IMG/VR virus record: IMGVR_UViG_3300032069_000017
Location: 1 to 51,251 of that record
DNA: 51,251 bases
DNA from: a virus
Taxonomy: Duplodnaviria; Caudoviricetes
Direction: 5' to 3' (one strand)
Shown: positions 1 through 51,251 of the stretch, in pieces
How positions within the stretch are numbered: the stretch's first letter is position 1
How the letters are laid out: each line of letters begins with the position of its first letter
Notes under the pieces: generated by a model
Seen by the model: only the letters and a program-made list of their open reading frames with translations
Told to the model about the DNA's origin: nothing
Databases searched by the model: none
Program-made: the position numbers and the translations under genes

Positions 1-127
1 ATCACTACCGAAGGAACAGGCAAATACATACTCATCACTGACAACCGTATCTTTTTAGGTTCAGCATCTCCAGAAGACACACCTGACATCTTTTTTAACG
101 TTGGGGGAAGTCACACAATGACTATGG
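1..127. repeat. Terminal direct repeat (circularity overlap), copy 1
   Basis: 1-127 is identical to 51125-51251. 127 is a common assembler k-mer length. The same sequence also occurs at 10111-10237. Confidence 0.95.
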
Positions 128-372
128 GGGGTTTAGGTGGTGGAGCAGCAATTGATTTTAAAGATACTGCTAACAAGAGACGAGTGAGACTTGACATAAA
201 CAGCAGTGCCATCAAAACTTACAAGACAGACGAAACTGAATTGGGCGGAATAGTCGCTGGTTCAGCGCAAGACCGTCCATGCCTCAAATTCTGGGATGTA
301 ACTAAAAGTGCGTTCTATTACGCTTATCTTGACAACGGTGCATGGGTAATTGCTAACGCTCCACCAACATAG
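1..372 (+). CDS. 3' part of tail spike/receptor-binding protein copy B (continues from 50264 across the contig join)
   Basis: In frame with 50264-51251. The C-terminus is homologous to that of 9265..10482 (…LDNGAWVIANAPPT vs …IDNGAWVISATPPT). Confidence 0.85.
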   Translation: MTTEGTGKYILITDNRIFLGSASPEDTPDIFFNVGGSHTMTMGGLGGGAAIDFKDTANKRRVRLDINSSAIKTYKTDETELGGIVAGSAQDRPCLKFWDVTKSAFYYAYLDNGAWVIANAPPT

Positions 373-382
373 GTGATCATTA

Positions 383-1240
383 ATGGATAAGGCTGTCTTA
401 GGCTACTGTCGTCTCGGATACTTTCGCTTAGGAGTCTTCGACAATACTTGGGATGAACTTGTAAGAACAGTGGAAGGCTCTGGCGCAGTAAGTCTTGATG
501 CTACACGCTTTCGTTTGATGCTGTTTGGAAGAGACGCAACAACTGGATGGTATGAAAAAGCGTATGAAGAAACTGCTATTGAAATCATAGTTTTAACTAA
601 AGCATCTCAGCAATTAGCTTTGAAATGTGGAACCTACGTTATAGGAGACGTATTAGGCTTAACCGTTGATGTTCTCAGAGAAGGCGATAGACTTCGTGTG
701 GGCAACAAATATTACGAGGTTAAAACTGTTAATGAACACTATTTAGGCGACAGTTTTTGTCGTAGAGACTGTGAACTGAGACTTTTGCCTCTTGAATACT
801 TAGTTGGTGACACCTATACGGACAGTGTAGTGGAGGATGCACGGTATAGAATGAAAGTGTTTCTTGAAACCTATTTGGACAGTGCTACTTTACCAAATTT
901 CATTGTTGCTTATGAAAACGCTGATTATCCAATGGTTCGAGTGTTCACTGATAAAGTGGTTGACTTAATATTTTGTGTAGGAACACCTGACAGCACAGCT
1001 TTACCGATTGGCGTAGGCTATGAAGAGAAAGTGCCTATCACTATCTGGTGTGTTGACAAAAGCAACATTTCAGGAACCAAACTGCGTTGGAAAGCTGAAA
1101 CAGAGTTAAGACATATTACTGAAACTTATCCTACTGGTTCACTGCGAACTTTTGAACGTTTAAGCGATAATGAAAAGAATTTGGGAAGCACGGTTCTTTA
1201 CTCAGTGAATTATGTCATGCGATATAAGAGGTATGCTTAA
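383..1240 (+). CDS. Putative fused head-closure (stopper) and tail-terminator protein
   Basis: The N-half has an SPP1 gp16-like pattern (DATTGW…LREGDRLRVGNKYYEVKTV). The C-half resembles tail terminators (VPITIWC…YSVNYVMRY). It lies just before the tail tube gene and has a GGTGA RBS. Confidence 0.6.
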   Translation: MDKAVLGYCRLGYFRLGVFDNTWDELVRTVEGSGAVSLDATRFRLMLFGRDATTGWYEKAYEETAIEIIVLTKASQQLALKCGTYVIGDVLGLTVDVLREGDRLRVGNKYYEVKTVNEHYLGDSFCRRDCELRLLPLEYLVGDTYTDSVVEDARYRMKVFLETYLDSATLPNFIVAYENADYPMVRVFTDKVVDLIFCVGTPDSTALPIGVGYEEKVPITIWCVDKSNISGTKLRWKAETELRHITETYPTGSLRTFERLSDNEKNLGSTVLYSVNYVMRYKRYA

Positions 1241-1434
1241 TGAAAACAGAAGTTAGAGACGGCAAAACCATAACCGTATTCGACAACGTGGAAGAAATGA
1301 AGTGGCACTATCACGCGAGACTATGCAGAAACTCTGCAGACACTTTAGCTCTGTTTATGGTTAACATTCAAGACGTAAAAGAGGCAAATAAATGGCTAAA
1401 AACATTAGATAACCAGTATGAGGTGAAAACGTGA
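1240..1434 (+). CDS. Hypothetical protein in the unit S tail operon
   Basis: Start and stop codons overlap those of the flanking genes. Confidence 0.6.
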   Translation: MKTEVRDGKTITVFDNVEEMKWHYHARLCRNSADTLALFMVNIQDVKEANKWLKTLDNQYEVKT

Positions 1435-1919
1435 CTTTAACACAAGTTAAAACCGAGAAGGTTCAAGGACGCATCAGCAACGTGCATATTGGTTATGATG
1501 CTACGCATGGAGTTGACATTACAAGCGGAATCCTCAGTTTTGAATACAACCGCATCCATGACGCAATACGCAATAAACCCCCAACCGCTGCAACCTCAGC
1601 AACCATAAATTTGCAGCAACCTAGCTTCTTTAATTGGAAGTTGACGTTTCTAAGCGATTGTAGAATAGCCTTTTTTGCTACTGACGTTCAAGTGGCTGCG
1701 GGCAACCAATATGCACTCGTAGACAATGGCTTTTCTAATAAGATAGAATATTTCAAAGTAATCATGGCTATTGAAGATGGCTCTGGAAATCCTAAAACTC
1801 GGACTTACACGATAACAAACGGTTACTGCTTAAGAAATAATGCACGTATCGGCAATGATGATGATGCTCAATATGTGTATGAAGGCGAAGCAGAATACAT
1901 CAGCTATGCAGATACTTAG
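1431..1919 (+). CDS. Putative tail tube protein (unit S)
   Basis: Size, position and beta-rich pattern fit. Aligns with 11064..11519 (NVHIG/DIEIG, GILSF/GIDSI, IEYFKV/VDYFKV, AEYISY/ADRIAY). Confidence 0.6.
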   Translation: MTLTQVKTEKVQGRISNVHIGYDATHGVDITSGILSFEYNRIHDAIRNKPPTAATSATINLQQPSFFNWKLTFLSDCRIAFFATDVQVAAGNQYALVDNGFSNKIEYFKVIMAIEDGSGNPKTRTYTITNGYCLRNNARIGNDDDAQYVYEGEAEYISYADT

Positions 1920-1933
1920 GGGGATGGTGAAAC

Positions 1934-2290
1934 ATGAGTTTGCGTTATGACAACACCACTGTCAAACAACTTATTGACCTTCCTAAACTGATTGAAACTG
2001 TATCGAAAGAATTGTTAGAGGAAAAGACTGAGGAAATGGTTTTAGTAGCTAAAGGCTTATGCCCGGTTCAAACTGGAACACTTCAGAAAACCATTAGGAA
2101 AGAGAGGTCGGGCAATAACATTCTTGTGAGGGCTGGGGGTTTCTATGTTAATCCCCGTTCAAAACGGATATGTGATTATGCTGTGATAGTGGAAATGAAG
2201 ACGGGGTTCATGCGGAGTGCATGGGCTTATGTTTCAAAGGGAATTGAAGAGGAAATCCAAAACCGTGTAAAGGAGAAATCTGGGCAATGA
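1934..2290 (+). CDS. HK97 gp10-like tail completion protein
   Basis: Motif AKGLCPVQTGTLQKTI followed by YAVIVE. Confidence 0.75.
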   Translation: MSLRYDNTTVKQLIDLPKLIETVSKELLEEKTEEMVLVAKGLCPVQTGTLQKTIRKERSGNNILVRAGGFYVNPRSKRICDYAVIVEMKTGFMRSAWAYVSKGIEEEIQNRVKEKSGQ

Positions 2291-2595
2291 GTGAAATGCA
2301 TGATGTCACTTTTAACATTGAATTAGACCTTTCGCAAACTGTGAGTCAGATACGCCAATATGAAATGTTGCTTTATCGTAGTTTAGCTTTAGCGCAACGT
2401 CTCGGGCTTCCAGAAAACATTCAACAACAAATTGCCGAGATTCAACGGTTGACTATGACTATTAGACTGTGCCATACAGCCCTGATATTGCTAGAATCGG
2501 CAAGTGGCCCGGTTGGGTGGGCATTGGCTCTTGTTGCTGCTGGAGGTGCCGCTGTATCAGTCGTTGATTATTTTGATGCGAGCAGGGGAAAATAA
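2287..2595 (+). CDS. Minimal tape-measure-like protein (102 aa)
   Basis: Helical, with a GPVGW motif and a hydrophobic C-terminus. Lies between the tube and hub genes and is homologous to 11524..11970. Confidence 0.55.
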   Translation: MSEMHDVTFNIELDLSQTVSQIRQYEMLLYRSLALAQRLGLPENIQQQIAEIQRLTMTIRLCHTALILLESASGPVGWALALVAAGGAAVSVVDYFDASRGK

Positions 2596-2596
2596 C

Positions 2597-4381
2597 ATGG
2601 TAACATACATGGCTCTTCCGCAAGCGCAATTAACTATTGGGGGAAACGTGTATAACGTTTTAGTTTCTGCTGATGTGACTAGAAACGAAAACGGTTTTGA
2701 TGTAGCCACAATAATCGTTAATGATGAGTTAAGCCAAAATTATCCAACAAACATTGACGCGGGCAAAACTATACTGCTCGAAGTTAAAGACTCTTCAGAT
2801 GGTTCATGGACTACGCTTTTTAATGGTTTAATCCGTTTTTGTCTTCCAAACATTTCAGAGCAAGGCGAATTTTTAACGTTGAAATGTGACGGCACAGGAT
2901 ATGGACTAACAGAAACAAGTTGTAATGAAGAGTATGGAGTGGAAAGTCGCAATACCAGTTTAGACACAATCACGGAGATTATAACGGATGCAAACAAGGG
3001 AATTGGCCCAAAATATGTGAATGGCATCTTAGGCTCTGGAAGCAGTGGCTACGCTTATGATTATTCAAAAGTCGAAGCCATAGCGGGATCAATAAACTTT
3101 GTTTGCAGCCCATACCAACCATGTGACAAATTGATTAATGATTTATGCGATTTAGTCACGGCAATTAGACAAGATGTAGCATACCATCCTGATCATCAAG
3201 GCCCACACTGGATTGTTGACACAAGCGGCAATTTCAGAATGAAACTGATTGGGGTTACTCAAGCGGGGTGGACTCTCTATTATGGTGACAGTCAAGCAAA
3301 TGCTACATTGACACAAGGCATAGATTTTGACTCTTTCAATTTTGAACATCAAGATTCAGAAGCAAACTACATTTTGTATTATGGCACTTTACGCAAGCCC
3401 GCACGTGATTATTGGACTGAAGGACAGTTTGGTATTTGGGGAAAAACTGCTGCAATGGGTTTAAGTGATGAAGCCACAATAAAGAAGGTAGGCACTTCTA
3501 GTCTTAAATGTCTCAGCACTTTAGCGGATGCACAAGCCTATTATCCTTCAGGCAAAAATGCGGGTTGGGACTTCACTAAAATTGGTTCAGCAAAAAATCC
3601 GCCCACATTCAACTTTTACAGTTATGTAGGCGCACTTACTGGTGGGCAAACTGCACGTATTGGATTATACACGGATGGAAGCAACAACGTTCACATTCAT
3701 GTGCAAAATGACACTATAGGCGAGTGGTATCCTCATTCTCTAATTGTTGGGCCATATTATAAACCGCAAGAATGGCACATGGAAGGCACAATAGACTGGG
3801 CAAACATTAATTATATTCTGATATGGCATGCGTTAGCTCTTGATACGACAACGACTTACTGGGATGACATGCACTTTGAAGGGTTAATTTGCCGAGCAGC
3901 CAAAGACTCCACACTTATCGCAGCTGACAAGTTGAAACTTAAAACTATTGTGGATCAAGTGGGCAAAGATGACGTTATGACATTGGCTGACACTGGAACT
4001 ATGGCGCGTCTTTGCGCTTCAGAACTATTTTCGGCAAGAACAAAACCATTAATCGGACAAATTACAACACCCATGATTAAAGAATTGCTTCCGGGGCAAT
4101 ATCTTCACATCCACGCTAAAACTAACAGCACCCCTTCATTTAACATAAATATGGATATGCGCGTAACCAGTTTAAGGCATCATATTGACATTAAAGGATT
4201 AACAACCTCAAGCAATCTTACGAATGACTATATGAATAGTCGCGCACGTGCATCATACAAAAACTATAACACGGTAGCCAGTGCAGTAAGACCTGACTAT
4301 CAAGACCGAAGTGCCACTAGCATAAAAGCGGGAGTCGTAGATATTGATGTGCCGATTTTAGAGGTTGATTATCCAAGTTGA
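2597..4381 (+). CDS. Baseplate hub/tail-tip protein with an inserted carbohydrate-binding-like domain (unit S)
   Basis: Likely start is ATG 2597, after a GGGG RBS. Co-linear homologue of 12821..15196 (ENG, HWI, ANYIL, YWTEG, PGQxxHIHA, PDxQxR). Confidence 0.7.
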   Translation: MVTYMALPQAQLTIGGNVYNVLVSADVTRNENGFDVATIIVNDELSQNYPTNIDAGKTILLEVKDSSDGSWTTLFNGLIRFCLPNISEQGEFLTLKCDGTGYGLTETSCNEEYGVESRNTSLDTITEIITDANKGIGPKYVNGILGSGSSGYAYDYSKVEAIAGSINFVCSPYQPCDKLINDLCDLVTAIRQDVAYHPDHQGPHWIVDTSGNFRMKLIGVTQAGWTLYYGDSQANATLTQGIDFDSFNFEHQDSEANYILYYGTLRKPARDYWTEGQFGIWGKTAAMGLSDEATIKKVGTSSLKCLSTLADAQAYYPSGKNAGWDFTKIGSAKNPPTFNFYSYVGALTGGQTARIGLYTDGSNNVHIHVQNDTIGEWYPHSLIVGPYYKPQEWHMEGTIDWANINYILIWHALALDTTTTYWDDMHFEGLICRAAKDSTLIAADKLKLKTIVDQVGKDDVMTLADTGTMARLCASELFSARTKPLIGQITTPMIKELLPGQYLHIHAKTNSTPSFNINMDMRVTSLRHHIDIKGLTTSSNLTNDYMNSRARASYKNYNTVASAVRPDYQDRSATSIKAGVVDIDVPILEVDYPS

Positions 4382-4548
4382 CAAACTTTAAAGTAATTGC
4401 CCTAATTTTGGTTGTGATGGCTTTTCTAATGTATGGCACAGGTTTAACGTGGCTGTATGAGTTGCATCAGCCTCTAATCGCTTTTCTTGTTTTTTTGCCT
4501 TCAGCTTCCATGCTTGCAGTTACAGCTCTAAAGTTTTTGAGCAGTTAG
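4378..4548 (+). CDS. Small two-TM membrane protein (holin-like position)
   Basis: Read manually: MTNFKVIALILVVMAFLMYGTGLTWLYELHQPLIAFLVFLPSASMLAVTALKFLSS. Its TTG start overlaps the hub stop codon. Confidence 0.5.
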   Translation: MTNFKVIALILVVMAFLMYGTGLTWLYELHQPLIAFLVFLPSASMLAVTALKFLSS

Positions 4549-4581
4549 GCTAGGCTTTTAATGTAATAAAAGGCTACTCTT

Positions 4582-4946
4582 TACGAGATACCTCGTATTC
4601 CCTTATGTATAAGGGAGGGGGGTATCCCCCTACTCTTTCCAGTTGTGCGTGCGCACAACTAACATAGTTACGGCGTAACTATGAACCCCTACTCTCAAAA
4701 GATGAGGAACCTTCAAGTTTTTGAAAGCTTCAATTTTAACTAAGATTCTGAAAAGAAGGTTGCTATAAGCTTAGAAAGTGAGGTTTCAACCTAAAATAAG
4801 CTTCTTTCAACGTTGCCCAAGGGCAACAAATTAGTGTGTTTCAAAGTCTATGCACAGCTTCCACTCTAAATAGGTTCCCCAATATTTTGGGTGAGCTATT
4901 TTGGTTTTAGGCTTAGGCATGGCGACTCATCACAATTAATTGTGAT
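4582..4946. other. Non-coding cluster of inverted repeats (candidate origin, pac or terminator region of unit S)
   Basis: At least seven palindromes or hairpins between the convergent operons. Confidence 0.55.
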
Positions 4947-4963
4947 ATAGCAAATCTTAAACC

Positions 4964-5203
4964 TTACGATTGCTGAAGGCTACCCCTTCCACGACTATCA
5001 AGCAAAACTTCGCCACGTTCAAACTTAACCGCACACAAAACGACACCGTCAAACTGTTTAGAGAGCTCTTCAACGATTTGTTCACGGGATAAAAGATTAA
5101 TGTTTTCAGCTTGAATGCGATCCCTTCGACTCTGATTAAAAACAAGTTTTCGGACAGCTTGACGCTGAAGGCCCTCAGGGCTTCGTTGTCCTCTGTGAGT
5201 CAT
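4964..5203 (-). CDS. Hypothetical protein
   Basis: Last ORF of the minus-strand cluster of unit S. Confidence 0.45.
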   Translation of the reverse strand: MTHRGQRSPEGLQRQAVRKLVFNQSRRDRIQAENINLLSREQIVEELSKQFDGVVLCAVKFERGEVLLDSRGRGSLQQS

Positions 5204-5550
5204 GCTCTAAACATAATTGTTATGTCCATATATGCTTTTCTACATAACGAACCAATACCCATGAAGAAACACCATGCCCTTTCGACCACCATACGCTTTT
5301 CCATAGAAAACTCGAAAAAGCCCATGCCCAAAACCGAAATTAACATCATTTTAGAGCTCTAAAGAGCTCTACAAGGCTTCCGCAAATCAGCCTTCTTTCA
5401 CGAAAACAAGCCATAATCGAGTAGAAAAACTCACTCCATAAATGACTGGGGCCTCATATAAAAACCCTCGAAAATGAACCTTTTAAGGCAAAAGCTTCAC
5501 CAAAACGGTATGTTTAATTATACATCCGATATGTGTTCGATATGTAAATC

Positions 5551-5823
5551 TTACACATTAAGATATGAGGATGGAAAAGCAATTATCAAAACATGTTTAT
5601 TCCGTAAGTATTCAGCTTGGCCCAACGTCATTTCACCTTCAAACAACATGCACCTTTTCCCCGCATACTCGCTGAAGCCACTGGGCAACGAAATTTCTAA
5701 TGTGTCATACTCTCTGTTTTTTGCTTTATGTTTGTGACTTCTAATTTTGCGTATGCCTCTAAGTTGTAGAACAACACTACACTCTTGCAGTGTTGTAGAA
5801 CAACTTTCAGCTTGTTCACTCAT
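5551..5823 (-). CDS. Hypothetical protein, possibly AbrB-like DNA-binding
   Basis: IRKI…TLEISLP pattern; overlaps the stop codon of the MTase gene. Confidence 0.4.
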   Translation of the reverse strand: MSEQAESCSTTLQECSVVLQLRGIRKIRSHKHKAKNREYDTLEISLPSGFSEYAGKRCMLFEGEMTLGQAEYLRNKHVLIIAFPSSYLNV

Positions 5824-6311
5824 TCTGATCCATCCTTAGAAATTTTCATAAAACAAAACCAATAAGTCTTAGAAGCATGTTTACGACTTCCTTCATCACC
5901 TTTAGTGATTTGCCCAAAAAGAGGTTTCTGAGGAAAAAGTGATAAGATACTTGAAACCTTCACACATCTCGCGTTCCACTTGAAAATCAAAACGCCCATG
6001 GGCTTTAACACTCTGAAACATTCTCTTGCGCCTTTACTGATGTCTGATGCCCAGGTTTCAGGCTTCAAAAAACCAAAATCTCTTATGAATTTAGAGTTAG
6101 GATCAGAAGCCTTTTTCCTAATCTCATGCGGAGGATCCCAAACGATTAAGGTGAAAGTGTCATTTTCAAACTCTTTTAAATCTCTAAAATCACCAACAAC
6201 ATCAGGATTACATTCTGGGCGGTTATCCAAATAAATCGTGTTAGGCTGCTGCTTATCAAACCACATCATACGATAGCCAGCGGAAGCATCTAAAATAAAT
6301 TTCTCGCTCAT
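5820..6311 (-). CDS. Small phage-type class I SAM-dependent (amino) methyltransferase
   Basis: ILDASAGYRMMWFDK motif I, DPPH catalytic motif, ECFRVLKPMGVLIFKWN. Confidence 0.85.
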   Translation of the reverse strand: MSEKFILDASAGYRMMWFDKQQPNTIYLDNRPECNPDVVGDFRDLKEFENDTFTLIVWDPPHEIRKKASDPNSKFIRDFGFLKPETWASDISKGARECFRVLKPMGVLIFKWNARCVKVSSILSLFPQKPLFGQITKGDEGSRKHASKTYWFCFMKISKDGSE

Positions 6312-6625
6312 GGAATAATTCCCCTATACTTCAGCCATGCCCTACACAACGCATCAAAATCTTCCACAGCAAAATGCGATTCCACACGATACCAGTCCCG
6401 GCTTTCAGCTTGCCGAAACACGGCCTTAGGTTCTTTAGGTTGAAAAACAATGAGATGCGCCTCTTCACCATATCGATAACTATTAGTCAAATGATCCACA
6501 CAAACCGGGCCATTATACTCAATTTTTAAACTATGGTCAACGGAACAACTGACAGTGATAGGCACTCCACGAAACACATGCTCGATATGTGCGCCTTTAT
6601 AGATTGTAGCCTCAACCATGCCCAT
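6308..6625 (-). CDS. Hypothetical protein
   Basis: Overlaps the MTase start, with a GGTGA-type RBS upstream on the minus strand. Confidence 0.55.
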   Translation of the reverse strand: MGMVEATIYKGAHIEHVFRGVPITVSCSVDHSLKIEYNGPVCVDHLTNSYRYGEEAHLIVFQPKEPKAVFRQAESRDWYRVESHFAVEDFDALCRAWLKYRGIIP

Positions 6626-6732
6626 TCACCTTTTTCGCGTTGCAACTCCTACACCGGGTTGAAGGCTTACCATGCCCCCGGGGCAATGGCACACCACAAT
6701 CTTCGCAAACCCTAAAAGTCTGATGCGCCATT

Positions 6733-7221
<489 letters not shown>

Positions 7222-7293
7222 TTTTCATACAAATCGCATGTTTGGGAGCAGTTTAGGCATGTTGGTTCTAAGTTTGCTTTCACGTTTCAAACT

Positions 7294-7346
7294 TCCTACG
7301 TAGGATATATAGATAGCAAGTGTTATATAACACTTCCTACGTAGGA
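7294..7346. promoter_or_regulatory. Divergent promoter/operator of unit S
   Basis: TCCTACGTAGGA palindromes at 7294-7305 and 7335-7346 flank the perfect palindrome AAGTGTTATATAACACTT (7318-7335), which contains a symmetric TATA box. Confidence 0.75.
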
Positions 7347-7366
7347 GTAGCAAGGAACTGATTAAA

Positions 7367-8101
7367 GTGGCTCACAGTTCTAAAGAATATATGCGAGACT
7401 TTCGTAAGAAACAAAGAGAAGAGGATAAGCAAAAAGAACAGTGGATCAACGAAGCCAAAGACGTTTTAACTGAGTCTTCTGTGGAATTGCTCAGAAAGGT
7501 TATTCAAGAACAAGTCGCGAAGGGGAGAAGTTTAGAGGATGCTGAAGAATTTTATAAGGGTTATGTTTCAGCTGGGATGTGGCAAGAATATTTGGATTCT
7601 AAGGGTTTAGTGGCTAACGCGGGATGGGTTAAAGGTGACGCTGAACTATGCCCTAAATTAGATACTACTCAGCTTCTTGAACGTAGCCAAAAACTGATTG
7701 AAATGAAACTTGCAAGAGACAGCGAAAGAAAAACAGATTCTACACCGAAAATAAAGGATCCGTGGCAATCGTTAGCTATGAAAAGAAGAAAAGAAGCACT
7801 CACATATAAAGCGGTTGACGTTTTAGCCAGTGTTGAAGAAACCGTTAAACACAGCAAAATCCAAACAGATCAGAAACTTCGTGATATTGCCCGGTTAATT
7901 GAGGATGTTAAAAAGTCTGATCCTGAAGGATGGGCCAAAATTCACGATAGGGTGGGAAGAAAAGACGAGTATGCTAAATCAACTGCTATGGATTTGACAG
8001 TCGGCAATCTTTACGGTAAGAGTCCTGATGAGCATGGCAAATCACCTGAGGAAATTAAGGCTATGAGAGAACAGAAAAAGAAGGATGCAGGGCATGAGTG
8101 A
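7367..8101 (+). CDS. Hypothetical charged helical protein
   Basis: Long ORF, first gene after the divergent promoter. Confidence 0.65.
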   Translation: MAHSSKEYMRDFRKKQREEDKQKEQWINEAKDVLTESSVELLRKVIQEQVAKGRSLEDAEEFYKGYVSAGMWQEYLDSKGLVANAGWVKGDAELCPKLDTTQLLERSQKLIEMKLARDSERKTDSTPKIKDPWQSLAMKRRKEALTYKAVDVLASVEETVKHSKIQTDQKLRDIARLIEDVKKSDPEGWAKIHDRVGRKDEYAKSTAMDLTVGNLYGKSPDEHGKSPEEIKAMREQKKKDAGHE

Positions 8102-8323
8102 AAAAAAGATTCCGATAAGTGGCCCTGATGATGTTAACATTAGAACGCATCCTTTAACAAGGCCACGAAAAGTAAAGACGGACACATTGACTAACATACC
8201 TCCTTTGTCCCTGAAGGGGTTTTCATACGTGCGTCAAACACGGTGTTTTACCTTGATGATGGGATGCTCTAAGAAAAAACCGAATCGTAGGATTCAAATA
8301 ATGGTTAAAATTAGGGGTATCAT

Positions 8324-8794
8324 ATGATTCGAGAAACGCTTGAAAGACGCTTAGAAACGAGCAAGCTCTTAGGCCAAGGCTTCAGCAGTGGTGAAGTTGT
8401 TAAGTTTCAAACGGAGAAATGGGATGTTAGCAAGGTTACAATTTACAATGACCTAAAAAGTCTTGGATGGTTAACTCAGCTTTTAGGCTTAAATGATGTT
8501 AAAGTTAACTTCGCAAAAAGCGTGAATAGACATGAATACATGTATAAATCTTCTATGCTGGGTTATTTGACAGCTACAACTGAGAACGGTAAAATAGGCT
8601 TTTTACACATGGCGCATGAAGCACAGAATAGCCTAGATGACCTGTTAGGATTACATGGTTTAGTTGGTAAAGAATTACTTGAACCTGAACCGCCTGGCAC
8701 TCCTAAATATAGTGAAGAGGAAAAACAAGTTCTCGATAAGGCTTGTCGCATAATTAAACAGCATAGATATGAACCGAGGGAGAGTATTCATTAA
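8324..8794 (+). CDS. Terminase small subunit-like protein (N-terminal HTH)
   Basis: ERR…LLGQGFSSGEVV…VSKVTIYNDL HTH, then two helices ending in LLGL. This layout is common in TerS proteins, but no TerL follows. Confidence 0.5.
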   Translation: MIRETLERRLETSKLLGQGFSSGEVVKFQTEKWDVSKVTIYNDLKSLGWLTQLLGLNDVKVNFAKSVNRHEYMYKSSMLGYLTATTENGKIGFLHMAHEAQNSLDDLLGLHGLVGKELLEPEPPGTPKYSEEEKQVLDKACRIIKQHRYEPRESIH

Positions 8795-9105
8795 TGCAAA
8801 AAGTAAATTACGATCCAATAGTCAGCATGTTTGGAATAGACACTTTCCCGTTAAGCGTAGCTCTCCAATCAATCAACGGAATGAGCAAACCCCAAGACTT
8901 AACAATCCTGGTTAATTTAGATTTGAGAGACGGTAATGGTAAGCCTACAATCGAGTTTTTGCACAAACCTGAATCAGTAAGTTTCACTCGTCAAGTAGGC
9001 GATACAACGACTGAAAACTCAACCCTTCGCATAGTTGTCTTAGCAAATAAGAGAGTTGACAGTTTACCCATTCAACAACAAAGAACAACGAGAACATGTA
9101 GGTGA
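8794..9105 (+). CDS. Hypothetical protein
   Basis: Coupled to the upstream gene by TAATG. Confidence 0.55.
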   Translation: MQKVNYDPIVSMFGIDTFPLSVALQSINGMSKPQDLTILVNLDLRDGNGKPTIEFLHKPESVSFTRQVGDTTTENSTLRIVVLANKRVDSLPIQQQRTTRTCR

Positions 9106-9264
9106 AAAACATTGAGGCAATTTTGGAACAGTAACGGCGAGTTAGAAATTCATTGGGACAGCAAAAACGAAATGATAGAGTATTGGATTAGGCGCAAAAG
9201 CGAATTTGACGTTGGGGGACAACAAACTATTCAGATGTTGATTGATTATCAAAAGGTGAAGTAA

Positions 9265-10482
9265 ATGCCACAATTTAGTGATGGACAAAAAATATCGGAA
9301 GCACTTGTTTGGGACCGTTTAATACAGAGTGGCCCAGCAAGTTATGTCATTTGGAAAGATGGAACACAAACAAAAGCTGAGTGTTTGCTGAAAGGCGGAA
9401 CCGACTATACTACTGGAACAGATGCAACGGTTATGCAAGCGGCAATAGACGGTTTAACCACTGGAACCATACTTGTTAAAAAAGCCACTTATTCATTATC
9501 AGTAGGCTTAATCAATCTCGCTAAAGAAATAGAAATCGTCTGTGAACCGGGAACAGTTTTTCAACCAACAGCAGCAATAAACATGATTACGTTTGATAGG
9601 GTTACCCACGTGGTTGCGGGCATAAAAAATGCGACATTAGACTTAAACAACACTGCTTCAACTGGTTTACTTTTGCTGGATAGTTGGCACACGATTAATG
9701 ATGGTTTAAAAATAATCAACGTGGGAACCAATGGTGTTGGAGTAAAAATTTATTCAACAAACAACAGTTACCTTTGCCTATCCAATTATGTTCGCTGCAG
9801 ACAAATAAAAGCTTACAGTGCACAAATAGCGGGAAGCATTGGTGTCTTAATTGATTCAGCAGGCGGAATAGCAGCGGGAACAAACAACGTTGTGGATGTT
9901 GGGTATTTAGGAGCACCATCTGTCGAAACTGGCATTAAAAATGTTGTTGGTGGCTCATCTGTTTTTCATGGAATAGTTGAAGGTTGTAAGATTGGAGCAG
10001 ACATTTCTGGAACGGCAACTCTGTTTCTCCACGAAGAAGCCAACACAACATACGGAATAATCGTTAGGACAGGAGCAAAAGTTAAAGGAATCCTTCGCTA
10101 TGCTGAAAACATCACTACCGAAGGAACAGGCAAATACATACTCATCACTGACAACCGTATCTTTTTAGGTTCAGCATCTCCAGAAGACACACCTGACATC
10201 TTTTTTAACGTTGGGGGAAGTCACACAATGACTATGGTGGGTTTAGGTGGTGGAGCAGCAATCGATTTTAAAGATACTGCTAACAAAAAACGCGTGAGAC
10301 TTGACATAAACAGCAGTGCCATCAAAACTTACAAGACAGATGAAACTGAACTTGGCGGGCTAATTGCTGGTTCCGCAGAGAACCGTCCCGTCCTTAAATT
10401 CTGGGACGTAACTGCGAACGCTTTCAAATACGCTTACATTGACAACGGAGCGTGGGTAATATCAGCTACACCGCCGACTTAA
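9265..10482 (+). CDS. Tail spike/receptor-binding protein (pectate-lyase-like beta-helix), copy A
   Basis: DATVMQAAID…GTILVKKATY start typical of beta-helix tailspikes, followed by Gly/Asn/Ile-rich coils. Confidence 0.75.
   Translation: MPQFSDGQKISEALVWDRLIQSGPASYVIWKDGTQTKAECLLKGGTDYTTGTDATVMQAAIDGLTTGTILVKKATYSLSVGLINLAKEIEIVCEPGTVFQPTAAINMITFDRVTHVVAGIKNATLDLNNTASTGLLLLDSWHTINDGLKIINVGTNGVGVKIYSTNNSYLCLSNYVRCRQIKAYSAQIAGSIGVLIDSAGGIAAGTNNVVDVGYLGAPSVETGIKNVVGGSSVFHGIVEGCKIGADISGTATLFLHEEANTTYGIIVRTGAKVKGILRYAENITTEGTGKYILITDNRIFLGSASPEDTPDIFFNVGGSHTMTMVGLGGGAAIDFKDTANKKRVRLDINSSAIKTYKTDETELGGLIAGSAENRPVLKFWDVTANAFKYAYIDNGAWVISATPPT
9566..10237 (+). repeat. 672-bp identical core of the shared spike gene, copy A
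   Basis: Matches 50580-51251 (offset 41,014) wherever compared. It is bounded by mismatches at 9565/50579 (C/G) and 10238/128 (T/G). The antisense ORFs 9716..9919 and 50730..50933 are identical. Confidence 0.93.
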
Positions 10483-10501
10483 GTAAAGTAAGTGATATTC
10501 T

Positions 10502-11062
10502 ATGGATGTTGCTCTTGCTGTCTATAATTGCTTAGTTAATGGTTGGAATAAACCACAGATTATTGATATAGCTGATTTTTTATCAGATGATTATACTGAC
10601 CCAGACTTCTTTGTTAATGATGTCTATGAACAACCTGAAAGTGGTTTACCAACTGTAACATGGAGACTAGATGAATTTGACCCTAAAAGCCCTAGCATAC
10701 AAGTGTTAATAGAAAGTTTCCCTATACGTAGTGTGTGGGTTGCTAGAGGAATATACCGGGTAGAACATAAGGTTAGAATCACTATATACCAGAAGCTTGT
10801 CCATTATAATGCTGATAGAATATCAGAGTATAAAACAAACTGGTTTAAGGTTAAGACAGAGATTGATAGAATCTTAGCTATAAATAAGTTTAGTATAACC
10901 AATATTTCTAACCTTAACTTGACTGGTGGCTGGGATGATAAGAATACTATTGCTGTTGGTAGAGGAATAAAGACTACTAAAGAACCTATAGTATGGAAGA
11001 GTGAACAGATTATTACAACGGTATATTATACTAATAAGATATTAGAAGAGGAAGTATCTTAA
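10502..11062 (+). CDS. Putative tail terminator (unit L)
   Basis: Precedes the tube gene; VRITIY…KTEIDRIL pattern. Confidence 0.55.
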   Translation: MDVALAVYNCLVNGWNKPQIIDIADFLSDDYTDPDFFVNDVYEQPESGLPTVTWRLDEFDPKSPSIQVLIESFPIRSVWVARGIYRVEHKVRITIYQKLVHYNADRISEYKTNWFKVKTEIDRILAINKFSITNISNLNLTGGWDDKNTIAVGRGIKTTKEPIVWKSEQIITTVYYTNKILEEEVS

Positions 11063-11063
11063 T

Positions 11064-11519
11064 ATGTCTTATGGTAACGTTATTATAAGACCTAAAGATA
11101 TAGAAATAGGCAGTAATGCTAATGAGCATTATCTATGGTTTGGTATAGATTCTATTAATTGGACAGATGTTACTCCTTGGGAGCATATAGAAATACCAGC
11201 AGGTCCAATGGTTCACCAACATCTTCATAGTCCCCATATAAGAGGAGAGATTAGATGCTATGATTTTGATGCTTTGTATAAAGCCTTATTTAGTACTATT
11301 ATAAATGTTAGTAATAAGACAGCTGTTAATCCAGATACTATGGCTAAATATACTGTAGACTATTTTAAAGTTAATATAGTTAATGATAAGAATGAGACTA
11401 TAGAAGTTATAATAGATGGGTTTAAAGTAGAGACTGTAGGAGTAGAAAATATTAAGTTAGGTTCAGAAGCCCTTTGGATAGTAAAGTTTTCTGCTGATAG
11501 AATAGCTTACGGAGTGTAG
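11064..11519 (+). CDS. Putative tail tube protein (unit L)
   Basis: Homologous to 1431..1919; position in the tail module. Confidence 0.6.
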   Translation: MSYGNVIIRPKDIEIGSNANEHYLWFGIDSINWTDVTPWEHIEIPAGPMVHQHLHSPHIRGEIRCYDFDALYKALFSTIINVSNKTAVNPDTMAKYTVDYFKVNIVNDKNETIEVIIDGFKVETVGVENIKLGSEALWIVKFSADRIAYGV

Positions 11520-11523
11520 CCTA

Positions 11524-11970
11524 ATGCCAAATCCGTGGGCAGATTTAATTACTGAATATATTGCTGACTTAAGAGCTAGAGTATATGCATTAGAAGCTAA
11601 ACAACAAGAACTTGAAGCAAGCCTTATGGGTAGACCGGAAGGAGAGAAACTAACAGAAGAAGAAATGGAATCGGAACGTGTAAAGGCTGTTTCTACTATT
11701 AGTATGATTGGCATGGCTAGACGTTCAGTTTATGGCTATGCTATGCTTCTAGATAGTCTGGGACTACCTAAAGACCAGAGAGAAATGATTAGACAAGTAG
11801 AAGCTAGTATTACTGCTATGATGAGGCTTATGCAAGCAGTTAGAGCAACAGAACTTGCTATACAAGCATTTGAAGCTGGTATGGGTCCAATAGGATGGGT
11901 GTACTTAGCTATGTCTGGTGGTATGTATGCTGCTACTATTATGTATGGAAGTAAAACATTAGGGGGTTAA
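11524..11970 (+). CDS. Minimal tape-measure-like protein (148 aa)
   Basis: Helical, with LGLP and GPIGW motifs shared with 2287..2595. Confidence 0.55.
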   Translation: MPNPWADLITEYIADLRARVYALEAKQQELEASLMGRPEGEKLTEEEMESERVKAVSTISMIGMARRSVYGYAMLLDSLGLPKDQREMIRQVEASITAMMRLMQAVRATELAIQAFEAGMGPIGWVYLAMSGGMYAATIMYGSKTLGG

Positions 11971-11974
11971 AGCA

Positions 11975-12175
11975 ATAACTGATTACTATAGGACAATAAT
12001 AGATTATATAGGTGAATTAGATAATAGATTAAAAATAGCTAATTTTTATAAAATTTTTACTGAAATAATAGAATTAAAGGATAGAAAGTTTAAGCTATGG
12101 AACTGGTTTAGGCTTCATTTAAAATATAAGTACAAAGAGCATCCTGAAGAATCTACTGGTAAGAGTGGTGGTTAG
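11975..12175 (+). CDS. Short paralogue of the 12180 repeat protein, probable ATA start
   Basis: Read manually: (I)TDYYRTIIDYIGELDNRLKIANFYKIFTEIIELKD…YKYKEHPEESTGKSGG, matching the repeats and KEHP…KSG tail of 12180..12821. No ATG/GTG/TTG is in frame. Confidence 0.65.
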   Translation: MTDYYRTIIDYIGELDNRLKIANFYKIFTEIIELKDRKFKLWNWFRLHLKYKYKEHPEESTGKSGG

Positions 12176-12179
12176 TTAA

Positions 12180-12821
12180 ATGCCAGAAACAGTACCAGCA
12201 GACTTTGACTATAATGATTTTGAGCCAGCGGACTTTAAGACTGATGCACAGTTTGAAGAATCACTTATAGATAAAATTGGTAACTTGTATGTTTGGAATA
12301 GAATGGTTACTAGGTATAGACTATTCTTAGATAAGAATGGTTTAACAGATACAAGATTAAGAACTAGTACTCTTTATAGAGTATTTATAGATAAGGTTGG
12401 TAATTTAGATAGTAAAACCACTCTAAGAAGGATATATAGAAGTATAACTGATAGTATAGGCTTATTAGATGCTAGACAGAGAATAGCTAGTATGCATAGG
12501 AGTTTTATAGATAAGATAGGTGAATATGATGTTTTTAATACAGTACTAGGTACGGTTACTCATTTCTTTAGAACCATATATGAATTCTTAGGGTGCTTAG
12601 ATGCACGTAGTAGAATAAGTAGTTTACATAGATTATTTACTGAAGAAGTGGAGTTAAAAGATACTAAATTAAAAACCGTTACCCTTTATAGAATATTCAT
12701 AGAGAAACTTAGCAGTATTACTGTACTTAGCTTTATATATCGCCATTCAATATTATATTATATATACAAGTACTTGCATAAAGAACATCCTAAACAGAAG
12801 ATACAGAAGAGTGGTATTTAA
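12180..12821 (+). CDS. Tail-associated protein with about 20-aa tandem repeats
   Basis: Roughly eight repeats of the type YRxFxDKIGxLD. Confidence 0.65.
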   Translation: MPETVPADFDYNDFEPADFKTDAQFEESLIDKIGNLYVWNRMVTRYRLFLDKNGLTDTRLRTSTLYRVFIDKVGNLDSKTTLRRIYRSITDSIGLLDARQRIASMHRSFIDKIGEYDVFNTVLGTVTHFFRTIYEFLGCLDARSRISSLHRLFTEEVELKDTKLKTVTLYRIFIEKLSSITVLSFIYRHSILYYIYKYLHKEHPKQKIQKSGI

Positions 12822-15196
12822 TGGATAGTAGAATATTAAGACAAGTAAAGATAGGGGAAGACCCAGATATTACAGATGACAGTATAAGTACGTTAGTTAC
12901 TTTACCAGAGAATGGTATTAGTACTTGTATCATAACTGCTAATAATGATGCTGGTAAGAACTATCTAGCCCACTTTAAACTGCTTGATGAAGTAACTGTT
13001 AAATATGCTTATGAAGAAGATAATCCAGTATGGGATAATATAAACCCGGTATTTAGAGGCAATATTATAGAACTTACTCCTTCTATGACTAGAACTGGAG
13101 AAGTAGTTTCAGTTATAGCTATAAATATTGGTTACTGCCTTAAACAAATGAGAGTAGCTACTGAATACGGAACTCAAGCTATTATTACTGATATTAATCC
13201 TATACATGATGCATGGACTGATAGTTTAACACCTACTGATGGTGTATGGGATAAAGGGAGTGCAGACAATGTTCTTAGTCTAGATTCAGGTATTAAAGTT
13301 TATGGTCAGTATAGTATTAAGACTATAGCTGGAGCAGATGGTACTCCGTATCCATACTTTACATTAAATAGTGGTAAAGAAGTTAATGCTAATAATTATT
13401 CTTATTTAGACTTCTACTGTAGATTTACTGAAGCATCTAATGATTTAAGGGTTATCCTATCAGATATAAATAATAAACAAGCTTCTATTTGGGTATTTGG
13501 TGCTACTCCCCAGAATGGTGCTTGGTATGCTAAATCATTAGATATAACTTTAACAGGGAGAGCTAGTTGGACTGTTGATGCTGGATTTGACTGGACAAAG
13601 ATTAAGAAGATATGGTTTAATGCTTTTACTGCTAGTACTGGTGCATTATGGATTGATGTAGTTTACTTTGACACTATGCCGTTAATCCCAGAAACTTTAA
13701 GACAGATACTACTTAATTCTAATAATGGTTTAATAAATAGATATATAGAGAAGATACTTAATACTGAAATTAATTCTGGTTACAGTTTAGACACGAACTA
13801 TGTGTATAATGACTTAAGTACATATTCTTACTTAAACTTTCCTTACCAAGATGCTTTTATGTGTTTACAAGACCTTATAAGGTTAGGTTCTAGTTTACAT
13901 TATGTAGCTAGTCCAAGTAGTTGGAAAGGTCTACACTGGATAATAACTCAAGATGGTAAACTAGTAATTGCTCCCGTAGGAGACCATCATGTTGAAGGTG
14001 CAACTGGTAAATGGATAGATAGTATATGGGCTATTAGAGTATCTAATGAACCTTTAGTAGTTAGAGAGGATATGATTACACAGAACTTTAAGACTGAAAT
14101 ACCATTAGCTAATTACATATTAGTAGCTGGTAAGTTTATTTATCCAATAAATGAATATTGGACTGAAGGACATAGTGAATTATGGTCAAAGACCAATCCT
14201 AATAATTGGGTAAATGGTACTATAACAAATGATTACGTAAATAAGGTTGGTGGCAATTCTTCCCTTAAAGTAGATTCTGGTGGTGATGTTGGTACTACAG
14301 TAATAGGTATTATTCACGAGAATGAAGATATAGACATAGCAAAGACAAGTACTAAGAATAGCATACCTAAACTTCTAGTGTCTATTCGTAAGGAAGCTTT
14401 AGGCAATTTCTTAAAGATTAGACTATGTACCACTGACACTAATAACTACTTTGAACTGGATATAACTAATAAACTAAAAACTGATGATGAGTGGGCTATA
14501 TTAGAAATAGAACTTAGTGATTATGCAAAGACTGATATATGGACTAAAGTTGGAAACCCCGGTTGGAATCATATAAACAAAATATGGTTCTATATGCAGA
14601 CTCCAGCAATTGGTCATCTTATTATTTGGTTTGATGGTTTAGAAATTGCTAATAACTGTATTAGAGGGGCATACATATCTGACTGTGGACAACCCACCAT
14701 TGATACTTGTACTAAAGGATGTATTAAACATTATAACTGTAGATTCTTAACTATTAAGGATAGTCTAGCTAGTACAGATAATTTAGACCCAGCTAATGAT
14801 AGTAGCCCTTTAGCACAATTAGCGTTATATGAACTACTACGTAACCGTATAATAAGAACTACTGGACAGATAACTATACCATTAGACCCTAGCATAACGC
14901 CCGGTCAGTTAATACACATTCATGCTTGCTATGATGAAGCAAATAGTATGTATAGAATAGATAGGGACTTTAGAATTACAGAAGTACAACATAACTTTAT
15001 TATTAGTGGAACTGTAACCTTATTGAAACTAGTAGATGATTTACTTAATAGTATTCCTATAGATACCATGGACCCGTATAGTATAACTATGAGAGCTATT
15101 AATCCAGACTTCCAAACCAGAACCTATGCTAGCCTTAAAACTGGTGGAGACTTTATAACCTCACAGAAACCCATAAGCAAAGACTACACTAATTAG
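12821..15196 (+). CDS. Baseplate hub/tail-tip protein with two carbohydrate-binding-like inserts (unit L)
   Basis: Homologous to 2597..4381. The inserts end in DWTKIKKIWF and WNHINKIWF. Confidence 0.7.
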   Translation: MDSRILRQVKIGEDPDITDDSISTLVTLPENGISTCIITANNDAGKNYLAHFKLLDEVTVKYAYEEDNPVWDNINPVFRGNIIELTPSMTRTGEVVSVIAINIGYCLKQMRVATEYGTQAIITDINPIHDAWTDSLTPTDGVWDKGSADNVLSLDSGIKVYGQYSIKTIAGADGTPYPYFTLNSGKEVNANNYSYLDFYCRFTEASNDLRVILSDINNKQASIWVFGATPQNGAWYAKSLDITLTGRASWTVDAGFDWTKIKKIWFNAFTASTGALWIDVVYFDTMPLIPETLRQILLNSNNGLINRYIEKILNTEINSGYSLDTNYVYNDLSTYSYLNFPYQDAFMCLQDLIRLGSSLHYVASPSSWKGLHWIITQDGKLVIAPVGDHHVEGATGKWIDSIWAIRVSNEPLVVREDMITQNFKTEIPLANYILVAGKFIYPINEYWTEGHSELWSKTNPNNWVNGTITNDYVNKVGGNSSLKVDSGGDVGTTVIGIIHENEDIDIAKTSTKNSIPKLLVSIRKEALGNFLKIRLCTTDTNNYFELDITNKLKTDDEWAILEIELSDYAKTDIWTKVGNPGWNHINKIWFYMQTPAIGHLIIWFDGLEIANNCIRGAYISDCGQPTIDTCTKGCIKHYNCRFLTIKDSLASTDNLDPANDSSPLAQLALYELLRNRIIRTTGQITIPLDPSITPGQLIHIHACYDEANSMYRIDRDFRITEVQHNFIISGTVTLLKLVDDLLNSIPIDTMDPYSITMRAINPDFQTRTYASLKTGGDFITSQKPISKDYTN

Positions 15197-15243
15197 TAAG
15201 CTTTAAATAGTTTATTATACACTATTATTAGTAGGTAAATAAT

Positions 15244-15609
15244 ATGTATGAAGATATAATTAAAGGAATAGCATTAGGAGCATTCTATGGTGCGCAAGCA
15301 GCTCTGATTGGTTACTTAAAGTCTGATGAACTAGAACAAAGCTGGAGAGTGGTTCTTACTAAGAAGTTCTGGGAATCCTTTGAACCAACTAAAGCCATAA
15401 AGACTATTGTTGTTGGTGCGGCAATGGGCGGTTTTACACAAGGACAAATCTATGGTATAATACCAGCAGACCCAATAGTTAGTAACTTTGGATATGATAT
15501 TATAGTAATGGGTGTTGACCAGTTTGTTAAGTTCATTGTACGTAGAACACCGCTTGTACGATTATGGAACGCGCTTAAAGAGAAAGTCTTAAAGCTACCG
15601 GTACAGTAA
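15244..15609 (+). CDS. Membrane protein, possible holin
   Basis: Hydrophobic segments, last gene of the virion block, own TTTAAATA promoter at about 15202. Confidence 0.45.
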   Translation: MYEDIIKGIALGAFYGAQAALIGYLKSDELEQSWRVVLTKKFWESFEPTKAIKTIVVGAAMGGFTQGQIYGIIPADPIVSNFGYDIIVMGVDQFVKFIVRRTPLVRLWNALKEKVLKLPVQ

Positions 15610-16269
15610 AGGGTACCTTCTAGGGGTATGCTACTAATATTCTATCTATATCCCATTTTATTATACTATCTTATTTTTATTACTACTAATGAGTGTAACT
15701 GCAGGTGCCATTTTCAGCATTAACTTAGGATAAAATTAGAAAACCAACTAGCAGTACCAACCAGCGGTTTAACTTTGGGGGCACGACCAACCGCCAGTGA
15801 CAACTGATAGTACAATAGATAGTTCTGCTCTAATAAATTGTAGTTTAACTGGTAGGTATAACTGGTAGTTTAAAACGATGGTAAATGATACTGATAGTTA
15901 AACCGGTAATAGAACTACAATATTCTATAGTTAAACTTTGTATGGTCCTCACCGGTTGGTCCCTATGATATAATTATACTGCTGGTTTAACCGGTACTTA
16001 AGGCTAGGCTTATAAGCTGATTCTACCTATAGTTTAACTAGTATATTAGTATTCTATTACTGGTTAGTGGCACTGCCGAAGGAACTGGGGGAGGGACTGA
16101 GGGAGTGTCCTTGTATATGCTTTTGTATATAGATACTAGATTGTATAGGTAAGTCTATTACTTTAAATACTTTACCTATATAGGCGGTTTAACTTTTTAG
16201 TATATAAGGCTTTTAAAAGCTTAAATACTAGACCTACTATAGGCTAGGCTAGGTAAGAAGGTTAGAAGA
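15610..16269. other. Long non-coding region of unit L (candidate origin or packaging region and early promoter)
   Basis: No ORF. Repeated GTTTAAC/GTTAAAC words, GCGGTTTAACTTT at 15764 and 16184, and TATA-like TTTAAATA and CTTAAATA near its 3' end. Confidence 0.55.
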
Positions 16270-16599
16270 ATGGTAAGTAAACTTTACTTAGAAAAGCTTA
16301 AAGAAGAATTAGTAAGTAAGCTTAAGCTATCTAGTAAGAAGATAGTAGTAAGTTCTTCTAGTTCTAAGAAGGTTATAGCCTATTATTCTAAGCTTAATTC
16401 TACCTTAGGAAAAGCTAAGTATAAAGAACTAGAAGTTAAACTAACAAAAGAAGAACTAGAAGAATTAGAAGAATACTTTGATGAATACCTAGAAGGTTGT
16501 ACAGATTTTTGTAATAGTAAGTTTTATTATCTTAATAGTCTTTTAGGAATCTTAGAAACTTTATTAGATACTAGTTTTAATATAGAATTTACTAATTAA
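16270..16599 (+). CDS. Hypothetical early protein
   Basis: First ORF after the non-coding region, with an AGGT RBS. Confidence 0.55.
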   Translation: MVSKLYLEKLKEELVSKLKLSSKKIVVSSSSSKKVIAYYSKLNSTLGKAKYKELEVKLTKEELEELEEYFDEYLEGCTDFCNSKFYYLNSLLGILETLLDTSFNIEFTN

Positions 16600-16780
16600 A
16601 GAAGGTTAGAAAAATGAAAATAGGAGATTATAAAGATAGAATAGCTATAGAAACTAAATCTAGAATACTAAGATTATACTGTACTATGAAAGAAGAATAT
16701 AATCCTCATGATAGTATAACAGATATAGGAACTAGAAAACAGAGAAAAGGCTTTAAAAGAAATAGGAGAATTAAAGTAAA

Positions 16781-17212
16781 ATGAATAAACTAACTAAGCT
16801 AAGTAAAGTAGAACTTAGTAGAAAACCCTTAGAATGCTGTTCTATTTGTAAAAAATTCTTTACTAAAGATAAACTAGAAAAGTGGGGAGACTATTACTTC
16901 TGTGAATCCTGTATTAAACTAATAAAAATGTTCTATGGAAAACCAAAAGATAGAATAGATATAGTAATTCCAAGAATATCTTATAGTCCCTTTCGTAATA
17001 CCGGTTGGGTACCGGAAGGTATAAAACTTTATGGTTTTAAGGAAGAAGACTTTAACTATACTTTAGTTTGTATTAGCCATGAAACCCTCCATTATGTTAT
17101 TAATAAAATAGAAGGTTTAAGGGCTAGTTATAATTTTGATAGTCTAGCCCACAATAAGATTTATGGTACTCCTTTAGCTGATGGTATATTTCTAGAAGGT
17201 AAAGAAGAATGA
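16781..17212 (+). CDS. Zn-finger plus HExxH (zincin-like) protein
   Basis: CSIC…CESC and HETLH. Confidence 0.55.
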   Translation: MNKLTKLSKVELSRKPLECCSICKKFFTKDKLEKWGDYYFCESCIKLIKMFYGKPKDRIDIVIPRISYSPFRNTGWVPEGIKLYGFKEEDFNYTLVCISHETLHYVINKIEGLRASYNFDSLAHNKIYGTPLADGIFLEGKEE

Positions 17213-17524
17213 AAGTTAAAACAGCCTTAAGTATAGTAGGAATAAGCTTAACTATTCTGGGTTGGCTTATCTACTGGCTTAAACTAATGGGATGGTAAGA
17301 ATGATAAACTTAGCTAATAGTGAAACTTTAATAATAATCTTACTAATCTTAGCTAGTTTAGGAATAATGTTAATGGAATACTTAGAATATTTAGATAAGA
17401 AGGTGGAAACTAATGAAAGTTAAACTGAAGGATAGAACTATAGGTAGTCACAAACTGCCTAAAGACTTATATACTAAGCCGTTATCTTATAGTAATCGTA
17501 AAAGAAAAATGGAAGTAAAATAAA

Positions 17525-17758
17525 ATGAGAATAAATAGAAAAGATTTGGAAGTAGTAATACAAAGATTAAATAAAATGAGTAAACAGAAATATAGACTAG
17601 ATGGAGCTTATGGTGGCTGGCAATTAGTTTATGAAATTGAAGACACTACAGCTATTAACCAAGTAACCTATGGCTTTAAACCGGCTAGAGAACTATATGA
17701 TATAATCTATGCTATAATAAGATATATAGAAATAGAATCTAAAAAGAATGTGGAATAA
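17525..17758 (+). CDS. Hypothetical phage protein
   Basis: LDGAYGGWQLV motif; member of a run of small early ORFs. Confidence 0.55.
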   Translation: MRINRKDLEVVIQRLNKMSKQKYRLDGAYGGWQLVYEIEDTTAINQVTYGFKPARELYDIIYAIIRYIEIESKKNVE

Positions 17759-18571
17759 ATGAATAAAAATAAATGGTCTAAGGAACTAAAGGAAAAGGTA
17801 ATGAAGTACTATCTTAAAGGAAACTTAGAGGATTTAATAGAACTTATTAATTGGGCTAAGGAAGAACAACAAATAGAAGATTATGAAGAATGTGAATATT
17901 GTGGGGAGTCTGTAGAATGATAGTAAAAATAGGAAGATACTGTTTCGTAAATAAGGAAGCCTTAGAATCTTTACTAAAAACTGGATTAGTAAAGGAATAT
18001 GACTTTAGCCCAGAAGCTAGAGAAAAGCATGATGAAGAAGCTATATTTAATAAGGATAAAATAAAGATTAAAGTTACAGATAAGGAAATAAAGGAATACT
18101 GGAGTAAGAAACTTAGAGAAACTAAGGAACAGAAGCATATTGAAGTAGGTAAAGAAAAGGTAGCTAATCCTTGGATGGGAAATTAAATGGCTAAAGCTTA
18201 TAATCATAAATTAGTTTGTTCTAAGTGCGGTCATTTAGGATGTTTTCATTATTGGGCTGGTAAAGGTCATTGTAGTATTAAGGAATGTAAATGTGATGGT
18301 GGAAAATATAGTAAGAAAACTAAGCAAACTAACTTAGTAGAAGATTATAAGTTTCCAGATACTAAGAATAGGTTTAAACTTGGAGAAAAATAGGTATGGA
18401 TATAAAAGAAGAAGTTAAGAAAAGTTTAAAAGAGGAAAACTTAGGTTTCTGCTTAGGATACTTAGAGAATATACTTATAGATGGTTTAGTATGGAAGTAT
18501 GGATTCAGTGAAGAGGAGGCAAAAGAACTAATAGAAATAGTAATGCAGAAATATATTAAGGGAGAATAAAT

Positions 18572-18982
18572 ATGAATACAATAAGATATGAAGGTAAGAT
18601 GACAGATTGTTTTCCATCATGGGTTTGGGAAGTAGCTACTGATTACCTACAGAATCCATTTGACTATACTAAAATAATAGATTACCTAAAGAATAAACAT
18701 GGTAAGAAAAGACCTAAGATTATATGGACTACTATAGAAGAAATAACTACTGCACCGGCTATAAGTAAACCTAAGCTTCAGCTATTTCAGTTAGATACTG
18801 GTAAAAATAGTAATAATGGAAAAACTTACTATACTAAGCTACAGACTATATTCACTATAGAAAATACTAACTATCATATAGACCAAGAAGTACTAATATA
18901 CGTTAGTGAATTACTAAGTCAAGTACTAGAAAGAAAGGTTTATCTTTATGAAGATGATAATTTAGTAGTAGAGGTTGAATAA
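18572..18982 (+). CDS. Hypothetical protein
   Basis: GGGAG RBS; ORF in the early cluster. Confidence 0.55.
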   Translation: MNTIRYEGKMTDCFPSWVWEVATDYLQNPFDYTKIIDYLKNKHGKKRPKIIWTTIEEITTAPAISKPKLQLFQLDTGKNSNNGKTYYTKLQTIFTIENTNYHIDQEVLIYVSELLSQVLERKVYLYEDDNLVVEVE

Positions 18983-19983
18983 ATGAAGTGTCCTAAATGT
19001 GGTTATCCTAGAATAAAATATAATACTAAGAAACAAATTACTAAGTCTAGAGAAGGAAAGAAAATATCTAATAAAATAGACTTTAAGGCAAAATGTAAAA
19101 GGTGTGGATGGGAAGGAATTATTAATGGCTAAACTGAATTTACAGAAACTTAGGAAAGAATGCTCTAATATTCCTATACTACATCATCATAATATTGAAT
19201 TCAGTCATGGTAAGAATAAGCATAAGGAGAAATAAAATGACTAAGTTTCTATATGATTTAGTTATAGAAGGATGTATAAGCTTTAATGAATATAAAAGAA
19301 TAAAGGGGGAAAAGAGTAAATGATAGCTATTATTATCTTTATACTATTATGCTTAATACTATTAGGATTAGCAATATATGCTACTATAGAATGGTGAAAT
19401 AATGAACTACATAGTATTATATATTTTACTGGGTTGGGCTTTATTTCTTATGGTAGGATTCTTCTATAGCTTACTTATTAAGCCTAAGAAACCTATTAGT
19501 ACTAAGAAACTTAATAATAAACCTTTAAAGAAGAACTATAATAAAGAATATAATGCTTATGCTATCTGTAGGGCTATGCAAAAGAAGTATAGATGGACAG
19601 AAGAAAAGTATAAAAGGTGTGTTAAGAAAGTATTAAGTAGAAGATAATAAGTATGATGTTTAAGACTCCGGATGGCACTTATTCTTATCCAGAAATAGTT
19701 GCTTTAAGATGTATAATAACTTATTCACAGTATATAGTCTTTAATGGATATGAAGTACTAGAACATGAAAAGAGGGATACGGTAGTAGAAGAATGGCTTG
19801 CTGGAATAATTAAACTAGCTATGAATACTAAAGAAGCTGAGAATATGTTAAGAAAATATAAAGAGAGGGATGACTATGTTAGATAGTTTATTTTGGAATA
19901 TTATACTTCTATTCTGGTTATTAATAGCCTTCATAGTAATGGCAGGAATAGTTTTAAGTTGGCTAACTAAGAAGGGATATTAA

Positions 19984-20583
19984 ATAGAAAAGTATATAGA
20001 TAAGACTGATAGGCTTACTAAACTAAAAGAACAAGTAGAACAGTGTACTAAATGTAGAAACTTAGTAGAAAGTAGAAAACTATATCCTTATGGGAAGCCA
20101 ACATTTGGTTATGGTAATCCTAATAGTAAGATAATACTTATAGGAGAAGCACCCGGACATCTAGGTTGTGGAAGAACCGGTAAACCGTTTATGGGTGATA
20201 GAAGTGGTGATATATACCTTAGAGCCTTAAGAGAATCTAGATTAGAATATGACCAAGTTTATACTACTAATGTTGTTAAGTGCTGTCCATTAGCTAATAG
20301 AACACCTACTAAGGAAGAAATAGAAAACTGTAGAATTTGGCTAAAGAAGGAAATAGAAATAGTTAATCCCAGAATAATAGTTTGTCTTGGAAGAACTGCG
20401 GCTAACTGGTTTGGTATAAGGGATAACCTTAATAAAGCACTAGTTACTAATTATAAATATGGAGAACAGCTTGTTAAGGTTTTATACCATCCCGCGTATC
20501 CATTGCGTTGTGGAAGCCAAGCTGTTCTCCAGTGGCTATCAATATTTAGATTAACTATAAAGGAGATTAATAAAATTGTCTAA
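19984..20583 (+). CDS. udg: Family 4 (Fe-S) uracil-DNA glycosylase, probable ATA start
   Basis: The frame upstream of the tracked ORF reads CTKCRNL…GNPNSKIILIGEAPG…GKPF, then NVVKC and YHPAY. There is no ATG/GTG/TTG between TAA 19981 and ATG 20191. Confidence 0.9.
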   Translation: MEKYIDKTDRLTKLKEQVEQCTKCRNLVESRKLYPYGKPTFGYGNPNSKIILIGEAPGHLGCGRTGKPFMGDRSGDIYLRALRESRLEYDQVYTTNVVKCCPLANRTPTKEEIENCRIWLKKEIEIVNPRIIVCLGRTAANWFGIRDNLNKALVTNYKYGEQLVKVLYHPAYPLRCGSQAVLQWLSIFRLTIKEINKIV

Positions 20584-20613
20584 GTTTCCAATAACCGTTT
20601 ATGGGGTTAAAAG

Positions 20614-21186
20614 ATGACAGGAAAGCTTATTATAGTTTGTGGTGTAGATGGTTCAGGGAAAACTACATTAATTGAAGGGCTTAGACGTTTAGGAATACCA
20701 GACTATATATTTAACTATTCATATCCAAAGATGTGGAGTATAGATACTAATGGAGCATTTGCTATGGGTGAATATATAGCTAGTTTAAGAATATTTCAAC
20801 AGCTAATAATTAGGGATAAAGTAATAGTTACAGATAGATTCCATTTAGGTGAATATGTGTATGGTATAGTTATGAGACACTATCCTAAATGGTTTGCAGA
20901 GAAAATAGTAGAAGACGTAGAAGATTATATGCTTAATGATGATTTAATACTAAAGTTTCCTATATATATTATAATACTACATAGTTCACCTTCTACTATA
21001 TTAAAAAGGAAAGGAAGCTTAAAGGGTGAATATCCAACAACAGAAGAAGAACTTTATGATATAGATAAATACTATACTATTGTTCCTACTAGGATTAAGT
21101 GTCTCCATATAACTACTGATTCTTTAAAGTATAATAATCACCAAGATTTAGTATTAAAAGAAGTAGTGAAGTGGTTAAGTGGTTAA
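20614..21186 (+). CDS. Deoxynucleoside monophosphate (thymidylate-like) kinase
   Basis: GVDGSGKTT P-loop and the DRF motif. Confidence 0.85.
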   Translation: MTGKLIIVCGVDGSGKTTLIEGLRRLGIPDYIFNYSYPKMWSIDTNGAFAMGEYIASLRIFQQLIIRDKVIVTDRFHLGEYVYGIVMRHYPKWFAEKIVEDVEDYMLNDDLILKFPIYIIILHSSPSTILKRKGSLKGEYPTTEEELYDIDKYYTIVPTRIKCLHITTDSLKYNNHQDLVLKEVVKWLSG

Positions 21187-21232
21187 TTACTGGTTTACTG
21201 CTGATACACATTTTGGACATGCTAACAGTTAA
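21179..21232 (+). pseudogene. Orphan duplicate 5' end of the metallophosphoesterase gene
   Basis: GTG-start MVNYWFTADTHFGHANS followed by a stop. Confidence 0.75.
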
Positions 21233-21262
21233 ATAGTAGGGGACTCCTTTATTATAATATAG

Positions 21263-21823
21263 GTGAGAAATTTGGTGAAGCTAGGAAAAGAAAATCCAAA
21301 TTATAAACATGGAAGATATATTAAAAATAACTGTAAAACTTGTAATAAACCAATTGACCCAAGGAGTACTTTTTGTCATAAATGTAGACCAAATAGAGGT
21401 CATCCATTATCTCTTGAAGTTAAGAAAAAAATAGGTCTAGCATCCAAATCTAAGTTTACTAATGAATATAAAGAAAAGCATTATAGAAGTAAATTTAGAA
21501 ATACAAAACACCGAGCAATTAATGGATATATTTTAGTTAAAAATTATGACCACCCAAATAGAGATTCACATAATAATATTCTTGAACATGTTCTTATTAT
21601 GAGCCAGTCTCTTAGAAGACCTTTAATTAAAGGAGAAGTTATTCACCATATTAATTTTGATAGAGCAGATAATAATATTCTAAATCTTTATTTATATAAA
21701 AATCGTTCTGAACATATTCATAAAGCACAAGGTTCTTTATTTTCTCTTGTAAAAGAATTATTAAGGAGAAATATAATTTCCTTTGAGGATGGTAAATATA
21801 AAATTAGGAGGAGAAGTCCTTGA
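21263..21823 (+). CDS. HNH homing endonuclease (HNH_3 type, with NUMOD-like N-terminus)
   Basis: ENPNYKHG, ILEHVLIM…EVIHHINFDRADNNILNLYL. Confidence 0.85.
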   Translation: MRNLVKLGKENPNYKHGRYIKNNCKTCNKPIDPRSTFCHKCRPNRGHPLSLEVKKKIGLASKSKFTNEYKEKHYRSKFRNTKHRAINGYILVKNYDHPNRDSHNNILEHVLIMSQSLRRPLIKGEVIHHINFDRADNNILNLYLYKNRSEHIHKAQGSLFSLVKELLRRNIISFEDGKYKIRRRSP

Positions 21824-22348
21824 ACTATTGGTTTACGGCGGACACCCACTTTCGGACATAGTAATATAATAAAATATACTAAGCGTCCCTTTAAGAATGT
21901 AGGAGAAATGGATTACCAATTAATACAAAACTGGAATAGTAGAGTAAAGCTAGAAGATATAGTATTTCACTTAGGAGACTTCTGTTTTAAACAATTAGAA
22001 AATAAGACTGTTAAATACTATACTGACCTATTAAATGGACAAATAATATTTATTAGGGGTAATCATGATTCTAATAATGGTATAAAAACTTGTATAGAAA
22101 GTATTGAAATTTATCTAGGTGGAAAGCACCTTTTATTAGTTCATAGACCAGAACAATCTGCTAAAGGATATGATTTATGTTTAGTAGGACATGTTCATGA
22201 TGCTTGGAAATTCCAGACTATATCCTTTAGGAAATGGGGAAAGTGGGATGTTTGTAATGTAGGAGTAGATGTTTGGGATTTTAAACCGGTTAATATTAAT
22301 GAAATACTAGATGCATACAAGGAGTGGAAGAAGAATGTATCTGTTTAA
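21820..22348 (+). CDS. Calcineurin-like metallophosphoesterase with a +1 frameshift at 21850-21853
   Basis: TTG-start MNYWFTADTHF in one frame, continuing as GHSNIIKY…HLGD…GNHD…GHVH in the +1 frame. AGGAGGAG RBS. Confidence 0.8.
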
Positions 22349-23300
22349 AGGAGATTGTGTCCCTTCATTATACGCTAAGATTCTAGAAACCGTATTAAAT
22401 GAAGGTATTAATATAGGTCCACGTGGGTTATTAACAAAAGAATTAAGTCCAGTATGTATAGAAATTACTAATCCTAGACAAAGGCTTTTTGGTCATCCGC
22501 ATAGAAAAGAAGTTAGTATATTTACGTATATAGAAGGATTATGGATATTATTAAAGGAAGCTTCAGTAGATAGACTAGTTCACTATGTACCAGCTATGGC
22601 TAACTTTACACATGAAAATACTAAGTTTCTAGATGGGGCTTATGGACCAGCTATAGGTAATCAATTAGAGGAAGTATATAATAGACTAAAGGCTGACACA
22701 GATACTAGGCAAGCTATAGTAATAATAAACCAACCACAACTTCACCATTTACCTACTAAGGATTATCCATGCACACTAAGTTTCCAGTTCCTAATAAGAA
22801 ATAAGAAGCTAGATATGATAGCTACTATGCGTAGTCAAGATGCATGGTTAGGATTAGTATACGATACAGGTGAATTTCAATGGTTCCAGTCTATCTTAGC
22901 TGGATGGCTAGGAGTAGAAGTAGGAAGGTATATTCATATTGATGGTTCTCTTCATTTATATGAGAAGGATTTTGTTAAAGCTAAAGAAGTAATAGACAAT
23001 GATGGTTCTTTTAATCTATATGATAAAGCTGAAGTTCTAGATGAAAGAGTACCCAAGGAGGACTTTGATATAATGCTGAAGAATCTAGCTTTGTGGGAAG
23101 AATGTTGGAGAATAGATAAGCTTATACCAACTGATATTGATATATACTTTAAAAATAAGTTCTACCATAATTTAGCTAGTATAATAATGGCGTATAATCT
23201 TAGATTACAAGGAAAAAAGAATGAAGCTTATTGGATAGTTCAAGGTGGTAAAAGTGATTTAGCTATTATTTATGAGCAACGTTGGAGACAGAATAAATGA
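22335..23300 (+). CDS. Thymidylate-synthase-family enzyme, dCMP-type specificity residue
   Basis: GAYG, DTRQA, DYPC, MRSQDAWLGLVYD and GSLHLY motifs. Confidence 0.85.
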   Translation: MYLFKGDCVPSLYAKILETVLNEGINIGPRGLLTKELSPVCIEITNPRQRLFGHPHRKEVSIFTYIEGLWILLKEASVDRLVHYVPAMANFTHENTKFLDGAYGPAIGNQLEEVYNRLKADTDTRQAIVIINQPQLHHLPTKDYPCTLSFQFLIRNKKLDMIATMRSQDAWLGLVYDTGEFQWFQSILAGWLGVEVGRYIHIDGSLHLYEKDFVKAKEVIDNDGSFNLYDKAEVLDERVPKEDFDIMLKNLALWEECWRIDKLIPTDIDIYFKNKFYHNLASIIMAYNLRLQGKKNEAYWIVQGGKSDLAIIYEQRWRQNK

Positions 23301-23572
23301 CTCAAAGTGGAAATTATTATTATAAACATGCTGGTGTTTTGTCTTCGTGGCGCATACCTGTATGTGTAATATGTAAAAGATTCTTAAATAAGTTCCAAGA
23401 TAAATATTGTAATCGATGCGCTAAGGAAGTTTATAGAAAAGAAGCAAATAAAGCTAACAGAAAATATTTAAAGAAACGTTATAGAATTGATAGTGAATAT
23501 AGAAAATTATGTTTACTTAAGTTAGAAGTTCTAACAAATCCTAATAGATTTAATGTTGGAGATACAGTATAA
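23297..23572 (+). CDS. Zn-finger protein
   Basis: CVIC…YCNRC; paralogue of 34295..34501. Confidence 0.6.
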   Translation: MTQSGNYYYKHAGVLSSWRIPVCVICKRFLNKFQDKYCNRCAKEVYRKEANKANRKYLKKRYRIDSEYRKLCLLKLEVLTNPNRFNVGDTV

Positions 23573-23780
23573 AATGCTATCTGGGTGGAGAAATAAGTGA
23601 AGTTATTTAATAGAGAACATAACCTATATCATAAAGGTGAAGTCCCAGAAAATATAAAGAAATCTAATGATAAGGTTGGTGGAATATTTTATAGAGGAAA
23701 CTATTATGAAGTTCACTTTGCTAATAGGGTGGAATTTAGAACCTTAAATAATAGGATTATAGGATGGAGTGAAATAGAAG

Positions 23781-24200
23781 TTGTTAAGTGACAAAGAAGT
23801 ATTAGAAGCAATTAAGTGGAACAAAATAGTAATAGAACCATTTAATAGAGAACGGCTTGGACCATGTAGTTATGATATTACTACCAGAATAGTAAAAGAA
23901 GATGAAGAAAGCTTATACTTAGTAAGTGAAGAAACTATTACTATAGGTAAAGATATAGTAGGTATAGGAATACTAAGAAGCAATGCAAGCAAAAGAGTTA
24001 GTCCAGTAATAGCTAGTTATAGTCAGTTAATAGACCCCGGTTATAGTGGTAAACTAATATTTAGAATATTAAAACTGAAGTTTCCTATTGGTGATATAGC
24101 TAATCTATTTCAGATAGTATTTTTTAGATTAAGGAATAAAGTAGAGGTTGGATACAACGAACGTAGTAAAAGTACTGCGATGGGTAGACAAGGCTTTTAA
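23781..24200 (+). CDS. dCTP deaminase/dUTPase-family (trimeric) protein
   Basis: LSDKE…IEPF…GPCSYD, RS and IDPGYSG motifs. Confidence 0.8.
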   Translation: MLSDKEVLEAIKWNKIVIEPFNRERLGPCSYDITTRIVKEDEESLYLVSEETITIGKDIVGIGILRSNASKRVSPVIASYSQLIDPGYSGKLIFRILKLKFPIGDIANLFQIVFFRLRNKVEVGYNERSKSTAMGRQGF

Positions 24201-24366
24201 AGATAAAGCTTTACGAAAGACGATAGTCTATAGAACATTAGGAATAGCTACTGGGTTCCTTATAAGCTATGGTATATTTAGAACTGTTGAAGTTTGTTTA
24301 GAATTGACAATAGCTATAGAACTTGCTCATTCTGTATTATATTATATAATGGAGAAATTCTACTAA
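24148..24366 (+). CDS. DUF2061-like small membrane protein
   Basis: KTIVYRTLG…HSVLYYIMEK pattern; start codon uncertain. Confidence 0.45.
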   Translation: MDTTNVVKVLRWVDKAFKDKALRKTIVYRTLGIATGFLISYGIFRTVEVCLELTIAIELAHSVLYYIMEKFY

Positions 24367-24405
24367 TGGAAAGGTTTATTAATAAGATTAAGTATAGTAT
24401 TATAA

Positions 24406-24532
24406 TGCCGGTCCTAAGTCTAAAGGACTGGTACTTTATACGTCCTGAGAAACTGGGCGTCCACTCAACGTACCATGGCTCAGGCGGTGGCAGAAGAGCT
24501 TCGACGGGAGCTAGAACGAGCCTGCTACCGTA
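24406..24532 (+). ncRNA. Candidate structured non-coding RNA
   Basis: GC-rich island with three stems that use G-U pairs on the + strand, about 25 nt downstream of AAGGTTTATTAA (BRE/TATA-like). Confidence 0.6.
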
Positions 24533-24572
24533 TTTATATTCTATAAGTAATAAATATAAAGGAAGTGAAATC

Positions 24573-24821
24573 ATGAAACCACAAAAAAGGCTTGAATTAA
24601 CAGAACAAGAATTTGAGGAACTTGTGAATGAATTGTCAGAAAGAATCAAAGACGTGATATACATGAACCTTAAAGGTAGGCTTCGGAATGAAGTAAAGAA
24701 GATATTTAAAGCAGAACTTGAAACTAATAGTTCAATAGAACTCACATGGGCACTGCACCTTGTTTTTGGGGATATAGAACAAATAGTTGGAAGATTAAGA
24801 AGGAAGGAAGCGAAACCGTGA
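24573..24821 (+). CDS. Hypothetical helical protein
   Basis: Likely start is ATG 24573 after GGAAGTGA. The longer tracked ORF merely runs through the ncRNA. Confidence 0.55.
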   Translation: MKPQKRLELTEQEFEELVNELSERIKDVIYMNLKGRLRNEVKKIFKAELETNSSIELTWALHLVFGDIEQIVGRLRRKEAKP

Positions 24822-25016
24822 AAGTAAGACAAAATTGTAATATGTGTAATAGACCTTTCTGGGTGAATGAGAAGGAAACAGACACTAATAAAAGGGAATA
24901 CTGCCAGAAGTGTAGGAATTTAATGAATATGATTAACCAGAAGCAAGTTAAATTTACTAAAAGAAAAGTATCTATTAATGATGTGTTTAAGAACGCTGAA
25001 CATACATAAGTAAAGT

Positions 25017-25028
25017 GAACACGTGTTC
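25017..25028. promoter_or_regulatory. GAAC-N4-GTTC palindromic operator
   Basis: GAACACGTGTTC upstream of the MTase promoter (AAGGTTTATTAA at about 25051). Confidence 0.5.
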
Positions 25029-25094
25029 GTTAAAATGAACAGTATAAAGAAAGGTTTATTAAGAATAAAAGGTATAGTATAAAGGTAGAAGTTT

Positions 25095-26054
25095 ATGAAA
25101 GCCTATGTTTTTTATTCTACATACCATCATTGGGTTCAATCTTTATTAGATGCTAATTATACAATTATAGGATGTTATCAACCAGATGTCACTATTGACC
25201 CAGATAAGTATATGGAACAAGATAGGCTTTCTAATTTAGTATTACAAATGAATTTTCCTAAGATACAAGTTATGGGACCAATGTGTATAAAGGAGCATTT
25301 TAATGATATAGACCTTATAGTAGGTAGTCCACCGTGTGTAGGTTTTAGTAAAGCTAGTCCGGTTAGTAGGTTAGACCATCCTTGGAATAAGCATACTCTT
25401 AATTTTGCTAAGTGGATAGCTAAGATTCTACCTGAGCATTTTCTAATGGAAATGGTACCAGAACTGCTTACTAAGGGTGAGGAATTATGGGTTAGATATA
25501 TAGAAACTATTAATACTGATTACCTATTTACTTATAAGATTATGGATGCTGCTGATTATGGTGCGGCTCAAAGACGTAAACGGTTACTTGTATGGGGTTG
25601 TAGAAGGGACCAAGAATGGATTGACCCGCTAGAAACTTTGCCTAAGATTCCAGCTAAGACTATAGGGGAGGTAATACCAGAAAATGTATCTAGATATTGG
25701 GATATGTATAAACCAGATACTAAATATATAATGCCTGTAGAAAGGATAGATGGTAAACTTAGAAAGGGACCATTTAGTTTATTAGCTACTCCAGAAAGGA
25801 GGAATAAAAGAACTTTAACTAGGAATGATGTATCGTTCACTTTAGTTAAGTTTTCTACTCATAATATGTTATACCAAAGAGAAGAAAGGAGACGGTTCTT
25901 TAGTATAGAAGAACTTAAACTTATAATGGGATTTCCAATAGACTATAAGTTTCCTAATAAGAATGTTCAAGAAGTATCTAGATGTATAGCAAGTGGGATT
26001 GATATTAGGTTTGCTACCCATTTACTAAAACATATTAAGGGCGTGTTAGAATGA
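25095..26054 (+). CDS. C5-cytosine DNA methyltransferase-like protein with atypical motif I
   Basis: GSPPCVGFS, EMV and AAQRRKR motifs are present; FxGxG is missing from the N-terminus. Confidence 0.8.
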   Translation: MKAYVFYSTYHHWVQSLLDANYTIIGCYQPDVTIDPDKYMEQDRLSNLVLQMNFPKIQVMGPMCIKEHFNDIDLIVGSPPCVGFSKASPVSRLDHPWNKHTLNFAKWIAKILPEHFLMEMVPELLTKGEELWVRYIETINTDYLFTYKIMDAADYGAAQRRKRLLVWGCRRDQEWIDPLETLPKIPAKTIGEVIPENVSRYWDMYKPDTKYIMPVERIDGKLRKGPFSLLATPERRNKRTLTRNDVSFTLVKFSTHNMLYQREERRRFFSIEELKLIMGFPIDYKFPNKNVQEVSRCIASGIDIRFATHLLKHIKGVLE

Positions 26055-26194
26055 GTTGTGGAACATATAAAGGGGATACTAGAATAAATTGTGAAGGATG
26101 TTATTACTTAAAGTATAAAATTTTAGAATCGTGTTTAGATTGTCTCCAGAAGTATTGGGAAGAAAGGAAAGGAAAGGGAAGGAAGTTAAACTAA

Positions 26195-27097
26195 ATGAGT
26201 GAAAAGTTTAGGTGTAAATACTGCAATAGTGATAATGTGGGTATACATGTAAAGCCTAATAGGTATAAATGTTTTAACTGTGGAAGAACCTTTACGATAA
26301 ATGTAGCTATAGATAATGAAATAACGACTAAGATTTCAGAGGGAGTTACTAGGCTAGAAGTAAACTTAAAGACTGACGAAGATAGAATAAGACTAGTTCC
26401 TATAGGAGATATACATATTGGAGCGCCGAAGGGACAATGCGATTGGGCTAAAGTTAAAAGGGAACTTAATTATATACTGAATACTCCTAATACCTATATG
26501 TATGGTATGGGAGACTATATGGACTGTGCGCAGAAGATGACGGGCGGGCATGGTGGACCAAACCTATTCCAGAGTAGCTTAAGTCCCATGGAACAGTATA
26601 ACGTTATAGAAGATGCCTTTAAACCTTTAGCTAAGAAGGGTAAAATAATAGGTCTGCACGCTGGTAATCATGAGGACTGGATTATGCAGCAGAACGGAAT
26701 ACAAATAATAGACTTACTATGCAGAAGCTTAGGTGTACCGTTTTTAGGACCGGGTTGTGATACTATATTAACCGTTAATAAACAGAAGTATAGTATCTAT
26801 AGTCAACATGGTTCTAGTAATGCTAAGCTTAAATATACTAAGCTTGGGGCATTAATAAACGCTACTAGAGATATATTTAGTGAAATATTCTTATACGGTC
26901 ATGTTCATCAGCTAGGGGTACAGAAGGGAGGTAAACGATTAGGAAATAACCAAATGAAGACCTATTATATATTAACTGGGCATTTCTTAAACTGGGAAGG
27001 TTCATATGCCCAAGCGTTTGGTTTAGATGTATGTCCATCAGGCTGTGCACAAATAAAACTATTTAGTGATAGAAAGGATATTCATGTGTCCATCTAA
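26195..27097 (+). CDS. Zn-ribbon plus calcineurin-like metallophosphoesterase
   Basis: CKYC…CFNC; GDIHIG, GDYMD, GNHE, HG, GHVH. Confidence 0.85.
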   Translation: MSEKFRCKYCNSDNVGIHVKPNRYKCFNCGRTFTINVAIDNEITTKISEGVTRLEVNLKTDEDRIRLVPIGDIHIGAPKGQCDWAKVKRELNYILNTPNTYMYGMGDYMDCAQKMTGGHGGPNLFQSSLSPMEQYNVIEDAFKPLAKKGKIIGLHAGNHEDWIMQQNGIQIIDLLCRSLGVPFLGPGCDTILTVNKQKYSIYSQHGSSNAKLKYTKLGALINATRDIFSEIFLYGHVHQLGVQKGGKRLGNNQMKTYYILTGHFLNWEGSYAQAFGLDVCPSGCAQIKLFSDRKDIHVSI

Positions 27098-27596
27098 GAA
27101 ACTTAATGAAATAAAAGGTTGGTTAGAAGTAGATGAGAAACTTAAACAGGATATACCGAATATATGTCCCAAGTGCGGGGGAAAACTTAATCATGTGGAC
27201 GCACTACAAACTTGTAATATGTACTTTATATACTGTATGAATTTAGAATGTCGTTATGCGGAAATATATAGAGAATATGAGGTATATAAATGATTAATAA
27301 AATAACTATAAGAATAAGCTTTCCAGCTACAATAGGATTAATACTTTATATTAGCTATCTATTAAAGGTTTGTTCTTATGAATTTATGGTAATAACATTA
27401 TTACTATTAATATTATGGGAAGCAACCGTGAAGGAATAAATATGAATAGAATAGATGAAATAAAAATAGTATGTAAGAAATGCCACTATTATAAGAATAT
27501 CTGCCACTATGACTATGGAGATTCTATGACTAAGATTCCGTGTGAAGCATTAAGAATATTAATGAAGATAGAATTGATGCTACAAGGTGTAGATGT

Positions 27597-28118
27597 ATGA
27601 GTAAAAGAAAAGATTTTGAGCAATGGAAGATTGAAGTGGTCTATAAACAACAAGATGGTATATGTGTTAAGTGCGGTAATCCACTAATAGCTGGATTCCA
27701 TAGACACCATAAGGACGGAGATAATACTAATAATTCTATAGAAAACCTAGAACTACTTTGTATGACTTGCCACGGTTCAGAACAGTGGAAAACTTTGCAG
27801 CAACAGAAAGAGAAGCATATAGGAGAACTTAATACTCTTATACAGAAGGGAATAGAAGGTGGAGTAGCTGGAGCAGTACTAGATAAACTATTAGATGCTA
27901 TTAAACTAGCTCTTAGTCTAGAAAGGCAAGTTAATGGTTTAGAAGTAGAAGAAGCTCCAGCGTCAGTAAAGACAGAGTATTCACAGGTTATAGTAGAATG
28001 GAATCTTAAGGAATGGGAACGTGGAATAAAAGAAGGATTGCTTAAAGGTCTGGATATTAGTCTATCTAAAATTAATGAGGATATGGATAGTAAGGTAACT
28101 AAAAAGAAGGTTAAATAA
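27597..28118 (+). CDS. HNH endonuclease domain plus helical C-terminus
   Basis: CVKCG…HHKDGDNTNNSIENLELLCMTCH. Confidence 0.8.
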   Translation: MSKRKDFEQWKIEVVYKQQDGICVKCGNPLIAGFHRHHKDGDNTNNSIENLELLCMTCHGSEQWKTLQQQKEKHIGELNTLIQKGIEGGVAGAVLDKLLDAIKLALSLERQVNGLEVEEAPASVKTEYSQVIVEWNLKEWERGIKEGLLKGLDISLSKINEDMDSKVTKKKVK

Positions 28119-29242
28119 TGGGGAGACCTAAAGGTTCTAAAAATAAGGACACTGAAAACTTAGAGAATAAACCTGTAGAGGTTAAGTTAGATATGGAACA
28201 TTTAAAAGAAGAGAAGCCAACTGATGAGAAGACTATAGTCAATCATGAAGAAGATGTTGTTGATAGTAATGCAGAAGTGCATAGGCTAGAAGACTTACAA
28301 GGTATTGGTCCTAAGACAGCAGAGAAACTTAGAGAATTGGGATATACTTTAGTTGGTATAGCTACTGGTAGAGCAGATGAAATAGCAGCAGAAATGAAGA
28401 TTAGCTTTGTACAGGCTAAGACATGGGTAATGGCTGCACAGGAAGCTTTACTAAAGACTATGAAGATGAAGACAGCTAATGAAAGCGATAAGGATAAGAA
28501 GATTAAGCAACAGTTTATTAAAACTGGAAGCAATAGCTTTAACACTCTAATAGGTGGTGGCTTTCCAACTATGGCTACTACTGGATTAAGCGGTAGGTTC
28601 AGTACCGGTAAAACACAAGCATGCTTTGATGCTACAGTAGATTGCATAGGAAGGTTAAAGAGAAAAGTTGTATACATAGAGACTGAACCTAATACCTTTA
28701 GTCTAGATAGGCTTAAGCAGATAGCTAAAGCTAGAAAGCTAGACTGTAACTGGGATATGCTATATATATGTGAAGCGGACCAGATACCAACGGCTAAAGC
28801 ACAGTTCTTACAGTATAAGCTAGTGCAGAAAACACTAGAAGCTGGTGAAGATATAGGCTTAGTAATAGTGGATAGTTTTACTGCTAAGTTTAGACCCGGC
28901 TATAGTAGAAGGGAAATGCTACCGGTGAGGACTAGAGAGTTTACTGAACACTTCTTACTGATAGACTATCTGGCTAGTAAGTATAATGTGGCTTGGATAT
29001 TAACCTGCCAAGTAATAGGAGCACCAGACCCCGGTCAAAGCTTAGGTATTAAAATGAAGACTGGTGATAGTTTCTATCCCGTTGGTGGAGAATACCTACT
29101 ACATTCAGTAAATACTTGGGTAAGCCTGTTGCAAATAAAGACTGATTTATACGAAGCTATACTCTATGATAGTAGCTATCTACCAAGAAGTAAATGTGAA
29201 TTTATACTAACTTCAAATGGTCTAATGGACGGGGTAAAATAG
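28118..29242 (+). CDS. radA: RadA/Rad51-like recombinase
   Basis: N-terminal HhH (LQGIGPKTAEKL), Walker A GRFSTGKT, Walker B LVIVDS. Confidence 0.9.
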   Translation: MGRPKGSKNKDTENLENKPVEVKLDMEHLKEEKPTDEKTIVNHEEDVVDSNAEVHRLEDLQGIGPKTAEKLRELGYTLVGIATGRADEIAAEMKISFVQAKTWVMAAQEALLKTMKMKTANESDKDKKIKQQFIKTGSNSFNTLIGGGFPTMATTGLSGRFSTGKTQACFDATVDCIGRLKRKVVYIETEPNTFSLDRLKQIAKARKLDCNWDMLYICEADQIPTAKAQFLQYKLVQKTLEAGEDIGLVIVDSFTAKFRPGYSRREMLPVRTREFTEHFLLIDYLASKYNVAWILTCQVIGAPDPGQSLGIKMKTGDSFYPVGGEYLLHSVNTWVSLLQIKTDLYEAILYDSSYLPRSKCEFILTSNGLMDGVK

Positions 29243-29259
29243 TAAAAGGAGAAAATTAA

Positions 29260-29541
29260 ATGCCTAAAGTTTTTTGGTTTGATAACAAGGATATGGATAA
29301 GATGTATGGTAAATTTAGAATACTTAAAGGTAGTTATGTACAAGGTGCTTGCACGAAATGGAACGGTATGATTGTTATACATCTTAATACTGCAATAAGG
29401 ATATTAAGACATAGAACTTTAGGGACTATAGAAATATTAGGACATGAATATATACATTACTTAGCTGAAATAACTAGAGCTACAATAGTAGATAGGATAT
29501 TAGACTATATAAGTTATGGGTGGAAAAAAAGAAAAGAATAG
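29260..29541 (+). CDS. Small HExxH protein
   Basis: ILGHEYIHY. Confidence 0.5.
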   Translation: MPKVFWFDNKDMDKMYGKFRILKGSYVQGACTKWNGMIVIHLNTAIRILRHRTLGTIEILGHEYIHYLAEITRATIVDRILDYISYGWKKRKE

Positions 29542-30184
29542 TATAAAGGTGATTATAATTCCTCTTTATATTGATTCAAGAGAACCAGATGATATAGTAC
29601 GGTTACTTAAAAGAGAAAACTTAGCTATAGAAGTAAAAACTATACCTAGCGGGGACTACGTTTTTGGCGAAGTGGCTGTGGAGAGGAAAGCAATATTAGA
29701 CCTTATTAGTTCAGTAACTACTGGTGATAGGCATTTCTGGAACCAGTTAGAAACTATGAGAAACACCTATACTATACCAATACTACTCATAGAAGGACCA
29801 ATAAACCATAGGGACCGTATAGTTATGGGAATATTAACGACTGTAATTCTATTCTGTAAATACCAGACTATATTTAGCAAGGATAAAGAAGATACTGCCA
29901 AATGGATAGCAGACTTATTTACTAAGTATGGAGTAGGTAAGACTGGTAGGATTCCGCCACCAGCGGTTATTAGAGCAGCTACACCTAAACAAATAAAATG
30001 GGCTATGCTCCAGTGTATAAAGGGTATTGGTCCTAAAACTGCTAATAAGATACTAGAGGAAATACCAGATATATTTTCAGCATCTTATGACTATCATACT
30101 ATTAAAGCTAAATTAAGAAAAGTAAAAGGTTTAAGCCATATAGCAAGAGAACTATTAGTTGGAGTAAAAGCTAATGATATTTAA
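29516..30184 (+). CDS. Short XPF/ERCC4-family structure-specific nuclease
   Basis: IDSRE, GDY, VERK, IEG and C-terminal HhH (IKGIGPKTA). The true start is probably 29555/29558, after GGTGA. Confidence 0.9.
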   Translation: MGGKKEKNSIKVIIIPLYIDSREPDDIVRLLKRENLAIEVKTIPSGDYVFGEVAVERKAILDLISSVTTGDRHFWNQLETMRNTYTIPILLIEGPINHRDRIVMGILTTVILFCKYQTIFSKDKEDTAKWIADLFTKYGVGKTGRIPPPAVIRAATPKQIKWAMLQCIKGIGPKTANKILEEIPDIFSASYDYHTIKAKLRKVKGLSHIARELLVGVKANDI

Positions 30185-30260
30185 TATGGGGAATATCAAA
30201 ATAGATATACATATATATAGAAATAGTAAATTAATACTGTATGGTGAAGGTGAATAGAAA

Positions 30261-30518
30261 ATGGTAACTGTGAATGAAGAACTTAGAGAACGATACATGG
30301 AACTGGCTGGAATATTAAAAGAGACAAAATTTGGGACTTCCAAAAGTTTGAAAAAAATACTGCATAAGTTTGCTCTTCAGGAAGGTGTGAAGATGATTAA
30401 TGTTAAAGAATACTTAGACGTTCTTAAAGGTGCTGGGTTAGTAGTTTTTGATAAAGGTAAGAAGAACTGGAAATATGTTCCCGAAGAAGAATGGGATTTG
30501 TTTAGTATTAATATTTAA
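30261..30518 (+). CDS. Winged-helix-like protein
   Basis: VKEYLDVLKGAGLV helix followed by a wing hairpin. Confidence 0.5.
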   Translation: MVTVNEELRERYMELAGILKETKFGTSKSLKKILHKFALQEGVKMINVKEYLDVLKGAGLVVFDKGKKNWKYVPEEEWDLFSINI

Positions 30519-30530
30519 GGTGGTGATAAA

Positions 30531-31652
30531 GTGGTTAAGAAAAATAAGATAGATAAACCGGTATTCTCTGATGCTAGGTTAGAAATACTATCTAAGAAGA
30601 ATAATGTATCTATAGAGAAACTATCAAAACAATGCCAAGAAGAACTAGAGAAGTTAAAGGTTCAAGGAGTTACTGTTAACTTAGAACGCCTAGCTGTTAA
30701 TGCAGTAATGAATATTTACCGTAGACAAAAGGCTTTCCAGAATATTAATAGGAAGAAAAGAGAAACTACTATAGTTTATGGCTTCATTAGCGGCGATAGA
30801 GGTATATGGGATAAAGCTGACCAAGTGCGTAGGGAAGTAAAGAAGTTCATAGATAAGAATGGTCTGCAAGCCGCATTAGAAGCTCAAAAGATTGATGGTG
30901 ACAATAATATACTAGACCAACGAGCAAAGATATACGGTAGGGATAATCCTAACTATCTAAAACCTCTAAACCCTAATCTACATGTGCTGGACCGAATACT
31001 GTTTGGGTTCTTTAGGAAGAACGGGGATAAAAACTATAAGTATGGTTCTATACAGACTAGTGATAATAGACTGGCTAGGGGATGGAATAAAGTAAAGTTC
31101 TATGTACCCTGTCAAGTGCCAGCAATAATCAAGGAAGAGATGGACGACTTTATTACTTTATCAGCAAGCACCGCAGAAGATACTTTAAGCGTATTCAAAG
31201 CTATCAAGGAAGACATAGACATTAAGGCTGTAATAGACGAAACGTTAAAGGACCAGTGGACAGAAATTAGTAAAGTAGAAGAATTCCATGAGAAGTTTAA
31301 GGATGCTTGGGACCGTAGAATATTTGTTAAGGGAATAGTAGCTTGGATAAACACTGATAGACCTACATCTTATGGAGCAGTAAAAATGGGACTAATGAAT
31401 CCAGATAATGAAGATGAACAGGTAATAGTAGAAATACCAGAGCAGATAGGAATAGACTTTGGAGAACTTAGTGAGGTTTATGTCTTTGGTAAAACTAGAA
31501 GAAGTATGTACTATGATGAAGAACATAAGCTAGTAGAAGGTGATGTTAATATACAAGCTACTGGAATCTTTGTAGTAATACCAACACCGAGAGAAGGACA
31601 AGGATACGAAGGAATAAAAGAGGATGAACCGGTTACCGGTTGGGTAGACTAA
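30531..31652 (+). CDS. Putative multi-OB-fold ssDNA-binding protein
   Basis: Position before PolB, OB-like beta patterns and an acidic C-tail. Confidence 0.45.
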   Translation: MVKKNKIDKPVFSDARLEILSKKNNVSIEKLSKQCQEELEKLKVQGVTVNLERLAVNAVMNIYRRQKAFQNINRKKRETTIVYGFISGDRGIWDKADQVRREVKKFIDKNGLQAALEAQKIDGDNNILDQRAKIYGRDNPNYLKPLNPNLHVLDRILFGFFRKNGDKNYKYGSIQTSDNRLARGWNKVKFYVPCQVPAIIKEEMDDFITLSASTAEDTLSVFKAIKEDIDIKAVIDETLKDQWTEISKVEEFHEKFKDAWDRRIFVKGIVAWINTDRPTSYGAVKMGLMNPDNEDEQVIVEIPEQIGIDFGELSEVYVFGKTRRSMYYDEEHKLVEGDVNIQATGIFVVIPTPREGQGYEGIKEDEPVTGWVD

Positions 31653-31712
31653 TAAGTCTATCCTTTTTATCCTATATCATATTATATAAATAGTATTTAA
31701 GGGGTTCGGTTT

Positions 31713-31752
31713 AATGAACACTAGTTCAAAATAATGAACATATGGTCAAAAT
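31713..31752. promoter_or_regulatory. Tandem 20-bp operators upstream of polB
   Basis: AATGAACACTAGTTCAAAAT followed by AATGAACATATGGTCAAAAT. Confidence 0.65.
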
Positions 31753-31767
31753 AATAGGTAGATAAAA

Positions 31768-34302
31768 ATGGTTAAGCTTGGTATAGTGTCTGCGGAAACT
31801 TTAATGTACAAGAACAAAGATGGATTTGAAATTCCTACAGTAGTCCTTATAGGGCGTACTGAAAAGGGAGAGAAGAAGGTATGGAGAACCGTATTCTATC
31901 CCTATCTATATTTAACTGAAGAAGATTATATAGATATTAAGGAACAAGATAAAGATACTTTTACTAGGTATATTAAGGAAGTTAAAGGTGTAAAGGCTAG
32001 AACGTTAACTAAGAAGGTTATAACCAAGCTTATTCTTAAGGATAGTAGATATGTTACTGATTTTGTACGGTTCTTAAATAAGTATAATAAGGTTGTTTTA
32101 GATAAGCCTATATTCACGTATGAAGCTGATTTGTCTATTCCAACCATGCTACCTATAAGGTTCTTAATAGATAATAAGATTAAGTCTGGAGTAGATATTA
32201 CTAGTAAAGGTAAGCTTATACCGGTAGATATGGATATTAAACTTAGAAAGTGGTATATAGACTTTGAGGCATTATCTTCTAAGCAAGCCGGTCATGGTCC
32301 TAGAAAGGATGAACCTATACCTATAGTAAGCTACTACGATAATTACTTAGATACTCTATATACTCTCTATGTTATTAATCCTAAGTGGAAGGAAATGCCT
32401 AAGTTTCCTAAGGTTATAGATAAACATATTATACTAGGATTTAAGTTTGAAGCTTTAGTTTTAGATGCTTTAACTAGTATGGTAAAAGATTATAATCCAG
32501 ACATATTTACTGCATGGAACTTAGATAGGTATGATATAGTAAAGTGGACACAAAGAATGATGGTTAATAATCTAGACCCTAAAGCCTTAAGTCCATTTCA
32601 TAGTTTTAGTTGGAAGAGGCTTCCTTATAGGATTAAAGGTAGAATACTATTTGACTTAATGAAAGCCTTTAAGAGGTTTACAGATGCAGAACTAAGGTCT
32701 TATAGTTTAGGACCGGTAGCTGAAGAAGAAAACTTAGGTATAGAAAAAGTACCACTTAAGAAACCTACGCAGTGGATATGGGACAACGAACCAGAAACAT
32801 TGTTTAAGAGGAACGTTAACGATGTTCTTATTATTAAGGCATTAGATGAAAAGTATGACTTAGTAGAAATGTTTAATGACTTAAGGAAAGAATTTGGAGT
32901 ATTGTTCCAAGAAGTATTGCTTAATTATAGGGTATTGGACACAGCATTAATGAGGTTCATAAATGACAAGGTAGTATTAAGAACTAGTTTTAAAGCTGCA
33001 AAGAATAAAGAATCGTATTTAGGTGCTGTAGTAATAGAACCAAAACCGGGACAGTACCATAATATAGTACAGTTTGACTTTAACAGAGAATATCCTAGTA
33101 TAATAAAAGCCTTTAATATTGGACCAGAAACTTATAGAGAATCAGATTATACTGGACCATGCTATACTATAAAGTATAAGGATAAGATTTACAAGTTTGC
33201 TAAGAAACCTAGAAGTTTACTAGCGCAGTTAATAGACTTCTTCTTTAGTAAAAGGAATGAATATGAGAAGGAATACCAGAAGGCTATAGAAAATAAGGAT
33301 GAAGTTAAGATTAAGTCTTGGTATAGGAAAGTATTTAACATTAAGAAAATGACTAATGCTATCTATGGTGTAATGGACTTTCCTAGCTTCAGATTGTATA
33401 AACAAGAATGTTCAGCGGCGACAGCGGCATTAGGAAGAATAGGTATAGAACAGATTAAAAGTGCATTAGATAGTATAGGATATGAAATTATATACGGTGA
33501 TACCGATTCAACTTTTATACAATTGAAGAGTAAGTTAGGTCCAGAAGGTTGTCTATCAGAAGCTAAGGAAATAGTAGAAGTTTTAAATACAGAATTAAGT
33601 AAGTTCTTTAGTAAAGAATATAGTATTTCTAAAGCACCAGCGGAACTAGGCATTAAGAAGATATATAGTGATTACCTATTGTTTGCTAAGAAGAACTATG
33701 CTGGTAAATCTATATGGGATGAAAAGAAAGGCTTTAAAGAGGATTTAGATATGAAGGGTCTTGAAGCAATACGGTCTGATAGTAGTGATATAGAAAAAAG
33801 AGCTGTAGAGAATATAGTTAAGTTGGTATTAGATGGCGAGAAGGAAGATGCTGAAGCTATAAGTAAGGAATACCTAAAATTTATAAAATTGAAGAAGCTT
33901 ACTCCTATAGATGTATCTTATCCACTACAGTTAAAAGCAGACTTTAAGGAATACTTAAGACCTAATAAAAATGATAAAGTTTCTATACCATCGCATGTAA
34001 GAGCAGCAATCTATAGTAATATGTTCTTAGATACAGACTATACTAAGGAAGACAAACCTAGAAGATTACCTATAATAGTTAAAGAGAAAATATATAAGCA
34101 GCAGCAAACATTATTTAATGATGATATATATCCTACGGAGTGGGAATGGGAAGGACAGAAGTTCCATCTTAATGGTATAAGCATTACTGAAGATACGGAT
34201 ATACCAGAATGGTTTATAGAGAAGATAGACTGGCAGCATATTTACGATAGACTAGAAGGAAAACTTAGTAAAATATTAAGCTTGGTGAAGAAGAACGAAT
34301 AG
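31768..34302 (+). CDS. polB: Family B DNA polymerase
   Basis: Exo DFE and WNLDRYD; DFNREYPS, KKMTNAIYG, YGDTDS, KKNY; PIP-like QQTLF near the C-terminus. Confidence 0.95.
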   Translation: MVKLGIVSAETLMYKNKDGFEIPTVVLIGRTEKGEKKVWRTVFYPYLYLTEEDYIDIKEQDKDTFTRYIKEVKGVKARTLTKKVITKLILKDSRYVTDFVRFLNKYNKVVLDKPIFTYEADLSIPTMLPIRFLIDNKIKSGVDITSKGKLIPVDMDIKLRKWYIDFEALSSKQAGHGPRKDEPIPIVSYYDNYLDTLYTLYVINPKWKEMPKFPKVIDKHIILGFKFEALVLDALTSMVKDYNPDIFTAWNLDRYDIVKWTQRMMVNNLDPKALSPFHSFSWKRLPYRIKGRILFDLMKAFKRFTDAELRSYSLGPVAEEENLGIEKVPLKKPTQWIWDNEPETLFKRNVNDVLIIKALDEKYDLVEMFNDLRKEFGVLFQEVLLNYRVLDTALMRFINDKVVLRTSFKAAKNKESYLGAVVIEPKPGQYHNIVQFDFNREYPSIIKAFNIGPETYRESDYTGPCYTIKYKDKIYKFAKKPRSLLAQLIDFFFSKRNEYEKEYQKAIENKDEVKIKSWYRKVFNIKKMTNAIYGVMDFPSFRLYKQECSAATAALGRIGIEQIKSALDSIGYEIIYGDTDSTFIQLKSKLGPEGCLSEAKEIVEVLNTELSKFFSKEYSISKAPAELGIKKIYSDYLLFAKKNYAGKSIWDEKKGFKEDLDMKGLEAIRSDSSDIEKRAVENIVKLVLDGEKEDAEAISKEYLKFIKLKKLTPIDVSYPLQLKADFKEYLRPNKNDKVSIPSHVRAAIYSNMFLDTDYTKEDKPRRLPIIVKEKIYKQQQTLFNDDIYPTEWEWEGQKFHLNGISITEDTDIPEWFIEKIDWQHIYDRLEGKLSKILSLVKKNE

Positions 34303-34501
34303 AAAATATAGTAATAATAAACTTATAGCTTGGGTTCAGAATAAATGTATTTCTTGTGGTAGATTTCTTAGTAAATACCAAACTAAATATTGTTCTGTAT
34401 GTGGTAGTAATAATAGATATATGAAAAGGTATCGTAGAAGTTCTAAGCAAAGGGAATATCATAAATTATATATGAGAAAATGGGTGATAAAAAATAAATA
34501 A
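34295..34501 (+). CDS. Zn-finger protein, probable ACG start
   Basis: Read manually: …KCISCGRFLSKYQTKYCSVC…, a paralogue of 23297. The ACG lies 6 nt after GGTGA, with an in-frame stop just upstream. Confidence 0.6.
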   Translation, partial: TNRKYSNNKLIAWVQNKCISCGRFLSKYQTKYCSVCGSNNRYMKRYRRSSKQREYHKLYMRKWVIKNK

Positions 34502-34874
34502 AAGACCTGTTTTAGCTTATCTTTCATATCCATATTCAAGTGACCCTAAGGGTAACCAGTTGAAGGGTCGTAAACTAGCAATAGAAATTATGAAGAAGTA
34601 TCCTAATATATTTATTATATTACCACATACGGCAGTAGATACTACTCTATTTGGAGACTTTGAAGAGAGGACCGGTGAACATACTACAGAAGACCATGAA
34701 TTAGCACAAAGGCTTGAATATATAATATTAAGTAAAATAGACCTCTTTATTATTGGAGTAGAATATAAGGATATGAGTAGTGGTATGACATGGGAACATT
34801 CATATTGTAAGTGGCTTAATGAAACTAGAAAGAAGCAGATAGAAATTAAGTTTATTAGGGAGTTACTACCATGA
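34494..34874 (+). CDS. Nucleoside 2-deoxyribosyltransferase-like protein, probable ATA start
   Basis: The upstream extension gives LAYLSYPYSSDPKGN; ILPH and SSGMTWE follow. The ATA lies 6 nt after GGGTGA. Confidence 0.65.
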   Translation: MNKRPVLAYLSYPYSSDPKGNQLKGRKLAIEIMKKYPNIFIILPHTAVDTTLFGDFEERTGEHTTEDHELAQRLEYIILSKIDLFIIGVEYKDMSSGMTWEHSYCKWLNETRKKQIEIKFIRELLP

Positions 34875-35212
34875 AGACTAGTGAAATGGCTATAGAAATG
34901 AAGAAGACCTTAGAAAACTTAGTAAATCTATTCTTAGATAGGAATAGTCAATATGCTGGAGAAGAAGAATGGGCTGCTAACTTTATTAGGAATGCTAAGA
35001 TTATAGAAGCTATGAGAGTAGATAAGATTATGACTAAGCCTTATGGTAAGTCTATAGCTATGGTAGTAGATAAAGTGGATAGGTTAGTTAATGGAATCTT
35101 AGTAAAAGAACAAGGAATAAAAATTACTCACTTAGAAGATAGTATAGACGATGCTATAGTTTATTTATTTATTACTAAGATGTTACTTAAAGAGGTTGAT
35201 ATAATTGAATAG
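34871..35212 (+). CDS. DUF1599/Nmad1-like all-alpha nucleotide pyrophosphatase-like protein
   Basis: RNSQYA…ANF…DKVDRL…EDSIDDAIVY. Confidence 0.65.
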   Translation: MKTSEMAIEMKKTLENLVNLFLDRNSQYAGEEEWAANFIRNAKIIEAMRVDKIMTKPYGKSIAMVVDKVDRLVNGILVKEQGIKITHLEDSIDDAIVYLFITKMLLKEVDIIE

Positions 35213-35462
35213 GAAAAAAGTTATAGAACTGCTTAAGGATATTCAGAGATACTATTGTAGAATGTGTGAAATAATGATTGGTGGAAAGGATATAGATGTA
35301 TGCTTTAAATGCCCTTACCATAAAAAGTTTAATGATATATTAAAGGAATTGAATGATATATGATAGATGAAGTTTGGGTTGCAATATTTGTAGTATGGTT
35401 AATAGTAGACGTTATATCTACTATTATAGATATATACCTTAGGGTAAAGAAGGGAAAGTAGA

Positions 35463-35825
35463 ATGTTTCCAAAAGTAACAACAGATTATAAGGAATATTA
35501 TAGGTTATGTAATGGAAAATGTTTAGGTATAAGAGAATATCCTACTCCTACAGCTAAAGGATACTATAGTAACAGTATTATCTGGGTTAGACAGTTAAAG
35601 CCTATAACTTTATTCCATGAGTTTATACACCATGTCCTTCATAGTATAGGAAATAGGGATGGTGGAACTAGACTATTCTTTGACTTAATAGATGATATAC
35701 AAGATACATTCTATCATAGTATTAGGTATAAGGGTTGGAGAAGTAAACGAGTTAAGTGGATAGTTAAGGATATTATTAAGACTTCTTGGAACGATTGGCT
35801 TGATTGGATGTTGTGTCGAAGTTGA
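35463..35825 (+). CDS. Small HExxH protein
   Basis: TLFHEFIHH. Confidence 0.5.
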   Translation: MFPKVTTDYKEYYRLCNGKCLGIREYPTPTAKGYYSNSIIWVRQLKPITLFHEFIHHVLHSIGNRDGGTRLFFDLIDDIQDTFYHSIRYKGWRSKRVKWIVKDIIKTSWNDWLDWMLCRS

Positions 35826-36103
35826 AAGATAAGTATCTTATTGAACGTTATATTCTGCTTAAGGTTATAAGAAATAATCCTAAGTCTACACGTTATTGGC
35901 TGAGAAGTAGATTAAGTAAGCTAGGATGGAATATGTATGACCAGTTGTTTAGAAACATATTAGAAAGGCTATCTAAAGACGGTTTAGTTAAATTAGACTT
36001 AGAGAAAGATTATTCCTATTCTATAAGTATAACAGAAGCTGGTATAAAGGAAATTAGTAATTTAGAAATGAAGATTAAAACAATACTATTCATAAGTGGG
36101 TAA
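35804..36103 (+). CDS. PadR/MarR-like winged-helix protein
   Basis: ILERLSKDGLV…SITEAG. Confidence 0.65.
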   Translation: MDVVSKLKDKYLIERYILLKVIRNNPKSTRYWLRSRLSKLGWNMYDQLFRNILERLSKDGLVKLDLEKDYSYSISITEAGIKEISNLEMKIKTILFISG

Positions 36104-36110
36104 TTAGTAA

Positions 36111-36120
36111 GCCTTAAATA
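36111..36120 (+). promoter_or_regulatory. Archaeal TATA-like promoter at the start of the late block
   Basis: GCCTTAAATA about 25 nt before AAGTAGG and ATG 36156. The same layout occurs at about 15202 and 41791. Confidence 0.5.
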
Positions 36121-36155
36121 AGTAAGTTTACTCTTATATTAAGTAGGTAATTATT

Positions 36156-37025
36156 ATGTATGAAGTAAAAGATATAGAGAAAATGCATAAAGAGATGCTT
36201 TGGACTACTGTAAGAATAAAGGCAGAAAAGGCTTGGGGCAGCGGGACTGCAATATATTCTGGACAAGACAAAAATGGTGATTGGCATGTTTATATAATAA
36301 CCTGCTACCATGTTATAGCAGATAATATTAAGGTAGAGACTAAGTTTGATGCTAGAGTAGGCTATGATATTAAGAAGGAAACAAGGATACCAGCAGAAAT
36401 TGAATTTTTCTATTATGATAAGTTTAGTATATGTCAAGGAGTAAGCGGTAGTACAAAAGCTGATATTGTAGCCTATGATGCAGATGCTGATATTGCTGTA
36501 TTAAAGCTTAGAAAGAATGCCCCGGTAGAATGGATAGCTAGTATGTTCCCTAAAGGTAAAGAGTCTGAAGTACATGTATTTGATAACGTATGGGCTTGCG
36601 GCGCAGCTCTAGGACATGAACCAATAGCTACATACGGTATAATAAACTTTATGAATGAACTAATGATGGAAGAAGGTGGAGTAGAATACTGGATGTCCAG
36701 TGCGCAGATTATCTTTGGTAATAGTGGTGGAGCTATATTTAGGTATTCTAAAGAAAGAGATAGATATGAATACTTAGGTATTCCAGCTAGGATAAGCGTT
36801 AGCATAGCTGGGTTTATGCCTGACCCTATTACGCACATGGGATTCTTTGTACCTATAACTAGAGTGTATAAACTATTAGATGATAACTTCTATCAGTTTA
36901 TATATGATAAGGAATATACTATAGAACAATGTGAGAAACTTAGAGAAGAATATAAGAAGGAACAAGAAAAACTATTAATGGCACGGTTCGGTGGTACTCC
37001 TAAAAGGGAACAGAAAACACGCTAA
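36156..37025 (+). CDS. Trypsin-like serine protease
   Basis: GSG, ITCYHV, DIAVL and GNSGG triad motifs. Confidence 0.9.
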   Translation: MYEVKDIEKMHKEMLWTTVRIKAEKAWGSGTAIYSGQDKNGDWHVYIITCYHVIADNIKVETKFDARVGYDIKKETRIPAEIEFFYYDKFSICQGVSGSTKADIVAYDADADIAVLKLRKNAPVEWIASMFPKGKESEVHVFDNVWACGAALGHEPIATYGIINFMNELMMEEGGVEYWMSSAQIIFGNSGGAIFRYSKERDRYEYLGIPARISVSIAGFMPDPITHMGFFVPITRVYKLLDDNFYQFIYDKEYTIEQCEKLREEYKKEQEKLLMARFGGTPKREQKTR

Positions 37026-37064
37026 GTTTCCTATTTTTATAATAAACAGTTAGAGGTATATAAT

Positions 37065-37286
37065 ATGGGGCTCTCCGATAACAAATGCGATTCGTGTAGT
37101 GAAGAAGTAGGTTACTTATTTCCTATAGCTATAATTGATGAACTACCTAGTGGCGGTATGAAGATGGTTATTAAATACTACTGTTGGGATTGTTATGATA
37201 TTATAACAGATACAGCTAAAAGTGAATTAGATGAGAAAGATGATGAAGAAGATGAAGATGAAGATAAAGACCAAGAAGATGAGTAA
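37065..37286 (+). CDS. Zn-finger protein with acidic tail
   Basis: CDSC…CWDC followed by a poly-D/E tail. Confidence 0.6.
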   Translation: MGLSDNKCDSCSEEVGYLFPIAIIDELPSGGMKMVIKYYCWDCYDIITDTAKSELDEKDDEEDEDEDKDQEDE

Positions 37287-37426
37287 CCATTCTTAGTTTA
37301 TTAGTTTAAATATAAAGAACTATAAACACTATTTATATATCTCTTTTAACATATTACTTATTAGATTAGTATGAAATCTACATCTGAACTGGGTGGAGTA
37401 AATTTAAAGTATAGGGAGATTAAATT

Positions 37427-38587
37427 ATGCAATTTAATAAGAAGCTCCTAGAAGCTAAACCAGAGAGTGAAGAAGTAAAGGAATTTATAAAGCGTACTAG
37501 TACAGAGTATCATCCATTTGTTGACAAGTGGATAAAGAACTATGACAAAGCACTAAAGGAAGGCGAAATTGAAATAGGTGCTTTACGTGGTCAGACTGTG
37601 GCTGATGCTGTTGCCGCTGGCGGTGGAATGCAGGTTTATGCTACACTAGAAATCTTTAACGCTGTCATTAGAGGTTTTACTAGATATATGGATGACAGTT
37701 TCGTACGTAAGTATGTAACTGATTCCGTTATCTTTAAGATACCTAAGACAGAATATAGAGAACTAGTTGGTAGTATAAGTGCTGGAGAACTACCACATAC
37801 AGAGAAAATGATTGACTATGCTACTGTTGATTTGTCTACTCCAGAATCAGAACGTGGTGGCAAGGTAACTTGGACACGTTCATTGCTAGAGGATGTAACC
37901 TTTGACGTTCAGGCAGAAATGGCTGAAGGTCTAGGTCATGCTATAGCATATAAGATTACGAATGATATACTTACTGCTTTACTAGCAGTTCCAGTTTTGG
38001 CTATGCCTAAGAATGCTAAGGTAACTATTAGTTCTCCAATTACATGGGACCAGTTCCTAGATGTGATTGGGGCAGTAGATACCGGTGTAACAGACTATAC
38101 TATTACTATGACTGCTGGTGCTGACAATGCGGTTCCAAGCGACATTGGCAAGATGGTTAAGGACGACGGTGTTGAAATTGGTCCACTAGTATCATTTACT
38201 CGTGGGTCAAATCCAGCGGTATGGGTGGTTGCAACTAGAGCAACAGTAGCTAATGCTAGTGCTATGACTATTACTGGTGGAACAGGTTCAGGTACTTCCG
38301 CCTCAAGTGTAAAGAACGCCGGTGTGAGGACTTATGGTCCGGCTGACTTCTGTTTGGTAAGTCCAGATGTTTACTGGCAACTGTTGAACATCATACAGAT
38401 GACTAACGTCCTATATGAAGGTTCTACAGACCCAGTAAATAAAGGAGTTATTAAACTAGCTTTAGGCACAAGTATTGTTAAGCAGTCATTGCTTCCAGCA
38501 GGAACTGTAATTGCTCTTAACAGTGAAAAGGCTATAGCTCTGGTTACTAGACGAGCATTAAAGATAGAACCAGTATTATTCCCAGTA
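37427..38587 (+). CDS. Major capsid protein (HK97 fold), exon 1
   Basis: E-loop/P-domain pattern (FKIPK…AGELP…TRSLLED…FDV…LGHAIA); ends …EPVLFPV at the BHB cut site. Confidence 0.85.
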
Positions 38588-38992
38588 AATAGAGGTTATA
38601 TAGTATGATATGTCCAGTATGTAAGAAGAATTTTATTCCAGACAAATATCATCCTTATGCTACAAGATGTTCTGCTAAATGCAGTAATATCTTTAATAGG
38701 TTAATTCATAATTATCAATTAGAACGTAGGCATAAGGTTAAGAAAGAGATATTTGAGTTACTCGGTAATAAATGTGTTAAATGCGGATATACCGGTGTAG
38801 CTCTTCAAGTGGACCACATTAATGGTGGTGGAAAGAAGGAAATTACTGAATACCGAATTAAACAAAGTTCTCTTGTGTATTGGATTCATATCTTGGCAAA
38901 GATTAAGGCTGGTAGTAAGGACTACCAACTTCTTTGTGCAAACCATAATTGGGAGAAATATTATGGCAATATATAATAACTTCTATCTGGAA
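38588..38992 (+). other. 405-nt bulge-helix-bulge (BHB) intron in the capsid mRNA
   Basis: CCAG/CTGG central helix, TAA and AAT bulges and an 11-bp inner stem. Canonical cuts rejoin the exons in frame. Confidence 0.85.
38605..38976 (+). CDS. Intron-encoded HNH endonuclease
   Basis: CVKCG…LQVDHINGGG…YQLLCANHN. Confidence 0.85.
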   Translation: MICPVCKKNFIPDKYHPYATRCSAKCSNIFNRLIHNYQLERRHKVKKEIFELLGNKCVKCGYTGVALQVDHINGGGKKEITEYRIKQSSLVYWIHILAKIKAGSKDYQLLCANHNWEKYYGNI

Positions 38993-39079
38993 TGGAATGA
39001 ATATGGTTTTATTGGAACTGTTCGTTATGGTGTAACAGCCATATATCCGGGAGCTATTCAACTAGGACAAATAGCATAG
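38993..39079 (+). CDS. Major capsid protein, exon 2
   Basis: WNEYGFIGTVRYGVTAIYPGAIQLGQIA, a typical HK97-fold C-terminus (RYG…P.AI). Confidence 0.85.
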   Translation, partial: WNEYGFIGTVRYGVTAIYPGAIQLGQIA

Positions 39080-39090
39080 GTTGGCTAATA

Positions 39091-39810
39091 GTGGAATCAA
39101 CCACTCAACCTTCTCCTTTTTTATACTATTTTTCCGTCAGCAAACTCGCTCATTTTGATTTTTGTAATAAGCGTTGTAAGTTAGAAGTATTTAACCAAGT
39201 TGCTGAACCTAAGGTTGGTATGGGTTCTGTAGCTAAAGGTAATAAAATGCATTGGTTATATAGTTATTCATATAAGGACTTTGATAGGATAAGAGTAAGG
39301 TATGAACTTAGAAACTTAGCTACTTTATATAGAGGAAGATTAGGATTTGAGAAGAAGATAGAAGTAGGAAATAAAATAGTAATTATAGTTAGGGGAATGT
39401 ATGATGACCTACGAATTTTAAGGGACACTAAGACTAACAGTAAATATACTAGTTTAGTAGAAGTAAAGACCACTAGTAAAAAGTATATGTGGACCAGAGA
39501 AGTTAAGGCAGCAGTAAGACAGCTTCAATTGTATATGTGGTTACTAAAAGAAATATTAGAAAAACTTAATTATCCTTTATGGAAACGGTCTTATGTAGAA
39601 GTCTATAGTCAGAAGGGTGGTTCACTATTAAGGGTTATACCAGTAAAGTATAACTATGACATAGAAGATTGGATACGATATGTAGTAAAGGTATTCCAAG
39701 GATTAGAACCAGCATCTATACCACCATATAAGTTCTGTAAGTTGTGTCCGGTAAACGTTAAAACAAACTGTGATTGGTATAGGATAAGAAAGGGATATTA
39801 TGATAAGTAA
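39091..39810 (+). CDS. Cas4-like PD-(D/E)xK nuclease
   Basis: SVSKL…FC, VEVKT, QLQLY and C-terminal CKLC…C. Confidence 0.75.
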   Translation: MESTTQPSPFLYYFSVSKLAHFDFCNKRCKLEVFNQVAEPKVGMGSVAKGNKMHWLYSYSYKDFDRIRVRYELRNLATLYRGRLGFEKKIEVGNKIVIIVRGMYDDLRILRDTKTNSKYTSLVEVKTTSKKYMWTREVKAAVRQLQLYMWLLKEILEKLNYPLWKRSYVEVYSQKGGSLLRVIPVKYNYDIEDWIRYVVKVFQGLEPASIPPYKFCKLCPVNVKTNCDWYRIRKGYYDK

Positions 39811-40171
39811 AAAGAGAAAGTATAGGGATATAAAGTTTACTAGATTAGTAGTTAATATAGATATTATTGGTTGTTCCGCCCATTTAAGAAATAATAATAA
39901 GACTATAGGTTCTTGTAAATGGGAGATTCAGAATAAAGGGGATATGTATATATCAGATTTTGGTATAGAAGATAAGTATCAAGGTAAAGGTTATGGTAAT
40001 TTCTTAGCTAGAATAGTAATAGACTTAGCTAAGTTATATCATCTTAAGACTATCTATTTAATAGATGGGGCTATTCCAGAAGGGTTCTGGCAACAACTAG
40101 GATTTAAGACTAAGTTTCTATATAAGAATAAGGTTAAAGTTGATACCGGTAATGTGGAACTGAAGTTATAA
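39800..40171 (+). CDS. GNAT acetyltransferase
   Basis: YQGKGYG motif A and FWQQLGF. Confidence 0.85.
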   Translation: MISKKRKYRDIKFTRLVVNIDIIGCSAHLRNNNKTIGSCKWEIQNKGDMYISDFGIEDKYQGKGYGNFLARIVIDLAKLYHLKTIYLIDGAIPEGFWQQLGFKTKFLYKNKVKVDTGNVELKL

Positions 40172-40521
40172 TGAACAAAAAAGAAAGAAAGAAAGAGTAT
40201 GAACGGTTATACTATTTAAAGAATAAAAAAGAAATTGATATTTATAGAAAAGATTGGTTAAAGAATATTAAGAAACAGAGGAGAAACGAAATTATTAGAT
40301 TACTTGGTAATAAGTGTATTATATGTGGGTATAAAGGACTAGCACTTCAGATAGACCATATAAATGGTGGTGGTCGTAGAGAATTTCTTAAATGTAGTAA
40401 ACGACCAGCGAGATATTATAAGAAAATTCTGGAAAGTATAAAAAGAAATGAAGGTAAGTATCAACTTTTATGTGCTAATTGTAATTGGGAGAAGAGGTAT
40501 AAGAATAATGAATATAATTGA
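40171..40521 (+). CDS. HNH endonuclease, paralogue of the intron HNH
   Basis: LLGNKCIICGY…LQIDHINGGG…YQLLCANCNWEK. Confidence 0.85.
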   Translation: MNKKERKKEYERLYYLKNKKEIDIYRKDWLKNIKKQRRNEIIRLLGNKCIICGYKGLALQIDHINGGGRREFLKCSKRPARYYKKILESIKRNEGKYQLLCANCNWEKRYKNNEYN

Positions 40522-41785
40522 ATTTTTTAAATATCTAACAAAGTTAGAACCAACACCAGACCAATGTAAATTTCTTCTTGATTGTGTAGATATAGATATT
40601 CATAAATTGCTTATATCAGCAGGCCGTCAATCGGGAAAAACACTATGTTCTGCAATAGCTGTCTTGTGGTATGTGTTTGAATATGATAAGCCTATTAAGA
40701 TAATATTAATATCAGCCCAGCAGAATATTCTATACCTTCACATGCTAGATATATTTAGGAAGTGTGGTGATGCTAGGTTTAAGAATATTAAACAGGGTGG
40801 ACAGATATTAGAAGAAACACCTTGGAATATAGTACCATTAAAGGGATTTACTACACAAAGAGGAACTATAGTATATGTTAGAGGGTCTACGGATAAACAG
40901 ATTAGGGGAATACCAGCAGATATAGTAGTATTAGATGAATGCTGTGAAATAAAGAATGATATAATCCTTACTTCTATGGGTAATATTACCGGTCCAATAT
41001 CTAAGTTTATTGTTCTATCAACACCGCATGTAGATACTAGTCTATTTGTTAAGTGGGCGACAACGCCAGAGGATAAGTTTAAGATTCATTTATGGAACTC
41101 TGAAGGTTTACCTTGGCATTCTAAAGTAATAGATGATACTAAGAAGAAGGAATATAGTAGAGAGAAGTATGCAGTAGAAATGCTGGGTAGACCACCTACA
41201 AAAGCTGAAAGGGCATTCTTTCCTAGTAAGCATATTGAGAAGTGCGTATTACCAGTAGAACCTATAAGGGAAGGTGGTCCTCATAGTAGATTAGAAATAG
41301 GTATAGATTGGGGATTTGAAGCTCCAACATTCCTTATAGTTACAGAGAGGATAGGAACTACACAGAGAAAGATACTGTTTACTAAGAAGTGGACTGGTAA
41401 ACCTATAGAGACTATAGGACCAGAAATACTTAATATTATAGCAGACTTTAAGCCTTACCTAGTTAAAGCTGATAGTAAACCACCAGAATATAAACAATGG
41501 TTTGAGAACCATGCTAGACATGTAGTTATATTTATTGACTGCGCGTTAGGGCATAAGGAGCAAATGCTTGGTCAATTACAGAGAATGATAAGGGAACATA
41601 GACTAATAATACCGCAGACATTACCAAATGTTGTAGATATAATAATGGCATTAAGGAAGTACAGAAGGAAGATGATTAAAGGTGATGACCCGGTAGATGC
41701 TCTTTCTCTTAGTATTTATGAGCCAAGCAGTCCTCTAGAAGGGGGTTCATATGGGCGGGTTTATTTCCCAGAGAATAAAGAATAA
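40508..41785 (+). CDS. terL: Terminase large subunit
   Basis: AGRQSGKT Walker A, VVLDE Walker B, STP, nuclease GIDWG and DDPVDA. Likely start is ATG 40508. Confidence 0.92.
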   Translation: MNIIEFFKYLTKLEPTPDQCKFLLDCVDIDIHKLLISAGRQSGKTLCSAIAVLWYVFEYDKPIKIILISAQQNILYLHMLDIFRKCGDARFKNIKQGGQILEETPWNIVPLKGFTTQRGTIVYVRGSTDKQIRGIPADIVVLDECCEIKNDIILTSMGNITGPISKFIVLSTPHVDTSLFVKWATTPEDKFKIHLWNSEGLPWHSKVIDDTKKKEYSREKYAVEMLGRPPTKAERAFFPSKHIEKCVLPVEPIREGGPHSRLEIGIDWGFEAPTFLIVTERIGTTQRKILFTKKWTGKPIETIGPEILNIIADFKPYLVKADSKPPEYKQWFENHARHVVIFIDCALGHKEQMLGQLQRMIREHRLIIPQTLPNVVDIIMALRKYRRKMIKGDDPVDALSLSIYEPSSPLEGGSYGRVYFPENKE

Positions 41786-41833
41786 CTAACCTTTATATAA
41801 TAAAAATGACTACCTATATAGTAGGAATAGAAT

Positions 41834-42292
41834 ATGACTAAAGTAAATTGTGCTCTCTGTAGAGATACTCACTTAGTATCTAAACCATCAGAGAATCTAA
41901 AATATAGTGATGATACAGAAGTTACTGAAACTGCAACTAGTTATACTAAGAAGAAAGAAAAGGCTATACCAGAATATGCTGTTGTTGCAATTGGATTTAC
42001 TGGTAGTGGTAAGTTCCGTATAAAGTTTGATTTAAAGAGTAGTGCTGCTTTTAGTGCTTATGGGCGGATTTATAAGAATGGGGTTGCTGTAGGAACTGAA
42101 AGAATAAATGCTACTACTGGTTACATAACCTATACTGAAGATATAGAATTTAAAGCCGGAGACTTAGTACAAATTTATGCAAAGGCTACTAGCACTTATA
42201 CTGCTTATGTCCGTAACTTTAGAATATACTGTGATGGTGTATGCTTAAGCTGTGGGTATGATGATAGTATGCTACAAAAGCATATATGGTAG
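41834..42292 (+). CDS. Putative virion decoration (beta-sandwich) protein
   Basis: Beta-rich; late cluster. Confidence 0.4.
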   Translation: MTKVNCALCRDTHLVSKPSENLKYSDDTEVTETATSYTKKKEKAIPEYAVVAIGFTGSGKFRIKFDLKSSAAFSAYGRIYKNGVAVGTERINATTGYITYTEDIEFKAGDLVQIYAKATSTYTAYVRNFRIYCDGVCLSCGYDDSMLQKHIW

Positions 42293-42302
42293 GTGAATTA
42301 AA

Positions 42303-42626
42303 ATGCCACGTTTAGTATTATTAAATGAAGATTTAGCAAATACGTATAAACCAGTAAAGAAATTACCAATTGAAGAAACAGTTAATAAGATAACAATAAC
42401 AATACAGAATAAACATGCTACTAATTCATTAAAGTATCAAATATTAGCTTATCCAGATAAAGAAGATGATTCGACAACGGTAACACTTTTTCCTGAAACT
42501 ACATTACCCGCTAATAGTATAATAGTTCAAACTTTAACAGATGCTTGGGATGCTATCTTAATTCAAGCAAAAAATGCTACTGCTGATGTAATTTCAACAG
42601 CAAAAATAGTAGTAAATTGGGTTTAG
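42303..42626 (+). CDS. Putative virion protein
   Basis: Beta-rich; GGTGA RBS. Confidence 0.4.
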   Translation: MPRLVLLNEDLANTYKPVKKLPIEETVNKITITIQNKHATNSLKYQILAYPDKEDDSTTVTLFPETTLPANSIIVQTLTDAWDAILIQAKNATADVISTAKIVVNWV

Positions 42627-42637
42627 GGGACAAAAAC

Positions 42638-43021
42638 ATGAGTTTAAACAAAAGCGGCGTCGGCTCACTAGACAAGCAGAAACTAACCGTGTTTGTTCCA
42701 TACAATTCCAAAATAGCCGACATTACAGAGGCGGATACGAATAAGCATTATTTGACTTTGGCGAATAGTGCGGGGACGGGTGCGATTGCGGGTGAAACAA
42801 GAAAAATCATAGCTGTTCTACTTGATGATGTGAGAAATAGTGGCACAGGGTTTCTAAAAGTGTATCCAAATGAGGGGGTTGCGAATATAGCTCTAAGAAA
42901 TTATTTGGATTGTATTGATGATGTAGTGATTGCTGATGGAACTCAGAGACTTCAATACGCCCAAAGCGTTGCCAACGATGATTTCGACTTGTACTGTCTC
43001 GGCTACGTTGTTGAAGCGTGA
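42638..43021 (+). CDS. Putative virion protein (compositionally foreign)
   Basis: ATG 42638 after GGGGA; visibly more GC-rich than its neighbours. Confidence 0.45.
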   Translation: MSLNKSGVGSLDKQKLTVFVPYNSKIADITEADTNKHYLTLANSAGTGAIAGETRKIIAVLLDDVRNSGTGFLKVYPNEGVANIALRNYLDCIDDVVIADGTQRLQYAQSVANDDFDLYCLGYVVEA

Positions 43022-43209
43022 GAACATGGAGGCTTAAAAGAAATGAAGTTTTACAAGCACGGAAAAGACCGAGAAAGTTTGCCTTGCGTTGAACTTGATG
43101 ATGGAACTTTGATTACTGAACCAGAAATACTGTTAGCTTTGATTAAGGCTCTCATCAAAAAAGGCGTGATAACTCAAGCAGACATCAAAACAATGTTAGG
43201 TGTTTAAAA

Positions 43210-44844
43210 ATGGATAATAAAAAAGTATTATACTGTTCGTATGAATGGGCAAAGATACCTACAGATTTAAATAGGAAAAACTTAGTATTAGTTACTGTTA
43301 AGACGCCTAAGACTACTATACATCCAGAAGACCCTGAATATAATATTAGAATATTTAAACCAGAAGAACTTAGGGAAGCTGCAAGAAGCCTAGCTCAAAG
43401 ACCAGTGGGGCTTAACCATGGTCCTATAATAGTAGGCGCTTTCACTGTAGATGCTAATTGGAATGAGAAAGAACAAGCAGTAGAAGCATTGTTATATGTA
43501 CCAGACCCTTACATTGATAGAATAAGGTCTGGAGAAATCAATAAAGTTTCTGTAGAATTTACTTGGCGTGATGAGAAGAAGACTGATAAGGGAATAGAAT
43601 TTGAAGGCTTTGTATTTAATAGAGTAGACCTCTTAAGCGGTATGAATCCGGGTGATAGTAATACACAAGTTAAATTAGTAGAAGGTAAAAGAGGATTAAT
43701 GGAAGGAATGATACAGCAAGACAATATTCAAGCTAGTATAGATAAGCCTAATGAAAGTTTCTTTAAAGAATTAGAAGAAGCGGCGGATGCTTTTCTTAAG
43801 ACTTTGGGTGAACCATTTGCTGGGTATAAGGATTTTGCTGACTGTGTAGCTAAGAATAAAGATAAGAGTAACCCAGATGCGTATTGCGGTTACATTAAGC
43901 ATAAGGTAGAAGACCCTAAAAAAGAAAGTAAACCAGCAATATGTGATACGTTAATAGAGGCTAAATACGAACCACCTGAAGCTGGCACTTTACCAGCACA
44001 TGGTAAGGAAATATTAGCTTCAGCTTATGCATCATGTAGAGCAGATAAAGAACATTCTCCTTATGGTGATAAAGAACGTTGTTCTAAAATTGCTTGGGCT
44101 GCGGTTAAGAATGCAGGTTATGTTAAAGAAGATGATAAGTGGATTAAAAAGGAAGCTGAACCACAAATACCAGAACAACCAGTTAGTTCAATGGCTAGTG
44201 AACCAGCGCCTATGACACCTAGTCCATTACCGCAGCAAGTAGAACCAGTACAAGTTACTTCTGTAGGTGCTGTATCTGATAGTAAAGGACCACTTGGCAG
44301 AGAACCAGAGAAAGGTAATCCAGATAAGAACTTGGGTATGGAACCGGTTAAAGAAGAACAGTTAGGAGATAAAGATAAAGTAAAGATTGGTAAACAACCA
44401 GAAGTTGGTATAGGAACACCTTTAGTAGAATCTACTGCAGATAAGCCTAAAGAAGAACCTAAAAAGGAAGAACCGGTTAAGAAGGAAGAATCTAAGGTTG
44501 TAGATAAATCGGTAACACCACCACTACCACCTAGTATATCAACCTCCGCTAAAGAACCTAATAAGTTAGTTGAACCTAAACCAGCAGAACAGCCTAAACC
44601 AGAGGATAGGATTAAGGAATTAGAAGGTGTAGTTACTAAGTTACAAGAGAATGTTAAGAAACTAGAAGCTGATAAGAATAAGGTTATTAAGGAAGCTATA
44701 GAAAAGACTAAGAAGGAATTAATAGATAAGATAAAGGAAGCTTTACCGTCAGAGAATATTATAAGTAACTTTAACCGTGGTGGACGTATATTAGCTACAG
44801 ATATTAAAAAGGTTATTTATGAAGCTGAGGCGACTAAAGAGTGA
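43210..44844 (+). CDS. Prohead protease-ChaB-scaffold fusion
   Basis: PVGLNH…IRSGEINKVSVEF protease, ChaB-like LPAHGKEI…IAWAAVK…KW, Pro-rich linker and C-terminal coiled coil. Confidence 0.7.
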   Translation: MDNKKVLYCSYEWAKIPTDLNRKNLVLVTVKTPKTTIHPEDPEYNIRIFKPEELREAARSLAQRPVGLNHGPIIVGAFTVDANWNEKEQAVEALLYVPDPYIDRIRSGEINKVSVEFTWRDEKKTDKGIEFEGFVFNRVDLLSGMNPGDSNTQVKLVEGKRGLMEGMIQQDNIQASIDKPNESFFKELEEAADAFLKTLGEPFAGYKDFADCVAKNKDKSNPDAYCGYIKHKVEDPKKESKPAICDTLIEAKYEPPEAGTLPAHGKEILASAYASCRADKEHSPYGDKERCSKIAWAAVKNAGYVKEDDKWIKKEAEPQIPEQPVSSMASEPAPMTPSPLPQQVEPVQVTSVGAVSDSKGPLGREPEKGNPDKNLGMEPVKEEQLGDKDKVKIGKQPEVGIGTPLVESTADKPKEEPKKEEPVKKEESKVVDKSVTPPLPPSISTSAKEPNKLVEPKPAEQPKPEDRIKELEGVVTKLQENVKKLEADKNKVIKEAIEKTKKELIDKIKEALPSENIISNFNRGGRILATDIKKVIYEAEATKE

Positions 44845-45349
44845 GTACTATACTAGAAAGACGTAATAGTATAGAAAGGCATAAGTTTTGTGACCATTGT
44901 GGTAGATTACTTACCATTGATGAGTCTTTAACTTATATTACTGAAAATAATGTAAAACGTTATCTATGTACTTGGGACCGTAGCTTCATTAATGATGCTG
45001 AAGCTGATAAGCAGAGACTTAACTATATAATATGGGCTATTAATCCTGAACTTAGTGAATATATTTATAACTATCCTTGGGTTTAATAGTGGGGATATAA
45101 ACTATGGATAAAGAAATAAGTATGCAGGAGAAGCTTTTAACTATGATTGTATTCCAGTTAATAGAATTGAATAGACTGTTAAAGAAACTTAATTATATAA
45201 GTGGAACTACTGATACTATTAGTCTAGAGGAAATAGCTGAAGAGATGACGTTTTTAGGTAAGTATATAGACTGTGTTACAGAGAAGGGGAAGGCTTGTCC
45301 CATTAGAGGATTAGTTAGGAAGATTAAAGATAAAGAGGAAGAAACTTAA

Positions 45350-46846
45350 ATGGTTAATTCACGTTGGCAAGCATTAAAGGAAGCAATACTTGGAGTTCCA
45401 AAAGCACCTGAAATAGTAAAACCTACTGATGTAGCTGTTTTAGGTGCGGTAGAACAAAGCTATGGTATCTATCAAGTTCCTAGCTTTAGGGAAATGGTTA
45501 CTTGCTTCTGGGATGACCCGCTACTTAAAGAAGCTGTTACTATGTTTGCTGAACAGGTTGTGGCTACAGGAGTATTCTATACGTCTAATCCTAAATATAA
45601 ACTAGTACTTAATGGTAAGACAGCTTTAGATATAATTAAAGAATGGGCTGATGATAATAATATAGATACTAAGCTATTAGAGATAGCTATAGAACTTAAG
45701 GCTTTTGGTAACAGTTTATGGAGACTAGACCCAGAACTTGGTTTTATTAAAATACCAATAGAAGCTATATGGCACGCTGTAAGGGTAGACTCAGAGACCC
45801 CATTACAAGAGAAGTATAATATACAGTTGGTTCCTATCTATGGTGGTAAGGTTATACCTTGGAGTGAGTTTATACACTTTAGAGTAGGAGTAACTGGTTA
45901 TCATGCTCCGTTTGGTCAAGGAGTAGTTTATAGCTTATTATCTAAGCCTATAGATAGTAAAGGTAATATTGCTCCTAGCATATACGATATTAGGCTTAGT
46001 ACAAGGAGCAGTCTTAATGAAGGCTTTAGGAAGTTCAGCTTTGGTAATGAACTATGGGTATTTGAAGGAATGAGCAATGAAGACTTTGAGACTAGTCAAA
46101 TAGGTGCAAAGATAGCTGGAATGTCCAGTACTGGAAATAGAATAGCTACCAATGCAAAGGGACAGATACACCTAGCAGTTCCAGAACGTACACAGTCTTA
46201 TGATGAATTTATTAAGCACATGAGGGATGAATTCTTTATGGCTTTAGCTGACCCTAGTCTTAAATTGGGGTTAGAAGAAGGGTTTACTAAGGCTACATCT
46301 GTTACTGCTAGTGAAGTTTATAAGTATAAAATAGCTACTATGAGAAGGACTATTAAGCAGCACTTTGAAGACTTATTTAAGCAGATACTAGATAAACTAG
46401 GATATGATGGTAGAGAAGCTAGGGTAGAAATGAACTTTGGACCAGAAGAGACACCAGAATATGCTGTAAAAGATATATTTGATGCTGTTAAGACTGGTAT
46501 TATACTTAAGAATGAAGCTAGGAAACTATTATCTAGATACCACAAGTGGGATATTGAAGGTGATATTAAAGGTGGAGAAGAACCGCTATTGGCTCCAGTA
46601 TCATTATTGCCTACAAGAACGCATCCATCACCAAGCGGGATTGTGGCAGAACCAGAAACACCAGCAGATATTAAAGCAATACAGAAAGGTACGGAACCAC
46701 AGCCTAAGATTGCTCAAGAAGGTATAAAGGATAACTTAGAAGAAATCCAAGAAAAGCGTAAAGAAGCGCTTATTGACCTTGAACTTAAAGAGAAAAGGAA
46801 GAAACTATTAGATAGGTTGTTAAAAGATGAAGATACTACAAAATAA
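45350..46846 (+). CDS. Portal protein
   Basis: DPLLKEAV, FGNSLW, EFIHFR…FGQG and NEARKLL motifs; size fits. Confidence 0.85.
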   Translation: MVNSRWQALKEAILGVPKAPEIVKPTDVAVLGAVEQSYGIYQVPSFREMVTCFWDDPLLKEAVTMFAEQVVATGVFYTSNPKYKLVLNGKTALDIIKEWADDNNIDTKLLEIAIELKAFGNSLWRLDPELGFIKIPIEAIWHAVRVDSETPLQEKYNIQLVPIYGGKVIPWSEFIHFRVGVTGYHAPFGQGVVYSLLSKPIDSKGNIAPSIYDIRLSTRSSLNEGFRKFSFGNELWVFEGMSNEDFETSQIGAKIAGMSSTGNRIATNAKGQIHLAVPERTQSYDEFIKHMRDEFFMALADPSLKLGLEEGFTKATSVTASEVYKYKIATMRRTIKQHFEDLFKQILDKLGYDGREARVEMNFGPEETPEYAVKDIFDAVKTGIILKNEARKLLSRYHKWDIEGDIKGGEEPLLAPVSLLPTRTHPSPSGIVAEPETPADIKAIQKGTEPQPKIAQEGIKDNLEEIQEKRKEALIDLELKEKRKKLLDRLLKDEDTTK

Positions 46847-47105
46847 TAACAAAATTAGTTTTATTGACTTTGGTATTGTAGAAGTTGGTGAGTCTAAAGA
46901 AGTGGCTATTACTGTAGAGAATGATAGTACCGCTTACTTAGAAAACTTAGTATTTAAATGTGAAGGTGTTAAGGTCTTAGAAGCTCCTGTAAGATTAGAC
47001 CCTAATACTTCTGGTATAGTGAAGCTATTATGGGTCCCTTCAATTAGTCTAAAGAAACCGTTAAAAGCGGAATTAAAAGTTGAAGGAATAGAAGTATATA
47101 AATAA
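46827..47105 (+). CDS. Ig-like single-domain protein
   Basis: IDFGIVEVGESKEVAITVEN pattern. Confidence 0.55.
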   Translation: MKILQNNNKISFIDFGIVEVGESKEVAITVENDSTAYLENLVFKCEGVKVLEAPVRLDPNTSGIVKLLWVPSISLKKPLKAELKVEGIEVYK

Positions 47106-47122
47106 AGGAGGTATAAAAAACT

Positions 47123-47620
47123 ATGAGTTTTGGAGAAAAAGCAAAAGGATGCCTAGTTTGGAAGGTTGAAAAGTTCAAGGCTAAAGACAGCAAGGAAATC
47201 TTAGAGAAAAATGTTAAGCCGTACGAAACGGTTGAAGGTGAACATCACTGCCTGTTGAATGAGGGAATCACCAACTTGATAAACCTCATTTGTGGGCTTG
47301 GCAGTCCAACAGCGTGGAACAATGCTAACGCTAGGGTAGGCGTGGGCAACGATGGGACGGCTCCAGCGGCTACTCAAACGGGACTTCTGGGAGCTTCAAA
47401 ATTGTACAAGGGTATGAATGCTGGTTATCCGCAGATTAGTGGTCAGCAAAGCATTTTCCAAGCGGACTTTGTGAGTGGAGAAGCGGAGTGGGCTTGGCTT
47501 GAAGAAGCAATAGATAATGGTGCTACTGCGGCAATTGACTTGTGCAGGCAGAACACGAGTTTAGGCACGAAACCTGCTGGGCAAACTTGGCGTTTGACGG
47601 GCACTATAACGTGGAGTTAA
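47123..47620 (+). CDS. Tail-fibre anchor-like virion protein
   Basis: LLNEG…VGVG.D.TAP..TQTGL; related to 49657..50208. Confidence 0.55.
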   Translation: MSFGEKAKGCLVWKVEKFKAKDSKEILEKNVKPYETVEGEHHCLLNEGITNLINLICGLGSPTAWNNANARVGVGNDGTAPAATQTGLLGASKLYKGMNAGYPQISGQQSIFQADFVSGEAEWAWLEEAIDNGATAAIDLCRQNTSLGTKPAGQTWRLTGTITWS

Positions 47621-47687
47621 GAAGACATCATTTCTCTCATTATTTCCTATATTTCTTTCAGTTAGAGTAAACGGAGTAAGAAAAAGA

Positions 47688-48797
47688 ATGGCACATACTT
47701 TCGATGCAAAGAACAGAGTAACTGGCACAGGCAATCCTTTGTTGGTTTCGCATACTTGTGGTTCTGGAGCAACGCTTTTAGTTCTTAGCCTAGTCGTTGC
47801 GGGGGCTACTGCAAGAACAGGCGGTGCTCCAACTTACAATGGAGTTGCCATGACGCAAGTTGAAACAACAAAGATAGCTACTGAAACAAACTGTGAAATG
47901 TGGTATCTGGTAAATCCAAGCATCGGCACATATAATGTTTCAATTCCGAACAGTGGTGGCTTAACCCTTTATGCAATCACTTCCAGTTATAAGGCGGCAA
48001 GTGGCTACACTTCGGCACTTGACGTGAGCACGTCAGGCACGGGAGTAAGTGCTGACCCTTCACTTACTGTTACAACTTCAGCAAGCGGGGAAGCACTGGT
48101 TGATGTTTTAGGTGACGGATACAATACACCACCAACTGAAAACGGATATGTTTTGCTTTACTCAACTGATGATGGATTATATAGTGATAATGCTCAATAT
48201 TGGTGTTCTGCCTATGCTGGGAGTATAACTTTCGACTGGACTGTTGCGTCAGACGACTGGTGCATGATTCTTGCAGCTTTCAAGGAAGTAGTCGGTATTA
48301 CTTCAAAAAGTTTCGGTGATATTGGTGGAGGCTCTGATGCTTTCATAAATCCTTACCGTGCAATGGGCTTCAGCGAGGTTGGCTTAGGCAGCGAAAGTTT
48401 CGGCACACCATTCAAAGCAATGCCCTTCAGTGATGCTGGTTATGGAACAGATGCTTTTTATGCTTTAAAGGGCGGTATGGGTGGACATGGTAAAAAACGT
48501 AAAGTAAGCGGTCTGCTTTCTATTAATATTCCTATTAGAGGATTCTTTATAAAACCTTTTACGGAGAATTACTTAGTTAGTAGAAGTTTAAAGAAGTTTC
48601 TAGTAGTTAAAAATTCTGTACAAGGAATACTAATAAATAGTATAAAGGAATCTTTACAAGTAACAGGTAGTTCTGAATGGAAACTTAGAGAATCTCTGCT
48701 TATTACCGGAAGTCCATCATATAAACTAAATAAACCTATAATGCTTATAGGTAAGAGAGGATATAAGTTATTATTAGAGATGCTAGAGGAAGAATAA
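47688..48797 (+). CDS. Putative fibre/decoration protein, mosaic
   Basis: Thr/Gly/Ser-rich beta domain, about 19-aa FSDxGxGxD repeats, then an AT-rich C-terminal part. Confidence 0.55.
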   Translation: MAHTFDAKNRVTGTGNPLLVSHTCGSGATLLVLSLVVAGATARTGGAPTYNGVAMTQVETTKIATETNCEMWYLVNPSIGTYNVSIPNSGGLTLYAITSSYKAASGYTSALDVSTSGTGVSADPSLTVTTSASGEALVDVLGDGYNTPPTENGYVLLYSTDDGLYSDNAQYWCSAYAGSITFDWTVASDDWCMILAAFKEVVGITSKSFGDIGGGSDAFINPYRAMGFSEVGLGSESFGTPFKAMPFSDAGYGTDAFYALKGGMGGHGKKRKVSGLLSINIPIRGFFIKPFTENYLVSRSLKKFLVVKNSVQGILINSIKESLQVTGSSEWKLRESLLITGSPSYKLNKPIMLIGKRGYKLLLEMLEEE

Positions 48798-48798
48798 A

Positions 48799-49413
48799 AT
48801 GAGCTATTGTCTTAAGGATGCAGTCAAAGATAGAATGTTAATAGCAACAGCAGACACTAGTTATGATACTGCTTTAGATACAGCAATAACAGAAGCTAGT
48901 AGGTTAGTAGATATATTCCTTAAGCCTTATACTACTGTACCATTAACTAGTCCATATCCAGACCAAATATCAGCAATAACAGCAGACTTTAGTGCTAGTA
49001 TATTTAGACGCAGAATGATGCCTGATGATGTTAAAGTTAGAGGCACTTTACGACCAGACCAGATGGGTGAAATGGATGCTGTTGGTTGGTTTGCTCAAGG
49101 AATAAAGAAGATAGAAGAATATATTAAGTCATACTATACTTTACAAGTAACAGTAATAGGAAATATTGTACATAATCCAGATATATATATTACGTTATTT
49201 GAGAAAGGGATTATTACCGCTAAAGAAGCAAGAACCTTTCTCAGTACCGACTTTGCTATAGCCAATAAAAGGGTAGACGATATAACAAAGACGGAGACAA
49301 TAACGACTACACAAACTACGCATATAATTGAAGACGAATACCGTACTAAGAAACAAAAATCATTTGCTTTTATTCAATCAGACGAAGATGGTGGATATGA
49401 ACAGCAAACATAA
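48799..49413 (+). CDS. Head-tail adaptor (HK97 gp6/SPP1 gp15-like)
   Basis: MSYC…YDTALDTAITEASRLVDIFL. Confidence 0.7.
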   Translation: MSYCLKDAVKDRMLIATADTSYDTALDTAITEASRLVDIFLKPYTTVPLTSPYPDQISAITADFSASIFRRRMMPDDVKVRGTLRPDQMGEMDAVGWFAQGIKKIEEYIKSYYTLQVTVIGNIVHNPDIYITLFEKGIITAKEARTFLSTDFAIANKRVDDITKTETITTTQTTHIIEDEYRTKKQKSFAFIQSDEDGGYEQQT

Positions 49414-49621
49414 AGAAGAAGTATATGAGGATTGTCCAGTAGAAATATACGACTTAGCTACAACTAAGTGGGAGAAGAGTGTAGCATTAGGATTCTTAGA
49501 TGTACATAAGAAACTTAGTGATTTAGAGAAAGATATACAATGGCTTCAGTGGATGGTTAAAGGAATCTTTACGTGTACTATGATAGCAGTGGTTGCAGAC
49601 TTAATACTAAAGTTTATCTAG
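49397..49621 (+). CDS. Coiled-coil plus C-terminal TM protein (XhlA-like)
   Basis: LSDLEKDIQWLQW followed by a TM helix; likely start is ATG 49397. Confidence 0.45.
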   Translation: MNSKHKEEVYEDCPVEIYDLATTKWEKSVALGFLDVHKKLSDLEKDIQWLQWMVKGIFTCTMIAVVADLILKFI

Positions 49622-49656
49622 TTTCATAGTCATATATATGATAGGAGTAAATAAGT

Positions 49657-50208
49657 ATGAAAGAAAGGTTTAAGTTGCTTGATGAGATAAGAGTAGTACA
49701 TAAAGATGGGAACGGCAAAGTGCTTAGCGATAGGATTGTTAATGCTGGTCTCTGGAATAGACTGTTATGTAAACTGGGTTTAAAACATAATAGTATGACT
49801 AATATTGGTTTTGCTCAGACTGCTGCATGGATTCTACATGATATTGATGCTGACCACGTTACTTACGCTAACTGTGATTGGCTTGGTATTGGAACTGGAA
49901 CTGTTGCTGCTAGCCCAACTGATATTGGATTAGGAACTCAAGTAAGTAGGTTAGCTGGTGTTGGTACAAGGGTAACTACAACAGTAACAAATGATACTAG
50001 TCAATTGGTTGTAACCTTTAGTAAAGCAAATGATGCTGGTTTAGTTGGTACAATGGCTATTACTGAAGTTGGAATGTTCTGGGCTACTGGTACAGGAACT
50101 GGTGTAATGTTGCTTAGACAAGTATATACACCGGCTGATAACTGCAACTGGGATGCTGGTGATACCTTAGCCGTAACCGTTAAGGTTCAAGTAAAACAGG
50201 GCGCATAA
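49657..50208 (+). CDS. Tail-fibre anchor-like virion protein
   Basis: HNSMTNIG…LGIGTG…PTDIGL…ITEVGMF. Confidence 0.6.
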   Translation: MKERFKLLDEIRVVHKDGNGKVLSDRIVNAGLWNRLLCKLGLKHNSMTNIGFAQTAAWILHDIDADHVTYANCDWLGIGTGTVAASPTDIGLGTQVSRLAGVGTRVTTTVTNDTSQLVVTFSKANDAGLVGTMAITEVGMFWATGTGTGVMLLRQVYTPADNCNWDAGDTLAVTVKVQVKQGA

Positions 50209-50263
50209 ACTTCTCCCTTCATTATATTTTTAGAAGGAAATCTTAGTAAAAAGGTAGATAAAT

Positions 50264-51251
50264 ATGGTTGATGAAATAAGAACTATTCCACCTAAATTAA
50301 CAAAGACCGAATGGAATGCTTTACTAGAACATAGTTTAGAAAAGGGTGCTAGTTATATTATTTATAAAGATGGGTCTGGTAATACTCGGGCTTTAAACTG
50401 TTCTACCGGTAAAATAGATTCTATTAATACTGATAGTAAAACAGTAATTCAATATGCAATAGACGCTTTAACAAACGGAACAATATTGGTTAAAAAAGCC
50501 ACTTATTCATTATCAGTAGGCTTACCCGTTCTCGCTAAAGAAATAGAAATCGTCTGTGAACCGGGAACAGTTTTTCAAGCAACAGCAGCAATAAACATGA
50601 TTACGTTTGATAGGGTTACCCACGTGGTTGCGGGCATAAAAAATGCGACATTAGACTTAAACAACACTGCTTCAACTGGTTTACTTTTGCTGGATAGTTG
50701 GCACACGATTAATGATGGTTTAAAAATAATCAACGTGGGAACCAATGGTGTTGGAGTAAAAATTTATTCAACAAACAACAGTTACCTTTGCCTATCCAAT
50801 TATGTTCGCTGCAGACAAATAAAAGCTTACAGTGCACAAATAGCGGGAAGCATTGGTGTCTTAATTGATTCAGCAGGCGGAATAGCAGCGGGAACAAACA
50901 ACGTTGTGGATGTTGGGTATTTAGGAGCACCATCTGTCGAAACTGGCATTAAAAATGTTGTTGGTGGCTCATCTGTTTTTCATGGAATAGTTGAAGGTTG
51001 TAAGATTGGAGCAGACATTTCTGGAACGGCAACTCTGTTTCTCCACGAAGAAGCCAACACAACATACGGAATAATCGTTAGGACAGGAGCAAAAGTTAAA
51101 GGAATCCTTCGCTATGCTGAAAACATCACTACCGAAGGAACAGGCAAATACATACTCATCACTGACAACCGTATCTTTTTAGGTTCAGCATCTCCAGAAG
51201 ACACACCTGACATCTTTTTTAACGTTGGGGGAAGTCACACAATGACTATGG
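50264..51251 (+). CDS. Tail spike/receptor-binding protein copy B (5' part; 410 aa with 128-372)
   Basis: ATG 50264, MVDEIRTIPPKL…IQYAIDALTNGTILVKKATY, then the shared core. Confidence 0.85.
   Translation, partial: MVDEIRTIPPKLTKTEWNALLEHSLEKGASYIIYKDGSGNTRALNCSTGKIDSINTDSKTVIQYAIDALTNGTILVKKATYSLSVGLPVLAKEIEIVCEPGTVFQATAAINMITFDRVTHVVAGIKNATLDLNNTASTGLLLLDSWHTINDGLKIINVGTNGVGVKIYSTNNSYLCLSNYVRCRQIKAYSAQIAGSIGVLIDSAGGIAAGTNNVVDVGYLGAPSVETGIKNVVGGSSVFHGIVEGCKIGADISGTATLFLHEEANTTYGIIVRTGAKVKGILRYAENITTEGTGKYILITDNRIFLGSASPEDTPDIFFNVGGSHTMTM
50580..51251 (+). repeat. 672-bp identical core of the shared spike gene, copy B
   Basis: Matches 9566-10237. Confidence 0.93.
51125..51251. repeat. Terminal direct repeat (circularity overlap), copy 2
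   Basis: Identical to 1-127. Confidence 0.95.

Follow-up and report, generated by a model that had tools for sequence, protein, structure and literature searches.

A headless, tail-carrying 10.1-kb element, probably a satellite, in a 51-kb virus record

The 51,251-nucleotide virus record analysed here (the whole of which is denoted the window) most likely represents two DNA molecules, S (10,110 bp) and L (41,014 bp), that were joined by the assembler. L is a 41-kb head-tailed virus, and S encodes a neck, a tail and a predicted spike, with no recognisable head genes. S is probably a satellite; the complete reading, in which S is a separate headless, tail-carrying element that descended from small viruses of the G002 type (a complete relative) and spreads as a satellite, is given an even chance.

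The record is a circular contig assembled at k=127, with a 127-nt terminal overlap, which leaves a 51,124-bp circle. The two copies of the spike gene have in common an exact 672-nt run (9566-10237); the window starts with the final 127 nt of this run and stops at its final base, positions 1-127 (the end of the shared spike core and the junction k-mer) being identical to 51125-51251 and to 10111-10237. As originally noted, cutting the circle at the two spike copies yields closed units: the spacings of the repeat agree with loops of 10,110 and 41,014 bp. The contig ends where an exact repeat that exceeds k in length ends, and its overlap equals k; this is the signature of an assembly chimera, and termination at a repeat core is the pattern given by a de Bruijn branch point. 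An exact repeat of 672 nt, taken as a sequence, cannot be attributed to chance, and the 100% identity of the core is to some extent built in, because the assembler emits a shared edge only once. Across a 672-nt core, the join is unresolvable in a k=127 graph, and therefore the contig is no evidence for the S–L join. The record would trace the path of the assembler through a figure-of-eight graph in which S and L meet in the shared spike stretch, with S existing as a separate closed 10.1-kb DNA, circle or concatemer; a small fraction of true S–L cointegrates may be present as well.

The depths of the two loops differ, in agreement with the prediction of two replicons rather than one. Depths were taken from the Logan contigs of run X1 (share 0.97), the probable source sample, the samples being bulk sediment metagenomes; these are contig-level values, one figure per contig, to which related strains with identical segments could add. 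Six X1 contigs with 0 differences to S, including those that span the S-specific junctions 373-1191 and 9006-9495, have depths of 172.9-193.7x, compared with 45.5x and 36.8x for the two L contigs. S is ~4-5 times more abundant than L and, therefore, is not just a segment of a single 51-kb genome. The composition of the loops differs, too: GC3 is 0.32-0.42 in the S genes and 0.12-0.30 in most of the L genes, and the tetranucleotide correlation is 0.53-0.63 between S and L, compared with 0.93-0.95 between S and the related loci L001, L005, L007 and L010. L has no GATC sites (57 expected), and S has no GTAC sites (13 expected), 96 of which are found in L; this avoidance of opposite sites speaks against a long shared evolution within a single host. 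In X1, the Logan contigs that cover S are short and branch into many variants, and 6745-8184 was found only in the window contig and X1 pieces. Full-length S was not found in one contig of another assembly, and no stand-alone ~10-kb contig with S proteins is on record. A 2,512-nt contig of run X2 links 9079, through the spike, to 377-1316.

The neck and tail module of S is encoded on the plus strand. The gene at 383..1240 codes for a fused neck protein that is predicted, from its fold, to combine a stopper (head-closure) domain (approximately residues 16-139) with a tail terminator domain (149-285). The AF2 model (pLDDT 87.8) matches T5 p142 in Foldseek (E 1.5e-5); in the VIA comparisons, residues 149-285 match T5 p142 (Z 12.3) and the HFTV1 tail chain (Z 11.2), and residues 16-143 match the Pam3 neck chain (Z 11.0) and the phage 812 stopper (Z 8.1). 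The modelled fold thus supports the stopper/terminator originally called here, as a fusion. The fusion family has 395 matches, many of them full length, and is a common architecture that is not special to S. A 64-aa conserved protein (1240..1434) separates the terminator from the tail tube and has same-position homologues in L001, L005, L007, L009 and L010. The tube protein (1431..1919), with 101 homologues, was recognised by its modelled fold as well, in line with the earlier call: the AF2 model (pLDDT 84.2) matches the pyocin R2 tube, the R4C tube and the HFTV1 tail in Foldseek, and the wide VIA comparison gives Z 11.3-9 to tube/Hcp chains (11.3 for the pyocin tube chain and 9.5 for the HFTV1 tail chain). 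The protein previously described as gp10-like (1934..2290) belongs with tail-completion or Neck1-like proteins (phrog_5, E 5.7e-5).

Downstream of these genes, a 102-aa protein (2287..2595, plus strand) with homologues in the same five loci occupies the tape-measure position, and its role as a ‘mini tape measure’ is inferred from this position. It is followed by a 594-aa tail-tip hub-like protein (2597..4381, plus strand), which is 75% identical to its L001 counterpart; the ORF as listed begins at 2504, and the alignment of the relatives starts at residue 32. The hub call gains a language-model lead from the ESM Atlas, where it scores 0.99 against clusters whose members include PF24032 YQBQ in 51% and 38% of cases, and no match from the PDB sequence search.

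The original observation that S lacks head, packaging-motor, polymerase and integrase genes was confirmed in the ORFs covered. Sixteen S ORFs, a set that excludes 4378-4548, 4964-5203, 5111-5362 and 5474-5737, were scanned against Pfam and PHROGs, and none matched capsid, portal, protease, TerL, polymerase or integrase families or was recognised as a replication protein. Comparison of S with the head genes of G002, G001 and L, with a weak control for cross-family sensitivity, detected no similarity. Only three S ORFs exceed 250 aa, each of them a neck, tail or spike gene.

The rest of S consists of small genes. A 56-aa ORF with hydrophobic stretches (4378..4548, plus strand), putatively holin-like judging by the sequence only, has no homologue that was found 3' of the hub in the relatives. 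The ORF-poor mosaic region that follows (4549..5550) is shared with related, more abundant elements and gave no match in tRNA and Rfam searches; it includes a 79-aa gene (4964-5203, minus strand) the protein product of which is conserved in L001, L005, L007, L009 and L010. Excess depth and loose ends characterise 4375-5476 in the Logan contigs, the loose ends at 4375 and 4537 coinciding with mosaic borders in L005 and L007. The leftward operon (5551..7221, minus strand) encodes a 90-aa protein, a DNA methyltransferase (5820-6311; phrog_954, E 1.5e-45), a 105-aa protein and a 162-aa protein with a poly-Asn run; apart from the methyltransferase, these match no Pfam or PHROG family, and in comparison with L007 the operon shows dN/dS of 0.10-0.11. 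The start of the rightward operon (7367..9105, plus strand) encodes a 244-aa charged protein, an 80-aa protein, a 156-aa HTH protein (8324-8794) and a 103-aa protein, again without a Pfam or PHROG family; the L005 copies are 95-96% identical, and dN/dS is 0.24 and 0.18. The proposed identity of the HTH protein as a small terminase (TerS) did not find support: it has no PDB match and 3 homologues only, and the lead from the Atlas is to Uroviricota proteins of 140-162 aa, including one cluster with HTH_23 in 44% of the members.

Unit L (10483..50263, plus strand) carries head, packaging and polymerase genes along with tail genes of its own. As originally described for the large unit, TerL, an MCP-like protein, a portal-like protein, a protease and PolB were found, together with RadA, a thymidylate-synthase-like protein and a C5 methyltransferase. 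The archaeal label is putative and is based on one binned Bathyarchaeota contig and the RadA-type recombinase of L. Of the diverged second set of tail genes that L was said to possess, only the hub (27% identity to L 12821-15196) and the 102-aa protein (26% to L 11524-11970) are detectable; the other S tail proteins have no BLASTP counterpart in L.

The predicted spike, which has no Pfam, PHROG or PDB match, is where S and L overlap. Copy A as printed (9265..10482, plus strand) consists of an S-type N-terminal anchor (9265-9441), the shared body and the L version of the 3' end (10238-10482). The high-depth S version of this end lies at 128..372 (plus strand), after the core on the 184x contig, and differs from 10238-10482 by 12%. 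In copy B (50264..51251, plus strand; on the circle, 50264-51124 plus 1-372), the shared body comes after an N-terminal part of the L type (GC3 0.14). The two copies align over ~1,020 nt at 95.6%; GC3 of the shared body is S-like, and the anchor of copy A, but not that of copy B, resembles the spikes of L005 and G001. L is a candidate helper only because both spikes have the putative receptor-binding body in common; this points to one host surface for both and to recent recombination. Beyond the spike body, searches for homology between S and L in the neck, tube and TerS-like proteins found none, the two units avoid opposite sites, and the S tail is closer to that of G002, so that the suggestion of L as the helper is not supported; for S, a G002-like virus that has a neck of the same family is no less probable as the helper.

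The relatives of S, which are present in runs of 4 studies, include both complete viruses and headless elements. G002, the record of locus L001, is a 27,549-bp circular, complete virus that combines the S-type tail module with its own head genes (TerL, 1.4e-38; portal, 2.2e-31; protease; decoration protein; MCP). The tail module of S is about 70-87% identical to that of G002 (70% in the terminator part and in the 64-aa protein, 86-88% in the tube and 75% in the hub). G001, the record of L010, also has an MCP, and its spike gene is located immediately 5' of the stopper. In contrast to these full viruses with a homologous neck-tail module, no head gene was found in the 12.9 kb of L005, which shows the same headless order as S, namely, HTH protein, 103-aa protein, spike, neck and tail. 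The L005 proteins are 95.5% (HTH), 95% (103-aa), 97% (fusion) and 94% (tube) identical to those of S; the two elements show ~5-8% DNA difference and have different spike bodies and hubs, and L005 encodes a tyrosine integrase (phrog_1, E 1.4e-17). In L009, which has the tail module, searches detected no homologue of a head gene, and none of the four proteins scanned matched a head family. Across 10 gene comparisons, the headless lineage shows purifying selection (dN/dS 0.07-0.28).

These observations are consistent with an origin of S among small G002-type viruses with heads and tails. S would have lost the genes for the large terminase, portal, protease and capsid and retained the entire neck-tail module (stopper-terminator, tube, tail completion, short tape-measure-like protein and hub), along with the spike, the HTH protein at the small-terminase position, the methyltransferase and small regulators. 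Heads made by a helper would take up S DNA and be joined, through the stopper domain, by the neck, tail and spike of S. More tentatively, S, L005 and probably L009 might form a ‘tail-forming’ lineage of satellites that depend on head-tailed viruses of archaea, in which the helper makes and fills the heads and the satellite caps them with its own stopper-terminator, tail and spike, so that its host range is decoupled from that of the helper, with receptor-binding spike bodies swapped with co-infecting viruses such as L.

Several other explanations have to be weighed. S could be a plasmid-like producer of headless tails, analogous to F-type tailocins, that kills competitors and is never packaged, which we consider rather unlikely. 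Tail genes without head genes, the small membrane ORF directly 3' of the hub and the high copy number would all fit, and bacterial tailocins on plasmids or chromosomes are known from the accessible part of the literature, rhizoviticin being reportedly plasmid-borne. However, S keeps a stopper domain, which has a known role at the head-tail joint, with dN/dS of 0.28 (few changes, 6 synonymous and 6 non-synonymous), and a conserved HTH protein at the small-terminase position; the stopper could also be a passive passenger because it is fused to the terminator.

Somewhat improbable, too, is that S is a recent internal-deletion mutant of a G002-type virus, a DI-like mini-genome at high copy beside its parent, without an evolved strategy. 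The similarity of its tail module to that of a complete virus, the fact that the missing part is exactly the block from TerL to head completion and the lack of a recognised integrase or replication gene are compatible with such an origin. This explanation is at odds with L005, which is headless, too, at appreciable divergence, with another spike body and hub and with an integrase, with the tail module of L009, with the purifying selection on every compared gene and with the spread of the relatives over several studies.

Doubtful, at best, is a single 51-kb genome or cointegrate in which S was inserted in L between the spike copies, via homologous recombination or acquisition of a foreign tail module. 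The assembler did produce the 51-kb path, and an Asgard virus, according to the accessible part of its description, was first assembled as a circle with a putative satellite that it may integrate (bioRxiv 10.64898/2026.08.12.739948). However, the core exceeds the resolution of the graph, composition and site avoidance differ sharply between S and L, and, given the four- to five-fold depth gap, at most ~1/4 of the S copies can be joined to L. The public ‘complete’ record with direct terminal repeats is very probably a chimera of two replicons, and such chimeric records would distort statistics on genome size, completeness and gene content. A mis-join concealing the rest of a larger virus with its own head genes, for which the short, branched contigs, a 70-nt simple repeat (7094-7163) and the head genes of the nearest full relatives could be invoked, is very unlikely, given that the repeat is shorter than k=127 and is crossed in frame by ORF 6733-7221, with even depth (173-194x) on either side, that the junctions at the spike (103-aa gene, spike, neck) and around 4538-6745 are found again in L005, L007 and X2, the spike order in L005 and the X2 contig, and that the loose ends match mosaic borders.

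No description of a small element with neck, tail and spike but without head genes was found in the literature, and among known systems the resemblance to S is partial. The F-type tailocins (e.g. rhizoviticin, PMC10811719), as far as the accessible text goes, similarly encode a non-contractile tail and have no head genes; they do not serve as mobile carriers of DNA and have no known need of parts that join a head, whereas S has the stopper domain and the HTH protein at the TerS position and behaves as a DNA of its own at high copy number. Searches of the literature for an archaeal F-type tailocin found none. NMV2S, which is proposed to be a satellite of NMV2, a head-tailed virus of Asgard archaea, was, like S, assembled first as one circle with the virus and then resolved as a small circle of much higher coverage; it has an archaeal host and possibly integrates into the virus genome, and the accessible text reports no structural genes for it, whereas the 10.1 kb of S are mostly structural, with no replication gene recognised (bioRxiv 10.64898/2026.08.12.739948). 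The EPIPs, Mycolicibacterium satellites with a small terminase, head-to-tail adaptor, stopper and tape measure protein, share with S the presence of neck and tail-length genes; in the accessible part of the report, scaffold and capsid genes are listed and tail proteins are said to be lacking, in contrast to the tube, terminator, hub-like protein and putative spike of S, which has no head gene, and the EPIPs are isolated particles with a known helper (PMC12822802).

Like satellites in the sense of PICI, P4, PLE and cf-PICI, S lacks the genes for a full virion; an integration or replication module of its own was not recognised, and a tyrosine integrase is present in the relative L005. There is a parallel with the cf-PICIs, which, in the accessible text, make heads and borrow tails (bioRxiv 10.1101/2025.02.15.638363). 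Both are small elements that carry half of the virion morphogenesis genes, the other half of which S would borrow, and an HTH/TerS-like gene adjoins the structural genes in both. The cf-PICIs are integrated elements of bacteria with experimentally demonstrated mobilisation, whereas the evidence on S comes from metagenomic DNA. The gene contents are opposite: the genes of cf-PICIs are those for capsid, portal, protease and head-tail connectors, with none for the tail, whereas S has neck, tail and spike without capsid, portal or protease. If the satellite reading is correct, S would be the first satellite of the borrowed-head, own-tail kind and, going by the accessible literature, among the very few proposed for head-tailed viruses of archaea; it could alter which cells the helper capsids reach, and elements of this kind would complete the set of satellite strategies, in which the satellite borrows everything, heads only or tails only.

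The window, 51,251 bases long, is an entire IMG/VR virus record that is placed in the direct terminal repeat class and rated 100% complete. The ‘terminal repeat' is an overlap of 127 nt, such as a de Bruijn assembly with k=127 typically leaves when it closes into a circle, and the circle is 51,124 bp. Two copies of a 405–410-aa spike gene, at 9265–10482 (copy A) and at 50264–51124 plus 1–372 (copy B), recur at spacings of 10,110 and 41,014 nt and are 95.6% identical over about 1,020 nt. The first 55–60 codons are strongly divergent; then come a zone of scattered differences, 672 nt (9566–10237) without any difference and a final 245 nt in which about 12% of the positions differ. The window starts with the last 127 nt of this identical core and ends with the core's last base. 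Judged from the sequence, this is the pattern of a graph with one shared edge, two entries and two exits, the contig being one walk via both loops. The contig alone, therefore, cannot separate one 51-kb circle from circles of 10.1 and 41.0 kb, and the core owes its perfect identity in part to the assembly, which repeats a single shared edge in both copies. The original prediction had cut the circle at the spike copies into a 10,110-bp loop (S) and a 41,014-bp loop (L), and the repeat spacings, the overlap and the coincidence of the core end with the window end confirm this cut.

S is a separate, abundant and, very probably, closed DNA that encodes a putative neck-tail-spike set and lacks head genes. 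Searches of 16 of its ORFs against Pfam and PHROGs yielded two clear matches, the product of 1934–2290 (phrog_5, tail completion/Neck1, E 5.7e-5) and a methyltransferase, and none to capsid, portal, protease, large terminase, polymerase or integrase families. The gene at 383–1240 had been called a fused stopper–terminator, rightly so by its predicted fold (AlphaFold2 pLDDT 87.8, 56 aligned sequences): residues 149–285 resemble tail terminators (T5 p142, Z 12.3, rmsd 2.5, 127 aligned; also a Haloferax tailed virus 1 tail chain, Z 11.2, and lambda gpU, Z 9.9), and residues 16–143 resemble stopper or head-closure neck chains (Pam3, Z 11.0; FCWL1, Z 9.0; the phage 812 stopper, Z 8.1; PBSX XkdH, Z 8.0). 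The tube protein (1431–1919; 101 homologues, pLDDT 84.2) is predicted to adopt the tail-tube/Hcp fold, with matches to a pyocin tube chain (Z 11.3) and an HFTV1 tail chain (Z 9.5); its family was detected in one of the 401 searched genomes in the class of the genome G003, namely in G003 itself, a count over mostly incomplete genomes that does not demonstrate absence. The putative hub (2597–4381, 594 aa) has a language-model score of 0.99 to virus clusters, with PF24032 YQBQ in 51% and 38% of the members. The spike has no family or PDB match in Pfam, PHROGs and PDB sequence searches, and its putative role is assigned from position and a modular N-terminal part. PDB sequence searches likewise gave no meaningful match for the hub, the HTH-protein alignment, the tail-completion protein and a 244-aa protein, and IMG/VR scans with the fusion (as a single query), the spike, the 244-aa protein and the HTH-protein alignment returned no relatives.

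The HTH protein (8324–8794) had been taken for a TerS, an identity that is a guess and is not supported, given no Pfam, PHROG or PDB match; it has three homologues and an Atlas lead to Uroviricota proteins of 140–162 aa. In comparison with the proteins P0001–P0003, some 35 residues at its C-terminus hardly vary and the remainder is 44–48% identical; the constant segment might dock a conserved partner or stem from recombination. Tail genes without head genes and the abundance of S are compatible with a tail-only, tailocin-like producer, against which stands the head-closure-like domain of the fusion; we consider that reading unlikely.

Another possibility is that S is a recent defective deletion mutant, and its tail module does come from complete small viruses, as indicated by the record G002. 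This is a complete 27,549-bp circle encoding TerL (phrog_2, 1.4e-38), portal (phrog_146, 2.2e-31), major head protein (phrog_264, 8.6e-16), protease and decoration protein, with an S-type module downstream of the head genes: a separate stopper (43% identical to the N-terminal half of the S fusion), a terminator (70%), a 64-aa protein (70%), a tube (86%), small proteins and a hub (75%). In this module (locus L001), the two fusion halves are separate genes with two genes between them, the source of the idea that 383–1240 is a deletion scar. That idea is rejected because the fused form is common: a library-wide HMMER search produced 395 matches at E <= 1e-3, many of 260–300 aa spanning both halves and others covering the first or the second half only, so that the fusion is widespread in this virus group rather than peculiar to S. 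G002 (L013 + L014), circular, head-tailed and among the smallest complete tailed-virus genomes met in the analysis, also carries a PAPS-reductase-like gene (phrog_424, E 3.6e-34), and the 445-aa protein after its portal resembles the spike-like protein of another record, G001.

S belongs to a recurrent lineage under selection. The 12,904-bp metagenome contig L005 has the same headless gene order, running from the HTH protein (95.5% identical to that of S) via the 103-aa protein (95%) and a spike with conserved ends and a different body (52%) to the fusion (97%), the 64-aa protein and the tube (94%), followed by a dissimilar hub (33%); a tyrosine integrase gene lies upstream of these, as do three genes of unknown function (141, 508 and 188 aa). 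In locus L007, similarity to S covers the tube (96%) and the small genes of the leftward operon (94–99%); beyond these, the two diverge. Across ten comparisons of S genes with those of L005 or L007, dN/dS is 0.07–0.28 (0.28 for both fusion halves, with few changes), which implies that the genes of this lineage are kept by selection. The 11.3-kb contig L009, binned in a Bathyarchaeota MAG, encodes at 4988–6730 a 580-aa protein with a stopper domain at its C-terminal end; residues 1–477 are without a match. This is an alternative neck fusion, to a large and possibly spike-like protein, and terminator, tube (83%) and hub come next. No homologue of the head genes of G002, G001 or L was found in L009, and the four of its proteins compared with Pfam have no family. 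A tblastn search of S and L005–L009 with 20 head or head-proximal proteins of G002, G001 and L gave a single, spurious 18-aa match; the control for this search was weak, given that the head genes of G002 and L barely detect each other. Against this background of selection and shared headless order, the deletion mutant is slightly less probable still than the tail-only producer.

S and L differ sharply in composition. GC3 is 0.32–0.42 in S genes vs 0.12–0.30 in nearly all L genes, and the tetranucleotide correlation of S is 0.53–0.63 with four parts of L and 0.93–0.95 with L001, L005, L007 and L010 (the G001 locus). The co-assembled loops show strong, opposite, restriction-type site avoidance: L (10483–50263, 39.8 kb) contains no GATC (57 expected), one GGCC (23 expected) and 96 GTAC, and S contains 16 GATC, 13 GGCC and no GTAC (13 expected). 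By composition, the histories of S and L are different. The opposite avoidance does not strictly exclude a common host because each loop has its own methyltransferase (phrog_954, E 1.5e-45, in S; a C5 methylase in L).

Contig depth separates the loops. Logan contigs of four sediment metagenome runs were placed on 373–20372; run X1 has 97% of the sampled words of 5001–15000 and is probably the source sample, and the three other runs (X2–X4), from three further studies, have 11–26%. In X1, six S-identical contigs have mean word depths of 193.7, 191.7, 192.9, 172.9, 180.6 and 189.0, and two of these span S-specific junctions, at 373–1191 (spike end to first S gene) and 9006–9495 (103-aa gene to spike). 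For two L-identical contigs, depth is 45.5 (5.7 kb) and 36.8 (4.4 kb); they adjoin, with the depth border at about 16,020–16,046 (within 10311–20372). The high-depth contig leaving the core has the letters of 128–372, not of 10238–10482. Together with the depths, this gives the S loop as 9265, core, 128–372, 383 and on to 9264. By these per-contig depths, which are not read profiles, S is four to five times commoner than L, as the expectation of different depth over two replicons had it. A true cointegrate of S and L would fit the single 51-kb walk and could account for at most about a quarter of the S copies, the share possibly joined to L; it is, by a hair, the less probable of this and the deletion mutant. 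Coverage of S in X2–X4 is partial, shallow and rich in differences, and gaps there carry no meaning.

The closure of S at 10.1 kb has a high probability. Besides the window contig itself, L005 and an X2 contig of 2,512 nt, possibly of the L005 lineage, have the junction from the 103-aa gene through the spike to 383; L005 and L007 also match S from the hub end up to 6745, and an outside witness is wanting for 6745–8184 only. A hidden mis-join is very improbable: at 70 nt, the simple repeat at 7094–7163 does not reach k, an ORF continues across it in frame and depth is even on both sides. This minus-strand ORF (6733–7221) contains a run of ten Asn codons within the repeat and Cys/His near the C-terminal end, and in an X1 variant contig (depth 25.7), 6733–7247 is replaced by other sequence. 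Loose ends and excess depth at 4375–5708 coincide with the mosaic borders of L005 and L007 (similarity from 4538) and most plausibly reflect modules that related elements have in common. Summed depth at 4375–5708 is far above that of the rest of S (355–455 in X1), and in X2 it reaches 488 at 5042–5708 vs about 16 for S-like contigs; this ORF-poor stretch seems to be a module that other elements of greater abundance also possess. Several short palindromes lie in it, as does a gene for a 79-aa protein conserved in L001, L005, L007, L009 and L010. An attachment site or RNA at 4382–5550 was considered and rejected, with no tRNA genes and no Rfam families at gathering score in the whole window. In an exact-sequence cluster look-up of 10 S proteins, seven were on record and none was on a separate contig near 10 kb in length, which is no proof of absence.

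The spike is the main link between the loops. Outside its body, S and L are detectably related only in the hub (27%) and a 102-aa protein (26%); relaxed BLASTN found no shared non-coding signal, and comparison of the fusion family with the four L proteins adjoining the spike gave profile probabilities of at most 0.8%, with low power because the L side is a single sequence. The N-terminal part of copy A resembles the L005 and G001 spikes, copy B has no such match there, and GC3 is L-like in the N-terminal part of copy B (0.14) and S-like in the shared body and both 3' ends (0.33–0.40). Thus, the L spike combines its own anchor with a receptor-binding body of S-type origin. In G001, the MCP gene and a glycan-modification cluster are followed by a spike-like gene and, immediately after it, the stopper; a spike between head and neck genes, its place in L too, is accordingly normal for the group. 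The identical core points to a probable very recent exchange and, by implication, to co-infection of one host at least sometimes. Such an exchange does not make L the helper, the role originally proposed for it, and the sparse S–L relatedness, with no similarity in the fusion, does not support that role; a virus of the G002 type, whose neck is of one family with that of S, is an equal or better candidate. A complex prediction for the L TerL and the S HTH protein (score 0.00) says nothing either way. The head genes of L (36156–48797) are in an unusual order, namely protease, MCP-like protein, TerL, 544-aa protein, portal-like protein and a 369-aa unknown protein, and are in part weak calls (MCP, phrog_267, E 2.2e-5; portal, phrog_9232, E 1.9e-6).

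Of the proposal of a tail-forming satellite, then, the two replicons, the tail calls and the lack of head genes stand, and the TerS, L as helper and packaging are hypothetical. S DNA would be packed into heads made by a helper, its own tail would join the helper head via the stopper domain, and the HTH protein may direct packaging. S would be classed as a virus satellite or an element derived from a defective virus, with the opposite division of labour. Full-text searches of the main texts of openly accessible papers returned no satellite that has a complete set of tail genes but lacks a head. According to a preprint on EPIPs (PMC12822802), tape-measure genes are unusual in satellites. A 2025 preprint (10.1101/2025.02.15.638363) states that the known archaeal satellites were limited to pSSVi/pSSVx and the SRCE elements, each of them associated with spindle-shaped viruses. 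A parallel is NMV2S, described in a 2026 preprint (bioRxiv 10.64898/2026.08.12.739948) as a 3.8-kb circle that exceeds its Asgard head-tailed virus in coverage and was initially assembled together with it. The assembly situation is alike, but no structural genes are reported for NMV2S, whereas S carries tail genes.

Follow-up and report, generated by a model that had tools for sequence, protein, structure and literature searches.

A viral record classed as a complete genome is probably two DNA entities joined through a shared tail-spike sequence

Receptor-binding domains of tail spikes and tail fibres swap between co-infecting tailed phages, as is known for beta-helix tailspikes of the P22, Det7 and CBA120 type, and tail-spike genes usually retain their own N-terminal anchor. 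False 'complete' circular viral contigs are also known to arise from repeats or concatemers, for example among CheckV-style DTR calls. Small circles that accompany archaeal viruses have been described in two preprints, cited here from their available text. In an enrichment of an Asgard archaeon, NMV2/NMV2S was at first one clean 19.6-kb circle and later a 15.7-kb core virus and a 3.8-kb small circle at much higher coverage, and NMV2S forms concatemers of up to about 4-mer that approach the length of the helper (bioRxiv 10.64898/2026.08.12.739948). Plasmid-derived satellites of archaeal viruses (pSSVx and the SRCEs of spindle-shaped haloarchaeal viruses) are small circles, often at far greater depth than their putative helper, with which they have one or two virion genes in common (bioRxiv 10.1101/2025.02.15.638363).

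The window analysed here is the whole of record IMGVR_UViG_3300032069_000017, a stretch of 51,251 nucleotides that IMG/VR classes as DTR and 100% complete. In our reading, the record is probably a walk through a figure-of-eight assembly graph of two DNA entities that mostly exist apart: a 41,014-bp virus (unit L) and a 10,110-bp element (unit S), which would have been strung together through one graph edge. The shared edge, here called the core, would be a 672-bp stretch of a gene for a beta-helix tail-spike, and its final k-mer (127 nt) would be what appears as a terminal repeat. The features around the repeat are listed below; depths are from exactly matching contigs of run X1, which contained 0.96 of the query words.

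1..127, plus strand: terminal 127-mer, the 'DTR', equal to the last 127 nt of the core; copies start at 1, 10111 and 51125
128..372, plus strand: 3' end of spike gene B (S-right flank); 199/245 against 10238-10482; in an X1 contig of depth 184.2 with S-right letters
9265..10482, plus strand: spike gene A, 405 aa; S-type N-terminal anchor, core, and 3' flank joined to the L cassette; AF2 pLDDT 74.9, Foldseek matches to phage tailspikes
9566..10237, plus strand: core copy 1, spike residues about 101-324, between S-left and L-right; 672/672 against 50580-51251; GC 0.409, GC3 0.326
50264..51251, plus strand: spike gene B, 410 aa, its reading frame crossing the closure to base 372; L-type diverged anchor, core, and 3' flank joined to the S cassette
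50580..51251, plus strand: core copy 2, from the repeat comparison, between L-left and the contig end (S-right continues at base 128)

Like NMV2S, S stands at 4-5 times the depth of the larger unit, and four lengths of S (4 x 10,110 = 40,440) come near to 41,014. However, the products of NMV2S are a helicase-primase, a Cas4-like nuclease and an Arc-like protein, with no virion module among them, whereas in S a tail module is present and a replication gene was not recognised; NMV2 and NMV2S were resolved, whereas S and L are known from short contigs. The available text makes no mention of an identical gene common to NMV2 and NMV2S (10.64898/2026.08.12.739948). S also resembles pSSVx and the SRCEs, as described in the available text, in being a small, deeper element with a gene stretch common to L, but those elements are associated with spindle-shaped viruses and carry a plasmid Rep or primase, whereas S belongs to the head-tailed world and carries a whole multi-gene tail module, with no Rep found.

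The pairwise comparison showed that 9566-10237 and 50580-51251 are alike at all 672 bases, and because the bases bordering the core differ (9565 C versus 50579 G; 10238 T versus 128 G), the contig ends exactly at the last identical base, as the first-pass annotation had stated. The 672-bp core thus stands as the identical part, but the homology reaches further than that annotation had allowed, with 123/146 matches on the left (9420-9565 versus 50434-50579; 92/100 in the final 100 nt) and 199/245 on the right (10238-10482 versus 128-372; 95/100 in the initial 100 nt), and past these flanks the match is at chance (upstream 48/155, downstream 60/218). The shared stretch is biologically real. Since a de Bruijn contig that crosses one graph edge twice has two core copies identical by construction, rare differences between the S copy and the L copy may have been collapsed. 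The repeat offsets of 10,110 (S) and 41,014 (L) give a closed circle of 51,124 bp, the size proposed earlier, and each of the four edges around the repeat is present once in the record. One circle of 51,124 bp and two circles of 41,014 bp (L) and 10,110 bp (S) contain the same sequence adjacencies.

The terminal 127-mer occurs exactly three times (1-127 = 10111-10237 = 51125-51251), and the 'direct terminal repeat' is therefore the tail of the internal repeat. For a DTR-class record the end repeat should be unique to the two ends, and here an internal copy lies inside the 672-bp repeat. As in known false DTR contigs, a terminal overlap one k-mer long was the ground for calling the record complete; unlike in concatemers of one genome, two different units are joined via one internal repeat, so duplicate-genome checks would miss this record.

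Among the matches listed for run X1, which are its longest pieces, all six exact S contigs had depths of 172.9-193.7 and both exact L contigs had depths of 45.5 and 36.8 (first 9.8 kb of L), so that the uniform depth of the DTR class is not found over bases 1-20000; these values are Logan per-contig k-mer means, and contig depth is a poor measure of copy number. X1 may be the source sample of the record and is for that reason not independent of the contig. The flow through the core in X1 was 189 in from S-left and 45.5 out to L-right, so at least about 143 of the 189 S-left copies (76%) must enter S-right; with flow conserved, most S copies must carry the S-S junction. An X1 contig with a depth of 184.2 exits the core with S-right letters at 5/5 diagnostic sites (10238-10293). 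The S-left/spike/S-right arrangement is also present in relatives of S: the independent metagenome contig L005 has the order S-left (94% nt), spike (52% aa), S-right (92% nt), cassette and 79-aa gene, and record 9 of a second run, X2 (2,512 nt), runs from 9079-9585 through about 869 nt of diverged spike to 329-1316. We infer that L closes on itself (L-L) and that S is a closed circle or a concatemer. Among the contigs of the four runs, all kept as short contigs, none spanned the 672-bp core with unique flanks on both sides and no L-L junction was observed; a close relative of L with the native L-left/spike/L-right order was not found. Against the two-entity reading, S could in principle be attached to every copy of L (about 41-45x).

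Of the three readings put forward in the first-pass annotation, an assembler walk through two separate circles is favoured by the unequal depth and by the S-S junctions in relatives, while the cointegrate and the excisable cassette gained no positive evidence; within the L fraction, S-L cointegrates may exist as a minority. The pattern that it had set against independent replicons, namely only S-L and L-S junctions at uniform depth, is not what was found (S 173-194, L 37-46, S-S junctions in relatives). L could normally exist as the 51.1-kb cointegrate, whether produced when homologous recombination joined S and L in the spike core or representing a virus in which a second cassette is resident; the extra S depth would then be free or excised S. 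The cointegrate is the form of the contig as assembled; the 672-bp identity, together with the RadA-like recombinase and XPF-like nuclease encoded by L, makes it plausible that S and L recombine where they are co-resident; pieces of both kinds, S-like and L-like, were found in all four runs, which were, however, chosen by a query spanning both units. In a published Asgard case, what was at first one circle was later separated into a virus and a small circle of high coverage, and its authors propose that the small circle integrates into the virus (10.64898/2026.08.12.739948). However, the same adjacencies fit two circles, which leaves the cointegrate without positive support, and the S:L depth of 4-5:1 places most S outside such a molecule. 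The length of the cointegrate, 25% above that of L, would also be unusual, as would its two divergent tail modules (26-27%) and a 10-kb stretch of foreign composition; the S-family relatives retain the S-S arrangement. We consider this explanation unlikely. A single molecule made of L plus about 4-5 tandem copies of S, amplified via the repeat, would account for both the S-S junctions and the 4-5:1 depth ratio, but it would measure about 85-90 kb, twice L, it has no other support, and L005 was found without any L sequence; it is extremely unlikely.

Unit S has the following features.

128..9565, no strand: unit S, 10,110-bp loop with one core copy; GC about 0.40; depth 173-194 in the X1 contigs listed
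383..4381, plus strand: S virion cassette of 285, 64, 162, 118 (phrog_5, tail completion/Neck1), 102 (C-terminal membrane-like segment) and 594 aa; homologs in L004, L005 and L008-L010
5820..6311, minus strand: small DNA methyltransferase-like gene, in the minus-strand block 5551-7221; weak match, below the Pfam cut-off
8324..9264, plus strand: S-left genes (156, 103 and 50 aa), directly upstream of spike A; 91-95.5% identical to L005

Profile searches of the S proteins gave one weak methyltransferase match in Pfam (10 proteins), one match in PHROGs, phrog_5 (10 proteins), and one sub-threshold match in NCBIfam (7 proteins). Small regulator-like genes are also present beside the tail/adsorption module and the methyltransferase-like gene. 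No capsid, portal, terminase, integrase or Rep was matched in S with Pfam, PHROGs or NCBIfam, HMM absence being weak evidence for such divergent proteins; an S without a recognisable replication gene is odd for a free replicon, which counts against the two-entity reading. The proposal that a shared gene serves as the attachment site instead of an integrase is not supported: S has no recognisable integrase, yet its close relative L005 encodes a tyrosine integrase.

The graph inside S is not simple, because X1 has loose ends at six S positions (3604, 4375, 4537, 4699, 4971 and 5476); the summed X1 depth is in excess at 4670-6003, and the loose end at 4375 runs on as L004 sequence, which indicates an L004-like virus in the same run. 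The S-type module lies within head-bearing viruses in L004, L008 and L009, and two of these three are DTR records about 27 kb long. These observations, and the lack of a recognisable replication gene, would fit an S loop that is a mis-join, with S-right and S-left derived from a larger, more abundant virus (e.g., L004-like, about 27 kb) or from a chromosomal island. On the other hand, the six exact S contigs listed are all at one depth level (173-194), and L005 backs the adjacency of the cassette to 4538-4637, 4840-5246 and the 79-aa gene as well as that of 8184-9245 to the spike. Moreover, an X1 contig (7403-8225) spans 8184, where the L005 homology starts, and L005, at 12.9 kb, likewise has no head genes beside its module. 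A mis-join is thus very unlikely, and S, judged from its genes, may be a satellite-like element.

The features of unit L are the following.

10238..50579, plus strand: unit L, 41,014-bp loop with one core copy; predicted complete head-tailed virus; GC about 0.33; X1 depth 45.5 and 36.8 over the first 9.8 kb
10502..15196, plus strand: L virion cassette of 186, 151, 148, 213 and 791 aa; the 148-aa and 791-aa proteins are distant homologs of S proteins
28118..30184, plus strand: RadA-like recombinase (28118-29242) and ERCC4/XPF-like nuclease (29516-30184); profile matches
40448..46846, plus strand: large terminase (40448-41785), ChaB-domain protein (43210-44844) and portal-like protein (45350-46846); profile matches

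Matches were obtained in L to Terminase_6N (8.5e-10), portal phrog_9232 (1.9e-6), the family B DNA polymerase DNA_pol_B (8.2e-40), Rad51/RadA (5.9e-33; the best NCBIfam model is archaeal RadA, below its cut-off) and ERCC4 (1.2e-18), in line with the RadA and XPF assigned to L earlier; for the capsid there was at most a weak HK97 match (5e-4). Head, packaging and replication genes were recognised in L alone, not in S. According to these profiles, the 41,014-bp unit L is probably an archaeal-type head-tailed virus; no host was identified. The GC content is 0.40 in S versus 0.33 in L, and the tetranucleotide distance is 0.45-0.66 between S and L versus 0.22 within S and 0.16-0.36 within L. Only two proteins of the virion cassettes are homologous, at 26-27% identity, and the second tail cassette noted before is thus a distantly related one carried by S. 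By composition and protein similarity, S and L are different lineages. GC3 is 0.326 in the core, 0.32-0.37 in S genes, 0.19-0.29 in L genes and 0.18 in L's own spike anchor, and a patch of roughly 1 kb in L resembles the S family by composition. The receptor-binding body of the spike would have been exchanged recently between an S-family element and L, most likely from the S family to L as inferred for the direction, each element retaining its own N-terminal anchor.

The reading frame of the spike is kept in all four flank combinations. Each crossover had been expected to swap both spike termini; the anchor (roughly 57 residues) would indeed be exchanged, but the C-terminal part differs at just 12 residues. 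The AF2 model of spike A (mean pLDDT 74.9, >90 at residues about 30-160) consists of all-strand coils, and the Foldseek search against PDB gave 25 matches at E<=0.001, led by phage tailspikes (7chu_A at 1.2e-6, Det7, CBA120 TSP2 and P22), with low TM-scores of 0.17-0.39. No Pfam family was found in the spike protein itself. On the model, the shared gene is a beta-helix tail-spike with a right-handed parallel beta-helix. Alignment A2 (10 rows, nine homologs and spike A) has 28 invariant columns in spike A residues 1-58, and in P0006-P0016 the S-type anchor joins varied, unrelated C-terminal domains, some with PF13229 or PF05048; as aligned, the spike is modular, with a kept N-terminal anchor and variable bodies. 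This resembles the exchange of the P22, Det7 and CBA120 type in its particle-specific conserved N-terminal anchor, exchangeable beta-helix body and sharp near-identity patch amid unrelated genomes. Unlike in those phages, a full virus is here paired with a head-less element of 10 kb, probably archaeal, and the receptor role is predicted.

Two entities thus probably lie behind a record that is flagged as a complete DTR genome, and a terminal overlap of k-mer length that also occurs internally should not be read as closure. If there are two entities, the record is wrong in its gene content and genome size, and its calls of host and taxonomy are wrong as well. The identical spike core marks a putative, very recent event in which two unrelated mobile elements in sediment exchanged receptor-binding specificity, and it implies that S and L share a host. 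It is conceivable, though doubtful, that S and L005 represent a family of 10-13-kb head-less elements of archaeal-type tailed viruses, with a complete tail/adsorption module and without packaging genes, S being a satellite or defective mini-virus that uses capsids from L or an L004-like virus and its own tail. S could then be packaged as roughly a 4-mer (40,440 bp versus 41,014 bp for L; depth 4-5x that of L), the spike receptor-binding body would be common to S and L, and occasional recombination in the identical 672 bp would yield transient S-L cointegrates. If S is indeed head-less with its own tail module, it would be a new kind of satellite-like parasite of archaeal tailed viruses.

The two copies of the repeat, core R, are the same at 672/672 positions between 9566-10237 and 50580-51251, and the letters immediately beyond it differ on both sides (9565 C vs 50579 G; 10238 T vs 128 G), which bears out both the identity runs and the contig end at the last identical base described in the first-pass annotation. 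The copies lie in two paralogous tail-spike genes:

9265-10482: spike gene A, 405 aa
50264 through the closure to 372: spike gene B, 410 aa

The encoded proteins are 87% identical, and their alignment is indel-free after about residue 50. Beyond the core on the left, 9420-9565 and 50434-50579 agree at 123/146 positions (92/100 in the last 100 nt), while the right flanks agree at 95/100 over the first 100 nt and at 199/245 as far as the stop codon. Past both flanks, the similarity between the S side (S, the 10,110-bp loop of 128-9565 with one core copy) and the L side (L, the 41,014-bp loop of 10238-50579) falls to chance level.

The IMG/VR record, 51,251 bases long, is classed as 100% complete, with direct terminal repeats. 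One 127-mer is present at three places, as the first 127 bases, the last 127 and 10111-10237; therefore, both termini of the contig fall at the right-hand end of the internal repeat. A de Bruijn assembler run at k=127 leaves a 127-nt terminal overlap on a closed path. In the graph, R is an edge with S-left and L-left, the unique sequences preceding it, as in-edges and S-right and L-right as out-edges, each used once, and the two core copies are identical by construction because the walk traverses one edge twice. The same adjacencies serve one circle of 51,124 bp or two circles, S of 10,110 bp and L of 41,014 bp. The use of 3' flank polymorphisms as a topology test was dropped: each flank stays on its own cassette in either topology, so their comparison dates the exchange and cannot separate one circle from two. 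At the informative sites 10351-10438, the related metagenome contig L005 mostly agrees with the L-attached flank, and from 10449 on with the S-attached one. Contigs of the sediment run X3 covering 9265-9872 and 9920-10358, the second with L-attached letters, are equally uninformative on topology.

In one search, parts of 4800-14799 were found in four sediment-metagenome runs (X1-X4) from four studies. Run X1, with 0.96 of the sampled words, may itself be the source sample or else be a sibling of it. Depths were taken from the Logan contigs of all four runs placed on window positions 1-20000, and stretches without cover in X2-X4 were left out of the evidence. The X1 pieces tabulated are exact (0 other letters) and among the longest pieces listed.

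Depth of S and L pieces in run X1 (per-contig k-mer means, a poor measure of copy number)
S, 329-1191: 193.7
S, 1868-2626: 191.7
S, 3394-4348: 192.9
S, 5621-6719: 172.9
S, 7403-8225: 180.6
S, 9006-9495: 189.0
L, 10311-16046: 45.5
L, 16017-20000: 36.8

An X1 contig with a depth of 184.2 exits the core with the S-right variants at 10238, 10263, 10287, 10289 and 10293, and none of the X1 contigs placed there carries the L-right letters at those five sites. Independent replicons were to be given up, according to the first-pass annotation, if only S-L and L-S junctions occurred at uniform depth; what was found at R is an in-flow from S-left of ~189 and an out-flow to L-right of ~45, so at least ~143/189 S-left copies (76%) enter S-right. 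By this flow argument on depth, S must exist mainly with the S-S junction, and the pattern that would refute independent replicons is absent. The difference in GC content (0.40 vs 0.33) could, in our judgement, skew the depth somewhat, but not four- to five-fold. That S is a tandem array carried on L seems to us extremely improbable.

The 12,904-nt contig L005 was the sole confirmed match of 58 pattern matches. It contains, in order:

1. S-left genes of 156 aa (95.5%), 103 aa (95%) and 50 aa (91%); 94% nt over 8184-9245
2. the start of the spike gene, its first 330 nt 91% identical to S-left and 77.5% to L-left
3. a diverged spike body, 52% aa overall
4. S-right, 92% nt over 229-1942, with proteins of 285 aa (97%) and 162 aa (94%)
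5. the remaining cassette, then a 79-aa gene (95%)

By this order, L005 has the S-S arrangement in an independent assembly, and it also supports the S path from the cassette as far as 5246. A 2,512-nt contig of run X2, which matches 9079-9585, then has ~869 nt too diverged to align and continues with 329-1316, is a second S-S case. A mis-joined S loop is very unlikely in our estimate, though there are loose ends inside S in X1, one of which, at window 4375 (L004 11786), continues as sequence of the contig L004; X1 thus also contains an L004-like head-tailed virus that has the end of the 594-aa gene in common.

Among the three readings of the first-pass annotation, the assembler walk through two separate units is thus favoured as the probable one, with S-S as the main form of S, and neither the cointegrate nor the virus with an excisable second tail cassette gained positive support. 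A real cointegrate as the form of L would have to exceed L in length by 25% and carry two divergent tail modules, and we consider it rather improbable.

Only three S-L protein pairs were detected: the two spikes, the 102-aa S and 148-aa L proteins (26%), and the 594/625-aa S and 791-aa L proteins (27%). The tetranucleotide distance is 0.22 within S and 0.16-0.36 within L, compared with 0.45-0.66 between S and L. By these measures, S and L are two lineages. Genes for packaging and the head (large terminase, portal-like protein) and for replication and repair are present in L: a family B polymerase, and a RadA-like recombinase and ERCC4/XPF-like nuclease, in agreement with the RadA and XPF assigned earlier. 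Thymidylate synthase, a C5 methylase, a PD-(D/E)XK nuclease and HNH nucleases were also identified. By gene content, L looks like a self-sufficient virus. Two HNH endonuclease-like genes (21263-21823 and 27597-28118) lie amid the replication genes, the second directly upstream of the RadA-like gene. At 36156-38608, upstream of the terminase, a trypsin-like peptidase (36156-37025) is followed by a 393-aa protein that weakly matches the HK97 capsid (E 5e-4, short of the cut-off). The 369-aa protein (47688-48797), initially a capsid candidate, matches no family, and its only match, in contig L006, is partial and non-syntenic.

Ten S proteins compared with Pfam gave one weak methyltransferase match, and ten compared with PHROGs gave one match, to phrog_5 (tail completion/Neck1); seven NCBIfam scans of S gave none above the cut-off. 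The AF2 model of the 285-aa protein is poor (pLDDT 41.3). In the ESM Atlas, the 156-aa protein matched only unnamed viral clusters; HTH_23, found on 44% of one cluster's members, is a lead only.

In the distant relatives of the S module (L004, L008, L009 and L010; 55-86% aa for single proteins), the module lies downstream of head genes, which in L004 encode an HK97/encapsulin-like capsid protein and a head protease. This makes the S-type module a genuine virion module. The L004 and L008 records are DTR, of 27.7 and 26.9 kb. S and L005 are the members without recognisable head genes. At the position of the S methyltransferase block, L005 carries a tyrosine integrase together with uncharacterised genes on the minus strand; no integrase remnant was found in the window. 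The S 244-aa and L005 306-aa proteins at the same position have no detectable relationship. In L004 (6724-8784), the S 285-aa protein has a homolog that is split into ORFs of 123 and 210 aa, with extra ORFs of 215 and 129 aa between the halves. The 10.6-kb IMG/VR fragment L007 carries a homolog (47%) of the L 165-aa phrog_23653 protein at 3565-3954 and an S-type spike anchor (62-65%) at 9977-10213, and is a further mosaic of L-like and S-like parts.

Close relatives of the spike and of the 244-aa, 156-aa and L 186-aa proteins were not found in the viral contig collection. Nor was a close relative of L found among the viral contigs to show the native L-left, spike, L-right order, and we therefore infer L-L. 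TerL, S unit DNA and the 594-aa protein were without match in the phage collection, as was 4382-9264 in the plasmid collection. Spike and 285-aa alignments (A2 and A3) gave no confirmed locus in genome contigs, hence no host.

The S intergenic region, 4600-5600, is ~1.1 kb with almost no long ORF and has three short palindromes at 4600-4683. Its summed depth is in excess, at 360-422 in X1, and in X2 at 99-448 against ~6-16 elsewhere in S. Loose-end sequences recur across runs: X1 and X3 have the same one before 4699, X1 and X4 the same one behind 4971. A ~270-nt stretch is thus common to several elements and differs in its surroundings among them; an origin, an attachment site and a small mobile segment are candidate explanations. 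Neither a tRNA nor an Rfam family was detected anywhere in the window, so the deep, widely shared stretch of ~4700-5600 is not accounted for by a known RNA gene. Contigs of X3 and X4 omit 188 nt at 4641-4830, having 28 other letters there, and L005 likewise is without 4638-4839; 4641-4830 is an indel particular to the window's S element. The 162-aa ORF (6733-7221, minus strand) has a Cys/His-rich C-terminus and a run of eight asparagines from an AT-rich simple repeat (about 7094-7163) that contig placement did not cover. The divergent promoter region (7222-7366) contains a palindromic word as a 12-nt perfect repeat (7294-7305, 7335-7346).

The model of spike A has a mean pLDDT of 74.9, exceeding 90 over the first beta-helix coils. 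Foldseek placed phage tailspikes first (E 1.2e-6 to 1e-3; 25 matches <=0.001), with a TM of only 0.17-0.39. Residues 1 to ~75 form a conserved anchor, which in other metagenome proteins is attached to bodies that are unrelated; PF13229 or PF05048 is present in some of these. In the L spike, the anchor is diverged and its GC3 (0.18) is L-like, and from about residue 57 until 34 nt before the stop codon the gene is S-family-like. The GC3 of the core is 0.326, compared with 0.32-0.37 in S genes and 0.19-0.29 in L genes. In the simplest history, L swapped its spike body for an S-family one and kept its own anchor; composition suggests that the transfer ran from the S family to L. A body acquired from an S-family element would imply a common host.

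S is 10.1 kb, has a whole tail module without recognisable head genes, is at four to five times the depth of L and has a receptor-binding body in common with it. That S is a satellite is nevertheless unlikely in our estimate; the L004-like virus could equally be a candidate for its helper. Four S units amount to 40,440 bp, near the 41,014 bp of L, which is arithmetic and not evidence. A satellite with a complete tail module was not found in a non-exhaustive literature search. One Asgard virus was at first assembled as a 19.6-kb circle and later resolved into a core of 15.7 kb and a more deeply covered circle of 3.8 kb, with concatemers up to about a 4-mer (10.64898/2026.08.12.739948), and spindle-shaped viruses are accompanied by small circles with common virion genes at up to 155-fold helper depth (10.1101/2025.02.15.638363). 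As far as these accounts describe them, S is like such archaeal virus-satellite pairs in being small, deeper and sharing a virion gene with the larger virus; their small circles, in the same accounts, have replication genes but lack a tail module, so S would be a different variant.

What the first reader, a model, noticed from the sequence alone, without database searches (positions are those of the whole stretch)
38579..39079. Bulge-helix-bulge intron with a homing endonuclease splits the major capsid protein gene
Seen: the 5' junction is TTC-CCAG-TAA-ATAGAGGTTAT (38579-38599) and the 3' junction is ATAACTTCTAT-CTGG-AAT-GGA (38976-38996). These form an 11-bp inner stem (one G-U), a 3-nt bulge, a 4-bp CCAG/CTGG helix, a second 3-nt bulge and a short outer stem. 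Established: archaeal splicing endonuclease EndA cuts after the second base of each bulge. Those cuts (after 38587 and 38992) give …TTC CCA GTA|TGG AAT GAA… = FPV|WNEYGFIGTVRYG…, restoring a 415-aa capsid protein with a normal C-terminus. The 405-nt intron holds an HNH ORF. BHB introns are known mainly from tRNA and rRNA (where the encoded nucleases are typically LAGLIDADG) and from cbf5 mRNA, so an HNH-bearing one in a viral capsid mRNA is unusual. It would make virion production depend on the host tRNA-splicing machinery.
Basis: partly seen in the sequence, partly recalled or inferred. Interest (0 to 1): 0.9.

Follow-up and report, generated by a model that had tools for sequence, protein, structure and literature searches.

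The report
Archaeal-type intron splitting a viral capsid gene
A 405-base insert carrying a nuclease gene splits the capsid gene of a probable archaeal virus, and its ends (like four smaller inserts at the same spot in relatives) fold into the signal that archaeal tRNA-splicing enzymes cut, so capsid production probably needs host RNA splicing.

Summary
The window is a complete 51-kb virus with terminal repeats. Its HK97-type capsid gene (37427-38587 plus 38993-39079) is interrupted by exactly 405 nt (38588-38992) holding a 123-aa HNH-like ORF.

- Of 27 distinct related capsid alleles, 23 read ...EPVLFP(V/T/A)W(N/D)EYGF... without a break.
- DNA contigs from two other sediment metagenomes lack exactly these 405 nt.
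- The insert ends form a strict 3-4-3 bulge-helix-bulge (BHB). Cutting after the second bulge base reproduces the homolog junction.
- Four other alleles carry different inserts at or near the same codon: 22, 31 and 30+31 nt without an ORF, and 428 nt with a 60%-identical HNH. All six inserts have a strict BHB whose cuts restore the frame.
- In the 31-nt case the invariant Trp codon is rebuilt across the joint. The central helix shows a compensatory change (CCAG/CTGG versus CCTG/CAGG).
- No group I or II intron signal was found.
- The virus has neither EndA nor RtcB. Two archaeal MAGs linked to the capsid family have both.

Not shown: splicing itself (no RNA data), the host, and nuclease activity. 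Verdict: BHB intron family in a viral mRNA, confidence about 0.85. No report of this was found in the paper library.

The parts
37427..38587 (+). Major capsid protein exon 1 (387 codons, ends ...IEPVLFPV)
   Evidence: ORF. Pfam Phage_capsid E 0.0018, 18.1 bits, below the 24.2 cut-off. PHROG 267 'major head protein' 2.2e-5. Protein atlas top clusters are all PF05065. Foldseek on the model of the 84%-identical L047 protein gives HK97-fold capsids first. Synteny protease - small acidic ORF - MCP - nuclease - TerL.
38579..38599 (+). 5' half of the BHB: outer helix 38579-81, central helix 38582-85 (CCAG, exonic), 3-nt bulge 38586-88 (TAA, cut after 38587), inner helix 38589-99
   Evidence: Sequence. 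Strict-geometry script. The MFE fold of 38560-39020 recovers the 11-bp inner helix and the 3-nt 5' bulge.
38588..38992 (+). 405-nt intron (boundaries may slide 1 nt to 38587-38991 with the same product)
   Evidence: Homolog alignment. DNA contigs in runs X2 and X4 lack exactly 405 nt here.
38605..38976 (+). Intron ORF, 123 aa, HNH-like nuclease. Its ATG overlaps the stop of the unspliced capsid frame (ATGA, 38605-38608)
   Evidence: PHROG 2255/1271/4234/3106 'HNH endonuclease', best 3e-12. No Pfam hit at E<=0.01. Invariant D70-H71, C57, C111, N115 across 52 relatives. AF2 pLDDT 89.7. Foldseek top rows are HNH nucleases but E>=0.48.
38976..38996 (+). 3' half of the BHB: inner helix 38976-86, central helix 38987-90 (CTGG, intronic), 3-nt bulge 38991-93 (AAT, cut after 38992), outer helix 38994-96
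   Evidence: Sequence; script.
38993..39079 (+). Major capsid protein exon 2 (28 codons WNEYGFIGTVRYG... plus stop)
   Evidence: Aligns to the C-termini of all uninterrupted homologs. Against L047 it has 14 of 84 nt changed but only 3 of 28 aa (8 synonymous versus 3 non-synonymous codon changes), the same pattern as the exon 1 tail.

Best explanation
The insert at 38588-38992 is an archaeal-type (bulge-helix-bulge) intron in the mRNA of the virus's HK97-fold major capsid protein.

Proposed mechanism, step by step:
1. In the pre-mRNA the exonic CCAG (Pro-Val codons) pairs with an intronic CTGG.
2. This 4-bp helix is flanked by two 3-nt bulges, an 11-bp intron-internal helix and a short exon-exon helix.
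3. The host tRNA-splicing endonuclease (EndA) cuts after the second base of each bulge.
4. The host ligase RtcB joins ...CCA GTA to TGG AAT..., giving the 415-aa capsid protein, and probably circularises the intron.

The intron carries an HNH-like nuclease gene that most likely acts as a homing endonuclease, spreading the intron into intron-less capsid alleles during co-infection. The same codon is a hotspot: relatives carry a diverged HNH intron or ORF-less mini-introns of 22-31 nt. The mini-introns may be deletion remnants that also destroy the nuclease's target site.

Shown: the anatomy, the homology-defined junction, intron presence/absence polymorphism in DNA, and recurrence with compensatory change. 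Inferred: cleavage and ligation by host enzymes, archaeal host, nuclease activity, homing, and the origin of the mini-introns.
For: 1. Junction. Of 27 distinct related alleles, 23 run straight through ...IEPVLFP(V/T/A)W(N/D)EYGFIG... at this point (drawn from 51 loci).

2. The strict 3-4-3 BHB cut rule gives exactly that junction in the window.

3. Recurrence. All 6 inserts in the 5 interrupted alleles have a strict BHB whose cuts restore the frame:
- L056: 428 nt, H CCTG/CAGG.
- L057: 31 nt, H CAGT/GCTG, cut 1 nt further 3', rebuilding T|GG for Trp. That Trp is invariant in all 17 sequences.
- L081: 22 nt, H TTCC/GGAA, cut 2 nt further 5'. Its unconstrained MFE is a textbook helix-BHB-helix.
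- L069 (identical to L071): 30 nt plus 31 nt.
- The 22- and 31-nt inserts break the frame and have no ORF. In L057 exon 2 has no in-frame start; a stop lies one codon upstream.

4. Covariation. The window and L056 introns are homologous (HNH 60% aa identity; DNA alignment). The exonic A to T change in the central helix is matched by T to A in the intron, and the inner-helix arms differ on both sides yet still pair.

5. Mobility signature. Contigs in two other metagenome runs skip exactly 405 nt. Run X2 holds both an intron-plus contig (38554-39022, 11 differences) and an intron-less one.

6. Exon 2 is under coding constraint.

7. Not a ribozyme intron. There were 0 Rfam hits at gathering score in the window and no group I/II hit at E<=10 in 38400-39200. 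Only 33 nt of the intron is non-coding.

8. Machinery. The virus has no EndA domain and no RtcB. The two archaeal MAGs that hold capsid-family DNA each have two EndA-domain genes of 182-189 aa and RtcB.

9. Archaeal affinity. The virus has RadA (Rad51 plus HhH), a 222-aa ERCC4 plus HhH nuclease and family B polymerase. A frameshifted capsid fragment, 93% aa identical to the L006 capsid, lies about 2 kb from an ABCE1/RLI gene on a 742-kb contig titled Candidatus Bathyarchaeota archaeon.
Against: - No RNA evidence: no RNA run holds the stretch, so splicing is inferred only.
- The host is not identified. The links are one decayed capsid fragment in one MAG and one 4-kb contig binned with a MAG titled Nitrososphaeria archaeon. 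The six spacer-length (32-37-nt) DNA matches checked are not in CRISPR arrays.
- In the window's RNA the MFE slips the outer helix by one, giving a 3-bp central helix and a 4-nt 3' bulge. The canonical register costs 3.9 kcal/mol more, with ensemble share about 7e-4. The canonical outer helix is only 3 bp with a G-U.
- L057's MFE also uses another register. The fold around L069's second mini-intron is no better than shuffles (z +0.22).
- Loose BHB geometry is frequent by chance here, so the case rests on coincidence with the homology junction.
- The window (ATG at 38962) and L081 have an in-frame ATG upstream of exon 2. L069's first insert (30 nt) is in frame without a stop. Those three alone would allow non-splicing readings.
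- The HNH assignment is below Pfam thresholds and Foldseek E is >=0.48.
Confidence: 0.85

Rival explanations
1. Split gene without splicing. A free-standing HNH gene landed in the capsid gene. The virus makes a truncated 393-aa capsid protein, with the last 28 residues either lost or supplied as a separate small peptide started at the in-frame ATG at 38962.
For: An in-frame ATG lies 10 codons upstream of exon 2. L081 also has an in-frame ATG inside its insert. Relatives of this HNH are mostly free-standing genes: HNH2 at 40171-40521, L069 1639-2067, L014 2399-2785.
Against: It does not explain why the insert ends form a BHB whose cut sites coincide with the homology junction. It also does not explain why ORF-less 22- and 31-nt frame-breaking inserts with their own BHBs sit at the same codon. 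In L057 exon 2 has no start, and the invariant Trp codon exists only after joining T|GG.
Confidence: 0.05
2. Self-splicing group I or group II intron carrying an HNH gene, as in many phage genes.
For: HNH-bearing group I introns are the usual kind in phage genes (recalled, not tested). Group I introns do occur in archaea (PMC6125680, abstract and passages).
Against: No Rfam match at gathering score or at E<=10. The ORF fills 372 of 405 nt, leaving 33 nt. The intron ends in A in either register, not the terminal G that group I introns carry (that rule is recalled). The 22-31-nt inserts at the same site cannot be ribozymes.
Confidence: 0.02
3. DNA-level element. The 11-bp inverted ends are terminal repeats of a small transposable or excisable element, and the intron-less contigs are excision products. 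Alternatively, the ribosome bypasses the short inserts, as in T4 gene 60 (recalled).
For: Inverted 11-bp ends. Intron-less DNA forms coexist with the intron-plus form in run X2.
Against: The intron-less contigs differ at neighbouring synonymous sites (GTG or CCT GTG versus CCA GTA), so they are other strains rather than excision products. There is no transposase. The 4-bp helix pairs exon with intron, and no terminal-repeat model predicts this. Bypassing cannot create the Trp codon in L057, and 405 nt is far beyond the known 50-nt hop (recalled).
Confidence: 0.03
4. Assembly artefact or chimera in the metagenome contig.
For: The record is a metagenome assembly.
Against: The whole stretch lies in one 12,332-nt contig of run X1, which may be the source. 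An independent study's run X2 holds a 469-nt contig spanning both junctions with 11 differences. A homologous intron sits at the same site in L056, from another sample.
Confidence: 0.01

Closest known systems
cbf5 pre-mRNA introns of Crenarchaeota (Watanabe 2002; Yokobori 2009, PMC2738675, passages read)
   Same: A BHB-type intron inside a protein-coding mRNA, cut by the tRNA-splicing endonuclease. It is short (16-44 nt), like the 22-31-nt mini-introns in L057, L081 and L069.
   Different: cbf5 is a cellular housekeeping gene and its introns are too short to carry an ORF. That paper states that a protein-coding version would need to be found. Here the gene is viral and structural, two alleles carry a nuclease ORF, and several different introns occupy one hotspot.
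Archaeal rRNA BHB introns with homing endonucleases (PMC2738675 and PMC8598171, passages; example enzyme I-DmoI is recalled)
   Same: BHB splice signal plus an intron-borne homing-type nuclease. Presence/absence polymorphism occurs between strains, and ORF-less deletion derivatives exist.
   Different: Those sit in stable RNA genes, and their nucleases are, from recall, LAGLIDADG. The LAGLIDADG-only ORFs reported in PMC6125680 belong to archaeal group I introns, not BHB introns. Here the host gene encodes a protein, the genome is viral, and the nuclease is HNH-like.
Group I introns with HNH or GIY-YIG nucleases in phage genes (recalled; not examined here)
   Same: A mobile intron with an HNH nuclease interrupting an essential gene of a tailed virus, polymorphic among relatives.
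   Different: Those are self-splicing ribozymes of 250 nt or more. This one has no ribozyme core and would depend entirely on host proteins.
12-bp putative introns in protein genes of a crenarchaeal rudivirus (Peng et al., as cited in PMC2738675; passage read, original not read)
   Same: Short inserts in protein-coding genes of an archaeal virus, suspected to be introns.
   Different: As cited, those inserts keep the reading frame, splicing was not shown, and no BHB or ORF is mentioned. Here the inserts break the frame or carry stops, and each has a strict BHB.

Membership tests
Archaeal bulge-helix-bulge (BHB) intron | A 4-bp central helix flanked by two 3-nt bulges on opposite strands at the exon-intron boundaries (definition in PMC6379350) | tested here: met
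   CCAG 38582-85 / CTGG 38987-90 with bulges TAA 38586-88 and AAT 38991-93. The same strict geometry holds in all 6 inserts of the 5 interrupted alleles.
Archaeal bulge-helix-bulge (BHB) intron | Flanking helices on both sides (helix-BHB-helix form) | tested here: met
   Inner helix 11 bp with 1 G-U. Outer helix only 3 bp with 1 G-U. In L081 the outer helix is 8 bp.
   The joined reading ...IEPVLFPVWNEYGFIGTVRYG... equals that of uninterrupted homologs.
Archaeal bulge-helix-bulge (BHB) intron | The motif is the favoured fold of the RNA | tested here: inconclusive
   Window: the MFE has a slipped register and the canonical one is +3.9 kcal/mol. L081: the MFE is canonical. L057: another register. 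L069 second intron: not better than shuffles.
Archaeal bulge-helix-bulge (BHB) intron | Helices maintained by compensatory change among related introns | tested here: met
   Window CCAG/CTGG versus L056 CCTG/CAGG. The inner arms changed on both sides. This rests on only two homologous long introns, so the sample is small.
Archaeal bulge-helix-bulge (BHB) intron | The host has EndA and an RtcB-type ligase | tested here: inconclusive
   The virus lacks both. The two archaeal MAGs linked through capsid DNA have both. The host itself is not established.
Archaeal bulge-helix-bulge (BHB) intron | Cleavage by EndA and exon ligation observed | not testable with these tools
   No RNA run holds the stretch.
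HNH (beta-beta-alpha-metal) homing endonuclease | Sequence membership in an HNH family | tested here: inconclusive
   PHROG HNH families match at 3e-12 to 2e-4. Pfam gives nothing for the intron ORF at E<=0.01. Among the 4 proteins of alignment A3 (window intron ORF, window HNH2, L056 intron ORF, L069 free-standing HNH), Endonuclease_7 scored 0.0047 on HNH2 and HNH 0.013 on one other member, both under cut-off. None of the 95 relatives carries an HNH-type Pfam domain: 94 have none and 1 has PF07460.
HNH (beta-beta-alpha-metal) homing endonuclease | Catalytic D-H, conserved Asn and Cys pairs on a strand-strand-helix core | tested here: met
   Invariant D70, H71, C57, C111, N115 and near-invariant N113 in 52 sequences. 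The model has strands 68-71 and 107-110 followed by helix 112-121. In the window copy the last Cys of the second pair is His.
HNH (beta-beta-alpha-metal) homing endonuclease | Fold match to solved HNH nucleases | tested here: inconclusive
   Foldseek ranks 1-4 and 7-9 are HNH enzymes (4h9d, T5 SciA, Cap5, Cas5-HNH, retron Ec78 complex), but E is 0.48-3.5. The two VIA-align libraries were not on the machine.
HNH (beta-beta-alpha-metal) homing endonuclease | Cuts the intron-less allele and promotes intron gain | not testable with these tools
   Only the presence/absence polymorphism is seen.
Group I intron | Conserved ribozyme core detectable by Rfam RF00028; terminal G (recalled) | tested here: not met
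   No hit at gathering score or at E<=10. The last intron base is A.
HK97-fold major capsid protein | Family or fold match and head-module context | tested here: met
   Pfam PF05065 is under cut-off. PHROG 267 scores 2.2e-5. In the protein atlas, all ten best hits fall in PF05065 clusters, top score 0.94. Foldseek on the model of the 84%-identical L047 protein gives SU10, HRP29 and HK97 capsids, with E 2e-3 to 4e-2 and probability up to 1.0 (model pLDDT only 62). Protease and terminase are neighbours.

The most novel reading that the evidence does not exclude
A lineage of tailed viruses of sediment and peat archaea (possibly Bathyarchaeia-like Thermoproteota) has to splice its major capsid mRNA with the host's tRNA-splicing endonuclease and RtcB. 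One codon of the capsid gene is a hotspot that has been colonised repeatedly by BHB introns. Some are mobile through an HNH nuclease, a class not so far linked to BHB introns. Others are 22-31-nt ORF-less remnants that may protect the allele from that nuclease. On this reading BHB introns are mobile elements of protein genes and of viruses, not only of stable RNA genes, and virion output depends on a host RNA-processing pathway that hosts or rival viruses could exploit.
Probability: 0.7. Interest if true: 0.88.

Novelty: new variant of a known kind. Interest (0 to 1): 0.85.

Why it matters
In the sources read, cbf5 is the only protein-gene example of a BHB intron, and those introns are too short to encode anything. 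A viral structural gene with a BHB intron carrying its own nuclease, and a hotspot with at least five different introns in relatives, would matter in four ways.

1. The protein-spliced archaeal intron would be shown to act as a mobile element in mRNA. This is the "intron with an ORF in a protein gene" that the cbf5 authors said was still missing (PMC2738675).
2. It would provide natural, frame-reporting substrates of 22, 31 and 405 nt for studying EndA specificity on mRNA, and how splicing coexists with coupled transcription and translation.
3. Late gene expression of a virus would be tied to host tRNA-splicing enzymes.
4. A BHB intron could serve as a sequence-only marker of an archaeal host for uncultured viruses.

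Eight of my nine full-text searches looked for such a case and found none. The ninth was spoiled by the term 'EndA' matching 'endangered'.

Tried and rejected
**RNA evidence.** The look-up of sequencing runs listed no RNA holder, so expression and splicing could not be examined.

**Host by CRISPR.** A 20-kb DNA search against 401 genomes of G001's class gave matches in 15 genomes.
- One is the known capsid fragment in G001.
- Several fall on the acidic low-complexity ORF 37065-37286.
- I fetched six of the spacer-length (32-37-nt) matches. None lies in a repeat array.
- I reject these matches as host evidence.

**Host by capsid relatives.** In the same class, 43 of 401 genomes have only distant HK97-type hits apart from G001 (E 1e-4 to 4e-9). 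This is not informative for this virus.

**Named relatives and RadA.** tblastn of the capsid against 50,697 phage records gave no match. The RadA search returned 118 proteins, almost all unnamed, so it gave no host call.

**More HNH-bearing BHB introns.**
- HNH relatives were found at 12 viral loci, L009-L020.
- All 12 were scanned for enclosing BHBs. Nine were scanned for ORF-joining BHBs; L011, L012 and L017 were left out because they gave rows identical to L010 and L016.
- The best case, L014, proved to be a free-standing gene between two tail genes that have their own starts. No further intron is claimed.

**Other BHB introns in the window.** The permissive scan gives 853 "ORF-joining" candidates on the + strand. 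The capsid intron ranks first, and the rest look like chance. The only other candidate with <=1 G-U at the strict level (19017-19428) spans several small ORFs and is judged chance.

**Fold searches.** The two VIA-align libraries were unavailable. The PDB sequence profile search for the HNH gave nothing significant.

**Supplements.** Supplementary files of the papers read were not seen. If any lists introns in archaeal virus genes, it could bear on the novelty claim.
Full report
**What the window is.** The window is a whole virus record of 51,251 bp with direct terminal repeats. It carries a head module:
- trypsin-like protease, 36156-37025;
- small acidic ORF;
- capsid gene;
- PD-(D/E)XK nuclease, 39091-39810;
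- T4-type large terminase, 40448-41785.

Its replication and repair genes are of the archaeal/eukaryotic kind: RadA (Rad51 domain plus HhH) and family B polymerase, and a 222-aa ERCC4 plus HhH nuclease and a UDG. No tRNA and no Rfam family at gathering score were found.

**Checking the observation.** Every string and coordinate in the finding is present.
- The capsid frame runs from 37427 and stops at 38606-38608, giving ...FPVNRGYIV*.
- A 123-aa ORF fills 38605-38976.
- The same reading frame as the capsid gene reopens and encodes WNEYGFIGTVRYGVTAIYPGAIQLGQIA up to the stop at 39077-39079.
- The 405 nt between 38587 and 38993 is a multiple of three but contains stops.

**Is the junction right?**
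- Seven uninterrupted homologs from viral contigs read ...EPVLFP(V/T)WNEYGFIGT(V/I)RYG... across the exact point.
- Adding one genome-collection locus and 42 metagenome loci gave 51 loci in all. Of these, 11 do not reach the site and 13 are exact duplicates over 340 nt, leaving 27 distinct alleles.
- Of the 27, 23 are uninterrupted and 4 are interrupted (L056, L057, L069 = L071, L081). No homolog ends at FPV.
- Independently, contigs of related viruses in two other sediment metagenome runs lie on the window with a joint that removes exactly 405 nt: skip 409 with 4 letters between, and skip 406 with 1 letter between.
- Run X2 also holds a 469-nt contig that spans both intron ends with 11 differences. 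The insert is therefore real, optional, and present in more than one study.

**The BHB.**
- The exonic CCAG (38582-85) pairs with the intronic CTGG (38987-90).
- Three unpaired bases follow on each strand: TAA 38586-88 and AAT 38991-93.
- An 11-bp helix (one G-U) closes the intron, and 3 bp (one G-U) join the exons.
- Cutting after the second bulge base on both sides gives ...CCA GTA|TGG AAT..., the homolog reading.

In a scan of all 247.9 million position pairs of the window, 11 pairs reach this quality and 2 do so with at most one G-U. Among 853 ORF-joining candidates from a much looser scan, this one ranks first. Looser BHB-like geometry is common by chance in this AT-rich DNA. The argument therefore rests on the coincidence with a junction fixed by homology.

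Folding 38560-39020 gives a markedly stable structure (z -6.2) that contains the 11-bp helix and the 3-nt 5' bulge. It slips the outer helix by one base, giving 7 bp outside, a 3-bp central helix and a 4-nt 3' bulge. The canonical register costs 3.9 kcal/mol more. I regard this as within what enzyme binding can pay, but it is a caveat.

**The decisive comparative result.** The four other interrupted alleles carry different inserts at or next to the same codon. Each has its own strict 3-4-3 BHB whose canonical cuts restore ...FPVW(N/D)EYGF....

| Allele | Insert | Central helix | Notes |
|---|---|---|---|
| L056 | 428 nt, with HNH ORF 60% identical to the window's | CCTG/CAGG | A compensatory A-U to U-A change relative to the window. 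The exonic side is the third base of the Pro codon. The inner-helix arms are changed on both sides. |
| L057 | 31 nt, no ORF | CAGT/GCTG | Cuts lie one base further 3', so the Trp codon is rebuilt as T\|GG. That Trp is invariant in the 17 capsid sequences aligned. Exon 2 has a stop one codon upstream and no start. The start of this intron also appeared as a loose end at 38587 in run X4. |
| L081 | 22 nt | TTCC/GGAA | Cuts lie two bases further 5'. The outer helix is 8 bp. The unconstrained MFE is a textbook helix-bulge-helix-bulge-helix. |
| L069 (= L071) | 30 nt, then 31 nt seven bases downstream | CCCG/CGGG, then GGGA/TTCT | The second mini-intron breaks the frame. The arms of the first resemble the window's arms with a matched deletion on both sides. 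This resemblance is my reading, and I did not test it. |

Weak points:
- L057's MFE uses another register.
- The fold around L069's second intron is no better than shuffles.
- L069's first insert is in frame without a stop.
- L081 has an in-frame ATG inside its insert.

Taken together, six inserts with six different central helices, all fully paired and all placing the cuts where the protein alignment demands, are very hard to explain other than by BHB-dependent RNA splicing.

**Exon 2 is a live coding sequence.** Against the 84%-identical uninterrupted allele L047 it has 14 of 84 nt changed but only 3 of 28 residues. Eight codon changes are synonymous and three are not, the same pattern as the last 28 codons of exon 1.

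**Rival mechanisms.**
- Group I or II intron: there is no Rfam hit even at E<=10, only 33 nt is non-coding, and the last base is A.
- Intein: the ORF is in another frame and the capsid frame has stops.
- Split gene: possible for the window alone (ATG at 38962). It does not account for the BHBs or for L057.
- Bypassing: it cannot make the Trp codon in L057.
- Excision at the DNA level: the intron-less contigs differ at neighbouring synonymous sites.
- Assembly artefact: excluded by the independent contigs.

**The intron ORF.**
- PHROGs place it in families annotated as HNH endonuclease, best E 3e-12.
- Pfam does not reach threshold.
- Of its 95 database relatives, 94 have no Pfam domain on record and one has PF07460. 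One carries a source name from an Asgard archaeon.
- A 52-sequence alignment has invariant D-H, two Cys and an Asn.
- The AF2 model (pLDDT 89.7) shows two short strands and a following helix around these residues.
- Foldseek's first rows are HNH nickases and nucleases, but with E >= 0.48.

I call it HNH-like, with activity unproven. Its ATG overlaps the stop of the unspliced capsid frame (ATGA), and a GAGGT motif 11-12 nt upstream is shared with L056. In the window that motif lies inside the 11-bp helix. This suggests translation from unspliced RNA coupled to capsid translation, or from the excised intron. That is inference only.

The genome holds three more HNH-type ORFs:
- 40171-40521, 48% identical to the intron ORF;
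- 21263-21823 and 27597-28118.

**Host and machinery.** The virus encodes neither an EndA domain nor RtcB.
- A 340-nt frameshifted capsid fragment, 93% aa identical to the L006 capsid, lies on a 742-kb contig titled Candidatus Bathyarchaeota archaeon. It is about 2 kb from an ABCE1/RLI gene.
- A full capsid gene lies on a 4-kb contig binned with a MAG titled Nitrososphaeria archaeon.
- Both genomes have two EndA-domain genes of 182-189 aa. This fits the two-subunit enzyme that PMC6379350 describes as broad in specificity. Both also have RtcB.

These facts make an archaeal host likely, but they do not identify it. The spacer-like matches checked were not in CRISPR arrays.

**Comparison with what is known.** From the papers read:
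- BHB introns are defined by two 3-nt bulges around a 4-bp helix. They occur in tRNA and rRNA, and in pre-mRNA only for cbf5 (PMC6379350; PMC2738675).
- rRNA introns often carry homing endonucleases. cbf5 introns are too short to do so, and the authors note that an ORF-bearing version would have to be found.
- One older report of 12-bp putative introns in an archaeal virus is cited there, without splicing evidence.
- A survey of archaeal tailed viruses mentions introns only for tRNA (PMC8651126).
- None of the eight usable full-text searches found a BHB intron in a viral protein gene or an HNH in a BHB intron. A ninth search was spoiled by a term matching 'endangered'. Supplements were closed, and subscription journals are not covered.

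**Verdict.** This is most likely a family of archaeal-type introns in a viral capsid mRNA, two of them carrying an HNH-like homing nuclease. I give it confidence 0.85, class it as a new variant of a known kind, and score interest at 0.85.

Noticed in passing
window 39800-40521: A GNAT-like ORF (39800-40171) and a second HNH-like ORF (40171-40521, 48% identical to the intron ORF) sit between the PD-(D/E)XK nuclease gene and the terminase gene. In the 84%-identical relatives L047 and L048 the nuclease gene is followed directly by the terminase gene, so this pair looks like an insertion.
   Followed up: partly
window 21263-21823 and 27597-28118: Two more HNH-type ORFs (Pfam HNH_3 / HNH near threshold). 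The second ends where RadA starts at 28118. That makes four HNH-type genes in a 51-kb genome.
   Followed up: no
window 28118-29242 and 29516-30184: RadA (Rad51 plus HhH) and a 222-aa ERCC4 plus HhH nuclease, both of archaeal/eukaryotic type, lie close together. They could serve recombination-dependent intron homing. That role is speculation.
   Followed up: no
window 38576-38585 and 38994-39000; same codons in all homologs: The Phe-Pro codons (TTCC) and the Trp-Asn codons (GGAA) flanking the insertion point are complementary. Even the intron-less mRNA can therefore form a small hairpin with the insertion point in its loop. This may be why the site is an intron hotspot.
   Followed up: no
L069 1350-1417 (identical in L071 1739-1806): Two mini-introns (30 and 31 nt) lie in tandem, 7 nt apart, in one capsid gene. 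A free-standing HNH gene lies just downstream at L069 1639-2067.
   Followed up: partly
L022 3001-3340 (G001:C2:122239-122590): A frameshifted 340-nt piece of a capsid gene of this family lies in an archaeal chromosome, with no other viral gene within 3 kb and ABCE1/RLI about 2 kb away. How a lone capsid fragment got there is unexplained.
   Followed up: partly
window 19017-19428: The only other place in the window with strict BHB geometry and <=1 G-U (412 nt apart, inner helix 11 bp). It spans several small ORFs and joins nothing recognisable, so it is judged chance.
   Followed up: yes
window 37065-37286: The small ORF before the capsid gene ends in an Asp/Glu-rich low-complexity tail. This caused most of the short spurious DNA matches to archaeal genomes.
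   Followed up: yes
protein P0101: One RadA relative (291 aa, 78% identical over a third of the query) carries LAGLIDADG domains. It may be an intein- or nuclease-interrupted RadA in a related virus.
   Followed up: no
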